This document shows, piece after piece, positions 1 to 64,000 of a stretch of 64,000 bases of DNA (the first letter of the stretch is position 1; each line of letters begins with the position of its first letter). A model generated the notes under the pieces. It was not told the origin of the DNA. It searched no databases and saw only the letters and a program-made list of their open reading frames with translations. This stretch comes from Candidatus Kaiserbacteria bacterium. Lineage in GTDB: Bacteria; Patescibacteriota; Minisyncoccia; Phycocordibacterales; Phycocordibacteraceae. Location: contig JACRFL010000002.1 in the NCBI GenBank assembly GCA_016217905.1, positions 18,817 to 82,816 of the forward strand, read 5' to 3'. Made by a program: the position numbers and the translations under genes.

Positions 1-216
1 CGATTGTAGCCGAGTCCTTGCCAAGTTTTGAGCACCTCGGAGAGCGGCGCAGCGGCAAGCTTCTTGGCTGTTGAAAATTTCTTAATGAACTTTCTATAAA
101 ACGGTATCACGCGCTCTACTTGGGTCTGCTGCAGCATGATTTCTGAAACAAGTATTTGATACGGGTCATGCGTTTCCCTCCAGGGCAAGCTATGCCGTCC
201 GAATTTTTTATAATGC
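1..216 (-). CDS. mutY: A/G-specific adenine DNA glycosylase MutY-like, N-terminal part (partial; continues past window start). Start codon uncertain (ATG at 216 or upstream GTG).
   Basis: Minus-strand translation gives ...MHYKKFGRHSLPWRETHDPYQILVSEIMLQQTQVERVIPFYRKFIKKFSTAKKLAAAPLSEVLKTWQGLGYNR. This matches the conserved MutY N-terminus (LPWQ...VWLSEVMLQQTQV..VIPYF..F..FPT...LA.A....V...W.GLGYY). Not in the ORF track because it is truncated by the window edge. Confidence 0.55.
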
Positions 217-247
217 ATCCACACCACGCGCCGAAAATGCGGTATCG

Positions 248-901
248 TCATTTCGCCTTCGGCCAGCGGTTGGCGGCGGGTGGCCAGAGTTTCGTTAAGG
301 GATGCCCCGCGCACTCATGCCGCCGTGCGGAACACACGTAGCGCCCGTAGAGAACGAGGCCGTTATTGACATATTTCCAATCTTTTTTCGGTATGAGCGC
401 CTCAAGATCTTTCGAGATTTTTGTCAGATCATCATCCCGGTCGGTGAGATCGAAACGCTTGGCGAAACGCTTTACATGCGTATCGGTCGCGATGCCTTCC
501 CATACGCCGTAGAGCTCGCCAAGGATGACGTGCGCCGTTTTATAGCCGATGCCGGGAAGCGCGACGAGTTCCGCCTCCGTGCGCGGCACGGCTCCGCCGT
601 GCCGCGCCTCCACTTCCTTCGCCGCGGCGATAATCGCCTTTGCTTTGTTACGGAAGAACGGTATCGAGGAAATCTCTTTCGTAAATGCCGCCGTGCTCGC
701 CCTCGCAAAGTCGCGCGCCGTTTTGTATTTCTTAAAAAGCGTTGCGGTGAGTCGATTCACCGCCTTGTCGGTGCATTGCGCAGAGAGGATGACGGCGACG
801 ACGAATTGGAACGGTGTCTGGTATGTGAGCTCGCTCTCCGGAGAGGGGTATGTCCTCTTCAAATACGCGACGATTTTTTTCGCGCGCTCCTTGCGATTCA
901 T
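248..901 (-). CDS. nth: Endonuclease III-like HhH-GPD DNA glycosylase
   Basis: HhH motif LPGIGYKTAHVIL and a GPD-type fold with the catalytic Lys/Asp region. The C-terminus keeps only C-x6-C of the usual C-x6-C-x2-C-x5-C FeS cluster. Confidence 0.8.
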   Translation of the reverse strand: MNRKERAKKIVAYLKRTYPSPESELTYQTPFQFVVAVILSAQCTDKAVNRLTATLFKKYKTARDFARASTAAFTKEISSIPFFRNKAKAIIAAAKEVEARHGGAVPRTEAELVALPGIGYKTAHVILGELYGVWEGIATDTHVKRFAKRFDLTDRDDDLTKISKDLEALIPKKDWKYVNNGLVLYGRYVCSARRHECAGHPLTKLWPPAANRWPKAK

Positions 902-2067
902 AACACCTTGCTCGTATGCTCTTCGCGCGGGAATGCGAAGTTAAAAAAGAGCTGCAGGAGCACGCCGATGGAAAAAACGGTGAGGAGAAGCACGGCGAAA
1001 GATCCGACCGCCGGCACGAGCGTTATGAGTGAGAACGCGAGCATCCCGAGCACGCCATCATGCCACAGCATCGCGCTGCGGTGCGCGAAGCGGTGCGCGA
1101 ACAAGCCACCGAGGAGGATGCCGGCGTACATGACCGCAAGAACCGTCATGAGGACGTAGAGGACGAACAGGAGGAGCGCGAGACCCATGCCGACGAACGT
1201 GAACGAAAGCAGCATGAGCAGGATCGGCGTGGCAGCGAGAATAGCGAAACCGAGCAGCATGGAGAGGAGGATGCTTCGGGGGCGCGCCGCATAGGCGCGT
1301 TCCACGACCGCTTCCGCGAGCCTCGGGAACAGGCCGGTGAGGAGCCCGGCGAGGATGAGGGCGCCGAGAATGCGCACGAAAAGGAAGAAGCCGATGCTCA
1401 CGAGCGCGAGGATACGCGAAGTGCCGGCGCCCGGCAGATAGGACGCGCTTGTGTACTCAACGCCGCCGGCGAGCGTCGCCGACTCGGGAATCACCGCCGG
1501 CTCGGGGGCTTCATAGGAAAGCGTGCCGCGGACCGTCGTGCTCGCCGAAAGCGTCACGCGGCCGCTCGCGACGACTCGCACGGGACCCGCGAAATCACCG
1601 CCAAGCAGGATGTCGTTGCCGTATACGGTGACCGGACCCGCCGCTCCGTCTGTTAGAGCGACATCGACGGCGGCGACAAAAACGCTTCCGTCGGCACTGC
1701 CGGAATCGCGTACGGAAACGCCGAGGGCGACCAGGTCGCCTCCTACGGGTTCCAGGACGGCGATGCTCCCGCCCAGAACCTTAAGGTCGCCCCCGACGCG
1801 CGCGCGCGAACTTAGGGAACCGGCGAGAAGAGATACATCGCCCCGCACCGGAGACGCGACGACGATCGAGCCGGCGACCGCCGTGAGGTCGCCCTGCACC
1901 GGCGCCGTGGTGACGACAGAAACGCCGCCTGCGTACGCGTTCCCGGGCGAGGAACTCGCGACGAGGAGCGAGCGGGCCGCTGAAAAAGACGCGGGCGCGC
2001 GCGAGGCGAACGCGGCCGCCGGCAGAATAAGGAGGAGGATAAGCGCGGCGAGAAGCGAGCGGCGCAT
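898..2067 (-). CDS. Hypothetical exported/membrane protein: signal peptide, Gly/Asp/Val-rich beta-helix-like (bactofilin-like) repeats, C-terminal polytopic membrane domain
   Basis: N-terminal MRRSLLAALILLLILPAAAFA signal. Repeats of GGDL/VxxGxV. About 170 aa of hydrophobic C-terminal helices. Its stop overlaps the nth start (ATGA). Confidence 0.55.
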   Translation of the reverse strand: MRRSLLAALILLLILPAAAFASRAPASFSAARSLLVASSSPGNAYAGGVSVVTTAPVQGDLTAVAGSIVVASPVRGDVSLLAGSLSSRARVGGDLKVLGGSIAVLEPVGGDLVALGVSVRDSGSADGSVFVAAVDVALTDGAAGPVTVYGNDILLGGDFAGPVRVVASGRVTLSASTTVRGTLSYEAPEPAVIPESATLAGGVEYTSASYLPGAGTSRILALVSIGFFLFVRILGALILAGLLTGLFPRLAEAVVERAYAARPRSILLSMLLGFAILAATPILLMLLSFTFVGMGLALLLFVLYVLMTVLAVMYAGILLGGLFAHRFAHRSAMLWHDGVLGMLAFSLITLVPAVGSFAVLLLTVFSIGVLLQLFFNFAFPREEHTSKVL

Positions 2068-2072
2068 GGCAA

Positions 2073-2576
2073 CTAGGCTGCCGGAGGCATCGAGAGACTG
2101 CGCGGCGGAGTGGACGGTTCGACGGGGCGGGGCTCCCGCGGCGCGGGTCGCCCGTTTCTGCGTATCGGCTCAAGCAGGATTGCGCACGCGAAAATGAGGA
2201 GCGTGATGAGGGCCGAGACGGAGCAATAGACGCAAAACTCGCGTATCACGAATGCCTGGACGACTACGAAGTACGCCGAGGCGGCGACGCCGACGGCCGA
2301 TGCCGCTTGAAGAGTCCGGCGCACGCGGCGATCGGGGGCGACGATTTCAAGCGCGGCGAGAACGAAGAGGGCGGCGTAAAAAAGGACGCCGAGTTCGGCA
2401 ACGGGGATGTTGAATATGCGCGCATACTGGCTCGTGACCACACTGTTGCAGCCTGAAAGGCTTTGGGCACTGCAGATGAGCGGCGTTCCGTTCAATTCAT
2501 TCTGCGTAAGGTAGAAGGCGTCCGCGAGCCCGGAAAAAGCCAGGAAGAGAAGGGCGATAACGGCCGCTCGTTTCAT
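2073..2576 (-). CDS. Vitamin K epoxide reductase (VKOR)-family thiol-disulfide oxidoreductase
   Basis: 4-TM protein with a loop Cys pair (CSAQSLSGC) and an intramembrane CVYC (CxxC) active site. Start chosen at the internal MKRAAVIALLFLAF. Confidence 0.7.
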   Translation of the reverse strand: MKRAAVIALLFLAFSGLADAFYLTQNELNGTPLICSAQSLSGCNSVVTSQYARIFNIPVAELGVLFYAALFVLAALEIVAPDRRVRRTLQAASAVGVAASAYFVVVQAFVIREFCVYCSVSALITLLIFACAILLEPIRRNGRPAPREPRPVEPSTPPRSLSMPPAA

Positions 2577-2619
2577 GGCCCCAGGATACGCGCTTTGTCG
2601 CATCCGCGCAAATTGCGCG

Positions 2620-3567
2620 ATGCCGAAACGAGCGTCGGGGACGCAGTATAATACCGCAGTGGACAAGAAACTGATTCGTGCGGCAGTCGCCCTAATTCTC
2701 GCGCTTGCGGCGGGCGGCGCAGGGTACACTCTGGGCGGCTCCCCGAAGGAGAGCGTCGATATTTCGGCGCAAACCGTCTCGGCGCCGGCGGCTGGCTCGA
2801 CCCGTGTTCTCTACAGCCTCGATCAGAAACGGAACGACGAGGAGATCATCGCGCTCATCGACAGTGCGGAGAAGTACGTCTATTTTGCAATCTACACCTT
2901 TACGCTCCCGAATGTCGCCGACGCGCTCGTCGCCGCGAAAAAACGTGGCGTTGAGGTGCGGGGGGTTATGGATTCCGAACAGAGCAGTAATAGCTATGGC
3001 GCCCCCCTTACCGAGAAACTGCGGGCTGCCGGCATTCCAGTCGTGGTCGAGAAGCACGCGACAGGAAACGGCATCATGCATATCAAGCTCCTAGTAACCG
3101 AACGCGCGTATGCGACCGGCAGTTACAACTGGACGAAATCCGCGACGACCATCAACGACGAGGTCCTTGAGATCGGCACCGATCCGGCGCTTCGCCAAGC
3201 GTACGAAAATATCCTGAAACGGCTCCTCGACGCCTACCGAGGAAACAGCGCGGCCGCGGGAGCGGCCGCGAATGTTTCTATCGGCACCATCGACTATGCA
3301 CAGGCCTCTGCGCACATCGGCGAATACGCTTCCGTGAAGGGAGCGCTCGTCAAGGCCTATACGTCCAAAAGCGGAACGGTCTTCCTCGACTTCTGCACAA
3401 GCTACAAGACCTGCCCGTTCTCGGGCGTCATCTTCGCCGACGATGCGCGGAAGTTCGGCGACCTCTCCCGCTACGAGGGGTCCACCGTCACCCTCACCGG
3501 CAAGATTTCCTCCTACCAAGGCAAAGCCGAAATCGTCCTCTCTTCTCCGAGCCAGCTTTCGCCATAG
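2620..3567 (+). CDS. Secreted phospholipase D-family (Nuc-like) nuclease with a C-terminal OB-fold-like domain
   Basis: N-terminal TM/signal region. HKD motif HIKLLVTERAYATGSYNWTKSA (HxK...GSxN). C-terminal about 100 aa beta-rich domain (SVKGALVKAYTSKSGTVFLDFC...GKAEIVL). Confidence 0.7.
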   Translation: MPKRASGTQYNTAVDKKLIRAAVALILALAAGGAGYTLGGSPKESVDISAQTVSAPAAGSTRVLYSLDQKRNDEEIIALIDSAEKYVYFAIYTFTLPNVADALVAAKKRGVEVRGVMDSEQSSNSYGAPLTEKLRAAGIPVVVEKHATGNGIMHIKLLVTERAYATGSYNWTKSATTINDEVLEIGTDPALRQAYENILKRLLDAYRGNSAAAGAAANVSIGTIDYAQASAHIGEYASVKGALVKAYTSKSGTVFLDFCTSYKTCPFSGVIFADDARKFGDLSRYEGSTVTLTGKISSYQGKAEIVLSSPSQLSP

Positions 3568-3612
3568 CGTTGCGTATTCTGCTTTTTTTATGCTATATTC
3601 TGACTACTTCCA

Positions 3613-4206
3613 GTGGCTACCGATCGACTTCGCATCAATAACGAAATCCGCGCGCAGGAGCTGCGTGTCGTTGGCGCTCAAGGAGAGAATCTGGGAATTC
3701 TCGCGCTTGATGCGGCCTTGGCGGCCGCAAAGCAGGCGGGACTCGACCTTATCGAGATCTCGCCCTCGGCCGTCCCGCCCGTTGCGAAGATCATGGATTA
3801 TGGTAAATTCGAGTACGAGCGAAGTAAGAAGGAGAAGGTAGCAAAGGCCAAGGTCAAGATATCCGAGACTAAGGAGGTCCAGATCAAGGTCGGTACCGGC
3901 GACAACGACATGGCCCTGAAGGCGAAAAAGGCCGCCGAGTGGCTCGCCGAGGGGCACCGGGTGCGCGCCGAGCTATTTCTCAAAGGCCGCTATAAGAGCA
4001 TGGAGGAGGCGTTCCTCAAGGAACGTCTTGAGAGATTCCTCAAGATAATTCCCTACGCCTATAAGGTCGCCGAGCCAATCGCGCGGAGTCCGAAGGGCTT
4101 CGCCGGAGTTATCGAACGCGATCTGGTCGCCCAGGCAAAACGGGAGAAAGAAAAACTTCACAATGAAAACCATTCGATAAACTCAGGGCAAGCCAATAAA
4201 TCATGA
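3613..4206 (+). CDS. infC: Translation initiation factor IF-3
   Basis: INNEIRAQELRVVG...GENLGIL...AKQAGLDLIEISP...VAKIMDYGKFEYE. The ORF track M corresponds to a GTG at 3613. Confidence 0.85.
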   Translation: MATDRLRINNEIRAQELRVVGAQGENLGILALDAALAAAKQAGLDLIEISPSAVPPVAKIMDYGKFEYERSKKEKVAKAKVKISETKEVQIKVGTGDNDMALKAKKAAEWLAEGHRVRAELFLKGRYKSMEEAFLKERLERFLKIIPYAYKVAEPIARSPKGFAGVIERDLVAQAKREKEKLHNENHSINSGQANKS

Positions 4207-4397
4207 AAACCAATAAATCATATTCAAAAAGGATTCGCGTCACCCGCAACGGGAAGCTTGTTGCGCGCGCAAAGGGCCAGAACCATTTCAACGCGAAGCA
4301 GAGCGGCGGACAGCGACGCGCCAAACGCCGCTCCGTCACGCTCAATCTCTCAGCCAAGGTGCGCGCCCGCTTTCTCCCCGGCACCGGCGCCAAGTAA
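4203..4397 (+). CDS. rpmI: 50S ribosomal protein L35
   Basis: MKTNKSYSKRIRVTRNGKLVARAKGQNHFNAK; follows infC. Confidence 0.9.
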   Translation: MKTNKSYSKRIRVTRNGKLVARAKGQNHFNAKQSGGQRRAKRRSVTLNLSAKVRARFLPGTGAK

Positions 4398-4418
4398 TTC
4401 CCTACTAACTTTTTATTT

Positions 4419-4766
4419 ATGACCAGAATCAAAGGTGGAGTGCACGCCAATAAGCGCCGCAAGAACGTTCTCGAGCGAGCCAAGGGATACCGCGGCGTCC
4501 GTTCCAAGAAAGAGCGATATGCGCATGAAGCGCTGATGCGTGCCGGTCGCTACGCCTTCGCCCACCGTCGCGACAAGAAGACCGACTTCCGCCAGCTCTG
4601 GATCGTCCGGCTCAACGCCGCCGTCCGCGAGAACGGCCACAAGTCCTACAGTACGTTCATTGCGAAATTCAAGAAGAACGGCTTCCAGCTCGACCGCAAG
4701 GTCCTCGCCCAGTTCGCCTCAGAACACCCTGAGGTCTTCGCACGTATCGCGAGGCAGGTTATCTAA
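4419..4766 (+). CDS. rplT: 50S ribosomal protein L20
   Basis: MTRIKGGVHANKRRKNVLERAKGYRG...; infC-rpmI-rplT operon. Confidence 0.95.
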   Translation: MTRIKGGVHANKRRKNVLERAKGYRGVRSKKERYAHEALMRAGRYAFAHRRDKKTDFRQLWIVRLNAAVRENGHKSYSTFIAKFKKNGFQLDRKVLAQFASEHPEVFARIARQVI

Positions 4767-4799
4767 ACGAAAGCCGCTCCAAAAAGAGTGACTTTCGTT

Positions 4800-6191
4800 T
4801 CAAATCTTCTTTACCGAATCTTTCGTGATTTCCCACGTCTGACCGTAGTCGGGAACGATTGCGTTCCCGCCCAAGTAGTCGTGAATGCGCTGGGCGAGGA
4901 AGCGCTCCTCGGCGGGTTCGCCGATGGCGGTAAAGATGGCTTTCGTACGCCTCTCTGCAAGCGCCGCTTCGGCAAACTGGAGGAGTCCGTCGCGATCGGC
5001 GTGCGCCGACCAGCCCTCGAGCACCTCCACCTTCGCGTGCGCAACCACCTCTGCTCCGTTTATGCGTACCGTCTTCGCGCCCTCCTGGATGCGCCGCCCG
5101 GGGCTCCCGGGGGCCTGGTAGCCGACGATGATAAGCGTGGTCGCCGGGTCGGACAGGTACTGCGTCTCCCAGCGCCCGATGCGGCCGCCGTGGCTCATCC
5201 CCGCGCCAGCGATGATTATTTTCGGGTTCGGCGCCTTCTCTATCGACGCCGACTCTAAGCGTGAATTTGTCTTTGTGAGGAACGGGAATTCAAAAATGCT
5301 CCCTTCCCGCTTCATTTCATCCTCGGTCTCCGGCTTGAAATAGGTCATTCCCCACTTCTCGTAGACCTCCGTTACATGGATTGCAAGCGGCGAATCGAGA
5401 AAGACCGGAATCTGCGGAAGACTGTCTTCCGCAAAAAAGTTGGAGAGCTCGTAGAGCATGAGCTGGGTGCGCTCAAGCGAGAACGCAGGGATGAGGATCG
5501 TGCCGCCGCGGGCTATCGCGCGCACAAGCGTATCGCGCAGCGTCGCAACGCGCGCGCTCGACGGCGGGTGGATCCGATTGCCGTAGACGCTTTCCATCAC
5601 GAGCGCGTCCGCATCCTCTACCGGTTCCCAGTCAGGAAGAAGCGGCGAAGGCGAGTTGCCGATGTCGCCCGTAAGCGCGACGGCGACGCCCACCTCGTCT
5701 CTGATGCGCACGCTCGCGGAACCGAGGATGTGCCCGGTATTGCGCAGATACGCGGAGAGCCCGGGAGCGACCTCTTTTTCCGTATGGTACTCGAACGTTT
5801 CGATGAGCTTGAAGGTTTCCTCAACGTCTTTCTCCTCGTAGAGCGGTTCTCTGCCGCGGCGCGCGGCTTCCTCCGCGAGAATGCCGACGGAATCGCGCAA
5901 GATGAGTTCGGAAAGGTCCCTTGTCGGCGGCGTCATGTAAATTTTCCCGCCAAAGCTGTTCCGCACCAGCTTCGGGATACGGCCGACGTGGTCGAGATGC
6001 GCATGAGTCAGCACGAGCGCGTCGACCGTTTTCACATCGTACGGGAACGGCCCGTACACGCACTCCTCGCATAGGTGAGCACCCTGTTCGATGCCGCAAT
6101 CGACGAGAACTTTCCCGCGTGATCCCTCAATTAAAAAATTGGAACCGGTCACCTTCCCCGCTCCGCCGTAGAAACTAAGTCTGAGTGACAT
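4800..6191 (-). CDS. MBL-fold / beta-CASP family ribonuclease (RNase J/CPSF-like RNA-metabolising hydrolase)
   Basis: HAHLDH metal-binding motif. GG.GKVTGSNFLIE...VLVDCG N-terminus, plus beta-CASP region motifs. Confidence 0.75.
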   Translation of the reverse strand: MSLRLSFYGGAGKVTGSNFLIEGSRGKVLVDCGIEQGAHLCEECVYGPFPYDVKTVDALVLTHAHLDHVGRIPKLVRNSFGGKIYMTPPTRDLSELILRDSVGILAEEAARRGREPLYEEKDVEETFKLIETFEYHTEKEVAPGLSAYLRNTGHILGSASVRIRDEVGVAVALTGDIGNSPSPLLPDWEPVEDADALVMESVYGNRIHPPSSARVATLRDTLVRAIARGGTILIPAFSLERTQLMLYELSNFFAEDSLPQIPVFLDSPLAIHVTEVYEKWGMTYFKPETEDEMKREGSIFEFPFLTKTNSRLESASIEKAPNPKIIIAGAGMSHGGRIGRWETQYLSDPATTLIIVGYQAPGSPGRRIQEGAKTVRINGAEVVAHAKVEVLEGWSAHADRDGLLQFAEAALAERRTKAIFTAIGEPAEERFLAQRIHDYLGGNAIVPDYGQTWEITKDSVKKI

Positions 6192-6507
6192 GCTTATTGT
6201 ATAGATTACTATACAACCGCTCGTTCGGCGAACACGCAGCTATGCGGCATTGCCGTGTGCTGCCGCCTCACTTCGCGGCTGTAACGCCAATCGCCCTGTT
6301 TCCGAAGAAACAGGGCGATTGGCGGAGCCGTTCCCTAGTGCAACTTAATCTTGCCAGGTGGGGTTCCTGCGCGATGGCGTAGGAACGAATAAACGCTCGC
6401 ATTGCTACCGACGACCCGGAACCCCGAGAATTCGGCAAGTTGCGTTTTTAAGAACAGCTCCAGCCCCTAGTATACTCCTGCCGCGCAAAAGGCAAGGGAA
6501 AACTGAA

Positions 6508-6531
6508 AACGCAGCGCATTGCGTGGCTTTT
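6508..6531 (-). terminator. Putative intrinsic terminator downstream of map::ndk
   Basis: Minus-strand hairpin ACGCA-ATGCGC-TGCGT followed by UUUUCAGUUUUCCC. Confidence 0.3.
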
Positions 6532-6532
6532 T

Positions 6533-7903
6533 CTAGTCGCCGTGGCGTTTGTAGCTTTGGATTTTCTTCCCTCCAAACCAGTGATCAATCTCGTGTGCGG
6601 CTTCTTCCGGCGTTTCTGAAGCGTGGAGAATATTCGCTACGGCGCGCTTCTCTGCATTCGCAACCGCCGGTGAATCGTTGGAGAAATCTCCGCGGATGGT
6701 ACCCATATCGGCCTGGTACGGCATCGTCGGTCCGCAAATCTTGCGCACCATGTCCACTGCGTGTGTCCCTTCAACTACCATCTTCACGAGAGGCGCAGAA
6801 AGCATATAGTCTACGAGCCACTTCCGAATCTCGGGACCGATCTCTTCCGGCACCGTGGTGCCGAAGTCCGCCATCGCATCGAATTGGTATTTTTCGTACG
6901 TTACGAGCGTCTTCTCGCCAAGACGCCTAATCCACGCCGCGTCCTTAGGATAGTGGTTATCAACCTCTTCAAATGACGGTTGAAACATCTCGAGCGCAAC
7001 GATCTTGAGATCACGCTGTTCAAAACGCTTTATAACTTCGCCGATGAGGCCTTTCTTCACGCCGTCCGGCTTGATCATTACGTATGTCTTCTCTTCTTTC
7101 GGATTCTTGTTGGCCATGGTTTGAAAAATAAAAGCGCCTGCGGCGGTTATGATACGCGCCCCGCCCTTCTCAAGCAAGATGGTGTGTTCGAAGTGGGCGC
7201 TCCTCGAGCCATCCTTGGTGCGGTAGGTATAGCCGTCGGGAGCTAGGACAACCGCCGCTTTGCCCGCGCTCGCGATGGGCTCGAGCGCGAGCACCATGCC
7301 CTCGGTGAGCAACTCGCCCTTACCCGGGCGGCCGAAGTTCGGAATGAACGGTTCTTCGTGTACGAGGTCGCCGACACCGTGCCCGCCGAGTTCTCTCACC
7401 ACGGTGAATCCCGCCCGCTCAATCTCCTCCTGTATCGCGTGGGAAACATCGCCCATATGATTCCCCGGGACGGCCGCGGCGATGCCCGCCGCAAGCGCGG
7501 CTTCGGTCGCGCGCATAAGCTTCTTGGACACTTCGTCCACCGTGCCCACCGGTACGGTAATCGCCGCGTCGACGACGACGCCCGCGTGGCGCAGGCCGAG
7601 ATCGAGGCCGACGATGTCGCCCTCCTTCAGCGTCTTGGCCGACTCATTCGGAATACCATGCACGACTTCATCGTTAATCGAGACGCACAGCGTCGCCGGA
7701 TACGACCGTCCCGCGCCCTCGGGCGTGTAGCCGAGGAAGCAGGGATCATCGCCTCCGTCGCGGATAAGCCGCTCCGCGAGGTCGTCGAGCTCTTCGGCGG
7801 AAACGCCGGGCGCCACCTTCGCGCGAAGCGCTTTCAACACGGCCGCGAGGCGCTTCCCCGCCTCAATGAGGCTCGCCCGTTCGGTGTCGTTTGCGATTGT
7901 CAT
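6533..7903 (-). CDS. map-ndk: In-frame fusion of methionine aminopeptidase type I (N-terminal about 262 aa, 7118..7903) with nucleoside diphosphate kinase (C-terminal 194 aa, 6533..7117; an internal ATG sits at 7117)
   Basis: MAP metal ligands are present (DIVGLDLG..D, HGVGDLVHE, EHTILL). A linker AAGAFIFQT is followed by MANKN...YVMIKPDGVKKGLIGEVIKRFE...GTIRGDF...NILHASE (NDK catalytic His motif). There is no stop codon between them. Confidence 0.8.
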   Translation of the reverse strand: MTIANDTERASLIEAGKRLAAVLKALRAKVAPGVSAEELDDLAERLIRDGGDDPCFLGYTPEGAGRSYPATLCVSINDEVVHGIPNESAKTLKEGDIVGLDLGLRHAGVVVDAAITVPVGTVDEVSKKLMRATEAALAAGIAAAVPGNHMGDVSHAIQEEIERAGFTVVRELGGHGVGDLVHEEPFIPNFGRPGKGELLTEGMVLALEPIASAGKAAVVLAPDGYTYRTKDGSRSAHFEHTILLEKGGARIITAAGAFIFQTMANKNPKEEKTYVMIKPDGVKKGLIGEVIKRFEQRDLKIVALEMFQPSFEEVDNHYPKDAAWIRRLGEKTLVTYEKYQFDAMADFGTTVPEEIGPEIRKWLVDYMLSAPLVKMVVEGTHAVDMVRKICGPTMPYQADMGTIRGDFSNDSPAVANAEKRAVANILHASETPEEAAHEIDHWFGGKKIQSYKRHGD

Positions 7904-8466
7904 GCGATCTTGAGCGCTGCGTTGATATCGGCGGCGATTTCCTCCGGCGTCTGCTCGCCGTTCACTTCGATAAGCATGCAGGATGTGCGGAACAGCTCGA
8001 TTGCCGGTTCGGTATATTCATAATATTCCTTCAACCGCTCATCAACGACCGCGTCGTCGGCGCGGCTCTCGATCTCTTTTCGAAGATCGAGACGCCGGCG
8101 GACCTCTTTGTCGGAAACCCGGATATTCACAATAATACCCTGCCGTCCGAGCCACGCGAGAGAGTCGATGACGAGCTCGGCCTCCGGTATCTTGCGATTG
8201 AATCCGTCGAAAATGATCCCTCGGTCATCGGGAATTGAAAAGAGGGACTTCAGATAGAGATACATCGCGAACCAATGTGGCTGGAGTTCTCCCGCGTCGT
8301 TTTCGGTTTTTACCTTACGCCCAACCGGCGTGTCCTCTTCTGCAATTTCGCGGAAGAGCTTCCCCGAGGAAAAAACCGTCCAGCCCGTCTTCTGCGAAAG
8401 CAGTTTCGCCTGTGTCCCCTTCCCGCACCCCGGCTTCCCTATAAAAAATATCGTGGGTGTGCCCAT
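7900..8466 (-). CDS. adk: Adenylate kinase (short form, no zinc lid)
   Basis: GKPGCGKGTQA P-loop, plus the G.LFRE and GFNR/DGFPR-type motifs. Confidence 0.9.
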   Translation of the reverse strand: MGTPTIFFIGKPGCGKGTQAKLLSQKTGWTVFSSGKLFREIAEEDTPVGRKVKTENDAGELQPHWFAMYLYLKSLFSIPDDRGIIFDGFNRKIPEAELVIDSLAWLGRQGIIVNIRVSDKEVRRRLDLRKEIESRADDAVVDERLKEYYEYTEPAIELFRTSCMLIEVNGEQTPEEIAADINAALKIA

Positions 8467-8484
8467 CCGCTCACTCTAGCATTT

Positions 8485-9759
8485 TTAGTACTCGCGGAGC
8501 GACACCTGGGCGTCGATCTTGTGGGCGAGGTCGAGAGTGACCTGCACCGCGATGAGAAGCGCCGTGCCGCCGAGAACGAGCGTCGTGACGCCCGTGAGCC
8601 CCTGGATGATGCTCGGCGCGACCGCAAGAAGGCCGAGGAAGACGGCTCCGGGAAGCGTGACGCGATTGACGACCTTGCCGATGTACTCCTCCGTCTCCCG
8701 GCCGGGGCGCACACCCGGAACGAATGCTCCCGATTTTTGGAGATTCTCCGCGACGCGGTGCGGCTCGAACGTGACTGCGGTATAGAAATAGGTGAAGAGC
8801 ACAACGAGCAGGAAGTACGTCGCACCGTAATTCCACGGATTAGAGAGAAATCCTGTGTACCAGAGCGCCGCTCCCGCGGCAAAAGAAACGTGAAGCGCGC
8901 CGAGCATAGAGAGCGCCATCTGCGGCAGGAGAAGGAGGGAGAGCGCGAATATGATGGGGATCACTCCGGCCTGAAGGAGACGGATCGGGAGATACGTCGC
9001 CGCGCCCTGCGAGAGCGCCGCGCCGCGTACCGCGCGCGCGTAGGCGATCGGTATCGAGCGTTCGGCGTCGGAGACGACAACAACCGCGTAGATCATCGCG
9101 AGCGCAAGAAGCGTGAACGCGAGATAGGCGGGGACGCTCGCCGCGGTGGCGGAAAAGAGAGTCTGCGAAATGCTTGAGGGCACTCGAGCGAGGATGCCCG
9201 CGAGAATGATGAGCGACACTCCGTTGCCAATGCCGAACTCGGTCACGAGCTCGCCGAGCCACATGAGAAGCAGGGAGCCGGCAGCGACGAGCGCGATATT
9301 CGCCACAAGCGCCACCGCCCCCAGAGGCGCTATGACGCCCTGTCCCTCGAGCAGGAACAAGAAGCCGATACCCTGCAAAATAGCGATAGGGATTGTGAGT
9401 AGGCGGCTCCACCCGATAAATTTCGCGCGACCTGCCTCGCCTTCCTCAAAGTATGCCTGCTTCACCTGCGGAAAAATAATCGTGCCGAGCTGCATGATGA
9501 TCGATGCGGTGATATAGGGACCGACGCCTAGCATCACGACCGAGAGCTGGGAGAGCCCGCCGCCCGAGAAAATGTTCAGGAGACCGAAAAATTGGTTGTT
9601 CGCAAAGAATGATGCGAGCGCATTTTTATCGACACCCGGGATCGGCACCGACGCGAGAAGGCGGAAGAGCGCAAGCGCCCCGACGAGGAACAGGATCCGG
9701 AAACGAATCTCGGGATCTCCGAAAGAGAGCTTGAGCTTGCGGAAAAAGGAATTAAGCAT
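8485..9759 (-). CDS. secY: Preprotein translocase subunit SecY
   Basis: 10-TM protein with typical SecY N-terminus; sits between rplO and adk. Confidence 0.95.
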   Translation of the reverse strand: MLNSFFRKLKLSFGDPEIRFRILFLVGALALFRLLASVPIPGVDKNALASFFANNQFFGLLNIFSGGGLSQLSVVMLGVGPYITASIIMQLGTIIFPQVKQAYFEEGEAGRAKFIGWSRLLTIPIAILQGIGFLFLLEGQGVIAPLGAVALVANIALVAAGSLLLMWLGELVTEFGIGNGVSLIILAGILARVPSSISQTLFSATAASVPAYLAFTLLALAMIYAVVVVSDAERSIPIAYARAVRGAALSQGAATYLPIRLLQAGVIPIIFALSLLLLPQMALSMLGALHVSFAAGAALWYTGFLSNPWNYGATYFLLVVLFTYFYTAVTFEPHRVAENLQKSGAFVPGVRPGRETEEYIGKVVNRVTLPGAVFLGLLAVAPSIIQGLTGVTTLVLGGTALLIAVQVTLDLAHKIDAQVSLREY

Positions 9760-10204
9760 GGCGGGTGCCGCCGGCGGCCTCGACGGCGGTGAGCGCCGCG
9801 GCGGAAAGTGCGCATTGCTTCACGACAAGCGCTTTCGTGAGAGAACCCGTGCCGAGAATCTTCACTGAAGGCGCGCGGCCCTTCGCCCGGCGCACGAGCC
9901 CTTTGGCAAGCAGAGTCGCCGGCGACACCGTCTCTCCGGCCTTGTACGCCGCTTCAAGCGCGGCGAGATGCACCGTGGACACCGGGATGCGGTTCGTGCG
10001 GACAGTGCGCGCGCGATTCTTGCCGTGGCCGCGGCGCTTCGGGAGTTTCTTGATGAGGTCGCGGACTTCCGGGCGGATCTTGTGCCCGGCGCGGGCGGTC
10101 TGTCCCTTGCCGCCGCGGCCGGAGGTCTTTCCGCGCTTGCCACCGCGGCCGACGGGCGGGTTCTTCTTATTTTTGGTGCGAGGCGCGAGTGTGTGCAGTT
10201 GCAT
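9752..10204 (-). CDS. rplO: 50S ribosomal protein L15
   Basis: GRGGKRGKTSGRGGKGQ glycine/lysine-rich L15 signature. Confidence 0.95.
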   Translation of the reverse strand: MQLHTLAPRTKNKKNPPVGRGGKRGKTSGRGGKGQTARAGHKIRPEVRDLIKKLPKRRGHGKNRARTVRTNRIPVSTVHLAALEAAYKAGETVSPATLLAKGLVRRAKGRAPSVKILGTGSLTKALVVKQCALSAAALTAVEAAGGTRHA

Positions 10205-10214
10205 ATGAAGGGTT

Positions 10215-10841
10215 TTACGCCCCGCGCAATTTCTTCAGTGCGCCGACTGTCGCGCGGGCGATAGTGAGTTTGTTCTTGGAACGGCTGTGGATTTTGGTCA
10301 CCACGTCGGTTACGCCCGCGAGATCGAGCACGGTGCGCACCGCCGAGCCGGCGACAAGGCCACGGCCCTTTGAGGGGATGAACTCGACGACCGAGGATGC
10401 GTATTTCATCGACACCTGGTGCGGAATCGATCCCGATTTCGTACGAGGGACGGCGAAGAGATGTTTCTTCGCGTCGCGCGTCGCCTTGTCGATCGCGAGG
10501 GCGGTGTCGGTTCCCTTGCCGAGGCCGACACCGACGCGACCCTTCTTATCGCCGATCACGACGACGAGGCTGAAGTTGAAGCGGCGACCGCCCGCCATCA
10601 CGCGCGCCACGCGCCGCACGTCGATGGTTACCTGTTCGAACTCGCCCCGTTCCCGCGGCGCACGGCCGCGGCCGGAGCGCGGACCGCGGCTGCGCAGGGA
10701 CCCGCGGCTGCGCTTCCGCGGCGCAGCCGCCGGGGACGCAACCTCCGCGACCGTCGCTTCCGCAGCGGCGTTTCCCTCGACCGCGACTTCCGGAGCGCGT
10801 TCCGTCTCCTGCACCGTTTCCTGTTCCATCGGTGTCGTCAT
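10215..10841 (-). CDS. rpsE: 30S ribosomal protein S5, with an acidic/Ala-rich N-terminal extension of about 70 aa
   Basis: FEQVTIDVRRVARVMAGGRRFNFSLVVVIGDKKGRVGVGLGKG...; directly abuts rplO (no L30 gene). Confidence 0.95.
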   Translation of the reverse strand: MTTPMEQETVQETERAPEVAVEGNAAAEATVAEVASPAAAPRKRSRGSLRSRGPRSGRGRAPRERGEFEQVTIDVRRVARVMAGGRRFNFSLVVVIGDKKGRVGVGLGKGTDTALAIDKATRDAKKHLFAVPRTKSGSIPHQVSMKYASSVVEFIPSKGRGLVAGSAVRTVLDLAGVTDVVTKIHSRSKNKLTIARATVGALKKLRGA

Positions 10842-10844
10842 ATA

Positions 10845-11195
10845 TTAAAATGAGAGTCCTCCTGTGCGCGCGGCGTCCGCGAGCACCTTGACCTGCCCGC
10901 CGTAGCGATAGCCGCCGCGATCGAAGACAACGGCGATGATTCCCGCGGCTTTCGCCTTCTTCGCGATCGCTTCTCCGACGGACGCCGCTTGCACCGACTG
11001 CGATCCTTTGAACTCGCGGCCGTGTGCCGCGGCAATCGTCTTTCCCGCCGTGTCGTCGATGAGCTGCGCGGAGACGAATCGATTGCTCCGGTGGACGGCA
11101 AGGCGCGGCCGCTTTGCGGTACCCGAGACGCGTGCGCGCACGCGCGCGTGGCGGCGTTTGCGAAGCTCACTTTTCGTCGTGGGTTTGTGATTCAT
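10845..11195 (-). CDS. rplR: 50S ribosomal protein L18
   Basis: RLAVHRSNRFVSAQLIDD...GIIAVVFDRGGYRYGG. Confidence 0.95.
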   Translation of the reverse strand: MNHKPTTKSELRKRRHARVRARVSGTAKRPRLAVHRSNRFVSAQLIDDTAGKTIAAAHGREFKGSQSVQAASVGEAIAKKAKAAGIIAVVFDRGGYRYGGQVKVLADAARTGGLSF

Positions 11196-11197
11196 AC

Positions 11198-11728
11198 TTA
11201 CACGGCCTTCTTGCCCTGCTTGCGGCGGATGATCTCGCCCTCGTAGCGGACGCCTTTGCCAAGGTACGGCTCCGGTGGCTTGACGCGGCGGACGTTCGCC
11301 GCGAACTGCCCGACCGACTCCTTGTTCGCGCTTTCGAGCGTCATCACGTTCTTCTCCACCTTCGCCGTCATGTCTTCTGGAATGGAGAGCGACACCGGGT
11401 GGGAGAATCCGACGGCGAGCACCACATCCTTCCCTTTCACCTCCATCTTGTAGCCGACGCCGTCGAGCACGAGCTTTTTCACGTATGGAGTTTCGACCCC
11501 TTTCACCATATTTTTCACATGCGACGCGAACGTGCCGGTGAGCGCCTTGGCGAGGCGCGAGCGGTCCTTCGGCGTGACGGAAACGGCACCGCCCTCGATC
11601 GCGATCTCGACCGCAGGATGCACGCGCTTCGTGATTGTGCCCTTCGGGCCCTTCACGGTGAGCACGCCGCTGGACACCGAAACATCGGTCTTCCCTAATG
11701 AGATCGGCTTTTTCGCGAGGCGTGACAT
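11198..11728 (-). CDS. rplF: 50S ribosomal protein L6
   Basis: MSRLAKKPISLGKTDVSVSSGVLTVKGPKG; start taken at the internal Met of the track ORF. Confidence 0.9.
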   Translation of the reverse strand: MSRLAKKPISLGKTDVSVSSGVLTVKGPKGTITKRVHPAVEIAIEGGAVSVTPKDRSRLAKALTGTFASHVKNMVKGVETPYVKKLVLDGVGYKMEVKGKDVVLAVGFSHPVSLSIPEDMTAKVEKNVMTLESANKESVGQFAANVRRVKPPEPYLGKGVRYEGEIIRRKQGKKAV

Positions 11729-11756
11729 AAGTTTATTTATAATGAGCGTGGTCGAA

Positions 11757-12161
11757 CTACCAAATCTCAAAAAGCTCTTCGCCGCCGACGCGGTTCTTCC
11801 TCGCCTCGGCGTCCGAGACGATCCCCGAAGATGTCGAGAGGATGCGCGCTCCCGCGCCCCCCTTCACCTTGTGGGCGCTCGCGTGCGAAGCGTACAGTCG
11901 GCGGCCGGGCTTGCTCACGCGCTTCACGCCGCGCAGCCGCGCCGCGCCGCGCTCGTCGTACTCGAGCGTCGCGACGATCTCCTTTTTCACGCCGTCTTCT
12001 CCCCGCTCCTTCACGTCGACGGTATGAATGAAATCGAGTTCTTTGAGTTTCTTCGCGATGGCAAGAATATGGGCGGAATACGGCACGGACACCTGCGCCT
12101 TGCCGATCCTGGCGGCGTTCTGGAGACGAATGATGAAATCGCCGACGCGGTCGCTTACCAT
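11757..12161 (-). CDS. rpsH: 30S ribosomal protein S8
   Basis: [18 protein letters not shown]...; spc operon position. Confidence 0.95.
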
Positions 12162-12424
12162 GATGCCTTTTTAACGCCCGGTATCTTCCCCTCACGCGCG
12201 AGCTCGCGAAACTGGATACGCGAGAGGCCGAACGTGCGCATGTAGCCGCGGGAGCGGCCCGAGATCGCGCAACGATTCTTGAGCCGTACCGGCGAAGAAT
12301 TTCTCGGGAGCTTCTGGAGACCCTCGGCATCCCCAGCCAATTTCAAAGCAGCACGCTTGACCGCGTACTTCTTCACGAGTTTCGCCTTCTTGGCGTATCT
12401 CGCGAGCTGGGATTTCTTTGCCAT
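12155..12424 (-). CDS. rpsN: 30S ribosomal protein S14 (long, non-zinc type)
   Basis: [41 protein letters not shown]. Confidence 0.9.
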
Positions 12425-12463
12425 GAGAAAAAATAAAGCTCCGAGGAGCGTAGCTACAGAATA

Positions 12464-13021
12464 TCAGCGTTTTACGCTTGCGTCAACGATGAGTGGGAAG
12501 CCGAGATGGCGCAGGAATGCTTCGGCTTCGGCTTTCGTTTTTGCCGTCGTGACGATGGTAACGGCAAAGCCGAAGACGTCCTTGAGGTCCTCGTCGCTCG
12601 TCTCCGGAAAGATGGTGTTCTCCCGAATACCGATGGTGAAGTTCCCCATATCATCGATCGCCGACGCTTTCAGCCCGCGGAAGTCGCGGGTGCGCGGAAG
12701 CGCGATGTGGATGAGCTTGTCGAGAAAGTCGTACATCCGCGCGCCGCGAAGCGTCACTTGGAGGCCGACGGTGTCTCCTTCGCGCACCTTGAATGAGGCG
12801 ATCGAGGTGCGCGCGGGGCGGGGTGAGGGCTTCTGCCCCGTGATCTTCGCGAGACGATCGGAGATGAGTTCAATCTGTTTCTTGTCGCGCTTCTTCCCGA
12901 CGCCGGAAGAGACGATGACCTTGCTCACGCGAGGGCCCTGCATCGGGCTCGTATAGCGAAACACTTCCGCGAGCGCGAGATAGGTGGAGTGCTGGCGCTG
13001 CTTGGTGATAGACATGCTCAT
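12464..13021 (-). CDS. rplE: 50S ribosomal protein L5
   Basis: L5 motifs (GQKP..RARKSIA.FK.REG..VG..VTLRG..MY.FLDKL). Confidence 0.95.
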
Positions 13022-13236
13022 GTTTCGATGCGCGCGACGTTCGAGGCATCGATCGGCCGAGGACGTTCGACGATGCGACCGACCGTTCCGGAACGACCCT
13101 TCAAATGGCGCTTCGCCAGGGCGACCCCCTCGACGAGGACGGCATTGTTTTTCGGCAGGGCGCGCAGAACCATGCCGGACTTCCCTTTGTCCTTGCCAGA
13201 AATGACTTTCACTTTGTCTCCTTTTTTGACGTGCAT
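13018..13236 (-). CDS. rplX: 50S ribosomal protein L24
   Basis: [26 protein letters not shown] motif. Start taken at the internal Met; SD GGAGG lies in the rplN 3' end. Confidence 0.9.
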
Positions 13237-13244
13237 ACGAAAAA

Positions 13245-13622
13245 TTAAACGACCTCCGGCGCTAAGGACACGATGGAGTGCCATCCGAGTTCGGAGAGCT
13301 CGCGCGGCACCGGACCGAAGATGCGGTTCCCCTTCGGAGCCATCTCCTTACCCTGCTTTTCGATGAGGACGACGGCGTTTTCATCGAAGCGGACATACGA
13401 GCCGTCCTTGCGGCCAAAGGGCTTCGTCTGCCTCACAATGACTGCTCGGTAGATGTCTTTCTTTTTCACCGCTTTGCGCGGCTGTGCGGTCTGGATGGAG
13501 ACGACGACCGTGTCGCCGATGCCCGCGTAGCGGCGCTTACTTCCGCCAAGCACTTTGAAGATCCGGGCTATCTGTCCGCCGGAATTGTCCGCAACCGTAA
13601 CGATGGATCGGTCTTGCAACAT
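13245..13622 (-). CDS. rplN: 50S ribosomal protein L14
   Basis: [43 protein letters not shown]. Confidence 0.95.
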
Positions 13623-13624
13623 AA

Positions 13625-13900
13625 TTACATTTTCTCGCCCTCTACCGACACGGTCTTGGTCGGGTCAATGGCGAAGCACTTTAACTTCGAGATCGGGCGC
13701 GTTGCGACAATCGTCACGGTGTCGCCGACCTTTGCCGTATTGCCCAGATCGTGCGCGAGATACTTCTTCGAGCGCACGAAGTACTTCTTGTACTTCGCGT
13801 TCTTCACGTAGCGATCGACGCGCACCGTGGCGGTATCCTTCATCGCCGCTTTCACGACGACGCCGACGAATGATTGGGGGCGGACAGTTTTGTTTTTCAT
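13625..13900 (-). CDS. rpsQ: 30S ribosomal protein S17
   Basis: MKNKTVRPQSFVGVVVKAAMKDTATVRVDRYVKNAKYKKY; internal start. Confidence 0.9.
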   Translation of the reverse strand: MKNKTVRPQSFVGVVVKAAMKDTATVRVDRYVKNAKYKKYFVRSKKYLAHDLGNTAKVGDTVTIVATRPISKLKCFAIDPTKTVSVEGEKM

Positions 13901-13904
13901 GGTG

Positions 13905-14105
13905 TTAGGCCGCCGTGAGCGATCGCGCGTGTTGCTCGGTGAGCACCCGCGCGATCGCTGCGCGGAGCTTCTTCGGAGCATTGCTATCCTTGGCGCGCGC
14001 GCCGACGGCAGAGAAGCGCTCCGTGCGCAGCTGCGCACGCGCGTCGGCGAGAAGCTTCGTAAGCTCCTGATCGGATTTCGTCGTCATGTTTTCTTTTTTT
14101 GCCAT
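13905..14105 (-). CDS. rpmC: 50S ribosomal protein L29
   Basis: Short helical protein (KSDQELTKLLADARAQLRTERF) located between L16 and S17. Confidence 0.9.
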   Translation of the reverse strand: MAKKENMTTKSDQELTKLLADARAQLRTERFSAVGARAKDSNAPKKLRAAIARVLTEQHARSLTAA

Positions 14106-14127
14106 ACAAATCGGAAAAAAGCAATAT

Positions 14128-14550
14128 CTAGTGGCGGGTGACGATGGTCGTCTTCACCGGCAGTTTCATTCCCGCCTGTCGCAAGTGCGCACGGGCGACT
14201 GTCTCGGGAACGCCGTCCATCTCAAAGAGCACGCGACCGGGACGCACTTCGAAGACGTAGTGCTTCGGATCGCCCTTGCCGCTGCCCATGCCGACTTCCG
14301 CTGGCTTCGCGGTCACCGGGCGATCCGGAAAAATGCGGATCCAGAGTTTGCCCGTCTTGGCAGTGGCGCGCGTGAGTACCTTGCGGGCCGACTCGATCTG
14401 GTTGCTCGTCACGCGCGCGCTCGAGAGCGCCTTGAGCGCGAAGGAGCCGAAGACGAGCGTGACGCCGCGCGTGTCGGGGCGGTTGAGGCTCCGCTCGTTC
14501 TTGCGCTGCGTCTGCCACTTGCGGTGCTTCACTTTTTTAGGGAACAACAT
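14128..14550 (-). CDS. rplP: 50S ribosomal protein L16
   Basis: MLFPKKVKHRKWQTQRKN.... Confidence 0.95.
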   Translation of the reverse strand: MLFPKKVKHRKWQTQRKNERSLNRPDTRGVTLVFGSFALKALSSARVTSNQIESARKVLTRATAKTGKLWIRIFPDRPVTAKPAEVGMGSGKGDPKHYVFEVRPGRVLFEMDGVPETVARAHLRQAGMKLPVKTTIVTRH

Positions 14551-14562
14551 ACAAAAATATTA

Positions 14563-15276
14563 TTAGCCACGGGTGCCGGTGCCCTCCGGCAAGCCCACCG
14601 CCGTTTTCTTGTCCTGATACACATTCCCGCGGTAAATCCACACCTTGATTCCGATGACGCCGTAGGGCAGGTACGCCTGATCGTGCGCAAAGTCAATGTC
14701 GGCGCGGAACGTCTGAAGAGGGATGCGGCCTTTCTTGATCTCCTCTTTGCGGCTCATCTCCGCGCCCCCGAGGCGGCCGGAAATCGCAATACGCACGCCT
14801 TCGACCTCACGCGCGGCGATGACTTTCTCAACCGTCTGCTTGAGTACGCGGCGAAACGGCATGCGCTTCTCGAGCCCCTCCGCGACCATATAGGCGACGA
14901 CTGCAGCGTCCGTTTCCGGCTGGCGCACCTCGTTGATGTCGAGCTTGACCTGCTTGCCCGAGGGAAGGGCGGAAGCGGAGGCCTTCCGGACGATTCCGGT
15001 CAGATCGGCACGCAGCTTTACCGCGTTCTCGCCGGAACGGCCGATGACAAGGCCCGGGCGCGCGGTCGAAAGGATGACGCGCAACTCGCTCTCGGAACGC
15101 TCGATCTCGATGCCGCTCGTGTACGTGCCGCGCAAGCGCTTCGTGAGAAACCGGCGAATCAACTCGTCAATTTTGACGTTCTCGCGGTAGCTCTTCTTAT
15201 CCGCAGAGAACCAGCGGCTCTTCCAGTCACGGATGATGCCGAGACGGTGCGCGTAAGGGTGTACGGTGTGCGTCAT
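14563..15276 (-). CDS. rpsC: 30S ribosomal protein S3
   Basis: MTHTVHPYAHRLGIIRDWKSRWF plus a KH domain (GRSGENAVKLRADL). Confidence 0.95.
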   Translation of the reverse strand: MTHTVHPYAHRLGIIRDWKSRWFSADKKSYRENVKIDELIRRFLTKRLRGTYTSGIEIERSESELRVILSTARPGLVIGRSGENAVKLRADLTGIVRKASASALPSGKQVKLDINEVRQPETDAAVVAYMVAEGLEKRMPFRRVLKQTVEKVIAAREVEGVRIAISGRLGGAEMSRKEEIKKGRIPLQTFRADIDFAHDQAYLPYGVIGIKVWIYRGNVYQDKKTAVGLPEGTGTRG

Positions 15277-15281
15277 AGAAA

Positions 15282-15602
15282 TTATGCGAGAGTGACCTTC
15301 ACCCGGCTCTTCCGGCGGCGGATGGCGGAGGCGCGTCCGAACGCGCGCGGCATATAGCGCTTCAGCATGCCGGCGCTCTCGACGACAATCGACTGCACCT
15401 TCAGGGCGTCGACCGGTTTGCCCTGCCCTTTTGCATTAGCGGCTGCGCTTTTGATGAGCTTTTTGAGGGGTTCGGCGGCGCGGCGCGGCAGGAATTCGAG
15501 CGCCACAAGCGCATCAGAGACTTTCTTCCCTTTCATGAGGTCGGCCACGAGACGGACCTTGCGCGGCGTCTGATTGTAGCTCTCGAGGATTGCGTATGCC
15601 AT
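15282..15602 (-). CDS. rplV: 50S ribosomal protein L22
   Basis: AILESYNQTPRKVRLVADLMKGKKVSDALVALEF. Confidence 0.95.
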   Translation of the reverse strand: MAYAILESYNQTPRKVRLVADLMKGKKVSDALVALEFLPRRAAEPLKKLIKSAAANAKGQGKPVDALKVQSIVVESAGMLKRYMPRAFGRASAIRRRKSRVKVTLA

Positions 15603-15605
15603 ATA

Positions 15606-15950
15606 TTATTTCTTTGCTGCGGCCGGAGCTTCTTTCGCCGCCTTCGCGGAGGCGATTTCCGCCTCTTGTTTCTTCGCTTCCATCTCCTTCTGCATCTTTC
15701 CGCCGTGACGGAGGAACTTCTTGGTGGGCGAGAACTCGCCGAGGCGATGCCCCACCATTTCCTCGGATACGAGGACTTCAACATGCGACTTGCCGTTGTG
15801 GACGCCGAAGGTAAAACCGACCATCTCCGGGCTCACCTGGCTCCGGCGTGCCCATGTATTTATCACCCCGGCAGAAGCCGGTTTTTTATTCATGACCTTC
15901 TTCAGGAGTTTTGCGTCCACGAAGGGTCCTTTCGCAAGTGAGCGTGACAT
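15606..15950 (-). CDS. rpsS: 30S ribosomal protein S19, with a Lys/Ala/Glu-rich C-terminal extension
   Basis: [19 protein letters not shown]...[11 protein letters not shown]. Confidence 0.95.
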
Positions 15951-16018
15951 AAAAGTAATGAAAAGCCCGCTCAGCGGGATAGTAGAAAGATACAGGAATA
16001 ATAGTCCATGGTCAAACG

Positions 16019-16867
16019 TTACCCCTTCCTCTTTTTCCCTACCTTACGGCGGCTCACAATAAACACATTCGAATACTTTTTCGGCGTGCGGGTCTTCTGG
16101 CCTTTGCCCGAGGGCTTGCCCCACTTGGTCTTCGCCCTGCGGAGCCCGCGACCCTGCTTGCCCTCTCCGCCGCCGTGCGGATGGTCGACCGGATTCATAG
16201 CGGTGCCGCGAACGGTCGGTCGGATGCCCATCCAGCGGCTGCGACCAGCCTTGCCGATGATGACGAGATTGTATTCTTCGTTGCCGACCGCACCGACAGA
16301 GGCCCACGCGAGATCGGAGATTTTGCGTATCTCGGTCGAAGGGAGCTTGATCTGCGCGTAGCCGGCGTCGTGCGCGACCACTTCAGCGAAGGTGCCGGCG
16401 GAACGCACAAGCGACGCGCCTGAAAGCGGAGCGATCTCGATGTTGTACACGAACGTGCCGACCGGTATCTTCCCGAGCGGGAGACGATTTCCGGGGGTCA
16501 GGGGCGCATTCTCGGAAACGATAAACGTACTGCCAACTCCCACCTCCTTCGGCACGATAACGTAGCGACGCGCACCGTCGCGGTAGAGTGCACGAGCGAT
16601 GAACGCGCTGCGGAACGGATCATATTCGACGGTCTCAATCTTCGCCGGGATATTTTTCTTGTCGTACGTGAAATCAATCTCGCGCAAACGGCGCTTGTGC
16701 CCACCGCCCTGATGCCGCGTGGTGATGCGCCCGAAGGCGTTCCGGCCGCCCCGGCGTTTCTTCTTTGCGAGAAGCGGCTTGTGCGGAGAGTCGCCCGAAA
16801 GGAGCTCCTTGTACGGAAGCGTGGTCATGTGGCGGCGGCTCTTGGTGGTCGGTTTGTAGGATTTCAT
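16019..16867 (-). CDS. rplB: 50S ribosomal protein L2
   Basis: [16 protein letters not shown]; [10 protein letters not shown]; HPHGGGEG. Confidence 0.95.
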
Positions 16868-16875
16868 ACAGAATA

Positions 16876-17235
16876 TTATGCGAACTGGATCGTGTCGCCC
16901 GCGTTCAGATACACGTACGCTTTGCGGCGCGCCGCGCGCCGGCCTATGCCGCGCTTGGTGCGCATCATCTTGCGCTTCCCGGGAAGATTCACGATGCGGA
17001 TCTTCTTCGGGTCGACGTTGTAGATCTCCTTGATGGCGCCCGCGATGGCGGCCTTCGTCGCGCGCGCGGGGATCGCAAACGCGTACACGCCCTTCTCGGT
17101 AGCGATGAGCGCCTTCTCAGAGAACCACGGAGCGCGGATGATCTCGTGCGCAACTCCCTCTGCGGTTGGCGCAGTGCGCGCGCGGCGGCGCGGCGCGATC
17201 TTCTTCTCTTTCTTCGTAGTGCCAAATAGTGCCAT
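16876..17235 (-). CDS. rplW: 50S ribosomal protein L23
   Basis: IIRAPWFSEKALIATEKGVYAFAI. Confidence 0.9.
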   Translation of the reverse strand: MALFGTTKKEKKIAPRRRARTAPTAEGVAHEIIRAPWFSEKALIATEKGVYAFAIPARATKAAIAGAIKEIYNVDPKKIRIVNLPGKRKMMRTKRGIGRRAARRKAYVYLNAGDTIQFA

Positions 17236-17241
17236 AACGAT

Positions 17242-18045
17242 TTATTTAGACTTCGCCTGCCCTGAGTCTGCCAAACGGGCGCGGGAGAGAAGCGTCTTAA
17301 ACGCCTCCTCCGGCTTCTCAATGATGAGGTACTTGTGGGAAAGCACGTCCACCGGATTGATGTTGCGCAGCTCCTCTGTCGCGACGTTGCCGAAATTGCT
17401 GAAGCTCTTGATCACGTTCGCGTCGTATGCGGAGAGCGCGAGAAGCGCGGCATTCTTTTTCTTCGCAGCAAGCCCGACAGCGTTCGCTCCCTCCGCGAGT
17501 GCCGCGAGCACCATCTTCGCGGCACGTGTCTTCGGCGACGTAAACGCGAACGTGTCCACGAGGATTATCTCGCCGTCTTTCGCCTTCCTTGAGAGCGCCG
17601 AGAGAAGGGCGCCAACGCGCATCTTCTTGTTTATCTTCTCGCTGTAGTCGCGGGTCGAGCGCGGACCGAAGGTGATGCCGCCGTGGCGCCAGATCGGCGA
17701 GCGGCTGGAGCCGTGGCGGGCTTGCCCGGTGCCTTTCTGCTTCCACGGCTTCTTGCCGCCGCCTGCAACCTCGGAACGATCCTTGGTGTGGGCGCGGTTC
17801 TGGCGCAGGTTCGCCTGCATTGCGGTCGTGACCTGGTGTACCAGGTCGCCTTTCCAGGACATGCCGAAGATGCTCTCCGGGAGCGCAATAGAGCCGACCT
17901 TCTTGCCGTCCATCGAGAAAATAGAATGTTCAAGCGAAGAGCCAGCGGGAGAAAAACCGGTAGTAGGACTCGGCCTAGCGGCCCGGAGCGCGACCGGTTT
18001 TTTTCCTGCTGGTGATTTCTCGACGATTTTTTTAGCGGTAGCCAT
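17242..18045 (-). CDS. rplD: 50S ribosomal protein L4, with an N-terminal extension
   Basis: GGGKKPWKQKGTGQARHGSSRSPIWRHGGITFGP. Confidence 0.95.
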   Translation of the reverse strand: MATAKKIVEKSPAGKKPVALRAARPSPTTGFSPAGSSLEHSIFSMDGKKVGSIALPESIFGMSWKGDLVHQVTTAMQANLRQNRAHTKDRSEVAGGGKKPWKQKGTGQARHGSSRSPIWRHGGITFGPRSTRDYSEKINKKMRVGALLSALSRKAKDGEIILVDTFAFTSPKTRAAKMVLAALAEGANAVGLAAKKKNAALLALSAYDANVIKSFSNFGNVATEELRNINPVDVLSHKYLIIEKPEEAFKTLLSRARLADSGQAKSK

Positions 18046-18046
18046 A

Positions 18047-18676
18047 TTATGCAGAAATTACTTCAAGCAGAGTGCCGCGGCGGCCCGGCACGGCGCCGCT
18101 GACGATAATCTCGCCCGCTTTCGCGTCGACGGCGAGCACTTTGAGATTCGTCACGGTCACGCGATCGCCGCCCATGCGGCCGGCCATGCGCATGCCCTTG
18201 GCGACTCTGCCGCCCGCGCGGCCGCCTGAGCCGCCGATAGAACCGGGGCTGCGCTCGGTATGCTTCTGGCCGTGCGAACGCGGGCCGCCGTGGAAGCCGT
18301 GGCGCTTCACTACGCCGGCGAAGCCCTTGCCCTTGGTGAGACCCGAGACCTGCACGACATCTCCCACTGCAAAAATATTTGCACTGATTTCATCTCCCAC
18401 TGCCGCCTGCCCCTGCTCACTTTCGCCGGACAATCTAAACTCTTTGATTGCCTGAAATCCCCTGCCTTTGGTGTGTCCCAAGACTGGCTTGGTGATGTTT
18501 TTGATCTTACGCGCGCCTTGGCCGACCTGAATCGCCGCGTACCGATCCTTGCCCTCTTTCGCCTTGACCTGCGTAACGACGACCGGGTCGGCGGCAAGGA
18601 TAGTTCCCGCGCGGGCACGACCATCCTCCCCGAACACTCGGGTCATTCCTTCTTTCTTGGCGAGAATGAATTTCAT
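18047..18676 (-). CDS. rplC: 50S ribosomal protein L3
   Basis: MKFILAKKEGMTRVFGEDG...GKGFAGVVKRHGFHGGPRSHGQ. Confidence 0.95.
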   Translation of the reverse strand: MKFILAKKEGMTRVFGEDGRARAGTILAADPVVVTQVKAKEGKDRYAAIQVGQGARKIKNITKPVLGHTKGRGFQAIKEFRLSGESEQGQAAVGDEISANIFAVGDVVQVSGLTKGKGFAGVVKRHGFHGGPRSHGQKHTERSPGSIGGSGGRAGGRVAKGMRMAGRMGGDRVTVTNLKVLAVDAKAGEIIVSGAVPGRRGTLLEVISA

Positions 18677-18820
18677 TAAAGCAAATCGCGCCACAGCAAT
18701 CGCTTGGCGCGATTTGCTGGAGGTCCCTTAGGGGACATAGCGATCTCGCTACTCTACACGACCAGCTTAAAACACGCAACCGCCCTTACGAGCGGTTGCG
18801 TGTTTTCTTGGTCGTCTGCT

Positions 18821-19246
18821 TTAAACCATTTTTACATCGATCGTGACTCCCGAGGGGAGATTGAGGTTCGTGAGGGCCTCGATCACCTTCGGCGAGGGAT
18901 TCAGGATATCGATGAGGCGCTTATGGATGCGCATCTCGAACTGCTCTCTAGCGTCCTTGTGGACAAAGGTGGAGCGGTTCACCGTCCAGCGCTTGATCTC
19001 GGTCGGGAGCGGGACCGGGCCAACGACGACGGCGTCGAAGCGAGCGGCGGTGTCCATGATCTGCTTCACCGAGAGATCAAGGATCTTGTGCTCGTAGGCG
19101 CGGACGCGGATACGGAGCTTGTGTTCCGCAGCCGGGGCGACCGGAGCGGCCTTCTTCTTCGGCACCGTCTTCTTCGCTACAGCCTCTGTCGTCTTCTTAA
19201 CGGCGTGCTTGGCCGGCCTCTTCGCTTTAGTCGCAGTCTCGGGCAT
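18821..19246 (-). CDS. rpsJ: 30S ribosomal protein S10, with a Lys/Ala-rich N-terminal extension of about 37 aa
   Basis: HKLRIRVRAYEHKILDLSVKQIMDTAARFDAVVVGPVPLPTEIKRWTVNRSTFVHKDAREQFEMRIHKRLIDIL. Confidence 0.95.
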   Translation of the reverse strand: MPETATKAKRPAKHAVKKTTEAVAKKTVPKKKAAPVAPAAEHKLRIRVRAYEHKILDLSVKQIMDTAARFDAVVVGPVPLPTEIKRWTVNRSTFVHKDAREQFEMRIHKRLIDILNPSPKVIEALTNLNLPSGVTIDVKMV

Positions 19247-19254
19247 TGTAGTGA

Positions 19255-20454
<1,200 letters not shown>

Positions 20455-20597
20455 AGTAATTATCGATAATATTCTAATAAATCACGAATATTCCGACGCC
20501 TGTCTGCGCAGGCAGGTGAGTCGGAACAAACTCCTAAGCTTGCCGACTCACAAAAAGCAGACAAGCCAAAGAGCGACGCCAAGATGCGTTAGGAGCA

Positions 20598-20625
20598 CTA
20601 TACGAGAAGGCTTCGGGAAATGCAA
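20598..20625 (-). promoter_or_regulatory. Candidate sigma70-like promoter for tuf (TTGCAT-17 bp-TATAGT, minus strand)
   Basis: Hexamers read on the minus strand in the fusA-tuf spacer. Downstream is a 5' UTR of about 135 nt containing a 9-bp stem (GTGAGTCGG...CCGACTCAC). Confidence 0.3.
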
Positions 20626-20654
20626 CTCGCCACGGGGATAAAATAGAGTGGAAG

Positions 20655-20744
20655 ATTACTTCCTACTCGCGATGATGTCTTGGGCGATATTGTTCGGGAC
20701 AGTGTCGTAGTGGTCGAATTCCATGGTCATCGAGCCGCGGCCTT
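20655..20744. repeat. Relic duplicate of the fusA 3' end (90 bp, 100% identical to 21293..21382)
   Basis: Direct sequence comparison. It encodes ...[30 protein letters not shown], identical to the EF-G C-terminus. Confidence 0.9.
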
Positions 20745-20747
20745 TTG

Positions 20748-21014
20748 TTAGATACGGTAAATCCAACTGTGCGGCCCGCAAGTGAGAAATAGCGCGGTCG
20801 AGGCGTCGAGCCAACGGAAAATAATCCGATACTGTCGATTGATCCTGAAACTCCAAAGTTCGCGCTGTTTCGGATGCAACTTTTCGGTATGCAGTGACGG
20901 ATGGTAAGGATTCTCGCTGAACAATATCCATTTCTTATGTGCTTGCTTCCGCACTGCGGCGGGCAATTCGGCAAAACGCCTTTCGAATTCAAAAGTGGTC
21001 TCGACCGCGATCAT
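20748..21014 (-). CDS. Type II toxin, RelE/ParE superfamily
   Basis: ENPYHPSLHTEKL...ELWSFRINRQYRIIFRWLD...CGPHS matches the RelE/ParE core (..L.enP.....kL.......R....YRiiy.......Ih.igpH). Overlaps the upstream antitoxin by 4 nt. Confidence 0.7.
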   Translation of the reverse strand: MIAVETTFEFERRFAELPAAVRKQAHKKWILFSENPYHPSLHTEKLHPKQRELWSFRINRQYRIIFRWLDASTALFLTCGPHSWIYRI

Positions 21015-21244
21015 GCGGCGCGAATTTTGCTGGGCATATGTACCCGGTGACTACGCCCAGCGTGGTAGTCGGCTTCGGCACGTGTCACACTCGCGAGGAA
21101 CTCCGGATTGAATAAACCAAAGGAAGCTGCGAGTCGCTCCAAGCGGTCGGCGTCAAGCTCAAGCACAAGCTTATGGCTCTTCGAATTTTTCGAACGAATG
21201 GTGGCAGCAATGCGGTTCATGTCCACAGTATAACACGCCTTCAT
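21011..21244 (-). CDS. Putative antitoxin partner of the RelE/ParE toxin (small; family uncertain)
   Basis: 77-aa ORF immediately upstream of, and translationally coupled to, the toxin. Located in the low-GC insert. The start may be the internal MNRIAATI. Confidence 0.45.
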   Translation of the reverse strand: MKACYTVDMNRIAATIRSKNSKSHKLVLELDADRLERLAASFGLFNPEFLASVTRAEADYHAGRSHRVHMPSKIRAA

Positions 21245-21293
21245 GAATTAAAGAAAATCGCCCAGGATTGATGAGTACGGCGTATCGGCCAAA

Positions 21294-23441
21294 TTACTTC
21301 CTACTCGCGATGATGTCTTGGGCGATATTGTTCGGGACAGTGTCGTAGTGGTCGAATTCCATGGTCATCGAGCCGCGGCCTTCGGTCATGGAGCGGAGTG
21401 TGGTGGTGTAGCCGAACATCTCCGAGAGCGGCACCTTTGCATGCACGACCTTGTTCATCCCGCGCTCTTCCATTCCTTCTATCTGCGCGCGCTTCCCGGA
21501 GAGGTTACCGGTGATGTCGCCCATGAACTGGTCCGGCACGACGACCTCGACGCGCATAATCGGCTCGAGAATGACCGGCTTCGCTTTCTGCGCCGCTTCC
21601 TGAAAGGCCATCGACGCGGCGATCTTGAAGGCGATTTCGGATGAGTCGACGTCGTGGTAGCTGCCGTCATAGAGGTCGACCGAGATGTCGACCATCGGGA
21701 AGCCGGCCAGATATCCGCGCGACATCGCCTCGCGCACGCCCTTCTCCACCGCCGGAATATATTCCTGCGGGACGACACCGCCCTTGATGTTGTTGACGAA
21801 TTCGAAATGATCCTCGCGAGTAACGTTCTTCGCCACTTTCGCTTCCGGATCGACCGGCTCCATCTTCTTCATCTTGATCTTCACGTGGCCGTACTGACCG
21901 CGGCCGCCGGTCTGCTTGATGTACTTCCCTTCGGCCTCCGAGGAGCCGAGAATCGTCTCGCGATACGCCACTTGCGGCTTGCCCACGTCCGCGACGACGT
22001 TGAATTCGCGCTTCATGCGGTCAACGAGAATTTCAAGGTGCAGCTCACCCATGCCGGAAATGATGGTCTCGTTCGTCTCCTCGTCGGTCTTGATGCGGAA
22101 GGTCGGGTCCTCGTCGCTAAGCTTCCTGAGCGCGATGCCCATCTTCTCCTGGTCGGCCTTTGTCGAGGGCTCGATGCGGAGGCTGACAACTGGTTCGGGG
22201 AATTTGATCTGCTCAAGCACGATAGGGCTCGCCTCGTCGCAGAGCGTGTGCGAGGTCTTCGTATCCTTCAGTCCCACCGCGGCGGCGATCTCCCCGGTGA
22301 ACACCTTTTCGACTTCTTCGCGCTTGTCGGCCTGGAGCCGGACGATGCGGCCAACGCGCTCCTTCGAGCCGGTCGTCGAGTTGTAGACGTAGGAACCGGC
22401 GGTGAGGGTACCCGAATACACGCGGAAGAAGGTCAGCGCGCCGACGAAAGGATCGGTCTGGAGTTTGAACGCGAGCGCACAGAACGGCTCGTCGTCGGAG
22501 GCGTGGCGCTCGATCGGCTCGCCGGTTTTCGGGTTCGTGCCGGTTGCGGGCGGCAGGTCCAAGGGCGACGGTAGATAGTCGACGACCGCGTCGAGCACGA
22601 GCTGTACTCCCTTGTTCTTGAGCGCGCTCCCGCAGTAGACGGGGAAGATTTCGTTATTGACGACCGCCTTGCGCAGGATCGCTTTCAATTCTTCAACGCT
22701 CGGCTCTTTGCCCTCGAGATAGGCGCTCATCGCTTTGTCATCCTGCTCGACGATGCGCTCGATAAGATCGGCGCGATACTTCTTCGCATCTTCGAGAAGG
22801 TTCGCCGGAATCTCGCCCTCAATCACCTCCTCACCCATATTCCCAGAGAAGGTATACGCCTTCATCGCGAGCAAGTCGACGACGCCCTCATGCGCGCTCT
22901 CCTCGCCGATGGGGATCTGCATGCGGATGGCCTTTTTCGAGAGACGATCAAGGATGCTCGCGTAGGAGCGCTCGAAGGAGGCGCCGACGCGATCGAGCTT
23001 ATTGATGAAACAGACGCGCGGTACCTGCGCCTCATCCGCATAGCGCCAGTTGGTCTCGGACTGAGGCTCTACCCCCGCCACCCCGTCGAAGACGACGATC
23101 GCGCCGTCAAGCACGCGCATCGAGCGCTTCACCTCGGCGGTGAAGTCGATGTGGCCGGGAGTGTCGATGATATTGAAGCGAAATTTCTTGGTCGTATCCT
23201 TCTTGTCGGACTCGCCGGTCTTTGTCCAGAAACAGGTGATGGCGGCGGCGGTGATGGTGATGCCGCGCTCGCGCTCCTGCTCCATCCAGTCGGTCGTTGT
23301 CTCGCCCTCATGCACCTCGCCGATCTTGTGCTGGCTACCCGTATAGAAAAGCACGCGCTCGCTGGTCGTCGTCTTGCCCGCGTCGATATGCGCGATGATG
23401 CCGAAATTGCGTACTTTCTCTAACGGATAGTCTCTGTTCAT
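21294..23441 (-). CDS. fusA: Elongation factor G
   Basis: [18 protein letters not shown] and NKLD G-motifs; complete domains I-V. Start set at the [15 protein letters not shown] Met. Confidence 0.97.
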
Positions 23442-23572
23442 AAAGTTTCTAAAAAATAATCCGCCAGCTGGCGGACGCCGAAGCGTTATCAACAGAATAG
23501 CCGAAATGAGAGAAATTGCAAAGTGCAGGTATGCGCAGTAAGATTTAAGAGGAGTTCAAACGAGGAAAAAAG

Positions 23573-23788
23573 ATGGGGAGACTGAAACCAGATTCTGTCG
23601 AGCACATGCTTGGAAGAGCTGATTACTTTGCAGGGCTGGTAACGGAAACGTCTGATCCAGTGTACTGGCCACCGGAAAGGATCCGAGAGGCACTCGCGGT
23701 ATTGCGCCCTGCACGGGACCTCAGGCATGCGACATACGCAACAGCTTGTGCCGCGGCCGAATGTGTAGAGTTCAAGGCAGCGTATTGA
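23573..23788 (+). CDS. Small hypothetical protein (71 aa) inside the hicAB insert
   Basis: GAGGA-type RBS 8 nt upstream. Followed by the terminator at 23811..23835. No recognisable domain. Confidence 0.35.
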   Translation: MGRLKPDSVEHMLGRADYFAGLVTETSDPVYWPPERIREALAVLRPARDLRHATYATACAAAECVEFKAAY

Positions 23789-23810
23789 AGCCTCGCTTCT
23801 CCCATTAACC

Positions 23811-23835
23811 AAAAAACCCGCGTTCCGCGGGTTTT
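23811..23835. terminator. Bidirectional intrinsic terminator (AAAAAACCCGCG-TTC-CGCGGGTTTT)
   Basis: GC stem of 6 bp flanked by an A-run and a T-run. Lies between the hicA/rpsG relic and fusA. Confidence 0.6.
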
Positions 23836-23885
23836 ACATTATTCAAAATCCCTCGACGTCGCCAGGGATGATTTTGTAAACAAAA

Positions 23886-23939
23886 TCACCACGCGAAGTG
23901 GGCGAAGGCCTTGTTGGCGTCGGCCATGCGGTGCATCAT
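23886..23939. repeat. Relic duplicate of the rpsG 3' end (54 nt; about 48/54 identical to 24563..24616, all differences synonymous or in the stop codon)
   Basis: The minus-strand reading gives MMHRMADANKAFAHFAW*. The genuine S7 C-terminus is EMHRMADANKAFAHFAW*. Confidence 0.75.
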
Positions 23940-24172
23940 TTGCCTTGCAACAATTTCAAAAATTCATCCGCTGATATTTTCGCCTGCCTAAGAATGCTGG
24001 CCAAGTCCTTGCGTGATATATCGCGCGAATGACGCGGCACCGTTGCAAATCGTGTCGGATCAGCGGCGTGCCGTAGAAATACGTGACTTCCCTTCTGTCT
24101 AATAATCGTGAACCCCGCCTTAAGGAGCGCGGCGATGATTGTCGCCGCACGAAGCATCGGCAAAATGCTCAT
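23936..24172 (-). CDS. hicA: HicA-family toxin (mRNA interferase)
   Basis: LLKAGFTIIRQKGSHVFLRH...TVPRHSRDISRKDLASILRQAKIS matches the HicA consensus (..GF...RQKGSH......G...TVP.H...L..G.L.SIL.QAGL). Confidence 0.8.
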   Translation of the reverse strand: MSILPMLRAATIIAALLKAGFTIIRQKGSHVFLRHAADPTRFATVPRHSRDISRKDLASILRQAKISADEFLKLLQGK

Positions 24173-24468
24173 GCGTATACGGTAACTGGACCGGCTATTC
24201 TTGCAGTTTTACCCTTTCCGGTTATGTGTCCTTCATCATCAATAACTATTTTTCCGTCATCGAATGCAATTTCGCACAGTCCTTCAATAAGGTCATTCGC
24301 CATGTATTTTGCGTCAGCAAGAGTGGAACCTTGCGTCATTGTTTTTTGAAAGCTTGGGACTTCTACAAGATATAATTTGTCAGACCGGTCATACCATATG
24401 AGCGCATTAAAAATGCCATATTTAGTCTTGATAAGATATTTCCTTTTCATCCGCCAAGTATAGCACAA
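24169..24468 (-). CDS. hicB: HicB-family antitoxin (N-terminal RNase H-like HicB domain)
   Basis: KYLIKTKYGIFNALIWYDRSDKLYLVEVPSFQKTMTQGSTLADAKYMANDLIEGL is close to the HicB N-domain consensus. Overlaps hicA by 4 nt. Start may be the internal MKRKYL. Confidence 0.65.
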   Translation of the reverse strand: MCYTWRMKRKYLIKTKYGIFNALIWYDRSDKLYLVEVPSFQKTMTQGSTLADAKYMANDLIEGLCEIAFDDGKIVIDDEGHITGKGKTARIAGPVTVYA

Positions 24469-24562
24469 CGGCCAATTTTGATTACTACCAAGTGAGTGAG
24501 CGAAAAGAAATTCCTATTTCACTTTTCGAACGAACGCGGGGAGGAAGCTTTGTCCTCAAAGC

Positions 24563-25027
24563 TTACCACGCGAAGTGGGCGAAGGCCTTGTTCGCATCCG
24601 CCATGCGGTGCATCTCGTCCTTCTTCTTAATTGCATCGCCCTCGTTCTTGGCGGCGAGGAGGAGCTCGGCGGCGAGCTTCTCCGCCATCGGCTTCCCTTT
24701 CTTCGCGCGTGCCGCGGTAATCAACCAGCGGAAGGAGAGAGCGAGGCGCCGATTCTGCGGCACTTCCCGCGGCACCTGGTAGTTCGCCCCGCCGACGCGT
24801 CGCGAGCGGACCTCCATCAGGGGCGAAACGTTGCGCAGCGCCGCTTCGAAGGTCTCGAGCGGGTCGGCGCCGCCTTCTTTAACCGCGGCGAGCGCGTCGT
24901 AGACAACCGCGCGGGCGGTGTCCTTCTTCCCGTCCCACATGACCGCATTGATAAAGCGGGTGAGCGTCTCCGAGCCGTAGGTGAGGTCGGGGCGCCAGGT
25001 ACGCTTCTTTTTAAGGGGTCGGCGCAT
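24563..25027 (-). CDS. rpsG: 30S ribosomal protein S7
   Basis: FINAVMWDGKKDTARAVVYDAL...VGGANYQVPREV. Confidence 0.95.
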   Translation of the reverse strand: MRRPLKKKRTWRPDLTYGSETLTRFINAVMWDGKKDTARAVVYDALAAVKEGGADPLETFEAALRNVSPLMEVRSRRVGGANYQVPREVPQNRRLALSFRWLITAARAKKGKPMAEKLAAELLLAAKNEGDAIKKKDEMHRMADANKAFAHFAW

Positions 25028-25028
25028 G

Positions 25029-25442
25029 TTATTTTGCCGACGGGCGCTTCGCGCCGTAGCGCGAGCGGGCGGTGCGGCGCTTCTCGAGACCGCTTGTGTC
25101 GAGCTTGCCGCGCACGATGGTGTACTGCACGCCGATGTCCTTCACCCTGCCGCCGCGAAGCATCACGACCGAGTGTTCCTGGAGATTGTGCCCCTCGCCG
25201 GGAATGTAGGCGGTGACTTCCATCCCGTTGGTGAGGCGGACGCGGGCGATCTTGCGGATGGCGGAGTTCGGCTTCCTCGGAGTCTTGGTAGTCACCTTGG
25301 TGCATACGCCACGCTTAAAAGGCGAAGGATAGTAGGTCGGACGATTCGCGAGCGCATTAAAACCGCGGGCCAAGGCGGGCACGCTCGTCTTCGACGATTT
25401 CGACTTTCGCCCCCTCTTGGAGAGCTGGTTGATGGTGGACAT
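25029..25442 (-). CDS. rpsL: 30S ribosomal protein S12
   Basis: [15 protein letters not shown]...[19 protein letters not shown]...[14 protein letters not shown]. Confidence 0.97.
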
Positions 25443-25572
25443 TTAGAAAAAGAAGACCCGAGGTGGGTCACAAGCAATATAAAGGAATGGTGAGAGGAAT
25501 GCAACTTGGGCAGGCCGTAGGGAAAGTGGTTTGAATCTTTCCCGCATTTTCCTACAGACTACAATCTACTCC

Positions 25573-26235
25573 CTACAAACTATTTTCATCGATCGGCTCG
25601 CGGTAAGGGTCGGACGAGTACGCTCTTGGGAGCGCGGGGTTCGCGGGCGTGACGGGAATCGCGGCGGGGCGGGGCGGGGCGGGAGGTTCTGTCTGCAGTA
25701 TAGGAGGGGCGAATCGCGGTTCCGGAATCCGCGGCGGGACCTTGTTGAACTCGATATGCGGCTCCTCGTGATCCTCGAGCAGCCGGTCGCTCTCCATCGA
25801 CCTCGGAGTTGGGGAGGTCTGACCTTCCCCACTACTCACGGGAGGTTGCGGGGGTTGCGGAATGTAGCGCGGCGCTGGCGCGCTCATCGCCCGCGGCGCC
25901 GAGGGCGGTGCCGCGCCCCTCCGCTCCTCTTCCCGCAGCGGTACGAAGATCTGAGCATTGACATCCTGCACGATGCCGTCGACGGTCTCCCGGTCGAGAT
26001 GTGCCTCCTCGGCAAGCGCCTGAACGAACTCGTCCGGGTTCTCGACACCCATCAGGAGCAACATTATTTCTCGCTCGAGCACGCCGCCCTGATCGATGCG
26101 CAAACCGTACTTGGTCATCATATTCCTTGCGACTGCCGTATATCTCCCCTGCGTGAGATATGTGCGTATCACCGGCGGCAAGGTCTGCATCACTTGCTTG
26201 ACATCATCCTCTAGATTTTGGTTTTGTGGATCCAT
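25573..26235 (-). CDS. Hypothetical protein: globular N-terminal domain of about 105 aa plus a Pro-rich, low-complexity C-terminal half
   Basis: PPxPP-rich tail (APPSAPRAMSAPAPRYIPQPPQPPVSS...). Last gene of the four-gene operon upstream of rpsL. Confidence 0.5.
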   Translation of the reverse strand: MDPQNQNLEDDVKQVMQTLPPVIRTYLTQGRYTAVARNMMTKYGLRIDQGGVLEREIMLLLMGVENPDEFVQALAEEAHLDRETVDGIVQDVNAQIFVPLREEERRGAAPPSAPRAMSAPAPRYIPQPPQPPVSSGEGQTSPTPRSMESDRLLEDHEEPHIEFNKVPPRIPEPRFAPPILQTEPPAPPRPAAIPVTPANPALPRAYSSDPYREPIDENSL

Positions 26236-26252
26236 ACGTAATGTATCTCCGA

Positions 26253-28331
26253 TTACGGCTTTGGGGCTGCGGGTGCAGATGTCTTAGCTCTATCCTCTGC
26301 CTCTTTTTCCTCCCGCGCCATCTCCTTAATAAGTTCCTCCAATTTGTCTTTATTGGGTTTCGAGGTCCTGATTTTCTTAGCCGCCTCCGAACCGCCCGGA
26401 CCAAATAGTGCCCAACCTGCTAGCGAGCCTTCGATATTCTTGGCGTACTGCTCGCGACGGGCTTTTGCGCCAGCGGGCCTGACCTCGCTTTCTTTCTTCG
26501 CCTCGATACTTTTTTCAACATTCGTTTTTGCTTCCGTTGCTTTTGAAAGTTCTTCTTCGGTCTTCGTAACCTTCTCAAGCGCTCTCACGACACCGGCTTC
26601 AGCAGCCATAAGCTTTTCTTGATTTTTCGGGTCTGTGTCCCAATAACGATCCCCCCTCTTTTCTTCCGCAATACGGTCGCGCTCTTTGGTCGCCGTATCG
26701 TGCTCGCTCTTTGCCATATCATGCGAGCCTTGTGCCGTTGTCCGCTTTATTTCTGCATCCTTTATGGCCTTATCCTCTTCCCTCGTATTCTCTGTACGCG
26801 CCGTCTCGCGTCCTGTAAGAGATTTTGCGTACTCTTCGTGTCCCTTAACAGACTTTTCCTGTCGCGCTCGATATCCGCCCTTCTGCGCTGCTCCAGCGTC
26901 AACACCGCCGTATGGCAGTTTCCCTAGTACTCCTGTACCGCGCACGTCAAAACTCGCTTTCGCTCCACGATCGAATGTGCTGGCCAGCAAGCGTCCTCTC
27001 TTAGTTTCGCCCCAGCTGCTTGAACGAACCTTGCGCGAGAGATACTGCGACCCTGCTCCCACCGTAGAGCGCATGCCAAAAGCGGTCGCGCCGAACGTGA
27101 GCTTGCCGGCAAGCTTCGTCGCTCCGGCGGCGCCGAAGGCGGAGATCTTTTTCGAGACGATAACGACCGCGAGGAGGAGTCCCATCGCGACGAGGAAGGA
27201 GAGCATCAGACTCGCGAAGCCAGTCAGATCGTTACCGCCCACAAATCCTGTCCAATCTTTCGTACACGTTGCGCCCGGAGTGGACGGGGCGCAAATGCCG
27301 GTTAAGAAATTGACATCGGTGATGACCGCGAGCGCGATGTAAAGCAGGAGGAGGAGTACCGGCGCGGTGATGGTCTGTTCAAAGAGCGTGCTCCACCACT
27401 TCCCTGCCGAGCTCGCGAGCTTGGGCACCGCGAGCCCGGCGAAGCCGATGGGCGCGATAATAATAAGGAAGAGGAGTATGACAAACCGCGCGATGAGCAC
27501 GAACGCGAGCGAGAACATCACGAATGCCGTGATCAGGAAGAGAATGGTGCCCATAAAGCCGATAATCCAGGAGTTTCCCGATGTGAATACCCCTGTATTC
27601 ACCCTCCCTTGGCCGTAGATACTTTGTAGCCCAATCTGGTCCATAATCTTGTTTGAAATACCTTCGTTTTCGGGCGAGGTATTTAACTTGGCTAAAAAGT
27701 CGGGGGTCACCGGGTTACCGCCGTTAATCTGGGTGAAAAATTGCGTCGCGAAGAGGTTCCCGGTGTCGATAACCGCCTCGGCAAAAAAGAGCGAGAAGTT
27801 GAGGAAGACCGCGGCGACCAAGAGCATCGGGAGCATCTTCTTCCCGTAGCCGAGCCGTTCGGTGTTGAGAATGATGGAGATGCCGACCGCGAGGAAGCCG
27901 AAGATGAGCACGATGTTGCCGATGTCGCGCAGGATTCTCCAGGTGACGCCGACGGCGGAGAGCTTGTTCACGTAGTCCCCCATCGTGACGACGGTGAAGT
28001 ACACCGCGTAATCGAGCGTCATAGCCGCGACACCGACGAGCCACGCGAAGAGGCTCATGATCCAGGTCATAATTTTACCGAACCCCTCGCCAAGATCGCT
28101 GCTCGGCGGGAGCGTGCTCGGCGTTCCGGCGGCGGGGTTACTCTGGCTCACGTAATTCTCCGAAGTTACGCAGGTGCCATCTACCTGGTAGACCCCGCCA
28201 CCGGAGCCCGGTGCGCCCAGATCGCACGCCTGCCCGGGCCGGGGCTCGGCATGCGCGACGGGAGTACCCACGCCCGCCGCACCGACGAGGAGCACAAGAG
28301 CGACGAACGATGATGATAAGAAGCGCCGCAT
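26253..28331 (-). CDS. Large polytopic membrane protein (692 aa): signal peptide, Cys-containing exported N-domain, about 7 TM helices, and a C-terminal Lys/Glu/Arg-rich coiled-coil tail of about 270 aa. Topology resembles VirB6/TrbL-like proteins.
   Basis: N-terminal signal MRRFLSSSFVALVLLVGAAGVGTPVAHA. Multiple hydrophobic helices. Tail KSEHDTATKERDRIAEEKRGDRYW...EELSKATEAKTNVEKSIEAKKESE... ending APAAPKP. No ATPase motifs. Confidence 0.55.
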   Translation of the reverse strand: MRRFLSSSFVALVLLVGAAGVGTPVAHAEPRPGQACDLGAPGSGGGVYQVDGTCVTSENYVSQSNPAAGTPSTLPPSSDLGEGFGKIMTWIMSLFAWLVGVAAMTLDYAVYFTVVTMGDYVNKLSAVGVTWRILRDIGNIVLIFGFLAVGISIILNTERLGYGKKMLPMLLVAAVFLNFSLFFAEAVIDTGNLFATQFFTQINGGNPVTPDFLAKLNTSPENEGISNKIMDQIGLQSIYGQGRVNTGVFTSGNSWIIGFMGTILFLITAFVMFSLAFVLIARFVILLFLIIIAPIGFAGLAVPKLASSAGKWWSTLFEQTITAPVLLLLLYIALAVITDVNFLTGICAPSTPGATCTKDWTGFVGGNDLTGFASLMLSFLVAMGLLLAVVIVSKKISAFGAAGATKLAGKLTFGATAFGMRSTVGAGSQYLSRKVRSSSWGETKRGRLLASTFDRGAKASFDVRGTGVLGKLPYGGVDAGAAQKGGYRARQEKSVKGHEEYAKSLTGRETARTENTREEDKAIKDAEIKRTTAQGSHDMAKSEHDTATKERDRIAEEKRGDRYWDTDPKNQEKLMAAEAGVVRALEKVTKTEEELSKATEAKTNVEKSIEAKKESEVRPAGAKARREQYAKNIEGSLAGWALFGPGGSEAAKKIRTSKPNKDKLEELIKEMAREEKEAEDRAKTSAPAAPKP

Positions 28332-28333
28332 AT

Positions 28334-29995
28334 TTAAGGACCCCCGCCCCCGCCACCAAACGGCGTACAGACCGAGATCTTGAGCGCTTGCGCGTTCGTG
28401 CTGATGAGGTTCATTCGGTCAACCAAGGTACCCCCCGAGACCACGAGCGAGCCCGAGGGACTCGCGGTCGCTTGGCCCGTCGACTGCGCTTCTTGCGTCG
28501 CGCTCGCAATATCGGCCGGAGTGGGCGGTGCGCTCTGGAGCTCCAGAACATCGGCGCCGAGAGTGTTCGTCGCCGCCTGGACCCGTTGCAGGTTCGCGGT
28601 GGCGGTGGCGGCTACTGTCGAAGCGGCAGAGACTTGGGTGAGGACAGGAGCCACCCCGCTCGCGAGTGCCGCCCGTGCCGCGCTCGCTTGCGCCCTTGCG
28701 GTGCTTGCGAAAGCCGGATCCGCGCTCGCGGCTTGCGCGGCGGCGGTGCAGAAATCCGCCAAGTCGGTAACGTTGGTCGACGCCACGTCCGCCGAGGCGG
28801 CGACGGTGTTCCAGGCCGTTTTGTATTGGTTTACGCGGTTTGACGCGCTTGAGACCAGTGTCGCCGTGCTCGCCGCGGCACCCTGAAGCACGGCGGATTC
28901 GACTCCCGCGGAAGACCCTGCCTGAAATGCGGGAGAACTCCCGGCATCAATGAGGCCGCCGGACCCGCGACCGCCAAGGACGTCCTTCGCGAGATTGATA
29001 GTGCCCATGATAGTGGCGATACTGCCTAAAAGCTGACCGAATTGCGTGCCGATATTCCCGATCTGGACGAGCTTATCCTGGCCGCCGCCGAGCGCATGAT
29101 TAAGGCCAGCCGTAATGGTCGACGCCGGCGTCCTGATGGTGCCCGGGGTGCCGTCTTTGTTTGTGCACGGGTCCCCGGGAGCAGTGCCCGGACCTCCGCT
29201 CACATACGCTCCGGTCGTCTCGTCTATGTTGGCTCCATCGCTGCCGGGGCGCTCCGGGCCGCACCACGAGAGGAAGCCTTGGCCCCAATTGAGCTCCGCA
29301 AGCCGCGCGGCGGTCGCCCCCGCGACGAGATTCGCGAGCTGGCTCTGCGAACTCTGGTAGAGGGTATAGGGATTGTTCTGCGGCTCGGTTGTAAGCGCGA
29401 ACCACGCGCGCGCGCCCCCCTGTGACCAGTCCCCATTGAGAAACCCGTTTACATTCGGCGACGCGAGATTAAGCGTGTTTCGATTCGCGGCCAAGAACCC
29501 GGCAGCGCTCGTGTTCTGGACGTAGTTCCTTTGCAATGACGAGGAGATCGATGAGGCGAAGGGCGAAGTTGAATTCCGCCCGAATTGGGCGATGAAGGCG
29601 AATGCCTTCGCGTCTCCGACCTTCCGCTGATTTTCCTGCAAATTCTGCACGAATTGCGTAGAACCGGTCCCGTTTGCGTTGGGCTTAGTGACAAACGCTA
29701 TGACGCCGGCGGTGAGCGCCTTCAGCAGGAGGCCCGACTTGATAAAGGCAATCGGCGCAAGCACGTAGTCGTTGACCTGCTTCGCGACGGTTGCGAGGGT
29801 GGTTATTGGATCCGCGATGGCGGAAATGCCGGTTGCTACGGCGGTTATGGTCTCTTGAACCCAACCAACAGCATCGCCCACAACCACAACTGGAATTGCA
29901 TGCGCTCTCTGCGGCGCAACAAGAAATGCGGAAGGCGCGAGAAGCGCGACTGTGAGAACTGTCGCGAGTATTGAAGCAAGAGGGCGCGTACTCAT
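28334..29995 (-). CDS. Secreted Ala/Ser/Thr/Gly-rich low-complexity protein (553 aa), C-terminus GGGGGGP
   Basis: Signal peptide ending AHA|IP, then over 500 aa of A/S/T/G/Q/N-rich sequence. Start overlaps the upstream gene by 4 nt, and its stop/start junction with the downstream gene is separated by 2 nt. Confidence 0.55.
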   Translation of the reverse strand: MSTRPLASILATVLTVALLAPSAFLVAPQRAHAIPVVVVGDAVGWVQETITAVATGISAIADPITTLATVAKQVNDYVLAPIAFIKSGLLLKALTAGVIAFVTKPNANGTGSTQFVQNLQENQRKVGDAKAFAFIAQFGRNSTSPFASSISSSLQRNYVQNTSAAGFLAANRNTLNLASPNVNGFLNGDWSQGGARAWFALTTEPQNNPYTLYQSSQSQLANLVAGATAARLAELNWGQGFLSWCGPERPGSDGANIDETTGAYVSGGPGTAPGDPCTNKDGTPGTIRTPASTITAGLNHALGGGQDKLVQIGNIGTQFGQLLGSIATIMGTINLAKDVLGGRGSGGLIDAGSSPAFQAGSSAGVESAVLQGAAASTATLVSSASNRVNQYKTAWNTVAASADVASTNVTDLADFCTAAAQAASADPAFASTARAQASAARAALASGVAPVLTQVSAASTVAATATANLQRVQAATNTLGADVLELQSAPPTPADIASATQEAQSTGQATASPSGSLVVSGGTLVDRMNLISTNAQALKISVCTPFGGGGGGP

Positions 29996-31038
29996 GGAGT
30001 CTTGGTCGTCCTGGCCTGCTGCTTATCCTCGACATTCTTCATGATATTCACGAAGGAGGCGCCCGGCGCTCCGGCAGAGAGAGAGACGCCAGTCGCCGCG
30101 TATATCTCGCGGATATGCAGAAACGCCGTTGCGAGAGACTGCGCGGCGTCCGGGTACTGTTCGAGCGCGACGATAGTCGCCAGCGGGTCGTCGTTCACGC
30201 GCGCGAAGTCAGACGTTATCCCGCTTATCCGAATCATGGTATTTACAAGCAGGAGGTCGTCTGCGGCGAGCTCCTGCGGCACAGGGAGCATCGCGAGCCC
30301 CGCCGCGGCATCCCGATACGCCTTCGCTATCGAGGCGATGGATGAAAACGCCGTCGCATCATTTTTCTCAAGCGCGTCCTTCAGATATTCGACCTCGCTT
30401 TTCGAAGTATCGGGTCTGTTCTTCGCGAACACCGCCTCGGCGCTTGTCGCAAACGCCGTGAGAGCGTCTCTTCCCGAGCCGGAGACGGTGATATCCTTCG
30501 CGGATTTGTAATCGGGAGCAATGGCCACCATTGATGAGATCGACCGTATGCTTTCATTCGCGATATTCCGCATGTCCGCTTCGGAGAGATCCGCGCCGCC
30601 GGCAGCCTGTCTCGCCGCGAGATAGAGCGAGAGGAAGCTTTTCGTAAAGGCGTTCGTGAGCGTCCCCTCCGCCGGGGCGGGCGGAAGGCCGTCTGCGTCA
30701 GGGGCGGACGGCGACGAGGTTGCGACAGCAATGTCGGCGATCGCCTTCGGCACGACGAGCCCCTTCGCGACCGCCTGGCCGTCGGTCATGCCGAGACTGA
30801 AGGTGTCGACGATGTTCGGAGAAGTGCCGTAAAGCGCCTCTTCCCAGTCGGGGAGGCCGTCGCCGTCTGAATCTTTCACCGCTATCGCCTGTAAGAGCGC
30901 CGTCTCGGTAGAGGCCTCGGCGACCGAGGGCGACTCGATGCCGCGCGCGAGCAGATACGCTCCGGCAACCAACACTGCCGAGAAAAGAGTTGCGGCCAAG
31001 ACTCGCCAGTTTCGTAGAATCTGCCCCATAGTATTCAT
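29992..31038 (-). CDS. N-terminally membrane-anchored extracytoplasmic protein with a calcium-binding-like DSDGDGLPDWEE motif
   Basis: Single TM (RVLAATLFSAVLVAGAYLLA). DxDxDG-type motif. First gene of the four-gene operon. Start uncertain (ATG at 31038 or 31029, or the upstream start at 31110). Confidence 0.5.
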   Translation of the reverse strand: MNTMGQILRNWRVLAATLFSAVLVAGAYLLARGIESPSVAEASTETALLQAIAVKDSDGDGLPDWEEALYGTSPNIVDTFSLGMTDGQAVAKGLVVPKAIADIAVATSSPSAPDADGLPPAPAEGTLTNAFTKSFLSLYLAARQAAGGADLSEADMRNIANESIRSISSMVAIAPDYKSAKDITVSGSGRDALTAFATSAEAVFAKNRPDTSKSEVEYLKDALEKNDATAFSSIASIAKAYRDAAAGLAMLPVPQELAADDLLLVNTMIRISGITSDFARVNDDPLATIVALEQYPDAAQSLATAFLHIREIYAATGVSLSAGAPGASFVNIMKNVEDKQQARTTKTP

Positions 31039-31079
31039 AGGGAAGTATAGCAGCCGCACCCACACGGAGAAGTAGTTGT

Positions 31080-31832
31080 CTACACTAAGTGGTGCATGAG
31101 GGCAAGCCATGCAGAGAGCGGCAGGTCCTCGGCGCGGGCTTTTTCGGGAATATTTCCTTGCGGAAGACTCGCTTCCGCAAAGTTTTTCCGCACGAATTTC
31201 CGTTTATGCGCGAAGCCGGCGTGCAGAAGCGCGAAAAATCGTTTTTCTTCGGCGCGCGTAGTGAAATTCTTACGAGAAATATCGCGAACGGTGAGCACGG
31301 CAGAATCTACCTTGGGTGCGGGTGCAAAAGCGCCGCGCGGAACGGTGAATTCGTATTTCGGTGTGCCATAGGCCTTTACGGAGAGTGATAAAATGCTTTC
31401 TTTTTTTGAGCGGACAATACGCTCGGCGACCTCCTTCTGCACAAGAAGCGTCATCGCGCTCGGCTGATTGTCCGATTCGAGAAACATGCGGAATATCTCA
31501 CCCGTAAGATAGTATGGAATATTCGCCACGAGAGAGTACCTCTTCGGAAGAGCGGAAATATCAAATGTGCGGATATCACCGTGGACGAGCTCGAGATGGT
31601 CGCTTGCGATTTCATTTTTAAAAGCAATCTGCAGCTTTTCAAAAAGGTCGCGATCCGCCTCAACGGCAATCACCTTCCCCGCCAGTTTCAATAATTCCTT
31701 CGTGAGCATTCCCGTTCCGGGACCGATTTCTAACACGGCCGAGTTCGGCGCGAGTTTAGCCGTGAGTGTGATACGCTCCGCAATGCGCGCGTGCATCAGG
31801 AAGTTCTGCCCTAAAGATTTTTTAGCACCCAT
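31080..31832 (-). CDS. rsmA: 16S rRNA (adenine1518/1519-N6)-dimethyltransferase
   Basis: SLGQNFL, LEIGPGTGMLT and ANIPYY motifs. Confidence 0.9.
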   Translation of the reverse strand: MGAKKSLGQNFLMHARIAERITLTAKLAPNSAVLEIGPGTGMLTKELLKLAGKVIAVEADRDLFEKLQIAFKNEIASDHLELVHGDIRTFDISALPKRYSLVANIPYYLTGEIFRMFLESDNQPSAMTLLVQKEVAERIVRSKKESILSLSVKAYGTPKYEFTVPRGAFAPAPKVDSAVLTVRDISRKNFTTRAEEKRFFALLHAGFAHKRKFVRKNFAEASLPQGNIPEKARAEDLPLSAWLALMHHLV

Positions 31833-31994
31833 ATGATGTATAATTCTATACTACCTATGAACAATAACCGTATTACAGGAATTTCTAAATAAGGGGCATG
31901 CGGGATGGAAGGGTTTGCCGGAACACAAGAGACGACACATCGAAACCGCTCTTAAAGAACACTTCGGCATCACCGAACCGGAAGAAGAGGCTGT

Positions 31995-33926
31995 CTAGGC
32001 CTCAATTACCTCCTCCCCATTCGTCTCGTCGTAGAGCACGAGCGCGCTGTCGATGTCGGAGAGAAACGACGACGGCTCTGCGAAACAGTCGCTGCCGTAG
32101 ATCTTGCGTACGCGCGCGAGAGTGAGGATAAGCCGCTCTTTCGCACGCGTCATCGCGACGTAGAAGAGCCGCCGCTCCTCCTCTTCGTCGCGGTCATCGT
32201 CGCCGCCCACTCCTTCGTGCGGGAAAAGCCCCTCTTCCATGCCGGCGACGAACACCGTATCGAACTCGAGTCCCTTCGCTGCGTGGACGGTCATGAGGGT
32301 GACGCCCGTCTTCCCGTTTTGATCCATCTCGTCCTGGTCGCTCGCAAGCGCCGCCTCTGCGAGGAAGGCAGCGATGCCTTCCTTGCCGGGCGTGGCATCG
32401 TGCCGCGCGGCGACAGACGCGAGCTCTTCGACGTTCTCGAACCGTCCGCGGTCCTCTTCGTTCCCCTCGTCGAGAAGCGCGCGACGCATGCCGCTTTTCT
32501 CGATGACGAGCTTCACGAACTCGGAGGGAGTGAGCGTGTCGGCCACTTGAGAAAGCTCGGCAACAGCGCGCTCGAATTGCTCCACTTTCGCCAATTCGCC
32601 GGCGCGCAATTGCTCCCGCTGCCCTGCGGCGAGCTTGCCGAGCGTCACCTTGCCGATGCCGCGCGGCGGCGCAGAGGCCGCGCGGAGCTTGTCGACCTCT
32701 CTTGAGAGGTCCGTCGCGAGGCGCATCCACGCGAGCGCGTCCTTCACCTCTCTGCGCGAGAAAAAGCGCGTGCCGAGAAGCCGGTACGGCACGCCCGCGC
32801 GCAAGAGTCCTTCTTCGAGGGCGCGGGATTGAAAATTCGTACGGAAAAGTATGGCTATTTCTCCGAGTTTCGCCCCTTGTCTCATCAATTCCCGTATCTT
32901 CGCGGAGATCCAGCGCGCCTCGTCCTCGGCGCTCCGCGCGATATGAACAACAATGGGTTCACCCGCTTCCCGCTCGGTCGTCGAGTTTTTCTCTTTGCGA
33001 TTTTTATTTTTCTCGATGACCGCGTTCGCCGCATCGACGAGATTTTTCGTCGAGCGATAATTGCGCTCAAGAATAATCGTCTGCGATTCCGGGTATCTTT
33101 TTTCAAAGTCTAAAATGTTCTCCATCTTGGCTCCTCTCCATCCGTAAATTGCCTGATCTCCATCTCCCACGACAAAAAGATTTTTGTGTTTCGCCGCGAG
33201 AAGACTTGCGAGTCTTTCTTGCAATTCGTTCGTATCCTGGTACTCGTCGATGTGTATGTAGCGCCAGCGATCCTGCGCTCTCTCGCGAATGTCGGGGTGC
33301 TCTTCAAGGAGGCGCACGGGGAGCGCGATGAGGTCGTCGAAGTCGAGCGCCTTCTCTGCCGCGAGCATTTTCTCGTAACGGAGCCAGGCCTCCGCGGCGA
33401 CGCGCGCGCCAAAGCTGTTCTTCGCATATTTCTCATAAAACTCGTGCGCGCGCATGCCCTCCCCTTTCGCCCGCGAAATGCGGCCGAGGATGGCACGTGG
33501 CGAGAGCTCTTTGGCCCCCACGTCGAGCGCCTTCAGCGCGGCGGCGACCGCTCTCTCCGAATCGTCGCGGTCGTACACGCTGAAGAAGCGCGGGACGCCG
33601 ATGACCTTCCCATAGCTCTCCAGCAGCTCGCGCCCGAGTCCGTGGAACGTCGCCAGAAACGGAGACGAGCCCGGGCTATCGTCGCCGAGCATCGCACGGA
33701 CGCGCTCGCGCATCTCGCGGGCGGCTTTATTGGTGAAAGTAACGGCAAGGATCTCCTCGGCGTGGACGCCGCTCCGTATGAGGTGGTAGACCCGCGTCGT
33801 GAGCACGCGCGTTTTCCCGGCTCCGGCGCCGGCGAGGACGGACACGGGTCCGTCGAGGGCCACGATCGCGCGCTTCTGTGCTTCGTTCAATCCGTCGAGA
33901 TAGTTCACCGTCCGAATATAGCGCAC
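31995..33926 (-). CDS. UvrD/PcrA/Rep-family ATP-dependent DNA helicase
   Basis: Walker A GAGAGKTRVLTTR, a DEYQDTN-type motif and the helicase motifs of superfamily 1A. Confidence 0.85.
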   Translation of the reverse strand: MRYIRTVNYLDGLNEAQKRAIVALDGPVSVLAGAGAGKTRVLTTRVYHLIRSGVHAEEILAVTFTNKAAREMRERVRAMLGDDSPGSSPFLATFHGLGRELLESYGKVIGVPRFFSVYDRDDSERAVAAALKALDVGAKELSPRAILGRISRAKGEGMRAHEFYEKYAKNSFGARVAAEAWLRYEKMLAAEKALDFDDLIALPVRLLEEHPDIRERAQDRWRYIHIDEYQDTNELQERLASLLAAKHKNLFVVGDGDQAIYGWRGAKMENILDFEKRYPESQTIILERNYRSTKNLVDAANAVIEKNKNRKEKNSTTEREAGEPIVVHIARSAEDEARWISAKIRELMRQGAKLGEIAILFRTNFQSRALEEGLLRAGVPYRLLGTRFFSRREVKDALAWMRLATDLSREVDKLRAASAPPRGIGKVTLGKLAAGQREQLRAGELAKVEQFERAVAELSQVADTLTPSEFVKLVIEKSGMRRALLDEGNEEDRGRFENVEELASVAARHDATPGKEGIAAFLAEAALASDQDEMDQNGKTGVTLMTVHAAKGLEFDTVFVAGMEEGLFPHEGVGGDDDRDEEEERRLFYVAMTRAKERLILTLARVRKIYGSDCFAEPSSFLSDIDSALVLYDETNGEEVIEA

Positions 33927-34106
33927 AAACCGCTCTCCACAGGCACCGGGGAGGGCGATTGACTGTCCGCCCCCCTTGGCTATACTCGAGGTATCGGCTG
34001 TATGGAGGTACTCAAGGAATGGCTTATATAAGCCATTTTTGTATTAGGAAGACCCACCGAAATCCCTGTTTCCCTTATCGACTCGAATAAACATCTTTCC
34101 GACCCG

Positions 34107-35201
34107 ATGCCGCAGGGCACGAGGCTGGATACATACAAAACAGCCCGACAGCTCGCGCTGCTTGCGCTGGGGTTTGCGGTCGGCGTGATCGCTTCTTCTT
34201 TTATACCCGACAAGGCGCGCGCCTTCTGGCCTTTTTCTACAAACGCGGATGCCGCCACTGTGGCGAGCTTCCCGCACCAGTCGAGTTCGGAGATCTACGT
34301 ACGGGCCGCGGTCAATATCGATCCGAATCCGAACAAGGGCCTTAGCGGCATCCAGACGAGCGGCGGTCGCGCGCTGCTTGCGTATGGCGGCCCTTCCGGA
34401 ACGATAGCCGACGTCGCGGGCAGAGCATCGTCCGACCGCATCTCCGTGTACGTCGTGCGCGAAGGCGACACGCTCTCGGACATTGCGAACATGTTCGGCG
34501 TCTCGGTGAACACCCTCTTCTGGGCGAACGACCTCAAGAGCGTCCGCGACGTGCACCCCGGCGATACGCTCGTCATCCTTCCCGTCTCGGGTGTCGAGCA
34601 TGTCGTCAAGAAAGGCGATACGCTCAAGTCGATTGCAAAGAAATACAGCGCCGACGCGGACGACATCGCCCAGTTTAACGGCCTCGACCCTGATGCGGCG
34701 CTTGAGGTCGGTTCGACCATCATCGTCCCCGGCGGCGAGATCGTATCGCCCGCGCCGCGCTCCTCCTCTCCCTCCTCCGTCCGCGAACCGTACCTGGGCG
34801 GCGGCGGCTCCGTTCGACCAGGCTACTATGGCAACACGGTCGAGGGCGGCGTCATCACGCAGGGTATTCATGGCTGGAACGCGGTGGACATCGGAGCGGC
34901 ACGCGGCACGCCGATATACGCGGCCGCGGACGGTATCGTCACCGTGGCACGCAGCAACGGCGCCTGGAACGGCGGCTACGGCAACTACGTGGTCATCACG
35001 CACGGCAACGGCACGCAGACGCTCTACTCGCACATGAGAAACGCGGTCGTTTCGTCCGGTCAGACGGTGTCGTCGGGACAGATCATCGGGTACGTCGGAT
35101 CGACCGGCCTCTCCACCGGCGCGCATCTCCACTTCGAAGTGCGCGGCGCGGCTAATCCGTTCCGCAATTGCCGCGTCGGCAGTGTGTGCTCGCCGCAATA
35201 A
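34107..35201 (+). CDS. LysM-domain M23-family peptidoglycan endopeptidase
   Basis: Two LysM repeats (YVVREGDTLSDIANMFGVSVNTLFWAN...; HVVKKGDTLKSIAKKYSADADDIAQFNGL). An M23 core (GIDIGAARGTPIYAAADGIV...GNYVVITHGNG..TLYSHM......G..V..GQ.IGYVGSTGLSTGAHLHFEV). Confidence 0.85.
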   Translation: MPQGTRLDTYKTARQLALLALGFAVGVIASSFIPDKARAFWPFSTNADAATVASFPHQSSSEIYVRAAVNIDPNPNKGLSGIQTSGGRALLAYGGPSGTIADVAGRASSDRISVYVVREGDTLSDIANMFGVSVNTLFWANDLKSVRDVHPGDTLVILPVSGVEHVVKKGDTLKSIAKKYSADADDIAQFNGLDPDAALEVGSTIIVPGGEIVSPAPRSSSPSSVREPYLGGGGSVRPGYYGNTVEGGVITQGIHGWNAVDIGAARGTPIYAAADGIVTVARSNGAWNGGYGNYVVITHGNGTQTLYSHMRNAVVSSGQTVSSGQIIGYVGSTGLSTGAHLHFEVRGAANPFRNCRVGSVCSPQ

Positions 35202-35249
35202 TTTCTATACAACGGAGGATCCCCCCTGGCGGCGCGATTGTGCACCGGC

Positions 35250-36830
35250 TTATTCGAATCCGAAGAGGCCTCGCGGACGGTACTGGAGCGCCTCGTGCAC
35301 AAAGGAGGGCGTAACAACATCGGCGCCGCATAGGTCGGCGATGGTGCGTGCGACGCGCATGGTGCGGTGGAAACTCCTCGGCGAGAGCGAGAGACGGGCG
35401 GCCGCCGAGGTGAGAGCTTCTTTTGCGGCTGTAGTGAAGCCGCTCTTTTCATCGAGCTCCCTGCCCGAAAGCGCCGCATTCGTCGCGCCCGGTCTCCCGG
35501 CGCGCTTCTGCGCCCTCGCGCGCGCCGCGACGACGCGCGCCCGCACCGCCTCGGAGGCTTCGCCGCTGCCGAGCTTCGCGAGTGTGTCGTGCGGGACGAG
35601 CGGCACCTCGATCCAGAGGTCGAGCCGGTCGACGATGGGGCGCGAAATGCGGCGCGCCTGTTTCGCCGCGGCGCGCAGCGCGACGCGCGCGTCGTTGGAC
35701 AGGGTGTCCGCGGGATTCATCGCCGCGACGATCATGCAGTCGGCCGGGAACGTGATCGTCGCACGCGCACGTGACACCGTAACGATGCGGTCCTCGAGCG
35801 GCTGCCGGAGCGCCTCGAGCGTCCGCGAGTCGAACTCGGGAAATTCGTCCAGAAAAAGGACGCCCTTGTGCGCGAGCGTCACCTCCCCCGCCTTGGGGAA
35901 GGTGCCCCCGCCGACGATAGCGACATGCGATATCGAATGGTGCGGAGCGCGAAACGGCGGCCAGTGAACCGCCTCTCCTCCCTGCAGGAGCCCGGCGGTC
36001 GAGTGTATCGCGGTCACTTCGAGCACCTCGTCGTCGGAGAGCGGCGGGAGGATGCCGGCGAGCGCGCGGGCGAGCATCGTCTTCCCCGTTCCCGGCGGAC
36101 CGTAGAAAACGATGTTGTGCCGCCCCGCCGCGGCAATTTCCAAAGCACGCTTCGCGCTCTCCTGTCCTTTGATATCGCTAAGGTCGATCGCGGGTGGCGG
36201 CAGTTCTGCTCGGCGATCGCGCAAGAGGCGCGGAAGCGGCCTCTCGCCCTTCATATGATGTAGCAGTTCGGCGAGCGATGTCGGCGCATAGACAGCAACG
36301 CCCTCGGCGAGAAGCGCTTCGCGGGAGTTTCCCGGCGGGACGAAAACGGTCTTTGTTCCGCGCCGCTTCGCGGCGAGCACCTGCGGGAGGACGCCGCGCA
36401 CGGCGCGCAGCGAACCGTCGAGCGCGAGTTCCCCGATGAGCAACATCTCTTCCGCAGGCGGTGATACGTCGCCCGCAGCGATAAGGTACGCGAGCGCGAG
36501 CGCGAGATCGTAGTGCGAACCCTCTTTCTTCAAATCCGCTGGCGAGAGGGAGAGAACGATGCGTTTATTCTGCTGCTTCGGCGGCTTGTAACCGGAGTGG
36601 CGTATTGCGGCGCTGATCCTGTCGCGAGCCTCCTCAACCGCCTTGTCGGCGAGACCGACGACCGCGAAATTGTGCAATCCGCGCGTGAGATCCGCCTCGA
36701 CATTGACCAGCTCCGCTCCCGAGCCGACCGGCTGCGCGGCGAGCGTTTTCGCGTAACCGAGTTTCGGCAATGAGCGAGCGGTCGGAGAAGGCGCGCGAAC
36801 CGATGCGGATTTCGGCCGTGCCGCGTTCAT
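35250..36830 (-). CDS. comM: YifB/ComM-family Mg-chelatase-like AAA+ ATPase
   Basis: N-terminal ComM/Lon-like domain, Walker [12 protein letters not shown], sensor motifs and the C-terminal Mg-chelatase subunit ChlI domain. Confidence 0.85.
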
Positions 36831-36836
36831 GGAGTA

Positions 36837-37184
36837 TCACAAGTGCTCGACACAGGTCGTCGCGGCGGGGTCGGCCTCGAGCCGCTCCTCTCCTATCGGG
36901 CGGCCGCACACTTCGCAGATTCCGTATGTTTTCTTCTCGATTCTCGCAAGAGCCGCAAGCACGGTGTCGTAACGCGCCTCAAGATCGGCAAGAACGGCCT
37001 CGTTCCTTTCGCGGCTGATTACTACATCCGCCTGATCGGCCAGATCCGCCTCGGAGCCCGTCTCCGAGGGGACCGCTTCCCAATCGCCCGGAACTGCAGG
37101 GTTCCTCCGGCCGATACCCCCCATCTCTGACTCGAGCTTGAGCTTCTCCGCCTCAAGCTTTTTCCTGAAATGCTCGGTCTTCAT
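36837..37184 (-). CDS. DksA/TraR-family zinc-finger protein
   Basis: Coiled-coil N-terminus plus a C-terminal CEVCGRPIGEERLEADPAATTCVEH finger. Confidence 0.6.
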   Translation of the reverse strand: MKTEHFRKKLEAEKLKLESEMGGIGRRNPAVPGDWEAVPSETGSEADLADQADVVISRERNEAVLADLEARYDTVLAALARIEKKTYGICEVCGRPIGEERLEADPAATTCVEHL

Positions 37185-37207
37185 TCCACTATGGTAGCAG
37201 ATAAATG

Positions 37208-38323
37208 CTATCGCGTCCGCGATGTGGCGAGCCGATTGAGTATCTCGGAAAATACGGCCGGGTCGCGCGCGATGACCAGCGTCTTCTGATTCCAGTAACC
37301 ATAGAGAACGATACTGCGGCCAGCAGTGTCGCGGTACACGCGTACGTCGTGATTATCGACGACCTCGTCGCGGAAAACGGCCTGGGGCGCCATCGTTGTC
37401 GTCGCGTGCGGCGAGGAGGTCGCCGCAGAAGCGGAAGCGGCGGCCGGATACGCCGGGAAAAGCGCCCCGAGATCGCGCGGCATACGCGCCTCCCACGCGA
37501 GCAGCCCGCCGAACGTGCCGCTGTACGACGAAACGGAAAGTATGAAAAACGGGCTCGCCGAGCCGCCCGCGTTCGCGACGCCGGCCATGCTGCCGTCTGC
37601 GTTTATGTTGCGCACAAGAACATCGGGCGCCGAGAGAGGGAGCGCCGAAAAGACGCTTTCGGCGGACGTGCTTGCGACGTAGAGAAGCCGGACAGCGCTC
37701 GGAGCGAGCGGACGAGCGACCGACTCCTCGATTGCCGCAAGAAGCTCGGCGCCCGTTCCCGAAAGCGGCTCGCGCTCGTCGACGAATATCGGAGCCATCG
37801 CGCCGGCCTCCGGCGTGACGGGAACCGTTATGGTCACATAACTGCGATACGCGCTGTATGCTCCTATCCCGCCCGCGATAAGAAGCACGGCGCCCGCGCC
37901 GATATAAAGCGCGTTTCCCCACGGGAACTTTTTCTTCTGAAGCGGCGCCTCACGGCCCGCATCCTGCTCGGCGGCGAGCACCGTTGCGGTCGATGCGCGA
38001 GTCTCTTTCACCCTTTCTGAAAAATCTCCGGAATACGTTTCCAGAGGAGATACGAGCGGCGGGGTCGCCTTTGCCGGCACCGGCTTCTGTATCGGAGCGG
38101 CGGTCGGAGCCGGAGTAGGCGGCAGAGGCGATCCCGCGACGAGACGTTCCGAAGGAGCGGGATGCGCGGGTTCAAGAGGGGCCAGATCGGGAACGCCGCC
38201 TTTCTGGAGGATCTCCATGTCGCCGGCGAATGTGCGAATGTATTTCTCCGGCTCCTGCCCGCCGGCAGATGACAATCCTTTGTCCGGAGCGGAGGACTGC
38301 GTCGTCGTTTTAGTGTCCATCAC
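37208..38323 (-). CDS. Hypothetical single-pass membrane protein with a Pro-rich N-terminal region
   Basis: One TM (ALYIGAGAVLLIAGGIGAYSAY). No recognisable catalytic motif. Confidence 0.45.
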   Translation of the reverse strand: MMDTKTTTQSSAPDKGLSSAGGQEPEKYIRTFAGDMEILQKGGVPDLAPLEPAHPAPSERLVAGSPLPPTPAPTAAPIQKPVPAKATPPLVSPLETYSGDFSERVKETRASTATVLAAEQDAGREAPLQKKKFPWGNALYIGAGAVLLIAGGIGAYSAYRSYVTITVPVTPEAGAMAPIFVDEREPLSGTGAELLAAIEESVARPLAPSAVRLLYVASTSAESVFSALPLSAPDVLVRNINADGSMAGVANAGGSASPFFILSVSSYSGTFGGLLAWEARMPRDLGALFPAYPAAASASAATSSPHATTTMAPQAVFRDEVVDNHDVRVYRDTAGRSIVLYGYWNQKTLVIARDPAVFSEILNRLATSRTR

Positions 38324-38360
38324 TGCCTATAGTAGCGTACCCGACGCGCGGCGCTACTCG

Positions 38361-38876
38361 TTATGCCCGCGACACGATGGTGAATGTACGCGGATCGTCG
38401 CACATGTCGGTGAATGCGTGCGCGGCTTCCCTTAATTTGCTTGACGAGGATTTGCCGAAGGCGATGACTTCAACCTGGCACCCTTCGTTGAGGTCGAGAT
38501 ACTGGATGAGCGGCACGAAGTCGCCGTCGCCGGTCACGAGAACGACGGTGTCGAGCTTCGGCGCGAGCTTCACCGCGTCGATCGCCATGCCGACATCCCA
38601 GTCGGCCTTCTTCGCGCCGTCGGCGAAGACCTGGAGGTCTTTCACCTTGGTCTCGATGCCCATCTTGGTAAGCGCTTCGAAAAAGTTTTTCTCCTCGCCG
38701 CTCTCCGTCGAGATAACGTACGCGATGGCGCGCACGAGGATGCGGCCGCCGACGGCCTCCTCGAGGATCTTTCCGAAGTTGACGCGCGCTTTGTAGAGAT
38801 GCTTCGCGCTGTGGTAGAGATTTTGCGTATCGATGAACACGCCGACGCGCTGGGCTGGATGTTTGATGACTGCCAT
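38361..38876 (-). CDS. NYN-domain (LabA/DUF88-like) putative RNase
   Basis: VGVFIDTQNLYHSAK...VLVTGDGDFVPL motif pattern of NYN/PIN-like domains. Start set at the internal MAVIKHP. Confidence 0.65.
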   Translation of the reverse strand: MAVIKHPAQRVGVFIDTQNLYHSAKHLYKARVNFGKILEEAVGGRILVRAIAYVISTESGEEKNFFEALTKMGIETKVKDLQVFADGAKKADWDVGMAIDAVKLAPKLDTVVLVTGDGDFVPLIQYLDLNEGCQVEVIAFGKSSSSKLREAAHAFTDMCDDPRTFTIVSRA

Positions 38877-39007
38877 ATAAATACAGTAAGTAGTTTGTAG
38901 GGAGTAGGTTGTAGAAAAATACAAAAACTCCCCGTGCTATTAAAATTCAGCGGCGTAGCCGCCACTCTCATACTACCCCCTACTCCCTATCCCCTACAAC
39001 CCTGGTG

Positions 39008-39274
39008 TTATTTCTTCAACCCCAATTTCTTGATAAGCGCATTGTAGCGGCGCTTGTCGGAAGTCTCAAGATAGCGCAAGTGAGAGCGGCGGTCGGCGAC
39101 CATCTGGAGCAGTCCCCGGCGGGAATGAAAATCCTTCGGGTTCTTCTTCAGATGCTTCGCAAGCTCGTCGATCTGCTTTGAGAGAAGCGCGACCTGCACA
39201 TCCGGCGAGCCGGTGTCCATGTCGTGCCGGGCGGTGCTTTTCATAACCGCCATCTTCTTCTTCGTGGTAAGCAT
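39008..39274 (-). CDS. rpsO: 30S ribosomal protein S15
   Basis: DTGSPDVQVALLSKQIDELAKHLKKNPKDFHSRRGLLQMVADRRSHLRYL. Confidence 0.9.
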   Translation of the reverse strand: MLTTKKKMAVMKSTARHDMDTGSPDVQVALLSKQIDELAKHLKKNPKDFHSRRGLLQMVADRRSHLRYLETSDKRRYNALIKKLGLKK

Positions 39275-39365
39275 GAGTAAAGCCACCTTACCACGCCTTG
39301 CGAAAATGTGCAAGTGACGCAGAACGCGATCTGCGCACAATATTCTGCGTTATACTACAGTTACG

Positions 39366-40286
39366 ATGAACGTCGAAAACGCGAAACGGCAATTTCTTGA
39401 ACACACCGAGATAGAGCGCGGCCGCGCAGTGAAGACCGTCGAGAACTACGACCGCTACCTTTCGCGCTACTTCGCGCAGATGGATATCAAAGACATCGGC
39501 GACATCAGCGAAGAGAGCGTCCGCGCATTCCGCCTTTGGCTCAACCGCCAGCCGGGAACGAATACCGACTCAATGAAGCGCCGCACGCAGAATTACTACA
39601 TGATCGCGCTCCGTGCTTTTTTGAAGTTCCTCCGGAAGCGCGATGTCGAGGCCATCAGTCCTGAGAAAATAGAGCTTGCGAAGCTCCCCGAGCGCCAGCT
39701 CGACCTTATTACCACGGCCGAGCTTGAGCGGCTTATGCAGGCGCCGCGGGAGGCGTTTGAAAAGGAAAAGGATCCCGATAAAGCAAGGAATTATTTGCGC
39801 GACCGTGCCATCCTCGAACTCCTCTTCTCGACCGGGCTGCGCGTGTCCGAGCTCTGTTCGCTTAATTCCGATATCGACCTATCGCGCGACGAGCTCTCGG
39901 TGCGTGGCAAGGGCGAGAAGGTGCGCGTCGTCTTCCTCTCGAGCGCTGCCAAGGAGGCGGTGCGGAATTATTTGAAAGCGCGAGACGACATGGAGGAAGC
40001 GCTCTTTGTCGACGGGCGGCCGAACAAGCTGCACCGCATTATCCCGCGTGACATCCAGCGGCACTTGAAGGCGTACGTCGCGCGCGCGGGCATCACAAGC
40101 GTGGTCACTCCCCACACCCTTCGCCACGCCTTTGCGACCGACCTGCTCTCTAACGGCGCCGATATCCGCTCGGTCCAACAGCTCCTCGGCCACGCCTCCA
40201 TCAACACCACGCAGATCTACACGCACATCACCGACAGTCATTTGCGAGAAATACACAAGAAGTACCACTCGCGTTCGAGAGGTTAG
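39366..40286 (+). CDS. xerD: Tyrosine site-specific recombinase XerC/XerD family
   Basis: N-terminal SAM-like core-binding domain. Catalytic region with R...HTLRHAFATDLLSNGADIRSVQQLLGHASINTTQIYTHI (R-H-R-Y). Confidence 0.85.
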   Translation: MNVENAKRQFLEHTEIERGRAVKTVENYDRYLSRYFAQMDIKDIGDISEESVRAFRLWLNRQPGTNTDSMKRRTQNYYMIALRAFLKFLRKRDVEAISPEKIELAKLPERQLDLITTAELERLMQAPREAFEKEKDPDKARNYLRDRAILELLFSTGLRVSELCSLNSDIDLSRDELSVRGKGEKVRVVFLSSAAKEAVRNYLKARDDMEEALFVDGRPNKLHRIIPRDIQRHLKAYVARAGITSVVTPHTLRHAFATDLLSNGADIRSVQQLLGHASINTTQIYTHITDSHLREIHKKYHSRSRG

Positions 40287-40338
40287 TGACACATACAATT
40301 TCAGAAACGGAAACGAAGAGGCGCCGCGTGCGCGGCGC

Positions 40339-40611
40339 CTAGTCATCATGCATTATTGCCCACTCCACTTCGCCTCGGTCGTCAAACCCGAAGCACAAAT
40401 AAATCTCTTCAAAACCGTAAGTCGGGAGACATTCGTTTGCGCAGTCGATGATGTCGAGCAACGGCACAACGAGCCTTCTCCCTTCTTGCTCGAGACCGAT
40501 AAGGATACTTTCGCTCGCCTTAGGATCGATTAGTATCCCCCAATTGCCGTAATCGGCGTCTTCGGATTCTTGCATGAACCCCACGAGCTCGCGGATCGTA
40601 AAAAGAGACAT
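40339..40611 (-). CDS. Hypothetical small protein
   Basis: ORF of 90-110 aa with no recognisable motif. Start ambiguous (40611 or 40671). Confidence 0.3.
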   Translation of the reverse strand: MSLFTIRELVGFMQESEDADYGNWGILIDPKASESILIGLEQEGRRLVVPLLDIIDCANECLPTYGFEEIYLCFGFDDRGEVEWAIMHDD

Positions 40612-40700
40612 AGTCACCTCGCGTGAATGAGCATCCGGACCCCACTTTACGCCAATATCACAACGAGGCAAGCCACGTCATTGCGGTATACAATAGCCGT

Positions 40701-41471
40701 ATGAAAATCGTCTCGTGGAATGTAAATGGTCTGCGCTCGCTCGCCAAGGACGGCTACTGGGAATCCTTCTTGAAGGGCATAAAGCCGGACATCTTCTGCT
40801 TGCAAGAGACCAAGGCGAACCCGGAGCAGCTCGGAGAGGAGTTCCTCTCTCCTGACGGCTACTCGGCATTTTTCTCCTCTTGCCGGGTACGCAAGGGTTA
40901 CAGCGGCGTCGCATTGTATTCAAAGATTGAGCCTCTCAAAGTTATTTACGGCCTGGGAATACAGGAATTTGACCAAGAAGGTCGCTTTATCGGCGCTGAA
41001 TACGAAGACTTCTGGCTCTTAAACGCGTACTTCCCCAACGCCGGTCAAGGCCCCGAGCGGCTTGATTACAAATTGCGTTTCTATGACGCCTTCCTCGCAT
41101 TCGCGGAGAAATTGCGCGAACAAAAGCCGGTCATTTTCTGCGGTGATGTGAACACCGCACACGAGGAGATAGACCTCGCCCGGCCCAAAGAAAATGACGC
41201 AAACACTGGCTTTCTCCCCGAAGAGCGCGCCTGGATAGACGAGGTCGTGAGCGCCGGCTACGTCGACTCCTTCCGCCATTTCCATCCCCACACCAAGGAG
41301 GCCTACAGCTATTGGGACTTGTTTACCCACGCCCGCGACAGAAACATCGGCTGGCGTCTCGACTACTTCTTCGTCGCGAGTGAATTTATAAAACATATTA
41401 AAAAAGCCGAGATCCACCCAGACATTTACGGCTCCGACCACTGCCCTGTCTCGATTACCATCTCTTCTTAA
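40701..41471 (+). CDS. xth: Exodeoxyribonuclease III (AP endonuclease, EEP family)
   Basis: MKIVSWNVNGLRS..., QETK, ..GDVN..H..IDL.., SYW and a C-terminal GSDHCP motif. Confidence 0.9.
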   Translation: MKIVSWNVNGLRSLAKDGYWESFLKGIKPDIFCLQETKANPEQLGEEFLSPDGYSAFFSSCRVRKGYSGVALYSKIEPLKVIYGLGIQEFDQEGRFIGAEYEDFWLLNAYFPNAGQGPERLDYKLRFYDAFLAFAEKLREQKPVIFCGDVNTAHEEIDLARPKENDANTGFLPEERAWIDEVVSAGYVDSFRHFHPHTKEAYSYWDLFTHARDRNIGWRLDYFFVASEFIKHIKKAEIHPDIYGSDHCPVSITISS

Positions 41472-41717
41472 TTATTTATACGTATACGTAGTATCGTTCC
41501 TTCGACCGACAAATTCGATTTTGACCGTGTTGTGTGTGGTATAAGAAAAAATGACCCGGATATCGCCCTTCCGCACGCGGTACATATTTTCCGTTCCTTT
41601 GAGTTTTTTCACATTCAACCCGATGAGATCATTGCGGCTTAAACGCGCGATTAGGATATTCAGAGATTCACGCTCCTTCTTTGTCAGTGAGTTGAGAAAT
41701 TTATTTATTTTTTGCAT
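41472..41717 (-). CDS. Type II toxin, RelE/ParE superfamily
   Basis: NMYRVRKGDIRVIFSYTTHNTVKIEFVGRRND matches YRVRVGDYRIIY...VGHR. Its stop codon abuts the xth stop. Confidence 0.7.
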   Translation of the reverse strand: MQKINKFLNSLTKKERESLNILIARLSRNDLIGLNVKKLKGTENMYRVRKGDIRVIFSYTTHNTVKIEFVGRRNDTTYTYK

Positions 41718-41970
41718 CGAATCGCTTCATTGCAGTAATAAATTTATCTATTGACATACCGCCTTCCTTTCTGAAATCGACAACCGTCTCCCAAGTGCCC
41801 TCGTCACCCCACTCGTCCACTGGGACCAGCTTGAAGACCGGCCGAGAGCGGCGTACGACCGTAAACGATTTGCCCTGTTCCGTCTGGCGAATATAGGTAC
41901 TCATATTCTCCCGGAGCTCCTTGAGCCCGATAATCCGCTGTACCTTTTTTGTTGCGATAGCCATATGCAC
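41701..41970 (-). CDS. Phd/YefM-family antitoxin
   Basis: IGLKELRENMSTYIRQTEQGKSFTVVRRSRPVFKLVPVDEW matches the Phd/YefM N-domain. Overlaps the toxin start. Confidence 0.65.
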   Translation of the reverse strand: MHMAIATKKVQRIIGLKELRENMSTYIRQTEQGKSFTVVRRSRPVFKLVPVDEWGDEGTWETVVDFRKEGGMSIDKFITAMKRFDAKNK

Positions 41971-42018
41971 GAAGTTTATCTAAAGATAATCTTCCCGTCA
42001 ATGGGTTATATACACGCC

Positions 42019-42067
42019 CACGACATTCTACGGCTCCGACCACTGCCCCGCCTCCATTTCGCTCTAA
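42019..42067. repeat. Relic duplicate of the xth 3' end (diverged; 26/27 nt core identity gacatt(c)tacggctccgaccactgccc, frameshifted by 1 nt, ends in TAA)
   Basis: Without the extra C it reads DIYGSDHCPASISL*. The genuine xth end is DIYGSDHCPVSITISS*. Confidence 0.5.
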
Positions 42068-42346
42068 AGGACAGTCCGCGGAGCGGACTGAGCAGGTTAT
42101 CCACACTGTGTCCTTTACAGTGTCTTTTATGAGAATATACTCAACAGAGGACGGGATGTTCTTTATTGATCTGTCCGGCATCAGATGCGCCAGACGAGGC
42201 ACCTGCCACCGCTGCGCGGCGATCCGCGACACAAGCCCTTTGGCACGGTGTTCCTTAGTCGGAGCGCCAGCATGCATTAAGCAAAAAGCTGCCCCACTCT
42301 CTGGTCGGAGACCCTATCATTCACGCCCCTGCTCCTTTTTGTCTCC

Positions 42347-42368
42347 GGCCGCTCTGGGCGGCTTTTTT
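42347..42368 (+). terminator. Intrinsic terminator-like hairpin (GCCGC-TCTGG-GCGGC then TTTTTTG)
   Basis: GC stem plus a T-run on the plus strand, downstream of the xth relic. Confidence 0.4.
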
Positions 42369-42420
42369 GTTCCACGTGGAACTTATTTCATATACAACTA
42401 TGGAAGTCAGACTTCGATAG

Positions 42421-43890
42421 TTAACACACATGGTGCTTCTCCATTATGTGCTTTATTTCCTCATCTTCTGCGGCCTCCCTCCTCTGCTTCCCTGCTTCGC
42501 CAAGCGCCCTCAGCTCATCTTCGGATAGTTTCAGTAGTTTTTCGGTCTTTGTGTCAAGATATTCCTCGGTATTTTTATCAGCATCATCAAGTATTTCCTC
42601 AAGGAGGGCGTTGAGTGCCCAGCCAATCTTCGGTCCAGGGTTCACGTGGAACTTTTCCATGATATGTGAGCCATCTGTCTTAAGCATCTTGACTGAAATG
42701 GGATCGCGAAGTGCCTGATCAACCATCGCCTTGTACTTACGAAAGCGGAAGGGCTGCTCCTTTGGCCTGCCGGTGCCTATGCGGTCACAGATACGGAGAT
42801 TGAGCAGGTCCCAGATGTTCTCCTCACCAACGTTCGTTATCATCCTGCGGACTGCCGAGAGGGTAATCTGCTCCGGATCAGAGAAGAACATATGCCACCT
42901 CACTAATTTGACGACTTTTTCTATAGTCTCCCGCGGGAAGTGAAGATTTTCGAGCGCCTTCTTTGTTACACGTGAACCAACGACCTCGTGCCCATGGAAG
43001 GTCCAATCCTTCTTCTCCTCCGACCAGCGACGAGTCTCCGGTTTCGATATGTCGTGGAAGAGTCCGGCGAGGCGAATGTCAAAATCCCAGTTCTTGTCGG
43101 CCCCATGTTGCATGGTACGCAAATTGTGTTCAAAGACATCATACGAATGCGCCTGATTCTGCTTGACGCCGATGCCGCGGATAAGGTCTGGCACGATAAA
43201 TTTAAGGATTCCAAGCTGTTGTGCGAGGACAAGAGCGCTCATTGGCTGAGAAGAATTGAGAATTCTGGCGAGCTCATCCTTTACTCTTTCACGTGAAACG
43301 TGGTTTAAATGCTCGCTATTTTCGCTTATCGCCTTAGCGGTAGCGCCGTCTATGCCGAAGCCAAGCTCGGCGACGAAACGGACCGCACGGAGCACACGTA
43401 GCGCGTCTTCGTTAAAGCGCTCTGTCGGATTCCCTACTGCTCGCACGATTTTGTCCTTTATGTCCTTTTGACCCTCATGGGGGTCGACAATGTGTCCTTT
43501 AGAATCTTCAAGGGCGATTGCATTGATGGTAAAGTCGCGCCGCGCGAGATCTTCGATAAGCGACGTGTCGAAGGTGACTTGATCTGGCCGACGTTTATCA
43601 GAATATCCTGACTCAAGCCGATAGGGAGTTACTTCAACAATAGCGAGGCGCGAATCCTCTGCGCCTGTTTTCACCCCGACAGTACCGTAATCATTTTCAT
43701 AAAAAGAGTCAGGAAATACGGCTTGAATCTGCTCTGGGGAGGCATTGGTAGTGATATCCCAGTCCTTTGGCTCTAGCCCGATAATAAGGTCACGAACGCA
43801 TCCGCCGACCAAATAGGATTCATATCCCTCCCGCCGCAAACCGCTGGAGACAAGCTCAATTTCTTTCGGGATGCGGTAATGCATTTTCAA
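42421..43890 (-). CDS. cca: CCA tRNA nucleotidyltransferase / poly(A) polymerase family with HD domain
   Basis: GGCVRDLIIG..DWDIT head domain, then an HD-type region (RLAGLFHDISKP). Confidence 0.85.
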   Translation of the reverse strand: MKMHYRIPKEIELVSSGLRREGYESYLVGGCVRDLIIGLEPKDWDITTNASPEQIQAVFPDSFYENDYGTVGVKTGAEDSRLAIVEVTPYRLESGYSDKRRPDQVTFDTSLIEDLARRDFTINAIALEDSKGHIVDPHEGQKDIKDKIVRAVGNPTERFNEDALRVLRAVRFVAELGFGIDGATAKAISENSEHLNHVSRERVKDELARILNSSQPMSALVLAQQLGILKFIVPDLIRGIGVKQNQAHSYDVFEHNLRTMQHGADKNWDFDIRLAGLFHDISKPETRRWSEEKKDWTFHGHEVVGSRVTKKALENLHFPRETIEKVVKLVRWHMFFSDPEQITLSAVRRMITNVGEENIWDLLNLRICDRIGTGRPKEQPFRFRKYKAMVDQALRDPISVKMLKTDGSHIMEKFHVNPGPKIGWALNALLEEILDDADKNTEEYLDTKTEKLLKLSEDELRALGEAGKQRREAAEDEEIKHIMEKHHVC

Positions 43891-43941
43891 ATCGTATCAT
43901 AAACTCGTGTCTTCACTCGCTTGGTAGTACTATGAAGGCAC

Positions 43942-44013
43942 GCCATCGTGGTGAAATGGATATCACATCTGACTTCGGATCAGACGTTCCGGGTTCGAAT
44001 CCTGGCGATGGCA
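43942..44013 (+). tRNA. tRNA-Arg (anticodon TCG)
   Basis: Manual fold. Acceptor GCCATCG/CGATGGC. D-stem GTGA/TCAC. Anticodon stem TCTGA/TCAGA with loop CTTCGGA. T-arm CCGGG-TTCGAAT-CCTGG. 72 nt, no encoded CCA. Confidence 0.7.
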
Positions 44014-44055
44014 CTGGAAAAAGAAATGGACGACATGGTATTATGTCGCCCAGCA

Positions 44056-44129
44056 GCGGGTATGGTTCAATGGTAGAACATCTGGTTGCCAATCAGATGA
44101 TGGGAGTTCGATTCTCCCTACCCGCACCA
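44056..44129 (+). tRNA. tRNA-Gly (anticodon GCC)
   Basis: Manual fold. Acceptor GCGGGTA/TACCCGC. D-arm GTTC-AATGGTA-GAAC. Anticodon loop TTGCCAA. T-arm GGGAG-TTCGATT-CTCCC. Encoded CCA. 74 nt. Confidence 0.8.
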
Positions 44130-44262
44130 GAAAGGCGGAAAATGTGACCGCAAAACGACTTTTGTAGCTGTGCAAAAGTCTGTGGACATTGGGGATAAAG
44201 GACAGATGACTTTTGGAGGAGTCCGTGAAATAGTGAGGAAGTGAGCCATATTTCTAAAGGCC

Positions 44263-44658
44263 GTGGACATCTCTTCTAGGACTCGCAAAGAAGTCGGGGC
44301 GATCGGAGAAAAAACAGCCGCCGAGTACCTCCGGCGACATGGATTCGCCGTTGTAGATCACAACGTCGCACGCAAAACGGGGGAGATCGATCTCGTCGCG
44401 CAGAAGGAAAACACGCTGCATTTTGTCGAGGTGAAGACGATGCTCTCCGACGAATTTCCGGATGAAAAACATGCGGGAGACGATTATGACCCGTCTATCA
44501 ACCTGCACGAAGCGAAGATACGGAAAGTCGCGCGCACGGGGGAGTGGTATGTCCTTGAGCACGGATGGGAGGGGGAGTGGCAAGTGGACGGGTGCCTCGT
44601 GTGGCTGCGTCGCCGGGACGGCATGGGGAAAGTCCGCTATCTGCCACAAATCGTCTGA
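44263..44658 (+). CDS. yraN: YraN/UPF0102-family endonuclease-like protein
   Basis: GEKTAAEYLRRHGFAVVDHNVARKTGEIDLVAQKENTLHFVEVKT matches the UPF0102 pattern. Confidence 0.75.
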   Translation: MDISSRTRKEVGAIGEKTAAEYLRRHGFAVVDHNVARKTGEIDLVAQKENTLHFVEVKTMLSDEFPDEKHAGDDYDPSINLHEAKIRKVARTGEWYVLEHGWEGEWQVDGCLVWLRRRDGMGKVRYLPQIV

Positions 44659-44702
44659 CGATGCTACAGTGCGGGCAGCCCCTTGATATAGCTCGGGGCA
44701 AG

Positions 44703-44773
44703 CGGGCCGGAGTATGCCGGTAGTACGCGTCCTTTGGGAGGATGTAGACCGAGTTCAATTCTCGGCGGCCCGA
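44703..44773 (+). tRNA. tRNA-Pro (anticodon TGG)
   Basis: Manual fold. Acceptor CGGGCCG/CGGCCCG. Anticodon stem CGTCC/GGATG with loop TTTGGGA. T-arm CCGAG-TTCAATT-CTCGG. 71 nt, no encoded CCA. Confidence 0.65.
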
Positions 44774-44811
44774 TATACTCCTGAAACGTTTGCCCCGTTC
44801 ACGCACTTTCA

Positions 44812-45237
44812 TTGCCCGCTTGTGCAGGGGGGTCTGGTATGATTTACAGTATGAATAATCAAAAAATGGTTACGTGGATCTTGCGCGTTGCGGTTGCGGG
44901 CGAATTCATCGGACATGGCGTTTTCGCACTTCAAGGCAAAAAACAGTGGGTTGAGTGGTTTACCATTTTCGGCATTTCTGACGCAGGTGTAGCCACTCAA
45001 CTTCTGTTTTTCATTGGCCTTCTCGATATCGCGGTTGCGCTGGTTGTCCTTGTCTGGCCGGTTCGCGCGGTTCTGCTCTGGGCCGCGTTTTGGGGGTTTT
45101 GGACCGCGCTTATGCGCCCGATTGCTGGCGATCCGATCTGGGACTTCGTAGAACGTTGGGCGAACTGTGGCGCGCCTTTGGCGTTACTTCTCCTTGTTGG
45201 CTGGCCGAGGAGCTTGCGGGAGTGGTTTGGAAGATAA
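44812..45237 (+). CDS. Hypothetical 4-TM membrane protein (DoxX-like topology)
   Basis: Four hydrophobic helices; start may be the internal MNNQKMV. Confidence 0.45.
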   Translation: MPACAGGSGMIYSMNNQKMVTWILRVAVAGEFIGHGVFALQGKKQWVEWFTIFGISDAGVATQLLFFIGLLDIAVALVVLVWPVRAVLLWAAFWGFWTALMRPIAGDPIWDFVERWANCGAPLALLLLVGWPRSLREWFGR

Positions 45238-45255
45238 CGCCGCAATTCTTACGCA

Positions 45256-46377
45256 TCAGGGGAGTTGTGCGACGAGAACTGCCTCAAGAGCCGGTATCCG
45301 AAGGGAGAATTCAGTTATGACTGCCGAGATCGGCCCGGCGAGAAGCACGTCGAGCGCCCGGCCGGTCTCGCCTGCGTATGCGGCGCGAATGTAGGACGCC
45401 GTAATGGCGTCGAGTGCGCGGGTCTCCGTCGCGCCCTTAATGGTGCTCGTCGTGATGGTACCCACGAGCTCGCCCGAAGCGGAGGCGACTCCGCCGCCGG
45501 AAGACCCTTCCTGCGCGGCAGCCGAGCCGCCAAGCGCGAAGACATCGACGGTGTTCGTCGCGAACGTAAAAACGCCCTTCACTAGGCCGAACACGATCGT
45601 CGGAAAAAGTGACGATTGTATCTGATCCGCCGTAAGAAACTGTGCGCCGTACGAGGCGATGACGACCGGCGTTCCCTCGGAAGGCGGCGTCAACGCCAGC
45701 GGCACGGAAGGAAAGGTTTGGGGAAGCGGTGCGGATGTCGCGCTTTTTGTGATGGCAAGCAGCGCAAAATCGTATTCGCCTGTTCCTGTCGGCTCGATTT
45801 GTGCAATCACGCGCGCATTCGCGCTCACCCATGAGGGCGAGATGTAGGCGAGTGCCGCCCGATAGCGGTCGGCGGCCGGAGTGCCCGCGCGGATCGTGCA
45901 GGAAACGCCGCGGTCGGCGAGGAGGAAGTATTGCGCGATGTGGGCGTTGGTGAGGATGACGCCCTTCGGGTCGATCATCACCCCGCTGCCGCTTATGGAA
46001 TGCAGGCCGCTCCCGGAGGGGACGTAGCACAGGATATTCACGAGCGCGCTGCGCAGTGCCGAAGCGGCGGCATCGAGAGCGCCGGCAGACGAAGACGGCG
46101 CGGCGACTGGCGCCGGGGCGGGGACTTCTGCCGCGACGGGTTTTTCAGGCTTCTTCGGAGGCGTCTTATGTGTCGCGGGGGCGCTCGTCGCAGCGCTTGT
46201 TTCGGTTCTTGAAGAGTGACGTTCCGGCGAGGCTACGGAGAGCGACGGAGGGGACTCGGGAAGAGCGGATTCCGGAGGCGGCGAGGAGACCACGCCGCCG
46301 AAAAACGCCAGAGTGAAAACGCCGAAAAGAAGTGCGGCGATAATGCCGAGGTAGGGCGTGAAGCGCGACATATTCAT
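45256..46377 (-). CDS. Membrane-anchored trypsin-like (S1 family) serine peptidase
   Basis: N-terminal TM. His region GVILTNAHI. Ser region GSSGGGV (the GDSGGP-like motif). Pro/Ala-rich linker. Confidence 0.7.
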   Translation of the reverse strand: MNMSRFTPYLGIIAALLFGVFTLAFFGGVVSSPPPESALPESPPSLSVASPERHSSRTETSAATSAPATHKTPPKKPEKPVAAEVPAPAPVAAPSSSAGALDAAASALRSALVNILCYVPSGSGLHSISGSGVMIDPKGVILTNAHIAQYFLLADRGVSCTIRAGTPAADRYRAALAYISPSWVSANARVIAQIEPTGTGEYDFALLAITKSATSAPLPQTFPSVPLALTPPSEGTPVVIASYGAQFLTADQIQSSLFPTIVFGLVKGVFTFATNTVDVFALGGSAAAQEGSSGGGVASASGELVGTITTSTIKGATETRALDAITASYIRAAYAGETGRALDVLLAGPISAVITEFSLRIPALEAVLVAQLP

Positions 46378-46409
46378 ACGCTAGCGCAAAAATGCTATTC
46401 TCGCACTAC

Positions 46410-46480
46410 GCGGGACTAGTTTAGTGGCAGAACAGGAGGTTTCCAACCTTCTAGCGGGAGTTCGATTCTCCCGTCCCGCA
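46410..46480 (+). tRNA. tRNA-Gly (anticodon TCC)
   Basis: Manual fold. Acceptor GCGGGAC/GTCCCGC. D-arm GTTT-AGTGGCA-GAAC. Anticodon loop TTTCCAA. T-arm GGGAG-TTCGATT-CTCCC. 71 nt. Confidence 0.7.
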
Positions 46481-46510
46481 CAAAATCGTGAGGAGGAGTA
46501 CCATAGGCGC

Positions 46511-47638
46511 ATGGAACCCCTCGCTGCGCGGATACGGCCACAGACCCTCGACGAGGTCGTCGGGCAGGAGCATCTTGTGGGAGCAGGGAAGCCTTTGCGT
46601 GTTGCGGTAGAGAAGAAACATAAATTCTCATTCATCCTCTGGGGCCCGCCGGGGACGGGGAAGACGACCATTGCACGTATTTATGCGCGCGCGCTCGATG
46701 CCGAGCTCTTTGAGCTCTCGGCGGTCTCGGCAGGGAAGGATGACATTCGGGAAATTATTGAAAAGGATGCAGAAGAGAAGGATAAGGTGCTCTTTCTCGA
46801 CGAGATCCATCGCTTTAATAAAAGCCAGCAAGATTTTCTTCTGCCCTATGTCGAGAGCGGCGAGCTGACGTTCATCGGCGCGACCACAGAGAATCCCTCA
46901 TTCGAGGTCATCGCGCCGCTCCTCTCACGCTGCAGAGTGTTCGTGCTTGAGCCGCTCTCGGAGGAGGCGCTTCGCGCGATTGTTAAGAACACGAAGATAA
47001 AAGTGGATGACGATGCGTTCGACTGGTTGCTGGGGTATTCAAACGGCGACGCGCGCAAGGCGCTCGGGATGATGGAGGGGGCGAAGTCGTTGTATGGGGA
47101 GGTCACAGTCGAGACGTTGAATAAAGCGCTTGAGTCGCCGCACCTGCGCTACGACAAGAAGGGCGAAGAGCACTATGACACGGTGAGCGCGTTTATTAAA
47201 AGCATGCGCGCATCGCAGGCGGACGCGGCACTCTACTACCTCACGCGAATGATCGAAGCGGGAGAGGACCCGCTCTTTATCGCGCGCCGGATGGTGGTCT
47301 TCGCGAGCGAGGACATCGGTCTCGCCCAGCCCACCGCACTTGTGGTCGCAAATGCAGTCTTCCGCGCGTGCGAGACGATCGGCTATCCGGAATGCGCCAT
47401 CAATCTCGCCCACGGCGTCGCCTATCTCACGCAAGCGAAGAAAGATCGAGGTGCATACGACGCCCTTCGCGCCGCGCAAGCCGATGTGCACGCGTATGGC
47501 AACTTGCCAGTACCTAAAAAGATTCGTAATCCCGTGACGAAGCTGATGAAGGAGCTCGATTATGGGAAGGGGTATGAAAAATATGATAATGAGAGTTATC
47601 TGCCGGACGCATTGAAGAAAAATAAGTACTTGAAATAA
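46511..47638 (+). CDS. rarA: Replication-associated recombination protein A (AAA+ ATPase RarA/MgsA)
   Basis: [17 protein letters not shown] Walker A, FLDEIHRFNK Walker B/sensor and the MgsA C-terminal domain. Start set at MEPLAARIRP, preceded by GAGGAGGAG and downstream of the tRNA. Confidence 0.85.
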   Translation: MEPLAARIRPQTLDEVVGQEHLVGAGKPLRVAVEKKHKFSFILWGPPGTGKTTIARIYARALDAELFELSAVSAGKDDIREIIEKDAEEKDKVLFLDEIHRFNKSQQDFLLPYVESGELTFIGATTENPSFEVIAPLLSRCRVFVLEPLSEEALRAIVKNTKIKVDDDAFDWLLGYSNGDARKALGMMEGAKSLYGEVTVETLNKALESPHLRYDKKGEEHYDTVSAFIKSMRASQADAALYYLTRMIEAGEDPLFIARRMVVFASEDIGLAQPTALVVANAVFRACETIGYPECAINLAHGVAYLTQAKKDRGAYDALRAAQADVHAYGNLPVPKKIRNPVTKLMKELDYGKGYEKYDNESYLPDALKKNKYLK

Positions 47639-47680
47639 AACAACGCGGCGCCTCTGACGCCGCGTTGTTTAACACTGAAA

Positions 47681-47953
47681 TTATTTCACCGCGTCCTTGA
47701 GTGCCTTTGCAGGGCGGAACTTCGCGGTGCGGGTCGCCGCGATGTGGATCGTCTCGCCAGTTCGGGGATTGCGGCCCTGGCGCGCGGGGCGCGCTTTCGT
47801 CGCGAAGATACCAAGACCGGCAATCGATACTTCGTCGCCGGATTTGAGGCCGGAAACAATTGAATCGATCATGGTCTCGACGGCGCGTTCGGCGTCGGCC
47901 TTGGTGCTTCCGAGAACGCCGTGCACCTTGTCGACAATGTCTGCTTTGTTCAT
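47681..47953 (-). CDS. hup: DNA-binding protein HU
   Basis: MNKADIVDKV...GLGIFATKARPARQGRNPRTGETIHIAA. Confidence 0.9.
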   Translation of the reverse strand: MNKADIVDKVHGVLGSTKADAERAVETMIDSIVSGLKSGDEVSIAGLGIFATKARPARQGRNPRTGETIHIAATRTAKFRPAKALKDAVK

Positions 47954-48144
47954 GAGAATCTGCTAATTGCTAATCCCCACGACCACGCTGGGGTGGGTAT
48001 GAGAGAAAGTATAGGAAATGCGCCACATTGTGCAATAGGGCTTGCCAAGTGGTCGTGGATAGCGCGAAATCACGCTCCGATAGACCTCAATGGAAAAAAG
48101 AGCCCGGGAGCCGAGGCTCCCGGGAATTGTTTACCCGACGAAGA

Positions 48145-48474
48145 TCAAATGTTTTTGAAGATATAGAGACGAACCGGACAGTCGCGGGAGATCCCGCACA
48201 AACCGTCAAACGAGAGAAGTTCTCTGGTCCTCGGGCAGTCGCACCTCGTTACGGGGATCCCGTGGCCGACCATAAGGGGACAGTCCGGTGCCGACGGTGG
48301 CGGCTCGATCTTGCCGTCAAACTCCCTGCGGACAAACACCGCCAAATCGCTGTGCGTGGCCGTTGGAATCTTTTTCTTCGACCTTATCATCCTCCTGTTC
48401 ATTTGCGCCTGCCGCCGCTCCTCCATGGCAGTGAAGAACTCGCGTGAGTAACCGGTCACGGTCTCTCCTTTCAA
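48145..48474 (-). CDS. Hypothetical Cys-rich small protein
   Basis: 109-aa ORF with CPLMVGHG...CDCP...CG...CP cysteine pattern. No confident family assignment. Confidence 0.3.
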   Translation of the reverse strand: MKGETVTGYSREFFTAMEERRQAQMNRRMIRSKKKIPTATHSDLAVFVRREFDGKIEPPPSAPDCPLMVGHGIPVTRCDCPRTRELLSFDGLCGISRDCPVRLYIFKNI

Positions 48475-48620
48475 GTAACATCGGACAATTGGGCAAAAAA
48501 ATGCCGCGCACCGCGCGGTTTTCAGATTCTATATTGCCTGCTGTGTCTCATACCTCCTCAATTCTCCTCCGACGGCTCGCCTTTGGCAAGCCGAGATTGT
48601 CCACAAGCGCGGAATGCGCT

Positions 48621-50129
48621 TTATCGCGCAAATTCGACAACGCGGTTCTCGCGGATGATATTGACCTTGATTTCGCCCGGATATTTGAGCTCTTCTTGGA
48701 TGCGCTTGGCGATGTCGCGCGCAAGCGTGTGCATCGCGAGGTCGGAGACCTTGCCGGGGTTCACAAAGATGCGTATCTCGCGACCCGCGGCGATTGCATA
48801 GACTTTTTCAACGCCCTCAAAGGTCGCGGCAAGCCGCTCGAGGTCGCCGAGGCGCTCGAGATAGCGGTCCACCGTGTCGCGGCGTGCTCCCGGGCGACCG
48901 CCCGAGATAGCGTCAGCCACCTGTACGATGACCGCCTCCGGAGTTTCGTACGGGTACTCCTCGTGATGCGACTGCATCGCCTGTATCACGCGCGGGTCGA
49001 CCCCAAACTTCTCGAGGATGCGCCGCCCGATTTCGACATGCGTGCCTTGCACGTCGTGGTCGACCGCCTTGCCGATATCGTGGAGGAGGGCGCCCGCGCG
49101 CGCGACGCTCACATCCGCTCCGAGTTCCGTTGCGAGCATACCGGCGATATACGCCATTTCGACAGAGTGCGTAAGCACGTTCTGCCCGTAGCTCGTGCGG
49201 AAGTGGAGACGCCCGAGAAGCGCAACGAGCTTCGGGTCAAGTCCGATGACGCCCGTCTCGTAGGCTGCCGCCTCGCCCTTCTGCTTCACGATTTCCGCGA
49301 CTTCGGCGCGCGTTTTTTCAACCGTTTCTTCTATTTTCGCCGGCTGGATGCGGCCGTCGACGATGAGCTTTTCGAGCGCGATCTTGGCGATGGCGCGGCG
49401 CAGCGGATCGAAGGAGGAGAGGGTTATACGGTCCGGCGCGTCGTCGATGATGACATCGACGCCGGTCGCGCGTTCAAACGCCTTGATATTCCGCCCCTCC
49501 TTGCCGATGATCTTCCCTTTTACGTCCTCGGAGGGGAGCGCGACCGAGAGCGACATAACTTCGGCGTTGACCGCGTTAGCGAGACGGTGGATGACGCTCG
49601 TGAGGATGGCGCGCGCCTTATCCTCAAGGCGCTCGCGGCCGTGCGCGGCGAGTTTCTGCAGCCGCAGAAGGATCGCCTCCTCGTGCGCGCGCTCTATTTC
49701 GGAAAAGAGCTTCGCGCGCGCCTCCTCCTCGGAGAGATGTGCGACTTTCGCGAGTTCTTTGGAACGTTCTGCGGTAAGATTTTCCGCTTCGCTCTTCGCG
49801 CGCGCCGCTTCCTGTTCGCGCGCGCGGACTTCATTTTCTTTTTCATCAAGAAATTCTTCGCGGGAGGCGACACGCTCTTCTCGCGCGCCGATTTTTTCTT
49901 CGCGTTCTTCGATTGGCGCGAGGCGCTCGGTCTCAACGACCTCCGCGCGGAACTCGGCATCCGCGATAATCTTCGCCGCCGCCTCCTGCGCCTGGAGCAG
50001 TTTCCGCTTCGTGTCGAGTTCGACCGAACCGCGGCTTGCAAGGCCGATAAGGACGCGCAACACGTAGCCGAGTACCACGCCGCCGACGCCTGAAAGCGCG
50101 AGCATGATAAGTATGATTTTGAGTGACAT
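48621..50129 (-). CDS. rny: Ribonuclease Y
   Basis: N-terminal TM, coiled-coil, KH domain (IGKEGRNIKAFERATGVDVIID) and HD domain (LLHDIGKAVDHD). Confidence 0.9.
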   Translation of the reverse strand: MSLKIILIMLALSGVGGVVLGYVLRVLIGLASRGSVELDTKRKLLQAQEAAAKIIADAEFRAEVVETERLAPIEEREEKIGAREERVASREEFLDEKENEVRAREQEAARAKSEAENLTAERSKELAKVAHLSEEEARAKLFSEIERAHEEAILLRLQKLAAHGRERLEDKARAILTSVIHRLANAVNAEVMSLSVALPSEDVKGKIIGKEGRNIKAFERATGVDVIIDDAPDRITLSSFDPLRRAIAKIALEKLIVDGRIQPAKIEETVEKTRAEVAEIVKQKGEAAAYETGVIGLDPKLVALLGRLHFRTSYGQNVLTHSVEMAYIAGMLATELGADVSVARAGALLHDIGKAVDHDVQGTHVEIGRRILEKFGVDPRVIQAMQSHHEEYPYETPEAVIVQVADAISGGRPGARRDTVDRYLERLGDLERLAATFEGVEKVYAIAAGREIRIFVNPGKVSDLAMHTLARDIAKRIQEELKYPGEIKVNIIRENRVVEFAR

Positions 50130-50274
50130 ACGACGCCCGTTTTGTTAGCCCCGTCCCACAAGAGGGGGCGGGATAAAGTTCTAAAAAGGTGAGGGCGGTG
50201 AGGCGGTCGGGACAGTCAGTCAGCGAGGCGGTATGAGGGGACTGTAGCACAAACGAAGCGCGCCGGCGATAAGC

Positions 50275-50285
50275 GCGCAGTGTTT
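50275..50285. repeat. 11-bp direct repeat GCGCAGTGTTT (left copy; right copy at 51485..51495) bounding the AT-rich island
   Basis: Exact 11-mer at both boundaries. The left copy sits exactly where GC content drops. Both copies are the 3' arm of a GC hairpin. Confidence 0.45.
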
Positions 50286-50352
50286 TAGAAAATTAAGATT
50301 AAATCTAGTTTATAATCAACTATTAATAGCTTTACAATATATTTAAAAGTGG

Positions 50353-50381
50353 TTGACAATCAATAAACCAAGGAATACAAT
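50353..50381 (+). promoter_or_regulatory. Consensus-like sigma70 promoter TTGACA-17 bp-TACAAT for the island gene
   Basis: TTGACA at 50353..50358 and TACAAT at 50376..50381. The -10 element overlaps the annotated ATG, so the true start may be downstream or the transcript leaderless. Confidence 0.35.
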
Positions 50382-51417
50382 GGCCTTAATGAATCGAGAA
50401 ACTGAGGTATTACAGCTGGCAAAGCTGAAAAAAAGACTGAAAACTATGGATATTATGGATTCCTTTGGGATCTCGAGACAATATGCCGTTGTCCTAGTCA
50501 ACGACCTAATATCAAAAGGTAAATTGGTTAAGGTTGGTTCAACAAATAGAGCTTACTATTTGTTACCAGAATCAGCCGACGAGGCCGGGGCATTCCCTAC
50601 ACGGATTTCTAAACGGCTAAAAAATGTAGGGCTCCAAGAGCACGAAATTTATGAAGATATTCAAAACCAATATCCTCCCGTCAAACGCGTTTCTGAAAAT
50701 GTCAGAAGTATTTTTAATTACGCATTCTCTGAAATATTAAACAACGCAATTGAGCACTCGCAATCAAAATATATAGAAGTTGAGGTATCTGTTCAAAACC
50801 GCAAATTGCGTTTTATCATCAACGATTTCGGAATCGGCGTGTTTCGTAACATCATGAAAGAAAAAGGATTGAGAACAGAAGTGGAGGCAATGCAGGACTT
50901 GCTGAAAGGAAAGACCACCACGATGCCGAAATCTCATTCAGGTCAAGGCATATTCTTTACGTCAAAGGCGGCCGATGTGTTTACACTTCAAAGCTACGGA
51001 TATATTTTAACGATAAATAACAAGATACACGAGGTCTCATATAAAATCCTTCCCGCTCTTAAAAGAGGTACGCGAGTTAGTTTTTCAATTGACGTTAATT
51101 CCCCGCGACATCTGAGCGTTATCTTTAGGAAATTCAGTGTCGGTACAGAATTTGCATTCAACAAAACAGAAATAAAAGTGAAGTTGTACGCTTCTGGCGA
51201 CGGAATCCACGTATCCAGATCTCAGGCACGACGTATTTTGGAAGGATTAGATAAATTTGAATCTATAATTCTCGATTTCGATAAGGTGCCGACAATTGGA
51301 CAAGCGTTTGCAGATGAAGTTTTCAGGGTTTTTAAAGAAAAGTATCCAAATATTGAAATCCAACCAGTAAACATGGATGACGCAGTTCGTTTTATGGTCG
51401 AAAGAGTCGGTAAATAG
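50380..51417 (+). CDS. Winged-helix HTH + GHKL-type (HATPase_c, anti-sigma/serine-kinase-like) ATPase + C-terminal STAS-like (DUF4325-like) domain protein
   Basis: N-box E..NNAIEHS. G1 box INDFGIGV. G2 box SGQGIFF. N-terminal wHTH (LQLAKLKKRLKTMDIMDSFGISRQYAVVLVNDLISKGKLVKV). C-terminal about 90 aa domain. AAGGAA RBS. Confidence 0.6.
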   Translation: MALMNRETEVLQLAKLKKRLKTMDIMDSFGISRQYAVVLVNDLISKGKLVKVGSTNRAYYLLPESADEAGAFPTRISKRLKNVGLQEHEIYEDIQNQYPPVKRVSENVRSIFNYAFSEILNNAIEHSQSKYIEVEVSVQNRKLRFIINDFGIGVFRNIMKEKGLRTEVEAMQDLLKGKTTTMPKSHSGQGIFFTSKAADVFTLQSYGYILTINNKIHEVSYKILPALKRGTRVSFSIDVNSPRHLSVIFRKFSVGTEFAFNKTEIKVKLYASGDGIHVSRSQARRILEGLDKFESIILDFDKVPTIGQAFADEVFRVFKEKYPNIEIQPVNMDDAVRFMVERVGK

Positions 51418-51462
51418 AGGACTTGAGCTGCAACTTCGCGAAATCCGACTTCGTGGGAAACG

Positions 51463-51495
51463 AAACACTGCGCCGACGAAACCGGCGCAGTGTTT
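51463..51495. terminator. Hairpin with 13-bp stem (AAACACTGCGCCG-ACGAAAC-CGGCGCAGTGTTT), a probable bidirectional terminator between the island gene and clpP
   Basis: Perfect inverted repeat; U-rich tract follows on the minus (clpP) side. Confidence 0.5.
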
Positions 51496-51508
51496 CAGTG
51501 CTGTTTCG

Positions 51509-52081
51509 TCAATTAAAAACCTTGTCGACGAGACCGTACTTCTTCGCCTCCTCGGCGGTCATGAAGAAGTCGCGCTCGACGTCCTTCTCGATCTTCGCGA
51601 GCGGCTGGCCGGTATTCTTCGAGAGGATCTTGTTCAGCACGGCGCGCAGCTTCAAAATCTGCTTCGCGGTTATCTCGATGTCGGTGGCCTGACCCTCGGC
51701 ACCGCCGTGCGGCTGGTGGATCATCACTTCGGCGTTCGGCAGCGCAAAACGCTTGCCCTTTTCTCCCGCAGAGAGGAGAATCGCCGCGCCGGAGGCCGCC
51801 ATGCCGACGCACACCGTCGAGACATTCGGCTTCACGTGATTCATCGTGTCGGCCATCGCAAGGGTCGCGGTAACCGAGCCGCCCGGACTGTTGATGTAGA
51901 GCGAAATGTCCTTCTTCGGGTCCTCGGCTTCAAGGAAGAGGAGCTGCGCGATGACGAGATTGGCGACATCGTCATCAATAGGGCCGCCGAGAAAGACGAT
52001 GCGTTCCTTGAGGAGGCGCGAGTAGATGTCGTACGCGCGCTCGCCGAATTGGCTCTTCTCGATAACCATCGGGACGAGCAT
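51509..52081 (-). CDS. clpP: ATP-dependent Clp protease proteolytic subunit
   Basis: Ser region GMAASGAA, His region MIHQPHGG and Asp of the catalytic triad. [11 protein letters not shown]-terminal region. Confidence 0.95.
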
Positions 52082-52135
52082 AGATGCGCGGGGTGAAGAT
52101 TTCATAGGTAAAAGGTTAAAGATAAAATGTCAGAA

Positions 52136-52309
52136 TCATTGCGCGGCCGCAGGCTCGGTGAATGCCCGATTTTCCGCGATTCGCTTGCCCCAGGAGTAGA
52201 ACGCGCCGATGACGATCATGAGCACGATGATGGCAATCGAGATGACGACGCCCCAAGACTGCGCTTTGGGCGACGGGATTCCGGGCGGGAGGAGTTTCTC
52301 GTCTTCCAT
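52136..52309 (-). CDS. Small hypothetical membrane protein (57 aa), not in the supplied ORF track
   Basis: Translation: MEDEKLLPPGIPSPKAQSWGVVISIAIIVLMIVIGAFYSWGKRIAENRAFTEPAAAQ*. One TM. Fills the clpP-ppa gap. Confidence 0.3.
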   Translation of the reverse strand: MEDEKLLPPGIPSPKAQSWGVVISIAIIVLMIVIGAFYSWGKRIAENRAFTEPAAAQ

Positions 52310-52311
52310 AG

Positions 52312-52836
52312 CTACTTTTTATCGTCGTACATTTTTCGGGCCCGCTCAAAAGCGGCTTCGGCTTCGACGCGACCCTTATAGCCCTTGATCACGACCTCGG
52401 CCGGTTTACCTTTGAGATTCTTGTACGTTTCGAAGAAATGCGCAAACTCCTTCAGCGCGTGTTTATTAAGATCCGCCAAGTCTTGGACATCGTCCCAGCG
52501 CTTGTCCTCCGTCGGGACGGCGATAATCTTATCGTCAGCGTCGCCGCCGTCAATCATGTTAAGAATACCGACTGGACGCACCGTCACCAGGACGCCCACA
52601 TTGAGCGGGTAGGTCGTGAGCACGACGACATCGAGTGCGTCACCGTCATCCCACAATGTCTGCGGGACGAAGCCATAATCGAACGGGTAAGCGGCCGCAT
52701 CGTAATTCGCCCGGTCGAGCTTGATGAGACCGGTTTTCTTGTCGATCTCGTATTTATTGTGTGAATCCTTTGGGATCTCGATGACAACGTTCATCTCCTC
52801 CCTCGTTCCCGGGTCGATATCGTGGAGCAAGTTCAT
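52312..52836 (-). CDS. ppa: Inorganic pyrophosphatase (family I)
   Basis: DHNKYEIDKKTGLIKLDR...DGDALDVVVL...IDGGDADDKIIAV. Confidence 0.95.
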   Translation of the reverse strand: MNLLHDIDPGTREEMNVVIEIPKDSHNKYEIDKKTGLIKLDRANYDAAAYPFDYGFVPQTLWDDGDALDVVVLTTYPLNVGVLVTVRPVGILNMIDGGDADDKIIAVPTEDKRWDDVQDLADLNKHALKEFAHFFETYKNLKGKPAEVVIKGYKGRVEAEAAFERARKMYDDKK

Positions 52837-52851
52837 ACGCGAATCAGTATA

Positions 52852-54234
52852 CTACTCGTCTTTTGCCTTGTCGCGGTCTTCTCCGGCGTCCGCAACGGTC
52901 TCATCGCTCGAGGGGAGAGCGGCGAGTTCTTCTTCGGCGGGAAGCTCGGTTACTTGCGGGGCCTCGTCGGTAATTATCTCCACGCTTTCGGTCGGCATGA
53001 CGCCCGCCGCTTCGGCGGGCTGCTCCTCGCCGTTTACAACAGCGACCGTTGTGCCATCGGATTCCGCGACTTCCGTACCGGCGGCGGACACGATGTCGAT
53101 ATTCCATCCCGTGAGCTTCGCGGCAAGGCGGACGTTCTGTCCGCCGCGACCGATGGCAAGCGACTGCTCGTCTTCGGCGACGGTCACGGTGGCGCGGTGA
53201 TCCGCTTCATCAAGGACGACCTCGATCGGGGTGGCGGGCGAGAGCGCTTCCTTCACGAACTCTTTCGCGTCGTCGTTCCATTCGATGATGTCAATGCGTT
53301 CGCCGCCGAGCTCGCTCATCACGGTCGAGACGCGCACGCCGCGCTGGCCGACCAAGGAGCCGACCGGGTCGACATGCGCATCGAGCGAGGCGAGCGCTAT
53401 TTTGGTGCGGCTGCCCGGCTCGCGCGCGAGCGCTTTTACTTCGATAGCGCCTGAGGCGAGCTCCGGCGCTTCCATCTCGAAGAGCTTCACGACGAAAAGA
53501 GGATGCGCGCGAGAGAGCCGCAGGTACACGCCGCGGAAGCCTTCGTCCACCGCGTAGAGGTACGCGCGGATGCGCTCGCCGATGCGGTACCGCTCGCCGG
53601 GGATCTGCTCCTCGTAGGGGATGATGCCGGTCGTGCGCCCGAGATCGATGAAAAGAGCTCCCCGCTCCATGCGCTGGACGGTGCCGCTTACGATCTGCCC
53701 CTTCTTCTCGCCGAACTCCTCCATCATCGAGAGCTTCTCGGCTTCGCGCACCTTCTGGATGACCACCTGCTTGGCGGTCTGCGCCGCGATGCGGCCGAAG
53801 TCGTCCTGCGGCTCAAGCGGGAAGATGATCTCCTCGCCGACCTCCGCGCCACGCTTCATCAACCTCGCGTCGGCCAGAAGAATGTGCTTCTCCGGATCAA
53901 AACGCGGAAGCTCTCCCTCGGCTAAATCATGTTCTGCATGATCGCCCGACCATCCGCCGCGCGGATGGTGTAGAGCGAGATGTTCTTCCGCGACCACCTC
54001 ATCCGGGGCGGGGAAGCGCACCGTCGTGTCGTCCGCCACCGTCTTCACCTGCTCAAAGGAGATGGTGCCCGTGTTGAGGTCGAGCTTGGCGCGCACGACC
54101 TGCCCGCGCTTGCCGTATTCGCGCTTGTAGGCGGTTGCCATCGCGCTCTCGATAGCCTCGACCATCGTGGCGCGGCTGATCCCGCGGTCTTCAAACTCCC
54201 CGAGCACTGCATTGATGGTCTTTAAATCAATCAT
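52852..54234 (-). CDS. nusA: Transcription termination/antitermination factor NusA with an acidic C-terminal tail
   Basis: N-terminal domain (INAVLGEFEDRGISRA...), S1 domain, two KH domains (GSLVGQRGVRV; AIGRGGQNVRLAAKLTGW). Start at the internal MIDLKT. Confidence 0.9.
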   Translation of the reverse strand: MIDLKTINAVLGEFEDRGISRATMVEAIESAMATAYKREYGKRGQVVRAKLDLNTGTISFEQVKTVADDTTVRFPAPDEVVAEEHLALHHPRGGWSGDHAEHDLAEGELPRFDPEKHILLADARLMKRGAEVGEEIIFPLEPQDDFGRIAAQTAKQVVIQKVREAEKLSMMEEFGEKKGQIVSGTVQRMERGALFIDLGRTTGIIPYEEQIPGERYRIGERIRAYLYAVDEGFRGVYLRLSRAHPLFVVKLFEMEAPELASGAIEVKALAREPGSRTKIALASLDAHVDPVGSLVGQRGVRVSTVMSELGGERIDIIEWNDDAKEFVKEALSPATPIEVVLDEADHRATVTVAEDEQSLAIGRGGQNVRLAAKLTGWNIDIVSAAGTEVAESDGTTVAVVNGEEQPAEAAGVMPTESVEIITDEAPQVTELPAEEELAALPSSDETVADAGEDRDKAKDE

Positions 54235-54376
54235 ATGGAATGTGTATGTCGCACTGTTTATAAAGAAAGCCCCGTTGGGGCATTCAGGTGGGGAGAAGTA
54301 TATCAAACCTACTTTGGGTGTCAACAATGGCTGAGAGGGTATATACTGGGCGCACTTATTCATTAACTACAGACAC

Positions 54377-54640
54377 ATGGCTGAAGGACTGCAGGAAGGA
54401 TCGTGGGAGGAACAAAAGAGAAACCTGGACAAGAATCCAGATTTTCACATGGACACGAGCAAGGAAGTCGACCCGGTAGAAAGGCTTGTCGAGCAGTTGG
54501 GATGGGAAGGCGCGCTGGAGCGTGTCCAAGAGAATCTTGATAAAAATCCCAATGACGAAGAGGCTCGTCGGCAGGCGAATCTTATGGTCAATCTTATGAA
54601 CAAAAAAATGCAGGGGCTGAGGGATAAACTAAGCCACTAA
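54377..54640 (+). CDS. Small hypothetical acidic protein (87 aa) in a lower-GC stretch
   Basis: ORF only; helical/charged; about 45% GC. Confidence 0.3.
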   Translation: MAEGLQEGSWEEQKRNLDKNPDFHMDTSKEVDPVERLVEQLGWEGALERVQENLDKNPNDEEARRQANLMVNLMNKKMQGLRDKLSH

Positions 54641-54710
54641 AACTCGGAATACGTTTCGTGTGTGCAATGCGCGTCCAGCCACAGGCCGGACGCGCTATAC
54701 TGTACTCTCT

Positions 54711-55013
54711 ATGCCCGGTATGACAACTTCGGATAAAAACTTTCACTATGTCTATGTGCTTGAAAGCGCATCGGATGGTAAGCGATATATCGGGATGACT
54801 GCGGATCTACGCCGACGGTTCCAAGAGCATCAAAAAGGTAAAAGTTTTGCTACGGCTCCGCGGCGGCCTTTCTCGCTCATTCACTACGAAGCAGGTCGGT
54901 CGTATGTAGACGCCAAGAACCGCGAGAAGTATTTCAAGACAACGGCAGGCCGCCGCTCTCTTGCAAGGCGACTTCGAGATTACGTCGAAAGGCGTGATCC
55001 GAAGTTGTCATAA
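54711..55013 (+). CDS. GIY-YIG nuclease-domain small protein
   Basis: FHYVYVLESASDGKRYIGMTADLRRRFQEH (GIY...YIG with the Arg/Glu catalytic residues). Confidence 0.7.
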   Translation: MPGMTTSDKNFHYVYVLESASDGKRYIGMTADLRRRFQEHQKGKSFATAPRRPFSLIHYEAGRSYVDAKNREKYFKTTAGRRSLARRLRDYVERRDPKLS

Positions 55014-55019
55014 CCGGGT

Positions 55020-56768
55020 ATGCACGTTTCGGAAGGAGAACTGAAAGAGTTCATCATCGATTCGGGCCTCGTCGCTAAGAAAGATATCGACACGGCGGAT
55101 CTTGAGGCGAAAGAGCGCGGACAATCGCTCGGCGACATCCTTGTCTCTCGCGGCTCCCTGACCGAAGACGCGCTCCGGCGCATCCAGGCGTACGTGCTTG
55201 GCATTCCTTTTGTGAACCTGAAAGAGCATCGCGTGCCAGCCGACGTTCTCGCCCTCATCCCCGAGCCGATCGCGCGCACGCATAACATTATCGCCTATAA
55301 GAGAGAGGGGGATTCCCTTGACGTGGCGATGCTCGATACCGAGGACCTCGCGTCGATCGATTCGGTGCGGAAAAAGACCGGATTCAAGATATTGCCGCGG
55401 CTCACCGACACCGAGAGCATCAAATATACGCTCCTTCAGTATCAGAAGTCGCTCAAGGACGAATTCGGGGACATCATCTCGACCGAAGCGGGGAAGATCC
55501 GCGTTGTCGCAGAGGGCGGGAAGGATCTCTCGGGCGACGAACTCAAGAAGATCGCCGAAGACTTGCCGATCGTGCGTATCGTCGACACGCTCCTGCGACA
55601 CGCCATCGTGCAAGACGCTTCCGATATTCACATCGAGCCCATGGAAACCGAGGTGCTCGTCCGCTATCGCATCGACGGCATCCTGCACGACGCCATGACG
55701 CTTCCGAAAACCGCCGCCGCTGGCATCGTCGCGCGCATCAAGGTGCTCGCGAACCTGAAGCTCGACGAGAAGCGCTTGCCGCAGGACGGCCGCTTCAAGA
55801 TGGAGACCGAGGCCGACCGCGTGTCCTTCCGCGTCTCGATCCTTCCCACCTTCTTCGGCGAGAAAACCGTCATGCGCCTTTTGCGCGAAACAGGGGAGGG
55901 CTTCACGCTCGATGTGCTCGGGCTCCACGGCGAGAACATGGAGCGCATTCATCATGCGCTCAAGCAGACGACCGGGATTATCCTCATCAGCGGACCGACC
56001 GGAAGCGGCAAGACCACGACCTTGTATACGATGCTCGACATCCTGAACCAGCCGGACGTGAACATCTCGACCGTCGAGGATCCGATCGAGTATCAGATGA
56101 AGCGCGTCAACCAGACACAGGTGAATCCGCAGATAGGGTTCACCTTCGCGAACGGGCTCCGCTCGCTCGTGCGCCAGGACCCGGACATCATCATGGTCGG
56201 CGAGATCCGCGACGGCGAGACCGCGTCGCTCGCTATTAATGCCGCGCTGACCGGCCACCTGGTGCTCTCTACCATCCACACCAACAGCGCGGCGGGCGCC
56301 ATTCCGCGGCTGATCGATATGGGCGTCGAGCCGTTCCTTCTCGCTTCCACCATCCGCGTTATCGTCGGGCAGCGATTGGTCCGTAGGCTCTGCGAGGGCA
56401 AGGAAGCGTATGCGATGGACAAAGCCATGCGCGCGAAGATTGCAGCAGATGAGGAATTCGCCACCGTCTTCAGGGTTCTTCAGGAGGAGAAGTTGGTAAA
56501 AAAAGGCTCCGCTATCGACGATATTTCTTTCTATCGGCCCGTTCCTTCGGTCGAGTGCGAGGATGGCTATAAGAGCCGCATCGGCATCCACGAGGTGCTC
56601 GCGGTATCGCCGACTATTCGCGAGATCATGCTCCACACAAGCACGAGCGACGCGCTCGAGGAACAGGCGCGGAAGGAGGGCATGCTCACGATGTTCGAGG
56701 ACGGCCTCTACAAGGCCGCCCGCGGCATCACGAGCATTGAAGAGGTGCTGCGCGCGATAACCGAATGA
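55020..56768 (+). CDS. pilB: Type IV pilus assembly / type II secretion ATPase (GspE/PilB family)
   Basis: N-terminal GSPII-E domain. Walker A GPTGSGKTTTLY. Asp box, Walker B and His box. CxxC-less tetracysteine-like region. Confidence 0.9.
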   Translation: MHVSEGELKEFIIDSGLVAKKDIDTADLEAKERGQSLGDILVSRGSLTEDALRRIQAYVLGIPFVNLKEHRVPADVLALIPEPIARTHNIIAYKREGDSLDVAMLDTEDLASIDSVRKKTGFKILPRLTDTESIKYTLLQYQKSLKDEFGDIISTEAGKIRVVAEGGKDLSGDELKKIAEDLPIVRIVDTLLRHAIVQDASDIHIEPMETEVLVRYRIDGILHDAMTLPKTAAAGIVARIKVLANLKLDEKRLPQDGRFKMETEADRVSFRVSILPTFFGEKTVMRLLRETGEGFTLDVLGLHGENMERIHHALKQTTGIILISGPTGSGKTTTLYTMLDILNQPDVNISTVEDPIEYQMKRVNQTQVNPQIGFTFANGLRSLVRQDPDIIMVGEIRDGETASLAINAALTGHLVLSTIHTNSAAGAIPRLIDMGVEPFLLASTIRVIVGQRLVRRLCEGKEAYAMDKAMRAKIAADEEFATVFRVLQEEKLVKKGSAIDDISFYRPVPSVECEDGYKSRIGIHEVLAVSPTIREIMLHTSTSDALEEQARKEGMLTMFEDGLYKAARGITSIEEVLRAITE

Positions 56769-56769
56769 T

Positions 56770-57984
56770 ATGAAATTCCGCGTCACGATACGCAAAGAAG
56801 GGGCGCCGGACGCCGTGCGCGTACTTGAGGCGCCGTCGCGTTTCGCGATATACGAACAGGTCCAAAAAGACGGCGGAGTCGTCGTCGAGCTCTCCGAAGG
56901 CGAAGGAAGATTCAAACTTCCTGCGTGGCTCTCTTACAGCATCGGCTCCGGCGTGAAGCATGCGGAAATAATCCGGGTGGCGAGAAATCTCTCCGCGATG
57001 CTCGCCGCCGGCCTCTCGCTCTCCAGAGCGCTCTCGGTCATTGAGCGGCAATCAAACAACAAGCACCTCAAAGCGATTATGACCGGGCTGTCCGAGTCGA
57101 TAAAGAAGGGGTCGTCGTTCAACGAGGCGCTCTCCGCGTATCCGAAGGTCTTCCCCGCGCTCTTCATCGCGATGGCGCGTGCGGGAGAAGAGTCGGGGTC
57201 TCTTTCCGACGCGCTTTCCGTCGTCGGGCTCCAGATGGAGCGCTCGGAGGAGCTCGCGCGCAAAGTCAGGGGTGCGATGATCTATCCGTCGATCGTCATT
57301 TCCGCCGTCTTCATCGTAGGCGTCTTGATGCTCATCTACGTCGTCCCGACCCTGACGAGCACGTTCACGTCGCTGGGCGTGCAGATTCCGCTCGCCACCC
57401 GCATTATCGTCGGCCTATCCGATTTCATGGTGGCGCACGTTACCACGGTGATCATTGCGCTCATCGCGCTCGTTACCGGCGGCGTCGCGTTCGTCCGGTC
57501 GCGCCGCGGCAGCCGCATCGTGATCGCGGTCGCGCTCCACGTACCCGTCATCGGCGAACTCGTGCGCGAGACGTACGCGGCGCGCGCCTCCCGCACGCTC
57601 TCTTCGCTCCTTTCCTCCGGCGTGCCAGTCCTTGATGCACTTTCCATAACGAAAGACGTCGTGCGCGCCGAAGCGTTCGCAAGGGTCGTCGGAGAAGCGG
57701 AGGAGCTCGTCAAGAAGGGCGAGCTGCTCTCGGCGTCTTTCGCACAACATGCGAATCTTTACCCGATCTTGATGAGCGACATGCTTACGGTCGGCGAGGA
57801 GACCGGGAAGGTCGCGGAGATGCTGAAGCAGATCGCAGAATTCTACGAGGGCGATGTCGCAGAACGCACGAAAGACCTCTCGACGATCATCGAACCGATC
57901 CTGATGCTCATCATCGGGACGTTCGTCGGCATTTTCGCCGTCTCGATGATTGCCCCGATTTACTCGCTTTCATCGGCAATCTGA
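56770..57984 (+). CDS. pilC: Type IV pilus / T2SS platform protein (GspF/PilC family)
   Basis: Two T2SSF repeats, 3 TM helices; immediately follows pilB. Confidence 0.9.
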   Translation: MKFRVTIRKEGAPDAVRVLEAPSRFAIYEQVQKDGGVVVELSEGEGRFKLPAWLSYSIGSGVKHAEIIRVARNLSAMLAAGLSLSRALSVIERQSNNKHLKAIMTGLSESIKKGSSFNEALSAYPKVFPALFIAMARAGEESGSLSDALSVVGLQMERSEELARKVRGAMIYPSIVISAVFIVGVLMLIYVVPTLTSTFTSLGVQIPLATRIIVGLSDFMVAHVTTVIIALIALVTGGVAFVRSRRGSRIVIAVALHVPVIGELVRETYAARASRTLSSLLSSGVPVLDALSITKDVVRAEAFARVVGEAEELVKKGELLSASFAQHANLYPILMSDMLTVGEETGKVAEMLKQIAEFYEGDVAERTKDLSTIIEPILMLIIGTFVGIFAVSMIAPIYSLSSAI

Positions 57985-59696
57985 TGCCCTCAACCGCGCA
58001 CACCCGGAGGGGCGGATTCGGTCTCATCGACGTCATCGTGAGCATCGCACTCACGCTCATCCTCTTCCTTTCTCTCTTCGGCATCCTGCGCGCCTCGCTC
58101 CTCGTCTCTTCGCTCGCCCGCGCCAAGGCCGGAGCGACCACGATCGCCCAAGTGCAGATGGAATATATGCACGGACTCTCTTATGACTCCGTGGGCACGG
58201 TGGGCGGCATCCCTTCCGGCGCGGTCGTGCAGGATGCGACCACCACCGAGAACGGCATCGATTACGCGGTTCACACCTTCGTGAGCTACGTCGACGACCC
58301 TGCCGACGGCACCGGCGCGAGCGACACGAACGGCATCACTATCGACTACAAGCGGGCGCGTGTTACCGTCTCTTACACGATTGCGGGGCGCACACGATCG
58401 GTCGCTCTGGTAGGCCACTTTGCTCCGCCGGGCATTGAGAGTACGAACGGCGGCGGAACGCTTGCGATAAACGTCGTAAACGCGACCGGCGCGCCGGTAA
58501 ACAATGCGACCGTACACATAACCAACGGCGCGACCGCGCCAACCGTTGACCTCACCACCTTCACCAACAACGCGGGCGTCGTGTATCTGCCCGGTGCGGC
58601 GACCTCCTCGGAATACCAGGTCGCCGTGAGTAAAGCCGGTTACTCGAGCGCGCAGACCTACACGCGCGACCTGATCAACCAGAACCCAACCCCGGGCTAT
58701 CTTGCGGTCGCCAAGGACCAAACCACGAGGAGCACTTTCGCCATCGACCTCCTCTCCACTCTCACGCTCGCGACCTTCTCGCCCATCGCCACAAGTACCT
58801 TCGCCGACGCCTTTGCCGATGCGTCAAAGCTTGCCGCAATGGCTTCGACGACGATTACCGGCGGCGCGCTCGCGCTCCTTTCGGGCGAGACAAGCGGTTC
58901 CGCGCGCTCTCTAGCGACGACGTCTGCGTATCTCGCGAGCTGGGGCGAGGCTAGGGCGACAACGACGATCCCCACGGGCACCTCCGTCACGCTCCACGTA
59001 TACGACGGGGCGGGGAACTTGATTCCCGATGCCATCCTACCCGGCAACGCGGCAGGCTTCGGCAGTTTCCCCGTGCCGCTTTATGGCATCGGAACGACGA
59101 CATATCCCTCGCTCGCCCTGGGGGCGAATTTCACCGGCACGGAAAGCAGCACCCCCGTTATCACCGGCTGGTCGCTCTCGTACGCGTCGGGGCCGACGCC
59201 CCTGTCGAACGTCTCCTTCACTCTCACCGGTGCCAAAACCATCGGATCCACCGGCGGCGGCGCGCCCATCTACAAAACAGTATTTCCCGCGTCCACCGGC
59301 GGCGACGGCACACAGGGCGTCATCCTTGAATGGGACAGTTATAAACTGAATGTCGCGAACTACGGCATTGTGGACGCCTGTCCGTCGCCGCCTTACGCTA
59401 TCGCCCCGGACACGACGCCGAGCGCCACGCTCTTTCTGGCACCGGTGCCCTCCCACTCGCTGCGCGTGGTTGTTACCGACAATGCGGGCGCGGCAGTCGA
59501 CGGCGCGAGTGTGACGGTCGCGCGCGCCGGATTTTCGCAGACGGTGCCGAGCTCCTCGTGCGGCTCGGCATATTTCGACACCCTCGCAAGCGCAAGCGAT
59601 TACACGGTAACGATAGCAAAGATAGGTTACACGACCACCGATTTCACCGGGATCTCCGTAAGCGGCGCCTCGACCGTCAACGCGAGCTTTCCTTAA
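57984..59696 (+). CDS. Giant pilin-like protein (570 aa): prepilin-type N-terminal helix (GFGLIDVIVSIALTLIL) plus beta-sandwich (CarboxypepD_reg/Big-like) repeats
   Basis: Class III-like signal with G|FGLID (Asp rather than Glu at +5). Repeats such as TLAINVVNATGAPVNNATVHITNG and LRVVVTDNAGAAVDGASVTVARAGF. ATGA-type overlap with pilC. Confidence 0.65.
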   Translation: MPSTAHTRRGGFGLIDVIVSIALTLILFLSLFGILRASLLVSSLARAKAGATTIAQVQMEYMHGLSYDSVGTVGGIPSGAVVQDATTTENGIDYAVHTFVSYVDDPADGTGASDTNGITIDYKRARVTVSYTIAGRTRSVALVGHFAPPGIESTNGGGTLAINVVNATGAPVNNATVHITNGATAPTVDLTTFTNNAGVVYLPGAATSSEYQVAVSKAGYSSAQTYTRDLINQNPTPGYLAVAKDQTTRSTFAIDLLSTLTLATFSPIATSTFADAFADASKLAAMASTTITGGALALLSGETSGSARSLATTSAYLASWGEARATTTIPTGTSVTLHVYDGAGNLIPDAILPGNAAGFGSFPVPLYGIGTTTYPSLALGANFTGTESSTPVITGWSLSYASGPTPLSNVSFTLTGAKTIGSTGGGAPIYKTVFPASTGGDGTQGVILEWDSYKLNVANYGIVDACPSPPYAIAPDTTPSATLFLAPVPSHSLRVVVTDNAGAAVDGASVTVARAGFSQTVPSSSCGSAYFDTLASASDYTVTIAKIGYTTTDFTGISVSGASTVNASFP

Positions 59697-59701
59697 ATCC
59701 C

Positions 59702-60307
59702 ATGCGCTTTACTTTTTATACCCGCGGATTCACCCTCATCGAGACGCTCGTCGTCGCGGCGCTCACGGCTATCGTGACGGTCGCGCTGGGCGGGCTCATT
59801 CAGTATTTCTATAAAACCAATGCCTACGTGCTCGAGCAGACACAGGCCACCGAGAGCGCCCGCCGCAGCATCGAGAGCGCGATGGCGGATCTGCGCGAGG
59901 CTTCTTACGGAGCCGACGGCTCCTATCCGCTTATGGCGGCGGCGACGTCGAGCGTTACCTTCTATGCCAACATTGACAGCGACACGGCGATCGAAAGGGT
60001 TCGCTACTACTTGTCGGGAACGACGCTCTACCGCGGCACCACGAAGGCTTCCGGAAACCCGCCCTCCTATGCGGGACAACCCGAGGTCGCGACGCTTGTG
60101 GTCGACAACATCCGCAACGGAACAAGCACGCTCTTTTCTTATTTTGATTCGGCCGGCAACCAGCTTTCCGACCCTATCAACATATCCCTGGTCGCTTCGG
60201 CGAAAGCGCGCGTGATGACCGACGTGAACCCGAACCGCGCGCCGGAGATATTCACGCTCACCGGCAACGCGACATTAAGGAACGTGCGCAGTACAATAAA
60301 GCCATGA
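59702..60307 (+). CDS. Type IV pilin (prepilin with canonical G|FTLIE N-terminus)
   Basis: MRFTFYTRGFTLIETLVVAALTAIVTVALGG. Confidence 0.8.
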   Translation: MRFTFYTRGFTLIETLVVAALTAIVTVALGGLIQYFYKTNAYVLEQTQATESARRSIESAMADLREASYGADGSYPLMAAATSSVTFYANIDSDTAIERVRYYLSGTTLYRGTTKASGNPPSYAGQPEVATLVVDNIRNGTSTLFSYFDSAGNQLSDPINISLVASAKARVMTDVNPNRAPEIFTLTGNATLRNVRSTIKP

Positions 60308-61737
60308 CGCCGCGCGCCTTCCGGGGATCGACGACGCTCCTGGTACTCGTCTTCGGAGGCATTTTCCTCCTTGTGCTCTCGGCGCTTTCCGGACATGTGC
60401 TCGTGCAGAATCGGGCAGAAGATGTAACGCGCATCAAGGCCGAAGCATTCAACGTCGCTGAAGCGGGCTTGGAGTATTACCGCTGGCATCTGGCGCACTT
60501 CCCGAGCGATTTGACAAATGGCACCGGCCTTCCCGGCCCCTACGCGATCGCCATACCGGATCCCTCCGGCGGGGCCATCGGCACCGCTTCGCTTGCAATT
60601 ACGCCGAACACCAGCTGCAACCAAACAACCTCAATCGATATCGCGTCCACGGGTACCGCTTCTGATGGACCCTCATTTTCCCAAACCGTTATCGGCCGCT
60701 ATGCACAGACCTCGGTCGCCTCCTACTCTTATATCGTGAACGACAGCGTGTGGGCGGGAAGCGACCGCATCATTAACGGTCCGTACCACAGCAACGGCGG
60801 CGTGCGCATGGACGGGACGACCAATGCGCCGGTTACCAGTTCGGTTTCGAGTTGGACCTGCACGTCCTCCTTCGGATGTTCCCCGAATGCGACCGAGCCG
60901 GGCGTTTTCGGTGGCGGCTCCAATCAGAATCTCTGGAGGTACCCGACCCCGCAGCTTGACTTCGCCGGCATCGCCGCCGATTTTACTTCGCTCAAGGCGA
61001 CTGCGCAGTCGCGCGGCATTTATCTGCAGCGGTACAGTTCGGGCGCGAGCAACAGCAGCGCGTATCATAAGGGGTATCACCTCGTTTTCAATAGCAACAA
61101 CACGGTCACGGTATACCGCGTTTCTTCCGCGACAAGACTGACCGTCACGCCCGTCAACAGTAGCGACCCGACGACCGATTACGCGCTCATCGGCAACCAA
61201 ACGTCCTACAACACCTACACCATTCCCTCGAACTGCGGCCTTATCTTCGTCGAGGACAACACGTGGGTGGAGGGAATCATACCGTCGAAGGTAACGCTCG
61301 TCGTCGCGAATGTCACCACGACCGGCGTTACGCCTGACGCATTTCTGAAAGGCAGTATCACCTACGCGTCGGCCGACGGGTCCGGCGGCTTCACTCTCAT
61401 CAGCTCCCATGACATTCTGATAACCCCCAATTCTCCGCAAAACATGACGCTTAACGGCGTCTTCATCGCGCAGAGCGGGGCATTCGGGCGCAACTATTAC
61501 GGCAACGCGGGCTGGGGCTGCGACGGCACTTACGAGCCCCGCGGCACGCTCACCATTCTCGGCTCCACCATTTCAAACAAACGCACGGGCACGCAGTGGA
61601 AAAGCGGCTGCTCGCCCGGCAATGCGGGGTATCTCTCGCGCATCGACTCTTTCGACCGCATGCTCGCGAACGATCCGCCGCCGTTCACTCCCGTCATTTC
61701 GACCGATTACTCCTTCGTCGACTGGCAGCAGAAGTAG
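60304..61737 (+). CDS. PilX-N-like minor pilin / pilus-associated large protein (477 aa)
   Basis: N-terminus RGSTTLLVLVFGGIFLLVLSALSG resembles the PilX N-terminal domain. Ser/Thr/Asn/Gly-rich beta-rich remainder. Overlaps the upstream pilin stop. Confidence 0.55.
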   Translation: MTPRAFRGSTTLLVLVFGGIFLLVLSALSGHVLVQNRAEDVTRIKAEAFNVAEAGLEYYRWHLAHFPSDLTNGTGLPGPYAIAIPDPSGGAIGTASLAITPNTSCNQTTSIDIASTGTASDGPSFSQTVIGRYAQTSVASYSYIVNDSVWAGSDRIINGPYHSNGGVRMDGTTNAPVTSSVSSWTCTSSFGCSPNATEPGVFGGGSNQNLWRYPTPQLDFAGIAADFTSLKATAQSRGIYLQRYSSGASNSSAYHKGYHLVFNSNNTVTVYRVSSATRLTVTPVNSSDPTTDYALIGNQTSYNTYTIPSNCGLIFVEDNTWVEGIIPSKVTLVVANVTTTGVTPDAFLKGSITYASADGSGGFTLISSHDILITPNSPQNMTLNGVFIAQSGAFGRNYYGNAGWGCDGTYEPRGTLTILGSTISNKRTGTQWKSGCSPGNAGYLSRIDSFDRMLANDPPPFTPVISTDYSFVDWQQK

Positions 61738-61772
61738 CGCTTCGCGCGGATGGGGGCTGCTATACTTTCCCC

Positions 61773-62516
61773 ATGCTCGTTATCGCGAACTGGAAGGCGT
61801 ACGTCGAAGACGCGAGGAAGGCGCTCCTTCTCTTCGCGGCAAGCAAGCGGGCCGCGCGCGCGACCGGGATCAGCATCGTACTCGCTCCGCCCGCGCCTCT
61901 TCTGGGAATCCTGTCGAGAAACAACCGCTCGACGGTCGCGTTCTGCGCGCAGGACGTCTCGGCAACCACCGGTGGCCCGGAGACCGGCGAGGCGACCGCG
62001 GCGGCATATGCAGCAGCGGGCGCGACGTACGCGCTCGCCGGCCACTCCGAGCGGCGGACGCGGGGCGACACCGATCAAATCGTCTCCGAAAAAATAACGC
62101 GCGCGCTTGCGCACGGGCTCACGCCCGTTCTGTGCGTCGGCGAACGTGAGCGCGACGGCGAAGGCCGCTACCTTGCCTACCTGCGCGAGGAGCTTACGGA
62201 GGCGCTCAAGCCGCTTGCGCCGAAAGAGCGCGCGAACATCGTCGTCGCGTACGAACCTCTCTGGGCCATCGGAAAGGACGCTTCGCTTTCCATTGAACCG
62301 AACGATCTGGCCGAGATGACGCTCTACATACGCAAAGTACTTGCCGAGCTCCTTCCGGGCAAAAGCTCCTCCCGTTCCCGCATACTCTACGGCGGTTCGG
62401 TCGAGTCCGGGAACATCCGCGCGCTCGCGGCAAGCTCCGGCGTCGACGGATTTCTCATCGGGCACGCATCGGTCGATCCGCTGAACTTTCCCCAGATCGT
62501 AAAGCGGCTTATATAA
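61773..62516 (+). CDS. tpiA: Triosephosphate isomerase
   Basis: IANWKAY, AYEPLWAIG and YGGSV motifs. Confidence 0.9.
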   Translation: MLVIANWKAYVEDARKALLLFAASKRAARATGISIVLAPPAPLLGILSRNNRSTVAFCAQDVSATTGGPETGEATAAAYAAAGATYALAGHSERRTRGDTDQIVSEKITRALAHGLTPVLCVGERERDGEGRYLAYLREELTEALKPLAPKERANIVVAYEPLWAIGKDASLSIEPNDLAEMTLYIRKVLAELLPGKSSSRSRILYGGSVESGNIRALAASSGVDGFLIGHASVDPLNFPQIVKRLI

Positions 62517-62518
62517 CG

Positions 62519-63685
62519 ATGCGCAGCGTCCGCGATATACCGTTTTTCGCGAATATTCCGATACTGGTGCGCGCCGCCCTGAATGCCCCCGTCAAAAACG
62601 GGGAGGTGGTGAATGACTACCGCTTGCGGCGAGCCGCGCCGACCATCCGTTTTCTTGCCGAACGGGGCGCAAAAGTCGTCCTCATAAGCCACCTGGGCGA
62701 ACAGGGGACCGAGACTCTCTCCCCTGTCGCGCGCGCGCTCGAAAAAATCGTTCCGGGAACCTCGTTTTTCGGCGAGACTGTCGGGGAACGCGCCCGCGCT
62801 GCGGTGCGCGACCTGCCGCCAAGGAATGTCCTCGTTCTCGAGAACCTGCGCCGCGATAAGGGCGAGCGTACAAACGACCGCGCATTCGCCCGAGAGCTCG
62901 CCGCGCTCGCCGACGTCTTCGTCCAGGACTCGTTCGACACCTGCCACCGTGCGCACGCCTCGATCGTCGGCGTCCCGGAGCTTCTGCCGAGCTATGCGGG
63001 GCTCCTGCTCGAGGAGGAAGTGCACGAACTCTCGCGGGCGCTCGCTCCGAAGCGTCCGGCGCTCGCGGTCATCGGCGGAGCGAAGTTCGGCACGAAAGAG
63101 CCCGTGCTCATGAGGCTTCTGCAGACGTACGACCACGTGTTCGTCGGCGGAGCGCTGGCGAACGATTTTCTAAAAGCCGCAGGACAGCCTGTGGGAAAGT
63201 CGCTTGTCTCGACCGCCGATTCCTCGCATGTGAAAAAACTTCTTGTCAATCCGAAACTCGTCATACCGGTGGACTCGCTCGTCATACCCGCGAGCGCGGT
63301 CGGCACGCCGAACGCGCGGGCGAGAGCGCGTATCGCGAGTCCCGGAGGAGTGTGGTCCGACGAAGTAATCCTCGATCACGGGCCGGGCACCTCCGCGCTT
63401 CTCTCCAGTCTCGCAGAGAAAGCGAAAACCATCCTCTGGAACGGTCCTCTAGGGAAGTATGAAGACGGACTCACGGACGCGACCGATGCGTTTGCGCAAG
63501 CGGTTGCAGCCTCAAATGCCCACTCAATCGTCGGGGGCGGCGACACGATTGCAGCCATAGAGAAGCTCGGCCTCTTGTCGCGGTTCTCCTTCGTCTCCAC
63601 CGGTGGCGGCGCGATGCTCGACTTTCTTGCGAAGGGCATGCTCCCCGGCATTGAGGCCCTCGACAATAGCCCATTTACGCGGTAA
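62519..63685 (+). CDS. pgk: Phosphoglycerate kinase
   Basis: RxDxNVP-like N-terminal region, VLISHLG, GGAKFGTKE and GGGA...FL C-terminal motifs. Confidence 0.9.
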   Translation: MRSVRDIPFFANIPILVRAALNAPVKNGEVVNDYRLRRAAPTIRFLAERGAKVVLISHLGEQGTETLSPVARALEKIVPGTSFFGETVGERARAAVRDLPPRNVLVLENLRRDKGERTNDRAFARELAALADVFVQDSFDTCHRAHASIVGVPELLPSYAGLLLEEEVHELSRALAPKRPALAVIGGAKFGTKEPVLMRLLQTYDHVFVGGALANDFLKAAGQPVGKSLVSTADSSHVKKLLVNPKLVIPVDSLVIPASAVGTPNARARARIASPGGVWSDEVILDHGPGTSALLSSLAEKAKTILWNGPLGKYEDGLTDATDAFAQAVAASNAHSIVGGGDTIAAIEKLGLLSRFSFVSTGGGAMLDFLAKGMLPGIEALDNSPFTR

Positions 63686-63737
63686 CGTGCAGCCTACAAA
63701 CGGCCTATGGTGGCCGTTTGAAAAGGGGGAGTTATCT

Positions 63738-63941
63738 ATGAAGCTGATCGCTTTAGCTGTAACCGTCCTGATGGGGACTATGTTCCTCGCAGTAAAGTTC
63801 GACTTGGGATTGTTCGGAACGGTGGTGACGGGCATCGTGCTCTCCGTCATCGTGGCCCTGGTGAATGAGGCCGTCGACGTGGCGTTCCACGGCCCGCTCG
63901 GTAACAGGCGATTGGACGAATCCGAGTTCGAAGAAGAGTGA
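63738..63941 (+). CDS. Small hypothetical 2-TM membrane protein (67 aa)
   Basis: AAAGGGGGA RBS 8 nt upstream of the ATG. MKLIALAVTVLMGTMFLAVKF...VVTGIVLSVIVALV. Confidence 0.4.
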   Translation: MKLIALAVTVLMGTMFLAVKFDLGLFGTVVTGIVLSVIVALVNEAVDVAFHGPLGNRRLDESEFEEE

Positions 63942-64000
63942 AAAAAGCTTTGACACGATACGCGCCCGCACCTCTGGTGCCGGCGCTTTTTGTTACGATT

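Follow-up and report, generated by a model that had tools for sequence, protein, structure and literature searches.

A likely recent stop-loss fusion of the map and ndk genes in one Candidatus Kaiserbacteria genome

Gene content of the map-ndk locus

We analyzed a stretch of 64,000 nucleotides (hereafter, the window) from Candidatus Kaiserbacteria bacterium, in which a single open reading frame (ORF) on the minus strand joins the gene for a type I methionine aminopeptidase (Map) to that for a nucleoside diphosphate kinase (NDK). The 456 codons, read from 7903 down to 6533, contain no internal stop and fall into three parts: a Map part, a linker of nine residues and an NDK part. Pfam detected Peptidase_M24 at residues 12–245 (E 6.9e-42) and NDK with an E-value of 4.2e-35. 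The positions of these parts, of the neighboring genes and of the smaller elements discussed below are collected in Table 1.

Table 1. Genes and sequence elements at and around the fused map-ndk reading frame, with positions counted from the first letter of the window
Feature	Position	Strand	Remarks
rplO	9752-10204	-	upstream, in the ribosomal-protein cluster
secY, 424 aa	8485-9759	-	upstream of adk
adk, 188 aa	7900..8466	-	stop overlaps the map start (ATGA); exactly the same protein found on Logan contig L080
fused map-ndk ORF	6533..7903	-	encodes 456 aa and ends in TAG (6535-6533); Pfam Peptidase_M24 and NDK
Map part (type I enzyme), residues 1-253	7145..7903	-	Peptidase_M24; alignment to 1o0x; metal ligands
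single remaining ATAACCGC copy, putative deletion scar	7143..7150	-	a second tandem copy would restore GCA-TAA
hairpin CGCC-GCA-GGCG (7145-7135) and T-run CTTTTATTTTT (7134-7124)	7124..7145	-	inherited spacer; also the A/T-rich leader of ndk
linker AAGAFIFQT, aa 254-262	7144-7118	-	9 codons, formerly map-ndk intergenic spacer, read in frame
native ndk start codon, Met263	7115..7117	-	same ATG starts ndk in relatives; low structure, A/T-rich leader
NDK part (194 aa; residues 263-456), of the long type seen in 1xqi	6536..7117	-	K278, R404, N424, catalytic H427
terminator-like hairpin and T-run	6509..6524	-	9 nt past the stop of the fused ORF; found by terminator scan
beta-CASP/RMMBL nuclease, 463 aa	4800-6191	-	downstream of the fused ORF
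rplT, infC	beyond the beta-CASP gene	opposite	downstream

The hairpin and T-run behind the fused ORF probably mark the end of the operon. Related genomes have the order secY-adk-map-ndk-beta-CASP, followed by rplT-rpmI-infC, and the best homologues of the locus are labelled Candidatus Kaiserbacteria or Paceibacterota. The organism, which is uncultured, belongs to the Patescibacteria. The first-pass annotation of this DNA had remarked on the absence, after map, of infA, rpmJ, rpsM, rpsK, rpsD, rpoA and rplQ. These genes are indeed missing from this position; however, their absence is typical of the lineage and not unusual, because the relatives show the identical order. Rfam searches of the window and of a contig from a relative (L006) returned tRNAs only.

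Composition of the fused protein

The Map half scored 144 bits against Peptidase_M24 (cutoff 23) and aligned over residues 7–253 with the methionine aminopeptidase of T. maritima, 1o0x (E 2e-61), up to the last ordered residues of that structure. All five metal ligands, D101, D112, H175, E208 and E239, are kept, and the same residues are present in 1o0x. Among the best 120 homologues, the Map half was 80–86% identical to the 254-aa stand-alone Map of Patescibacteria. It thus resembles the stand-alone type I enzymes (1o0x; E. coli Map, 1mat/2mat) in that it comprises one complete Peptidase_M24 domain (about 253 aa, five ligands), lacks an N-terminal extension and follows adk at the end of a spc-type ribosomal-protein cluster. 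Unlike them, it lacks a Map stop and is extended at its C-terminus by 203 residues, made up of the linker and the NDK.

The NDK half scored 121 bits against its Pfam family (cutoff 27). It contains K278 in the motif MIKPDG of the nucleotide-binding (I/L)KPD strand and N424 and H427 in NILHASE, the counterparts in the structure 1xqi being ILKPDA and NLVHASD, which bears out the earlier description of a complete NDK with its catalytic histidine motif. An insertion of about 40 aa had also been pointed out in this domain. Such an insertion does exist, but it is nothing new: the NDK half aligned with 1xqi (195 aa, from an organism that we take to be Pyrobaculum aerophilum) without gaps over 177 residues (E 5e-49), both extra segments included, and the stand-alone NDKs of relatives measure 189–201 aa, so that this known long type is ordinary in the lineage. 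Conventional NDKs of 135–160 aa aligned in two stretches, with the gap at query residues 58–99. The active-site motif N-x-x-H-A-S-(D/E) is common to 1xqi and the present protein; in contrast to 1xqi, the NDK described here has no separate upstream stop, forms the C-terminal domain of Map and is probably also made alone.

At the junction, the window reads ...ATC ATA ACC GCC GCA GGC GCT TTT ATT TTT CAA ACC ATG. The last residue with homology to Map is T253 (codon 7147-7145), and the tryptic peptide that spans the Map/NDK boundary is IITAAGAFIFQTMANK. Together with about 10 residues (MANKNPKEEK) that precede the first NDK strand, the linker separates the folded parts by about 19 residues; these are presumably flexible and would tether two intact domains. 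The two enzyme activities are probably retained. A single-sequence AlphaFold model of the fusion was uninformative (mean pLDDT 38). The identity of the two halves to the separate proteins of relatives, 86% for Map and 91% for NDK, indicates that the pattern is not due to chance. The ORF, its Pfam domains and a second assembly (see below) confirmed the in-frame fusion without a stop that the first-pass annotation had reported, and the ORF and codon map agreed with its coordinates, its 9-aa linker and its internal ATG at 7117.

The junction in a second assembly and in public records

The Logan contig L080 (SRR12113407) was 100% identical to window positions 6584-9271 (2,688 nt), with the junction included; it holds the junction 41-mer and an ORF of 440 aa that begins at the map start and is cut off within ndk by the end of the contig. 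Two further Logan contigs, L081 and L082, matched 4679-6611 with 0 mismatches and 9253-10926 with 1 mismatch, respectively, and the breaks between the three contigs fell at 6584-6611 and 9253-9271, with none at the junction. Since the second assembly is base-identical at the junction, the fusion cannot be put down to a single assembler, although this support comes from one sample, in which the source assembly and the Logan contig may share the same reads. Furthermore, adk (188 aa), secY (424 aa) and the beta-CASP gene (463 aa) match the lengths of their orthologs exactly, which indicates that indel errors are not widespread here. The fusion junction is thus well supported, if not proven, as real at the DNA level.

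The NDK half is recorded at NCBI as a separate protein of 194 aa (MBI5405539.1, Candidatus Kaiserbacteria bacterium, on a contig of 127,210 nt). Neither the exact 456-aa fusion nor the 253-aa Map part was present in a collection of 15 billion proteins. Evidently, the GenBank annotation does not contain the fusion and begins ndk at the internal ATG, apparently with no Map product. The Map of the source genome therefore appears to be missing from the protein databases, and surveys of genome completeness or of essential genes would wrongly score map as absent.

Separate map and ndk genes in related genomes

We compared the locus with 69 related loci in which both genes were present and the junction was covered, representing 54 distinct junction sequences. 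A stop followed Map in 69/69 loci, and none of the 54 distinct junctions was fused. The usual end of Map was ...ARIITx-TAA at 254 aa. According to the tally cited for an adaptive origin (see below), ndk neighbors map at each of the 69 loci. The distance from the map stop to the ndk ATG was -11 or -1 nt (TAATG overlap), 10–82 nt (mode 28–30) or 430–930 nt, and other relatives have whole genes between map and ndk, namely a Nudix-like ORF, a metallophosphoesterase-like ORF or a membrane protein. The nearest relatives by NDK (L083/L084 and L085, 90–91% identical) keep the stop, with spacers of 28–31 nt; L083/L084 read ...ATA ACT GCG TAA and L085 reads ...GTG ACC GCA TAA, ahead of spacers of 29 and 31 nt, respectively. 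The separate map-ndk pairs of the Kaiserbacteria and Paceibacteria relatives, those with a TAATG overlap included, have the gene order, the spacer elements and the ndk start in common with the window, and differ from it in that their Map stop is kept, where the window has a 27-nt in-frame linker.

Protein searches gave the same picture. With the full-length fusion as query against 5.8e9 clusters, the best 120 matches were all Map-only proteins of about 254 aa, with no two-domain match among them; with the NDK half, the best 120 homologues were all NDK-only, at 181–208 aa. An exhaustive HMMER (phmmer) scan of 1.84 billion representatives contained no Map+NDK protein among its best 150 matches, down to 189 bits. 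The junction 41-mer was absent, as an exact match, from JGI metagenome contigs, and searches of genome contigs and, by protein, of metagenome contigs yielded no second Map-NDK fusion. Over-long Map representatives were considered as hidden Map-NDK proteins and were rejected, their Pfam assignments being Map-RuvX, Adk-Map or unassigned tails. A literature search on Map-NDK fusions found no paper linking the two as a fusion. The earlier suspicion that this architecture had not been described before is therefore upheld, in that there was no other instance among the best 120 matches of the 5.8e9-cluster search or the best 150 of the 1.84e9-representative search. The earlier proposal of a genuine bifunctional Map-Ndk protein, which was to be checked against orthologous loci, finds no support as an established architecture, the relatives having separate genes and a stop at every one of the 69 loci.

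An intergenic element inside the linker

Most of the linker (A-A-G-A-F-I-F) is the translation of an element that recurs in the short map-ndk spacers of relatives, where a small GC hairpin is followed by (A/C)TTT(T)ATTTTT, a few bases and the ATG. In 19 of 24 short spacers, the T-run directly adjoins a hairpin with 4 bp or more, as compared with 3.6 ± 1.6 after shuffling (0 of 2000 shuffles reached 19), a contrast that overstates the independence of the 24 spacers, which are kin. Nine versions of the stem were seen, including CGCC/GGCG, CCGC/GCGG, CCCG/CGGG, CTGC/GCGG and GCCC/GGGC, such that the pairing is kept while the sequence changes. This pattern suggests a conserved intercistronic element, perhaps a weak attenuator or an element of stability or processing.

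The hairpin is not supported as an intrinsic terminator, for which a stable, GC-rich stem no shorter than 5 bp with a U-run behind it was expected: its stem has 4 bp, its energy of -4.4 kcal/mol was no better than that of shuffled sequences, and it was not among the calls of the terminator scan. A terminating hairpin would leave Map on non-stop mRNAs, which should be costly; this argues that either the hairpin is inefficient or the allele is harmful and short-lived. We also considered programmed frameshifting and transcriptional slippage on the T-runs but set them aside, since stretches of only 4 and 5 T seemed too short and there was no signal in support.

Predicted translation products

The region from -30 to +30 around the ATG at 7117 has a predicted folding energy of -7.8 kcal/mol and is 65% A/T upstream. 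For comparison, the true starts in the window averaged -11.2 ± 4.3 kcal/mol and 55% A/T, while internal ATGs averaged -15.9 ± 5.2 kcal/mol and 40%, and only 2% of 188 internal ATGs matched the ATG at 7117 on both measures. The genes of this operon are mostly without a Shine-Dalgarno sequence, and their starts follow A/T-rich leaders. An unstructured start region suffices for Shine-Dalgarno-independent initiation (PMC3121790). The unchanged leader and the start-like context of this ATG suggest that a free NDK of 194 aa is probably still made from it.

We therefore propose two products. Ribosomes that start at map would read through the former spacer into ndk and yield a Map-NDK chain of about 50 kDa, while the intact Shine-Dalgarno-independent initiation region of ndk would give free NDK as a second product. 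The first-pass annotation had offered a bifunctional fusion and an internally started ndk as alternatives; both are probably true at once, the former as a feature of this genome and not as an established architecture.

Origin of the fusion

The sequence around the scar allows the mutational event to be reconstructed base for base. When one ATAACCGC was re-inserted in silico next to the remaining copy, the result was a Map of 254 aa ending in ARIITA, a TAA stop, a 29-nt spacer (CCGCCGCAGGCGCTTTTATTTTTCAAACC) and the ndk ATG, which is the modal arrangement among relatives. At the site of the scar, relatives carry ATAACCGCATAACC(G/C), and three of them (L003, L013 and L058) read ATCATAACCGCATAACC... 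there. L058 has ...ATT ATT ACC GCA TAA CCGCCGCAGGCGCTTTTATTTTTAAACT ATG, in which the spacer CCGCCGCAGGCGCTTTTATTTTTAAACT is nearly identical to the linker DNA of the window, and L003 and L013 have ...ATC ATA ACC GCA TAA CC.... The in-frame codon two positions before the ndk ATG is CAA in the window and in L006, L051, L059 and L063, whereas it is TAA in several other relatives; a single event was therefore enough only on the spacer variant of the window.

Under the proposed model, the ancestor would have had a secY-adk-map-ndk operon end with a 254-aa Map closing in ...ARIITA-TAA, followed by a 29-nt spacer and the ndk ATG. The end of map and the start of the spacer would have formed a perfect tandem, ATAACCGC-ATAACCGC, across the stop codon. 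Replication slippage would have removed one 8-nt copy and, with it, codon 254 and the TAA, leaving 27 nt that were free of stops and in frame with ndk. Slipped-strand mispairing classically leads to just such a loss of one tandem unit. We consider it likely that the locus is a recent, private stop-loss fusion caused by a single slippage deletion in one Candidatus Kaiserbacteria genome, and we infer that the deletion took place in vivo.

It is also conceivable, although improbable in our assessment, that the dominant genome has separate genes and that the deletion stems from amplification, sequencing, consensus building or a rare subpopulation. The fusion is a singleton with respect to the 69 related loci and the JGI metagenome contigs, and GenBank annotates ndk separately; the Logan breaks near the locus and the one-base difference in L082 point to some strain heterogeneity in the sample, and polymerases tend to slip on tandem repeats both in vitro and in vivo. 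Nevertheless, two assembly pipelines gave the identical junction inside an unbroken contig of 2.7 kb, and the neighboring genes, at exact ortholog lengths, are without frameshifts. A deletion of 8 nt is also untypical of short-read or homopolymer-type errors, and the in-frame, stop-free outcome is as expected of a variant that survives selection. A different account accepts the stop loss but holds that it harms Map through misfolding, degradation or non-stop mRNA, so that map is on its way to becoming a pseudogene and only the internally initiated NDK works. The lack of any recorded Map product for this genome would fit a GenBank pseudogene flag, and a terminator-like hairpin with a U-run now lies inside the ORF. 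Map is, however, normally essential, and no second copy of map or ndk was present within the 64-kb window; the Map domain extends without loss to its last conserved residue and keeps all metal ligands, C-terminal fusions of Map exist elsewhere (Map-RuvX), and the hairpin is weak. We therefore regard this account as very unlikely.

Selection for a bifunctional enzyme, for instance for a fixed Map:NDK stoichiometry or for an NDK that regenerates NTP/GTP while tethered to the ribosome-associated Map, was weighed as well. The adjacency of map and ndk across the 69 loci, the integrity of both domains and the lack of any such architecture known elsewhere were counted in its favor, and the TAATG overlap of the two genes in several relatives suggests translational coupling (on coupling, see PMC10666635 and PMC12548453). 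Against it, the fusion does not recur at any of the 54 distinct junctions, including those of relatives whose NDK is 90–91% identical. The linker is unmodified intergenic DNA with hairpin, T-run and ndk leader, so that optimisation has had no time and has left no sign, and the unrelated genes inserted between map and ndk in other relatives indicate that the lineage does not require the two products to be in close physical coupling. An adaptive origin thus seems highly improbable. Because the fusion is a singleton with an unaltered linker and because relatives tolerate genes between map and ndk, we see no sign of selection for it, and most likely the stop-loss fusion brings no advantage but is neutral or mildly harmful.

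Relation to known fusions and significance

The combination of Map and NDK did not occur elsewhere among the best 120 and the best 150 matches of the two full-length protein searches, but the kind of event is well known, and it is evidence neither of a new enzyme family nor of a functional link of nucleotide metabolism to the excision of N-terminal methionine; the fusion offers no new biology of either enzyme. The chance that the fusion is fixed in its population and functional, and would thus be the first Map-NDK bifunctional protein, is in our view very small. If this were true, an NTP-regenerating kinase would have been placed on a ribosome-associated enzyme of N-terminal processing, caught just after its birth from two translationally linked genes, and a second, internal NDK product would still arise by way of what used to be the intercistronic hairpin and leader. 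That neighboring operon genes fuse by stop loss into multidomain proteins is textbook knowledge, although such an event is rarely caught so early. The locus is a clean natural example of the birth of a fusion and could serve as a test case of whether a new fusion keeps the internal initiation of its downstream gene.

Among the fusions known to us, Map-RuvX (P0133, P0216) and Adk-Map (P0145, P0157), which came from the 1.84 billion representatives, are comparable in that a type I Map likewise shares its chain with a small enzyme whose gene lies beside map; they differ in the partner domain, which here is NDK. Their existence indicates that the Map fold tolerates partners at its N- and C-terminus. 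On the NDK side, the multidomain eukaryotic NDKs of the NME5/7/8/9 group also carry the NDK domain behind another domain in one chain. Unlike the present case, those proteins are ancient, conserved and eukaryotic, and their partner domains (DM10, thioredoxin and Dpy-30) are unrelated to Map.

Variability of the map-ndk junction in related loci

Comparison of the related contigs recovered by database searches indicates that the junction between map and ndk is a hotspot of insertion and deletion in this lineage. In L006, one of these contigs, map is parted from ndk by an insert of 439 nt, and L007 is arranged likewise. At its 3' end this insert copies the usual sequence from the 3' end of map and the spacer (GCGTATCATGACTGCATAA, CCTGCCTTGCGCGGGATTTATTTTTCAAACT and ATG), and the Map protein of both loci has a new C-terminus (...VVTAAE*); the insertion therefore lies within the end of map. 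Rfam returned no match for the L006 insert, which contains only weak ORFs. Several other relatives carry extra whole genes between map and ndk. The intervening ORFs, labelled from motifs judged by eye, are a Nudix-like ORF (173 aa), a putative membrane ORF on the opposite strand (181 aa) and a metallophosphoesterase-like ORF (262 aa).

In some relatives the two genes overlap, the map stop codon sharing the motif TAATG with the ndk start, and in L055 the overlap of a lengthened Map (…VTQYYGQ*) with the ndk start is 11 nt. These stop/start overlaps point to translational coupling of the map-ndk pair.

Just 5' of the ndk ATG, the map-ndk spacers of the relatives contain a conserved GC hairpin of 4-7 bp, directly followed by ATTTATTTTT. 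Nine sequence versions of the stem occur among the relatives, with pairing preserved. The hairpin may act as a weak attenuator, as an RNA end or stability element, or as part of the ndk initiation region.

Features at the map-ndk junction and elsewhere, with their locations ("window" denotes positions in the window)
Feature	Location or entry	Strand	Details
GC hairpin and ATTTATTTTT	window 7124-7145	-	also in relatives' map-ndk spacers
Insert parting map from ndk	L006:3599-4037
Extra whole gene between map and ndk	L016:3766-4348
Extra whole gene between map and ndk	L018:3769-4397
Extra whole gene between map and ndk	L025:2103-3030
Further loci of the intervening-gene group	L047, L048, L064, L067, L069, L073
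TAATG overlap	L020, L023, L028, L060, L066, L070
ndk class 1	47 loci		80-91% identity to window NDK
ndk class 2	11 loci		about 40-45% identity to window NDK
ndk class 3	9 loci		31-34% identity to window NDK; e.g. L001 NDK, 158 aa
NDK half, annotated separately	window 6536-7117	-	MBI5405539.1, 194 aa
Logan contig breaks	window 6584-6611 and 9253-9271		SRR12113407
Four tRNA genes	window 43942-46481	+
tRNA-Pro(TGG)	window 44703-44773	+
Map-RuvX	P0133, P0216		391 and 395 aa
Adk-Map	P0145, P0157		445 and 444 aa

Across loci L001-L087, the ndk at the slot after map falls into three classes of identity to the window NDK, beside a neighbouring Map that retains 74-86% identity in nearly all loci. This pattern suggests either replacement of ndk in situ by distant homologues or very uneven evolutionary rates.

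Annotation and possible strain variation

The source genome's public annotation gives the NDK half of the fused ORF as a separate protein. A collection of 15 billion proteins contained no Map from this genome, in either the 456- or the 253-aa form. Its map probably carries a pseudogene flag in the public record or has no annotation there; if so, the MAG would seem to be without an essential gene. The window also contains genes for tRNA-Arg(TCG), tRNA-Gly(GCC), tRNA-Pro(TGG) and tRNA-Gly(TCC), three of which were reported by Rfam at the gathering threshold, with tRNA-Pro missed.

The Logan contigs of run SRR12113407 break at two places, and the fusion junction lies at neither. One of these contigs, L082, differs from the window (~9253-10926) by a single base. 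Taken together, the breaks and this difference hint that the sampled population contains strain-level variation.

Fusions of Map to the products of neighbouring genes also occur elsewhere in public data, as Map-RuvX and Adk-Map proteins among the HMMER matches to 1.84 billion protein representatives.

Follow-up and report, generated by a model that had tools for sequence, protein, structure and literature searches.

A toxin-antitoxin cassette between two copies of the fusA gene end in the str operon of a Candidatus Kaiserbacteria genome

The movement of chromosomal toxin-antitoxin modules is a long-standing loose end: these gene pairs are plainly horizontally mobile, and usually no mobility gene lies beside them. 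This question is raised by the junction of fusA and tuf in Candidatus Kaiserbacteria, an uncultured ultra-small bacterium, where a 548-nt insert carrying such a pair has a perfect 90-nt direct repeat on either side (20655-20744 and 21293-21382). How did the cassette come to lie between two copies of a gene end, and why are these copies identical? All coordinates refer to the window, i.e. the whole 64-kb stretch of DNA that was analysed, and related loci are denoted by L and a number. The junction is composed of the following features.

21294..23441, minus strand: fusA (EF-G) coding sequence, 715 amino acids, from the ATG at 23441 to the stop TAA at 21294-21296 (ORF list)
21293..21382, unstranded: proximal repeat copy, the functional last 29 fusA codons, the stop codon and 1 nt; 100% identity
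21221..21292, minus strand: non-coding left end of the cassette; TATACT, a -10-like box, at 21227-21232, 6 nt before the likely antitoxin ATG
21011..21220, minus strand: DUF2683-like antitoxin gene, about 69 amino acids from MNRIAAT; the ORF reaches 21244, and the gene overlaps the toxin gene by 4 nt
20748..21014, minus strand: toxin gene, 88 amino acids, RelE-superfamily (YoeB-like) fold (Pfam, NCBIfam, AlphaFold, Foldseek)
20655..20744, unstranded: distal (displaced) fusA 3' end with stop codon, starting 3 nt past the toxin stop and joining the native tuf leader
20455..20654, minus strand: native fusA-tuf spacer with the tuf leader; blocks 86-94% identical in L001, L002, L004, L008 and L082
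19255..20454, minus strand: tuf (EF-Tu) (ORF; tblastn)

The sequence-only reading had described the 90-nt duplication at exactly these positions and at 100% identity, a geometry of gene, stop codon, cassette and displaced old 3' end, and a 4-nt overlap between the antitoxin and toxin reading frames. All three hold, the overlap being ATGA (frames 21011..21244 and 20748..21014). The repeat is the longest in the window, and a chance match of this length is impossible. The difference in base composition was smaller than had been read (48% GC against 64%); we measured 51.1% for the insert, 59.6% for fusA and 58.6% for the window. The fusA product shares 88-92% amino acid identity with those of other Kaiserbacteria, and the leader upstream of tuf is conserved, with window positions from about 20641 to 20518 aligning to L001, L002, L004 and L008. 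Upstream of the distal copy, degenerate homology runs on for about 7-10 nt (TAACAAAAGG versus TGACCGAAGG); 3 of the 10 nt next to the perfect block are mismatched. To judge from its sequence and place, the TATACT box at 21227-21232 may be the promoter of the cassette, and TATACT or TATAAT boxes stand at the equivalent place in L082, L127 and L134; a consensus promoter scan of 20300-21500 returned no promoter, and the two weak terminator-like hairpins in this interval are at chance level. Searches of the window against Rfam at gathering thresholds retrieved tRNAs only, and no RNA element in the insert. An ORF at 20656..20931 that reads into the displaced fusA end is probably spurious.

The insert was first taken for a RelE/ParE-type module. 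It is a genuine toxin-antitoxin pair of the RelE/ParE superfamily, as seen from the Pfam match of the toxin, the structural matches and the conserved partner; however, its toxin is of the YoeB/RelE kind and not ParE-like. The toxin carries all three sequence motifs ascribed to it (ENPYHP, YRIIFR and GPHS) and matches PF05015 with an E-value of 1.7e-7 (32.1 bits, cut-off 27). The match to the YoeB equivalog TIGR02116 of NCBIfam (E 1.5e-6, 28.3 bits) lies under the cut-off of 51.8. The AlphaFold model of the toxin has a pLDDT of 92.9 and was aligned by Foldseek with YoeB, RelE and YafQ at TM scores of 0.73-0.79; the best 36 PDB matches are YoeB, RelE, YafQ and related toxins, including uncharacterised toxins of H. 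pylori. The model thus predicts a YoeB-like fold, yet one outside the TIGR02116 equivalog. Assignment to the ParE subfamily was rejected, with PF24732 (ParE_like) at 22 bits below its cut-off of 24.4 and ParE2 structures ranking 38th or lower at TM of about 0.57. Despite the Pfam name, the module is not HigBA either, because the antitoxin gene comes first; its product is DUF2683-like with no HTH_XRE match, and HigB structures match the toxin weakly (E of about 3e-3). The alignment of the toxin family contains invariant E, R, H and Y positions, among them H81 and Y85. These are compatible, at the level of sequence, with a YoeB-type active site (E46/R65/H83/Y84 in YoeB).

An antitoxin partner lies directly upstream of the toxin gene in 76 of 82 loci, and the partner family is conserved. 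The HMM comparison proposed for both frames succeeded for the toxin; the antitoxin of the window has no Pfam or NCBIfam match above threshold, and DUF2683 surfaces only through other family members, 11 of 18 of which match PF10884 (best E 3.6e-6). A profile of the antitoxin family matched no PDB entry and hence no solved relative. In gene order, in the 4-nt overlap and in the fold and size of the toxin, the module resembles YefM-YoeB and RelBE, but its antitoxin is of the uncharacterised DUF2683 group and not YefM/Phd or RelB. The insert is a functional-looking type II addiction module with its own -10-like box, whose activity is predicted. The closest non-identical relative of the toxin is 81% identical. 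A scan of viral contigs retrieved no relative of the toxin family, and there is therefore no evidence for a phage vector.

The fusA cassette had been read as a single event. The window contains at least three such structures, and a fourth is a candidate.

23886..24614, minus strand: second instance, rpsG/hicBA; 50-nt repeat, 94% identity
24565-24614, minus strand: rpsG 3' end with stop TAA, proximal copy of the second instance
24169..24468, minus strand: hicB-like ORF, no family match
23936..24172, minus strand: hicA (HicA PF07927, E 4.9e-16)
23886-23937, minus strand: displaced rpsG end with stop TGA, distal copy of the second instance
41427..42067, plus strand: third instance, xth-like gene/phd (tblastn E 1e-4)
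41427-41471, plus strand: 3' end of the xth-like gene, proximal copy of the third instance
41472..41717, minus strand (opposite to the xth-like gene): small toxin-like ORF, no family match
41701..41970, minus strand (opposite to the xth-like gene): Phd/YefM antitoxin (phd_fam, E 8.6e-9)
42029-42067, plus strand: displaced xth end, reading YGSDHCPASISL and then stop
50260..51498, unstranded: candidate fourth instance after clpP; copies of a terminator-like hairpin at 51470-51498 and 50260-50288, 29 nt, 79%
50169-51545, unstranded: low-GC island (40.7% GC) containing the candidate fourth instance
50353..51417, plus strand: 354-amino-acid gene, HATPase_c_2 and DUF4325, directly after clpP
51509..52105, minus strand: clpP, target of the candidate fourth instance

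A stop-anchored protein scan of the window detected fusA and rpsG and none beyond these; a local tblastn scan added xth as the sole further case. The clpP structure is kept as a candidate because its repeat is weak. At rpsG, all three differences within the repeat are synonymous and the stop codons differ. An independent assembly, L081, is 100% identical to the window over 25125-23905, the rpsG-hicBA junction included, and an exact look-up with RpsG returned one match, a 1.2-kb contig identical to the window.

Two further Parcubacteria lineages, L082 and L127, carry this cassette family, inserted at the identical fusA codon. They share the junction ATG/ACCGAAGG, with displaced copies of 47 nt (100%) in L082 and 89 nt (94%) in L127, while L101 has the family at the fusA junction without a distal copy. 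The fusA DNA of L082 and L127 is about 81% or less identical to that of the window, and their fusA proteins are 90% and about 75% identical, respectively. Between L127 and L101 the cassette has diverged as much as housekeeping genes have, with nucleotide identities of 78% for the cassette, 81% for fusA, 82% for tuf and 76% for rpsG. The shared codon and the matching divergence indicate that the insertion is old, contrary to the first reading, in which a perfect repeat implied a recent event; the perfect identity must therefore stem from later homogenisation or re-integration.

Other cargo occupies the same fusA site in further relatives: MntA/HepT with an 18-nt displaced copy in L003, an insert with a 101-nt copy (98% identity) in L010, and inserts with recoded displaced copies in L001 and L027. 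The repeat lengths at fusA alone are thus 18, 45, 47, 90 and 101 nt. In Patescibacteria the gaps hold varied cargo and range from 89 to 3,582 nt between fusA and tuf and from 7 to 2,356 nt between rpsG and fusA; in those non-CPR genomes in which the locus includes tuf, mostly about 50-250 nt separate it from fusA. A single fusA end is present in most relatives, but their DNA identity is only about 80%, and other inserts occupy the site in most of them. The relatives come from one genome-collection scan, and at this identity they are too distant for breakpoint mapping. Exact-protein look-ups for contigs of the same species (with the toxin, P0001, tuf, fusA and hicA) returned nothing, and hence neither a same-species empty site nor a circular junction.

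Bracketing repeats of 33-159 nt (42-228 bits) were present in 10 of 67 metagenomic loci of the family. Controls reached at most 24 bits against other loci and 32 bits on the opposite strand, and none of 84 random positions gave 33 bits or more; from these counts (10/67 versus 0/84) we computed a one-sided Fisher P of about 2e-4. The ten include L118, L139 and L120, which were rejected as target duplications and left out of that class, their repeat recurring between several neighbouring cassettes as a dispersed element. Codon differences between copies comprise 58 synonymous and 30 non-synonymous changes (66% synonymous; binomial P = 8e-7 against an expectation of 40%), so that the copies look like alleles. 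It follows that at least one copy was shaped in the working gene of another lineage, or was overwritten through recombination with relatives. The copies also group by genome: those of the window and those of L082 are each 100% identical internally and 83% identical to each other, and P127 and D127 share 88% as against 82% to L101.

The homology stops at the stop codon of the target, where conservation between genomes also ends, in the window, L127 and L096; in L100 it extends as far as the stop, with indels. L134 and L095 have the insertion within the gene, and the tails of their two copies differ. In six loci with four target genes (fusA and the targets of L134, L095 and L100), 0-13 nt separate the toxin stop from the right junction, and insert sizes cluster at 545-550 nt in the window, L127 and L134. 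Random illegitimate joining would not be expected to place the right junction so tightly, which hints that the element has a defined end. The insert holds the two toxin-antitoxin ORFs only and no recombinase gene. Terminal inverted repeats beyond chance were not found, the best pair (17 nt, 82%, cassette left end against the repeat) being at about chance by estimate; the junctions have no conserved end motif, and the repeats at fusA, rpsG, xth and other targets have no common core.

Altogether, the recurring layout suggests that such cassettes can lodge and spread through host recombination alone. We put a probability of roughly 0.6 on an insertion with long target duplication that would be recombinase-free and both made and maintained by homologous recombination of the host. 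The two mechanisms first proposed, an element carrying a replacement 3' end and a Campbell-type crossover, still make up the best family of explanations. Incoming DNA consisting of a conserved gene end and the cassette, either a circle or a linear fragment anchored on one side, would have recombined with the resident gene end, leaving an intact fusA, the cassette next and the old end last. Within one genome, the copies could then be kept alike by gene conversion or by cycles of pop-out and renewed integration, and toxin-antitoxin addiction would act against cells in which the repeats recombine and the cassette is lost. Being conserved coding sequence, the distal copy may act as a downstream homology arm, which would permit exchange of the cassette between lineages whose intergenic spacers share no homology. 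RecA dependence of these steps is likewise what we would expect. Homologous recombination alone does not account for how each new target first acquires its duplication. Two other routes were considered and rejected. Tandem duplication followed by insertion between the copies does not serve as the main route, because the very diverged copies of L001 and L027 (33-42% nucleotide difference) keep 11-12 of 15 residues; a route through reverse transcriptase and cDNA had no specific support, and no reverse transcriptase lies nearby.

Insertion with long target duplication was reportedly described by Nobusato et al. in 2000. It is documented, with no mobility genes, for restriction-modification systems of mostly naturally competent species (Furuta, Abe & Kobayashi 2010, PMC2853133), where it is recognised by direct repeats of more than 30 bp around an insert of less than 20 kb, the repeat being single at a related insert-free site (PMC2853133). 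Its mechanism is unknown, and the proposed life cycle leads from insertion to repeat-mediated amplification or release (PMC2853133). [quoted passage not shown] Unlike in the restriction-modification cases, the cargo is a type II toxin-antitoxin pair (type VII in L003) and sometimes non-addiction genes, which excludes DNA breakage by the cargo as the common cause. Here a CPR bacterium is the host, the insertions occupy junctions of the core str operon, and one and the same junction recurs in lineages with about 80% DNA identity, each genome having homogenised copies. Moreover, what was published rests on same-species empty sites, whereas the fusA case rests on diverged relatives. Because the cargo is a toxin-antitoxin pair, we class the locus as a variant of long target duplication and not as a member.

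The locus also resembles the minimal mobile elements of Neisseria (Saunders & Snyder 2002; Snyder et al. 2007), whose exchange, according to passages in PMC3787668, is thought to occur via transformation and homologous recombination of the flanks. Different cassettes occupy the same position between the same conserved genes of related genomes (rpsG-fusA and fusA-tuf), with spacers from about 10 nt to more than 3 kb. However, minimal mobile elements are not defined by a flanking gene-end duplication, whereas the role of downstream homology arm at fusA may fall to the duplicated coding end. Homology-facilitated illegitimate recombination mostly deletes recipient DNA rather than duplicating it, and does not predict a tight right junction beside the toxin stop. 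Its one-sided anchor with a non-homologous tail (PMC3240628) does resemble our case in giving an intact imported end followed by foreign DNA. Two further classes were rejected: a transposon or MITE, with no terminal inverted repeats beyond chance and duplications of 18-159 nt instead of a fixed short length, and an integron gene cassette, with no IntI seen near the insert and, in the 0-13 nt between toxin stop and repeat, no room for an attC site.

Among the rival explanations, an in-place target-site duplication is unlikely, though it accounts for several of the observations. Here a staggered-cut insertion, or a replicative one with template switching (transposase-like or MMBIR-type), would have placed a mobile unit bounded from promoter to toxin stop, and the allele-like differences would have arisen later by overwriting recombination; the synonymous bias can indeed also come from a resident end overwritten after in-place duplication. 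The perfect identity in the window and L082, the tight right junction, the clustered insert sizes and the different tails in L134 and L095 all fit. Nevertheless, neither terminal repeats, nor a conserved end motif, nor a transposase in or near the insert was found, and the duplications spread over 18-159 nt, where long target duplications are far above the transposon range (PMC2853133). A cut-based mechanism does not predict homology that stops exactly at stop codons in several cases, and strong site specificity would be needed to place the fusA junction identically in three diverged lineages.

Somewhat less probable is a recent single acquisition, by a Campbell-type crossover or an element with a replacement end, in which the perfect repeat would date the insertion. 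Identity over all 90 nt and the lower GC of the insert speak for it, but the same family sits at the same junction in L082 and L127, the cassette has diverged about as far as housekeeping genes, and the toxin is no closer than 81% to its nearest non-identical relative. The degenerate edge of the repeat in turn suggests an older, longer duplication that was partly homogenised. A recent re-integration within the population would give the same appearance.

We consider it improbable that the insert is a remnant or non-autonomous derivative of an integrative element (CIME-like, of a tyrosine or serine recombinase), its integrase lost or acting in trans and its attachment site including the 3' end of the target gene. 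The order of intact gene end, element and displaced old end, in which the element supplies the intact end, is the classic geometry of such elements (PMC2853133), and is shared with islands in tRNA, tmRNA and ribosomal-protein genes, ICEs/IMEs and CIMEs; a XerC/D-like tyrosine recombinase is also encoded in the window at 39366..40286. However, this only recombinase of the window looks like a housekeeping Xer type and lies 19 kb from fusA, the insert of about 550 nt has no integrase, the targets share no core site, and repeat lengths vary widely at the one fusA site. Finally, an assembly artefact, in which the repeat led to the wrong joining of a cassette that carries a fusA fragment and in fact resides on a separate small circle or plasmid, is very unlikely: a 90-nt perfect repeat can confuse short-k assemblers, and exact look-ups found the toxin and antitoxin proteins in no other indexed assembly, but the architecture recurs in independent assemblies, where the repeats are imperfect and cannot be collapsed (L127 94%, L010 98%) or one copy is truncated (L082), and L081 reproduces the rpsG-hicBA junction base for base.

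Returning to the recombinase-free insertion by host recombination, a bolder extension of it is possible, although the odds are against it: the cassettes may form an unrecognised class of mobile addiction cassettes, each with a conserved 3' gene end as a portable homology arm. The gene end would come from an essential or widespread gene, RecA of the host, probably after DNA uptake, would insert the cassette wherever that coding end is conserved, and the toxin-antitoxin pair would block its loss through the repeats.

The signature described here is repeatable: a conserved gene end stands twice, in long copies that look like alleles, the junction is kept across diverged lineages, and the copies are homogenised within genomes. 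It extends to several toxin-antitoxin families a phenomenon that, in the literature examined, has so far been documented for restriction-modification systems, and locates it, in ultra-small CPR bacteria, within the core operon of translation genes. For genome annotation, short in-frame copies of gene ends behind small inserts mark such events. The question of how toxin-antitoxin modules move thereby becomes testable, and an unrecognised class of mobile cassettes, if real, would account for their spread in the absence of transposases and integrases, at least in CPR bacteria.

The genes rpsL, rpsG, fusA, tuf, rpsJ, rplC and rplD lie on the minus strand of the window, and a 548-nt insert lies between fusA and tuf. 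It contains two co-oriented ORFs overlapping by 4 nt and is bracketed by a perfect 90-nt direct repeat; a repeat scan found none longer in the window.

21293-21382: proximal repeat copy, the fusA end (29 codons, the stop codon and 1 base)
20655-20744: distal, or displaced, repeat copy, directly adjoined by the tuf leader that is kept in relatives

The toxin-antitoxin (TA) insert with its 90-nt repeat is confirmed. The coordinates, ORF overlap and motifs of the sequence-only reading were correct on re-examination, whereas its GC figures were somewhat off, the measured values being 51.1% for the insert and 59.6% for fusA. A 91-aa ORF (20656-20931, minus strand) overlaps the toxin gene in another frame, runs in-frame into the displaced fusA end and has a weak EFG_C Pfam match; it is probably not a gene, though tempting for automatic annotation. 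At the left end of the cassette, a 17-nt segment (21251-21267) is 82% complementary to 20678-20694 and 21316-21332, inside the two fusA-end copies. These segments could pair within a read-through transcript; the chance expectation for such a match in the region is estimated at about 0.3.

The 88-aa toxin matches HigB-like_toxin (PF05015) at 32.1 bits against a Pfam cut-off of 27, with weaker ParE_like and YoeB matches and a match to the NCBIfam YoeB model below that model's cut-off. A structure model based on eight members of its family has high confidence (pLDDT 92.9), and the best PDB matches are the YoeB, RelE, RelK and YafQ toxins (TM 0.73-0.79). HigB and ParE structures fall far behind these; on that ground a ParE identity was rejected, as was HigBA, in view also of the antitoxin coming first. 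The antitoxin (69-77 aa, upstream of the toxin) alone matches no family in Pfam or NCBIfam and has no solved-structure relative in a PDB profile search; within its family, DUF2683 is matched by 11 of the 18 members. Of 82 loci, 76 have a homologous small ORF whose end falls no more than a few bases from the start of the toxin. Because of the PF05015 match, the PDB matches of the model and this conserved upstream partner, we assign the cassette to the predicted type II modules of the RelE superfamily, with a YoeB-like fold and the antitoxin first, and the earlier view of the two ORFs as a TA pair is borne out.

A protein-level scan of each gene end in the window against its downstream 4 kb yielded exactly three instances above noise, at fusA, rpsG and xth. 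The two further instances, and a weaker fourth candidate, are as follows.

23886-24614: hicB-like ORF (no family match) and hicA, directly after rpsG; 50-nt repeat, 94%
41427-42067: Phd/YefM antitoxin and 81-aa toxin-like ORF (no family match), opposite strand, directly after an xth-like exonuclease gene; 37-nt repeat, 84%
50169-51545: clpP candidate, an island of 40.7% GC; 354-aa protein at 50353..51417, plus strand, right after clpP

The rpsG copies differ at three positions within the repeat, all synonymous, and in their stop codons (TAA versus TGA), and the junction of rpsG, hicBA and displaced end is identical base for base in an independent assembly, L081. The proximal allele (GAT...TAA) resembles those of loci L001, L002 and L008, the displaced allele (GAC...TGA ttt) those of L003, L004 and L006, and the first ~80 nt past the proximal stop are homologous to post-rpsG sequence of L001. 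The displaced xth copy reads YGSDHCPASISL and stop versus YGSDHCPVSITISS and stop, with conservative substitutions; a terminator-like hairpin lies beyond it. The protein after clpP combines HATPase_c_2 with a STAS-like DUF4325 domain and has an HTH-like N-terminal part. A copy of a terminator-like hairpin (29 nt, 79% between the two copies) stands on either side of its island, which may itself have arisen by insertion with target duplication. The ~380 nt from the displaced rpsG end to the start of fusA (23493-23885) are common to no relative compared; they hold a strong terminator-like hairpin, aaaacccgcggaacgcgggtttttt (about 23815-23840, minus strand), and a 71-aa ORF without family match (23573..23788, plus strand), and may be a remnant of earlier cargo. 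Elsewhere in the window, a small ORF without family match and then a 117-aa GIY-YIG nuclease-domain protein (54377-55013, plus strand) lie at a lower-GC patch (54157-54891).

The same cassette occupies the same junction in other lineages. The window comes from a Candidatus Kaiserbacteria, and the genomes nearest to it have fusA DNA ~80-83% identical to its own. In L082, another Kaiserbacteria locus, a homologous pair follows fusA (toxin 81%, antitoxin 67% at the amino-acid level), and a perfect 47-nt fusA-end copy, its right side cut by a further insert, begins at the toxin stop codon, which is the junction of the window. In the more distant Parcubacterium L127 (fusA 75%, toxin about 50% at the amino-acid level), the junction falls at the codon used in the window (ATG, then ACCGAAGG); the copy there has 89 nt at 94% identity, similar codon by codon up to the stop (TGGK versus TGSK). 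L101, a relative of L127, has the cassette and lacks the displaced copy, and in L150 and L157 the cassette family sits between rpsG and fusA. DNA identity between L127 and L101 is 78% for the cassette, 81% for fusA, 82% for tuf and 76% for rpsG; between the window and L082 it is 81% for fusA and 72% for the toxin gene. Since the cassette has diverged about as much as its flanking genes, it has resided at the fusA junction about as long as the lineages have been separate, or moved between them long ago. In the window, and likewise in L082, the two fusA-end copies show no differences, yet from one of these genomes to the other the segment differs by 17%; in L127 the copies are 88% identical to each other versus 82% to L101. 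Such clustering by genome points to concerted evolution, by gene conversion or re-integration, so the age of the insertion cannot be read from the perfect repeat. The idea of one recent event thus fails on age, and the three instances in the window contradict its second part.

Junctions of this kind are variable in Patescibacteria (CPR), where rpsG-fusA and fusA-tuf intervals range from ~10 nt to >3 kb with varied cargo; the non-CPR fusA-tuf spacer is mostly ~50-250 nt in genomes whose tuf lies within the fetched locus. Displaced fusA ends were found in four further loci, with scores of 54-149 versus at most 24 for the reverse-strand control.

L010: 101 nt, 98% identity, with 3.2 kb of non-TA cargo
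L003: perfect 18-nt copy, after an MntA/HepT pair
L001 (7196-7243) and L027 (4550-4597): last 15 codons recoded, 47-57 nt past the real stop

In the recoded copies 33-42% of bases differ and 11-12 of 15 residues are kept; that of L001 has GC-rich codons in a 53% GC genome. In L082, an unrelated 114-aa membrane-protein ORF after rpsG (765-1109) is terminated by an 18-nt rpsG-end copy (AHFAW and stop), and in the region 5265-5640 the displaced fusA copy is broken off after 47 nt by another small gene (100 aa, no family match). Insertions seem to have piled up one after another at these junctions.

To what extent does this hold for the toxin family? A metagenome scan gave 319 stretches encoding toxin relatives, of which 80 loci were kept; none of the relatives lay in the viral contigs scanned. 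When upstream and downstream cassette flanks were compared, direct repeats (33-159 nt, 42-228 bits) were present in 10 of 67 usable loci; the highest control scores were 24 bits when loci were mismatched and 32 when the opposite strand was used, and 0 of 84 random positions in the same loci reached 33 bits. Seven of the ten duplicate the end of the adjacent gene: fusA (L082, L127), two large secreted proteins with T9SS-like tails (L100, L096), a membrane protein (L134), an S1-domain protein (L095) and a gene on the opposite strand (L138). With a wider scan, L140 and further events (L098, L113) join these. The remaining loci, L118, L139 and L120, were set apart, their repeat being a dispersed 60-100-nt element between several neighbouring cassettes. 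Here small cassettes (a VapC-like pair, the YoeB-like pair and others) form arrays (L118 2259-7548, L139 2750-5366, L120 108-1336), with the repeat, ending in CCTCCTTTCTCAACCCAGAAAAATTTTCTGAGCTCAGAAAGAA, as separator and a TTGACA/TATAAT promoter after each; the organisation is like that of an integron array, with no attC consensus recognised. L139 also contains a tandem array of seven 42-nt units (2964-3341; 14 codons each if coding) in a repeat scan.

We favour a recombinase-free insertion with long target duplication, for which host homologous recombination would be the maker. Homology ends with the stop codon of the target gene in the window, L127 and L096, and extends to that codon, with small indels, in L100. 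This codon is the point where sequence conservation between genomes ends, as homology-driven exchange with a relative's DNA would predict. Codon differences between copies in ten repeat pairs are 58 synonymous and 30 non-synonymous (binomial P = 8e-7 against ~40% synonymous, our estimate for a dead copy decaying in place; the figure expected from random hits is 22-27%). It follows from this excess that at least one copy of each pair was shaped within a working gene elsewhere; either the cassette brought a gene end along when it arrived, or recombination with relatives later overwrote the resident one.

An ability to take up DNA has been described in CPR bacteria. The insertion could proceed by Campbell-type (ends-in) integration of a circular or permuted molecule of gene end plus cassette, the circle being just the product expected if the two repeats recombined with each other. 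Alternatively, a linear fragment from a relative could be integrated by one-sided homology (HFIR, as defined in PMC3240628). What speaks most for a defined mobile unit instead is the right end: the inserts are of minimal size (545-550 nt for the window, L127 and L134), and the displaced copy begins 0-13 nt past the toxin stop at four different target genes in six loci, which is tighter than random illegitimate joining would lead one to expect. A site-specific recombinase or classical transposon is unlikely because the insert lacks recombinase and transposase genes, as well as any conserved end motif or terminal inverted repeats above chance level, and the repeats at different target genes are unrelated sequences. 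A XerC/D-type tyrosine recombinase (Phage_integrase and SAM_1; 39366-40286, plus strand) is encoded 1.1 kb upstream of the xth instance; it resembles the housekeeping type, and no link between it and the cassettes was found.

After integration by homologous recombination, conversion between the copies would keep both alike, and addiction would penalise loss of the cassette through the repeats. The distal copy might be retained for tuf signals that would lie within the fusA end, E. coli fusA having internal tufA promoters; its severance from the spacer in L082 weakens this idea. It would also form a conserved coding homology arm beside a non-conserved spacer, easing exchange among diverged lineages. 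Overall, the sequence-only interpretation stands in its TA identity and, as we infer, in its class of mechanism (a replacement 3' end or a Campbell-type crossover), though not in its recent single event.

Among published descriptions, 'insertion with long target duplication' of restriction-modification systems comes nearest, with repeats of 46 to >400 bp, some overlapping gene 3' ends, no mobility genes, naturally competent species in most cases and a mechanism described as unknown (PMC2853133); it was restated for restriction-modification systems only (PMC3874152). The hot-spot behaviour of the rpsG-fusA and fusA-tuf junctions matches minimal mobile elements (PMC3787668). A literature search of partial coverage, which is not proof of novelty, found no report of this signature for TA modules or CPR genomes. 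New relative to the known cases are the TA cargo, a position within the str operon, a junction that diverged lineages share, and copies that look like alleles although they have been homogenised. Altogether, while the mechanism is one that we infer, the sequence evidence bearing on it is unusually rich.

Follow-up and report, generated by a model that had tools for sequence, protein, structure and literature searches.

Insertion of restriction-modification (RM) genes with a long duplication of the target is a little-known pattern that was reportedly described by Kobayashi's group. RM systems of this kind insert with long (30-400 bp) target duplications and without mobility genes, their repeats often span start or stop codons and their hosts are mostly naturally competent (PMC2853133); that article cites Nobusato et al. 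2000. The three toxin-antitoxin (TA) cassettes analysed here resemble the RM insertions in having no mobility genes and in having repeats that lie over stop codons, whereas their cargo differs (TA genes in place of restriction-modification genes). The cassette layout matches a pattern already on record, and the view taken in the original prediction, that the mechanism looks previously undescribed, is not supported. The cassettes lie in a stretch of 64,000 nucleotides (the window) from a CPR bacterium, Candidatus Kaiserbacteria. Our preferred reading, to which we give slightly better than even odds (roughly 0.55), is that they are old, independent TA insertions with a stop-spanning target duplication, produced by recombination at gene ends and maintained by gene conversion and addiction.

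A direct-repeat search of the whole window together with self-BLAST revealed that, tRNA genes apart, no direct repeats in the 64 kb are stronger than three pairs formed by the 3' ends of fusA, rpsG and xth (Table 1). The fusA pair is perfect (90/90 nt, E 2e-43), the rpsG pair matches at 47/50 nt (94%, E 5e-15, not about 89% as first stated) and the xth pair aligns either ungapped (41427-41463 with 42029-42065, 31/37) or with one gap (41421-41456 with 42022-42058, 33/37, E 5e-4). Two tRNA-Gly genes aside, all other repeats within 5 kb in the window search were at most 35 nt long and at most 80% identical. Each pair encloses one type II TA pair (550-625 bp) and the layout is shared: the stop codon of a conserved gene is followed by the TA pair and then by a displaced copy of the last 37-90 nt of that gene. 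The repeat searches thus confirm the original prediction of three separate insertions with one geometry. By Pfam and NCBIfam the cargo is TA only, with no recombinase gene in any of the three cassettes, and there are no terminal inverted repeats at any of them. The structures are not an assembly artefact: run SRR12113407 supplied independent Logan contigs that match window positions 25125-23905 (L001) and 40905-42471 (L180, which takes in the xth end, cassette and relic) at 100% identity, and the same architectures were found in other genomes from other samples. The low GC content of the cassettes is not decisive: all host genomes retain it, and the gene for the CCA-adding enzyme, a resident, has a GC3 as low as theirs.

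Table 1. Features of the three TA cassettes and their surroundings, in window coordinates.
Feature	Position	Strand	Basis or remark
tuf (EF-Tu), downstream neighbour of cassette 1	19255-20454	-	399-aa ORF
Relic 1, last 90 nt of fusA incl. stop codon + 1 nt	20655-20744	-	90/90 vs 21293-21382
Cassette 1 toxin, HigB/RelE-like, 88 aa	20748-21014	-	Pfam PF05015, 32 bits, above cut-off
Cassette 1 presumed antitoxin, 77 aa	21011-21244	-	overlaps toxin start by 4 nt
Spacer, fusA stop to antitoxin	21245-21292	-	extended -10 box TGtTATACT, 6 nt before ATG (sequence reading)
Live copy of repeat 1, functional fusA 3' end	21293-21382	-	direct-repeat search
fusA	21294-23441	-	TIGR00484 EF-G, 1072 bits
fusA promoter-like box + hairpin/T-run leader, directly upstream of fusA start	23459-23500	-	hairpin scan: 23476-23459
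orf71, 71 aa, between rpsG relic and fusA	23573-23788	+	ORF on opposite strand
Terminator-like hairpin CCCGCG-GAA-CGCGGG + T6 after rpsG relic	23815-23845	-	sequence reading
Post-relic segment D	23844-23887	-	homologous to spacer behind live rpsG stop in L087, L100
Relic 2, last 50 nt of rpsG	23888-23937	-	47/50 vs 24565-24614
HicA toxin, 78 aa	23936-24172	-	Pfam PF07927, 59 bits
HicB-like antitoxin, 93 aa from ATG at 24450	24169-24450	-	weak HicB_lk_antitox match, E 0.11
85-nt element directly after live rpsG stop	24478-24562	-	shared with L002
rpsG	24563-25027	-	TIGR01029, 193 bits
Live copy of repeat 2, functional rpsG 3' end	24565-24614	-	direct-repeat search
rpsL	25029-25442	-	gene identification
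XerD-like tyrosine recombinase, resident neighbour outside cassettes	39366-40286	+	Pfam Phage_integrase + SAM_1
xth	40623-41471	+	Pfam Exo_endo_phos, 100 bits
Live copy of repeat 3, functional xth 3' end	41421-41471	+	direct-repeat search + self-BLAST
Cassette 3 toxin, RelE/ParE-like, 81 aa	41472-41717	-	weak ParE_toxin match, E 0.054
Phd/YefM antitoxin, 87 aa from ATG at 41964	41701-41964	-	Pfam PF02604, 32 bits + TIGR01552
Promoter-like site TTGACG-17-TAAACT, between Phd and relic	41973-42001	-	region conserved in L097
Relic 3, xth 3' end copy	42022-42068	+	reads YGSDHCPASISL-stop

The toxin of cassette 1, whose homologues (54-81% identity) are named RelE/ParE toxins, ends 3 nt from relic 1. 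Its 77-aa partner has no Pfam or NCBIfam match; partners occur in L082 (64% identical, same position) and L083 (60% identical). A strict sigma-70 scan found no full promoter in the spacer ahead of this pair. The 6 nt directly upstream of relic 1 are TAACAA, where L082 and fusA itself have TGACCG; TAACAA is a decayed part of the original duplication, and the perfect 90/90 run adjoins these 6 decayed bases. The EF-Tu encoded downstream is 93-95% identical to EF-Tu at related Kaiserbacteria loci.

Behind rpsG, the 85-nt element is 81% identical over 70 nt to L002 4469-4538, with a weaker inverted copy at L002 7498-7428; a two-sequence consensus fold has 4 compensatory pairs, and the element has no Rfam match. 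The HicB-like antitoxin, whose start was read from the sequence and is preceded by TGcTATACT, shares 92% identity with the HicA partner of L087. The HicA stop codon TGA is made across the junction with the relic, which differs from the live end at three positions, all synonymous, and has the stop TGA where live rpsG has TAA. Homology between segment D and the spacer behind rpsG in L087 and L100 (window 23936-23844 versus L087 3117-3209, 79% over 94 nt) suggests that the original rpsG duplication extended about 45 nt past the stop codon. The hairpin that follows was read from the sequence and is absent from the hairpin scan listing; orf71 has no Pfam or NCBIfam match and no homologue at related loci.

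Cassette 3 lies on the strand opposite to xth. Its toxin has 51% identical homologues named RelE by their source, and gene calling on the Logan contig likewise gives Phd a length of 87 aa. The stop codons of toxin and xth are 0 nt apart in the window and 90 nt apart in L097, so the zero spacing is secondary. The relic had been described as frameshifted, but over the aligned part it reads in frame to its stop codon. That stop lies inside a hairpin arm (42062-42073 / 42109-42120), which is also conserved in L097.

All three cassettes recur in other genomes. L082, another Kaiserbacteria genome, has the fusA cassette at the same locus with the same toxin-stop/relic junction (toxin 81% identical in amino acids, 51-nt relic). 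The rpsG cassette occupies the same locus in L087-L094, L100 and L101 (HicA 85%), with orthologous relics at the same HicA-stop junction in L100 (84%) and L087 (decayed), and the xth cassette does so in L097-L099 (RelE-like toxin 77%), where the orthologous relic is 35 nt long and 91% identical to the xth end of its own genome. Between genomes the proportion of synonymous differences (pS) is 0.43-0.89 for the TA genes and 0.53-0.83 for the flanking genes, and 80-89% of synonymous sites in the TA genes differ between the window and L082. The recurrence of the same loci and junctions in Kaiserbacteria with synonymous sites near saturation argues that the three insertions are old and do not form a graded series of recent events. 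Repeat identity had earlier been read as such an age series, a reading that fails at fusA: L082 shares the old cassette and yet each relic matches the fusA end of its own genome, the three substitutions by which the window and L082 ends differ being mirrored, without exception, in the own-genome relic. The perfect fusA relic is therefore a product of concerted evolution (homogenisation) and not a sign of youth. Gene conversion is plausible between repeats of 37-90 nt that lie about 600 bp from each other, its direct support coming from fusA only. At xth the relics of the window and L097, which read as real gene ends, have derived states in common, and something else may conserve them, namely the adjacent TA promoter and a terminator hairpin.

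In the close relatives L003, L004, L005 and L008 the rpsG-fusA site is empty, measures 54-112 bp and has no relic, and the same TA families occur without relics at other loci in L083 and L095. Three further events were found in relatives, with MNT/HepT behind fusA (L004, 26-nt relic), Fic behind rpmB (L021, 32-nt relic) and a large secreted protein behind fusA (L011, 3.2 kb insert, 101-nt relic); repeat length across events runs from 26 to 101 nt. The L011 relic is 98% identical over 101 nt and about 43% over the next 14 nt, the K-stop end being retained (AARK-stop versus ESRK-stop). Approximately 55 other expanded str-cluster spacers in CPR contain no detectable relic.

Across CPR the str cluster is interrupted by varied inserts, the rpsG-fusA and fusA-tuf spacers varying between about 50 bp and over 4 kb, with many kinds of genes inside. 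Each TA pair in the window has its own extended -10 box or promoter-like box, the fusA promoter and leader are conserved in all close relatives, whatever stands upstream, and a promoter-like TTGCAT-17-TATAGT was read between the fusA relic and tuf. It appears from these motifs that fusA, tuf and each TA pair have promoters of their own; together with the hairpin after the rpsG relic and the variable CPR spacers, this speaks against the proposal that TA expression is coupled to the essential operon.

We have also considered that the cassettes are miniature site-specific integrative elements, comparable to cis-mobilisable remnants of larger ones and moved in trans by a tyrosine recombinase whose gene lies outside them (the XerD-like gene being one example), with an attP that carries a surrogate gene 3' end and crossover at a short core such as TYCGMCCACT. 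This 10-mer occurs in each of the three repeat pairs and at no other place in the window (about 0.5 occurrences expected by chance), its distance from the left relic edge being some 24-32 nt throughout, and a comparable shared 9-mer turned up in 0.3% of 3000 trials with triples of real gene 3' ends; it is a hint of sequence preference, something that plain homologous recombination would not lead one to expect. However, the 10-mer was found post hoc, is an in-frame conserved coding motif (FDHY, FAHF, SDHC) that relatives without these cassettes also possess, has no inverted-repeat core around it, is absent from the L004 and L021 repeats and lies 53 nt in at L011. Junctions identical in different genomes would likewise fit integrative elements but are explained equally well by a single ancestral event, and the XerD-like gene, although 1.1 kb from cassette 3, is a conserved resident (84% identical and syntenic in L097 and L098). 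With no free, viral or attP-like copies found and repeats of such uneven length, we consider this explanation unlikely. What stands of the small-cassette claim is the recombinase-free cargo; an active integrative family served by the XerD-like recombinase is not supported.

We put at similarly long odds a true long target-site duplication, in which a staggered double-strand break, its nicks separated by 40-100 nt, would take up a linear TA fragment by ligation and have its overhangs filled in, donor homology playing no part. Such a break would leave an identical structure, the repeats have no counterpart elsewhere in the window and the rpsG duplication, in running past the stop codon, seems to resemble a target segment and not a gene fragment; stop-covering duplications alone would be seen because only those leave the essential gene intact. 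On the other hand, relic and live copy differ as expected of a different functional allele, both in L011 and at rpsG. Later gene conversion with selection on the live copy could mimic differences of this type. No nuclease is known to cut in this staggered way, and the cassette toxins belong to mRNA-interferase families (RelE/HigB, HicA), from which DNA cutting is not expected.

Less probable again is a tandem duplication of gene end and spacer, with a TA cassette later replacing or filling its inner part. This pathway has been discussed, and drawn as an alternative, for rRNA operons (PMC3457768), and the L045 fusA terminator, in three copies around successive inserted genes, and the duplicated promoter of L016 indicate that spacer elements do become duplicated locally in these genomes; nevertheless, two rare events would be needed at each of at least six loci, and the pathway leaves unexplained that in cassettes 1 and 2 the junction coincides exactly with the point where the toxin ORF stops. 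Assembly artefacts, or relics that are conserved regulatory RNAs independent of the cassettes (raised in the original prediction), are largely refuted and deserve almost no credence: a 90-nt perfect repeat could in principle be a mis-join and the xth relic overlaps a conserved hairpin, but the independent contigs, the recurrence in other samples, the relic-free spacers of cassette-free relatives and the lack of an Rfam family match all point the other way.

We favor, then, insertion by recombination through gene ends, which was among the explanations first put forward (as homology-facilitated recombination) and is still a live one. In this scenario three TA operons would have inserted independently into the short spacers behind fusA, rpsG and xth, each bringing a long target duplication over the stop codon of the gene. 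The incoming DNA would have recombined through the highly conserved gene end, either as a circularised fragment with gene end and TA genes that integrated by a single crossover (Campbell-type) or, equally possibly, as a linear fragment that entered by natural transformation and underwent homology-facilitated illegitimate recombination, in which case the toxin ORF would end at the far junction. Genes for competence and homologous recombination are reported from CPR (PMC12455944 and PMC10187176). Neither a donor nor a circular form nor an empty-site allele was observed in the same population, so that the route is inferred solely from end products. Thereafter selection would keep the gene end intact, gene conversion would hold the relic similar to the live end and TA addiction would penalise cells that lose the cassette through recombination between the repeats. 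It is this penalty, we propose, that would make addiction modules the cargo that survives between such repeats.

Three pairs of direct repeats stand out in the 64 kb, and this finding is real and statistically solid. As the original prediction held, a direct-repeat search and self-BLAST place each of three toxin-antitoxin (TA) inserts behind the stop codon of a gene (fusA, rpsG or xth) and before a displaced copy of that gene's 3' end; one copy in each pair is the live end of the gene and the second, here called the relic, lies 602-677 nt further on. The fusA copies agree at 90/90 nt (E 2e-43), as first reported, those of rpsG at 47/50 (E 5e-15), which is 94% rather than the earlier figure of about 89%, with all three differences synonymous, and those of xth at 31/37 ungapped or 33/37 with one gap (E 5e-4). 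The xth relic, initially described as frameshifted, is in frame over the repeat and reads YGSDHCPASISL-stop. Each repeat has exactly two copies in the 64 kb and, within that stretch, is unique rather than multi-copy, and the remaining nearby repeats, two tRNA-Gly genes excepted, are at most 35 nt long and at most 80% identical. Nor are the repeats assembly artefacts: independently assembled contigs of run SRR12113407 are 100% identical to positions 25125-23905 and 40905-42471, and the architectures recur in other genomes.

According to profile searches, the inserts are 548-625 bp long and each is filled by two small overlapping TA genes. Cassette 1, behind fusA, encodes a 77-aa protein without family match and a HigB/RelE-like toxin; cassette 2, behind rpsG, a HicB-like protein and HicA; and cassette 3, on the strand opposite to xth, Phd and a RelE/ParE-like protein. 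Pfam matches above cut-offs were obtained for the HigB-like toxin (32 bits), HicA (59 bits) and Phd (32 bits), the partner proteins giving weak or no family matches. With two small adjacent or overlapping genes, one of which has a known family match, all three inserts can be classed by sequence as type II TA modules.

Positions of genes, repeats and sequence elements (window coordinates unless a locus is named; L-numbers are contigs or loci from other genomes or assemblies)
Feature	Position	Strand	Basis
rpsL	25029-25442	minus	profile search
rpsG	24563-25027	minus	profile search
fusA	21294-23441	minus	profile search
tuf	19255-20454	minus	profile search
xth, exonuclease III-type gene	40623-41471	plus	profile search
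fusA repeat, live end and relic	21293-21382, 20655-20744		direct-repeat search, self-BLAST
rpsG repeat, live end and relic	24565-24614, 23888-23937		direct-repeat search, self-BLAST
xth repeat, live end and relic	41427-41463, 42029-42065		direct-repeat search, self-BLAST
TYCGMCCACT in fusA repeats	20709-20718, 21347-21356		
TYCGMCCACT in rpsG repeats	23897-23906, 24574-24583		
TYCGMCCACT in xth repeats	41433-41442, 42035-42044		
fusA leader	23459-23500	minus	
Extended -10 box, cassette 1	21245-21252		
Extended -10 box, cassette 2	24452-24460		
Extended -10 box, L087	~3190-3200		
71-aa ORF	23573-23788	plus	
~85-nt element	24478-24562	minus	
~85-nt element, L002	4469-4538	plus	
~85-nt element, weaker inverted copy, L002	7428-7498	minus	
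Hairpin with xth relic stop	42062-42120		
Same hairpin, L097	~3110-3165		
Stops of xth and cassette 3 toxin	41469-41474		
Same stops, L097	3740-3830		
Shortened fusA relic and 100-aa ORF, L082	4316-4640		
fusA terminator copies, L045	7129-7164, 9148-9183, 11463-11493		
Promoter copies, L016	2757-2803, 4005-4051		

The same cassettes occupy the same loci in relatives. Protein searches combined with gene context place cassette 1 behind fusA in GCA_016182485.1 (L082; toxin 81% identical, partner 64%), cassette 2 between rpsG and fusA in at least 10 contigs from several metagenomes (L087-L094, L100 and L101; HicA 85% identical, HicB 92%) and cassette 3 in L097-L099, where it separates xth from the CCA-adding enzyme gene and the XerD-like neighbour is present too (RelE-like protein 77% identical). 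The junctions of all three cassettes are also the same as in the relatives: (i) in L082 the fusA relic starts TGACCG as in fusA and the cassette 1 toxin stops at that TGA inside the duplicated sequence, the window having TAACAA at this junction; (ii) in each of the window, L087 and L100, the HicA stop codon straddles the boundary to the rpsG relic; and (iii) the xth relic directly adjoins the promoter region of Phd, both in the window and in L097. Empty sites were found as well, the rpsG-fusA spacer measuring 54-112 bp with a single rpsG end in the close relatives L003, L004, L005 and L008, and fusA-tuf spacers measuring 85-117 bp in more distant Patescibacteria (CPR). The stops of xth and of the convergent cassette 3 toxin are adjacent in the window (TAA/TTA) and 90 nt apart in L097, the spacer between them having evidently been lost by deletion on the lineage leading to the window. 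The fusA relic of L082 breaks off after 51 nt; a 100-aa ORF without assigned family comes next and then tuf, which points to a second insertion in that fusA-tuf spacer.

The three insertions had been thought to differ in age, but the proportion of synonymous differences (pS) between the window and the genomes sharing the cassettes is high at all three. At cassette 2 (hicB/hicA) pS is 0.43-0.50 for the TA genes and 0.61-0.83 for the flanking genes; the corresponding values are 0.80-0.89 and 0.53-0.61 at cassette 1, and 0.66-0.77 and 0.60-0.75 at cassette 3. As estimates from sequence, these values indicate long residence of all three cassettes; none looks like a recent transposition in this genome, and the repeats provide no evidence of current mobility. 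The HicBA cassette may have been exchanged to some extent between lineages. Composition was rejected as a sign of recent import: whichever genome hosts them, the cassettes have a GC3 below that of the adjoining genes, and the gene of the CCA-adding enzyme, a resident, has an equally low GC3.

The relics are 84-100% identical to the live ends, although the intergenic DNA between these genomes is unalignable. Window and L082 show three differences in the shared part of the fusA repeat, and all three are mirrored in each genome's own relic; in the window, the perfect 90/90 run lies directly beside six decayed bases of the original duplication. Given the mirrored differences and the decayed bases beside a perfect run, the fusA relic is not a fresh duplicate but has been homogenised against the live end (or, alternatively, regenerated by re-insertion), and its near-identity is best explained by gene conversion. 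For xth, conversion after the split is not supported because the relics of the window and L097 share derived states with each other. The xth relic adjoins the TA promoter, and its stop codon lies in the 5' arm of a hairpin (CTCTAAAGGACA ... TGTCCTTTACAG) that is conserved in L097 and is probably the original xth terminator, now with the relic instead of the live gene; TA promoter and hairpin may constrain this relic. Repeat identity is not a clock, a point to be weighed by anyone dating such insertions. Between genomes with near-saturated synonymous sites, short non-coding duplicates of the ends of essential genes can still be recognised.

Self-comparison of about 80 related loci revealed three further relic-flanked events: (i) in L004, an MNT/HepT pair directly behind fusA precedes a 26-nt copy of the fusA end; (ii) in L021, a Fic-domain gene behind rpmB precedes a 32-nt copy of the rpmB end; and (iii) in L011, a 3.2 kb insert behind fusA, encoding a secreted protein with a peptidoglycan-binding domain, precedes a copy of 101 nt with 98% identity, in which the final 14 nt diverge and encode AARK-stop versus ESRK-stop in live fusA. 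Duplication lengths are 101, 51, 32 and 26 nt in related events and 90, 50 and 37 nt in the window. When all 81 spacers of at least 150 bp in the str cluster (rpsL-rpsG-fusA-tuf) were searched for relics by local alignment, only L004 and L011 gave matches among relatives, a third match, in a contig of SRR12113407 (L001), being the window's own rpsG relic. The TA families of the window also occur elsewhere without a relic, behind a histidine kinase gene (L083) and behind a glutaredoxin gene (L095). A repeat-flanked pattern without a coding end was observed in L045, where the fusA terminator is copied around successive inserted genes of the str cluster, and in L016, where a promoter is copied in the same manner (copies 83-97% identical).

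Most of the HicA loci obtained in a metagenome scan with a 9-sequence HicA alignment are distant. In 22 of the 55 loci with enough flank (L104, L108, L110, L116, L121, L148, L158, L170, L173 and others), hicAB lies between direct repeats of 30-376 nt, and a gene-end relic is present among them in the rpsG-linked group (L100, L101) only. The other flanking repeats, often multi-copy and intergenic, possibly represent cassette arrays; as they are not gene ends, the distant loci say little on the mechanism considered here.

Several familiar carriers could be rejected. Inverted-repeat searches of the three cassettes found neither terminal inverted repeats nor an attC-like imperfect palindrome, profile searches of the inserts found no integrase, transposase, recombinase or other mobility gene, and close relatives of the cassettes were absent from 2.9 million viral contigs. 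The lack of terminal inverted repeats, together with duplications that vary in length from 26 to 101 nt, speaks against a transposon, IS or MITE; the lack of an attC-like palindrome, with cassettes that are single and stand between housekeeping genes, against an integron gene cassette; and the viral search against a viral carrier. The fusA end and the cassette 1 leader match over 17 nt in inverted orientation, which is at about chance level (an estimated ~0.4 matches expected), and a sliding-window comparison with nine relatives gave no recombination breakpoint near the rpsG 3' end.

There is precedent for this geometry. Insertion with long target duplication was reported first by Nobusato et al. 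2000 (as cited in PMC2853133) and surveyed systematically by Furuta, Abe and Kobayashi 2010 (PMC2853133), and what the original prediction regarded as previously undescribed is therefore not a new kind of element. Restriction-modification (RM) units are inserted without mobility genes and with unique flanking repeats of more than 30 bp, of which the empty site has one copy. These repeats measure tens to hundreds of bp, often lie across a start or stop codon and so leave the neighbouring gene intact; most hosts are naturally competent, the mechanism is unexplained, and a virus-like cycle has been proposed in which the units insert, are amplified by way of the repeats and are released (PMC2853133). 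The term has also been applied to rRNA operons (PMC3457768). Furuta et al. 2010 asked for repeats of more than 30 bp, an empty site with a single copy, an insert of less than 20 kb without mobility gene, and a unique repeat; the window inserts show all four features, with repeats of 90, 50 and 37 nt and with empty sites seen for the rpsG-fusA and fusA-tuf spacers. Like the RM inserts, they are small addiction-type units without integrase or transposase, with unique direct repeats across a stop codon. Unlike them, they carry type II TA cargo (HigB/RelE-like, HicAB, Phd-RelE and, in L004, MNT-HepT), reside in CPR hosts behind targets that include translation genes, and are old structures, common to several species, in which the relic evolves in concert with the live end. 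Since the toxins belong to mRNA-interferase families, DNA breakage as suggested for RM is not applicable to them. Our analysis adds the type II TA cargo, the CPR host group, same-site conservation across species and a relic homogenised against the live end; literature searches gave nothing specific on TA cassettes flanked by gene-end duplications, and, of 32 papers with the term, the 25 listed deal, to judge by title or abstract, neither with TA as cargo nor with CPR bacteria as hosts.

The data show the insertion product itself, that mobility genes are lacking, that junctions are shared, that empty sites exist and that the fusA relic has evolved in concert with the live end, and we infer recombination via the conserved gene 3' end. 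In the likeliest scenario, incoming DNA with a TA operon behind the same conserved gene would recombine through that gene's 3' end, either (i) by single crossover of a circularised fragment, which would necessarily duplicate the homologous fragment, or (ii) by a one-sided homologous anchor and an illegitimate join at the far end, in this case where the toxin ORF finishes. Only events sparing the essential gene are seen, and loss-punishing cargo would persist between long direct repeats that promote deletion. That RM and TA both occur in this geometry and that non-addictive cargo (e.g. the L011 insert) is rarer would follow from the killing of cells losing the cargo. In Campbell-type insertion-duplication, the single crossover of a circle with a gene fragment leaves the fragment on both sides of the insert, and a fragment containing a gene 3' end leaves the gene intact when integrated in this way; in homology-facilitated illegitimate recombination, known from natural transformation, foreign DNA can enter by way of one homologous anchor alone. 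Both routes are laboratory-defined, whereas the window inserts are known from end products alone. The term homology-facilitated illegitimate recombination is used in PMC6382021 and PMC8504540. Genes for competence and recombination are reported from CPR bacteria, and the horizontally exchanged regions of Patescibacteria are reported to include rpsL, tuf and genes of ribosomal proteins (PMC12455944); Saccharibacteria are described as naturally transformable (PMC10187176).

Site-specific integration by a recombinase acting in trans is unlikely in our view, although the main loose end favours it. The 10-mer TYCGMCCACT occurs six times in the 64 kb, inside the three repeat pairs and nowhere else (~0.5 occurrences expected by chance); its distance to the left edge is ~24-32 nt in every relic. 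On the other hand, the motif came to light post hoc, and it is conserved coding sequence, in frame, that relatives lacking these cassettes also possess; the repeats of L004 and L021 do not contain it, and in L011 it is displaced. There is no cognate integrase within the inserts, and the XerD-like gene (Pfam Phage_integrase) is a syntenic resident beside xth in L097 and L098, best read as a resident Xer-type recombinase. Streptococcal ICE and IME in fda, rpsI and rplL restore the gene 3' end from attP, and CIME are integrase-less remnants. The window loci resemble such elements in that the 3' end of a gene occurs in two directly repeated copies, the gene is functional and ribosomal protein genes are known targets, but the inserts are ~0.6 kb with no integrase within or adjoining, repeat length and position vary between events, and no attP-bearing free form was found among viral contigs. 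Chromosomal integron TA cassettes are likewise compact promoter-bearing TA operons between repeats; here, unlike there, no attC-like palindrome, integron integrase or array is present and the repeats are the neighbour gene's own coding end. We consider true target duplication at a staggered break just as doubtful as site-specific integration. Tandem duplication first, with replacement afterwards, is the least probable of these routes.

When the EF-G protein is compared with one genome per species, the window falls within Candidatus Kaiserbacteria (Patescibacteria/CPR), the closest loci being 83-92% identical in EF-G. The rpsG-fusA and fusA-tuf spacers measure ~40-120 bp in non-CPR bacteria and from ~50 bp to >4 kb in CPR genomes, where tuf is often not within 5 kb; 43 expanded spacers hold 74 mixed ORFs, including five pilin-like proteins, five Phd antitoxins and many housekeeping families once each. 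It had been suggested that insertion into this cluster couples TA expression to ribosomal-protein transcription, but such coupling is not required given promoter-like sites of their own at fusA, tuf and each TA pair. The fusA leader has a -10-like box and then a GC hairpin and T-run directly before the start (e.g. GTCCGCCAGCTGGCGGAT TATTTTTT), is kept in every close relative (L002-L009, L087, L100) whatever the insert upstream, and looks like a dedicated promoter with an attenuator-like leader. The promoter-like sequence TTGCAT-17-TATAGT precedes tuf, after the fusA relic. In cassettes 1 and 2, only 6-7 nt separate the start codon from a preceding extended -10 box (TGnTATACT), the same box precedes the TA operon of L087, and cassette 3 has a promoter-like site in its place. 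The TA operons with the extended -10 box show no visible ribosome-binding site; the arrangement suggests that their transcripts are leaderless or nearly so. The predicted promoters of fusA, tuf and the TA pairs, and the varied inserts, argue that the cluster is not one obligatory operon in the window.

A terminator-like hairpin follows the rpsG relic. Between this relic and fusA lies a 71-aa ORF, bounded by a terminator-like hairpin, which has no family match and no homologue in related loci and may be a further small insert in the rpsG-fusA spacer. Directly after the rpsG stop is an ~85-nt element common to L002, a locus without HicAB in which a weaker copy, inverted, closely precedes tuf. 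The two-sequence consensus fold consists of a small hairpin and a longer stem with four compensatory pairs; the element has no Rfam match and may represent either a structured 3' UTR or a small repeat element. Rfam searches found no family in the region, and three tRNA genes outside it only.

The movement of chromosomal TA operons without a visible mobility gene has been poorly explained so far, and these loci tie TA to the insertion geometry of RM, the other main addiction-module class. A speculative extension, to which we give little weight at present, is that CPR addiction modules spread as integrase-free 'hitch-hiker' cassettes, a TA operon with an essential gene 3' end as portable homology arm, in a four-step cycle: (i) recombination between the repeat copies would release a circle of TA operon and gene end; (ii) the circle would be taken up by a related cell and integrated behind the same gene by a RecA-driven single crossover; (iii) integration would regenerate the repeat pair; and (iv) the toxin would kill cells losing the cassette. 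This is the virus-like life cycle hypothesised for RM by Kobayashi's group and, if it is true, TYCGMCCACT might mark a preferred exchange point. For CPR bacteria, the str cluster emerges as a tolerated landing zone because its genes have, by prediction, their own promoters. The loci suggest a general rule in which long repeats invite deletion and only cargo that punishes its own loss persists.
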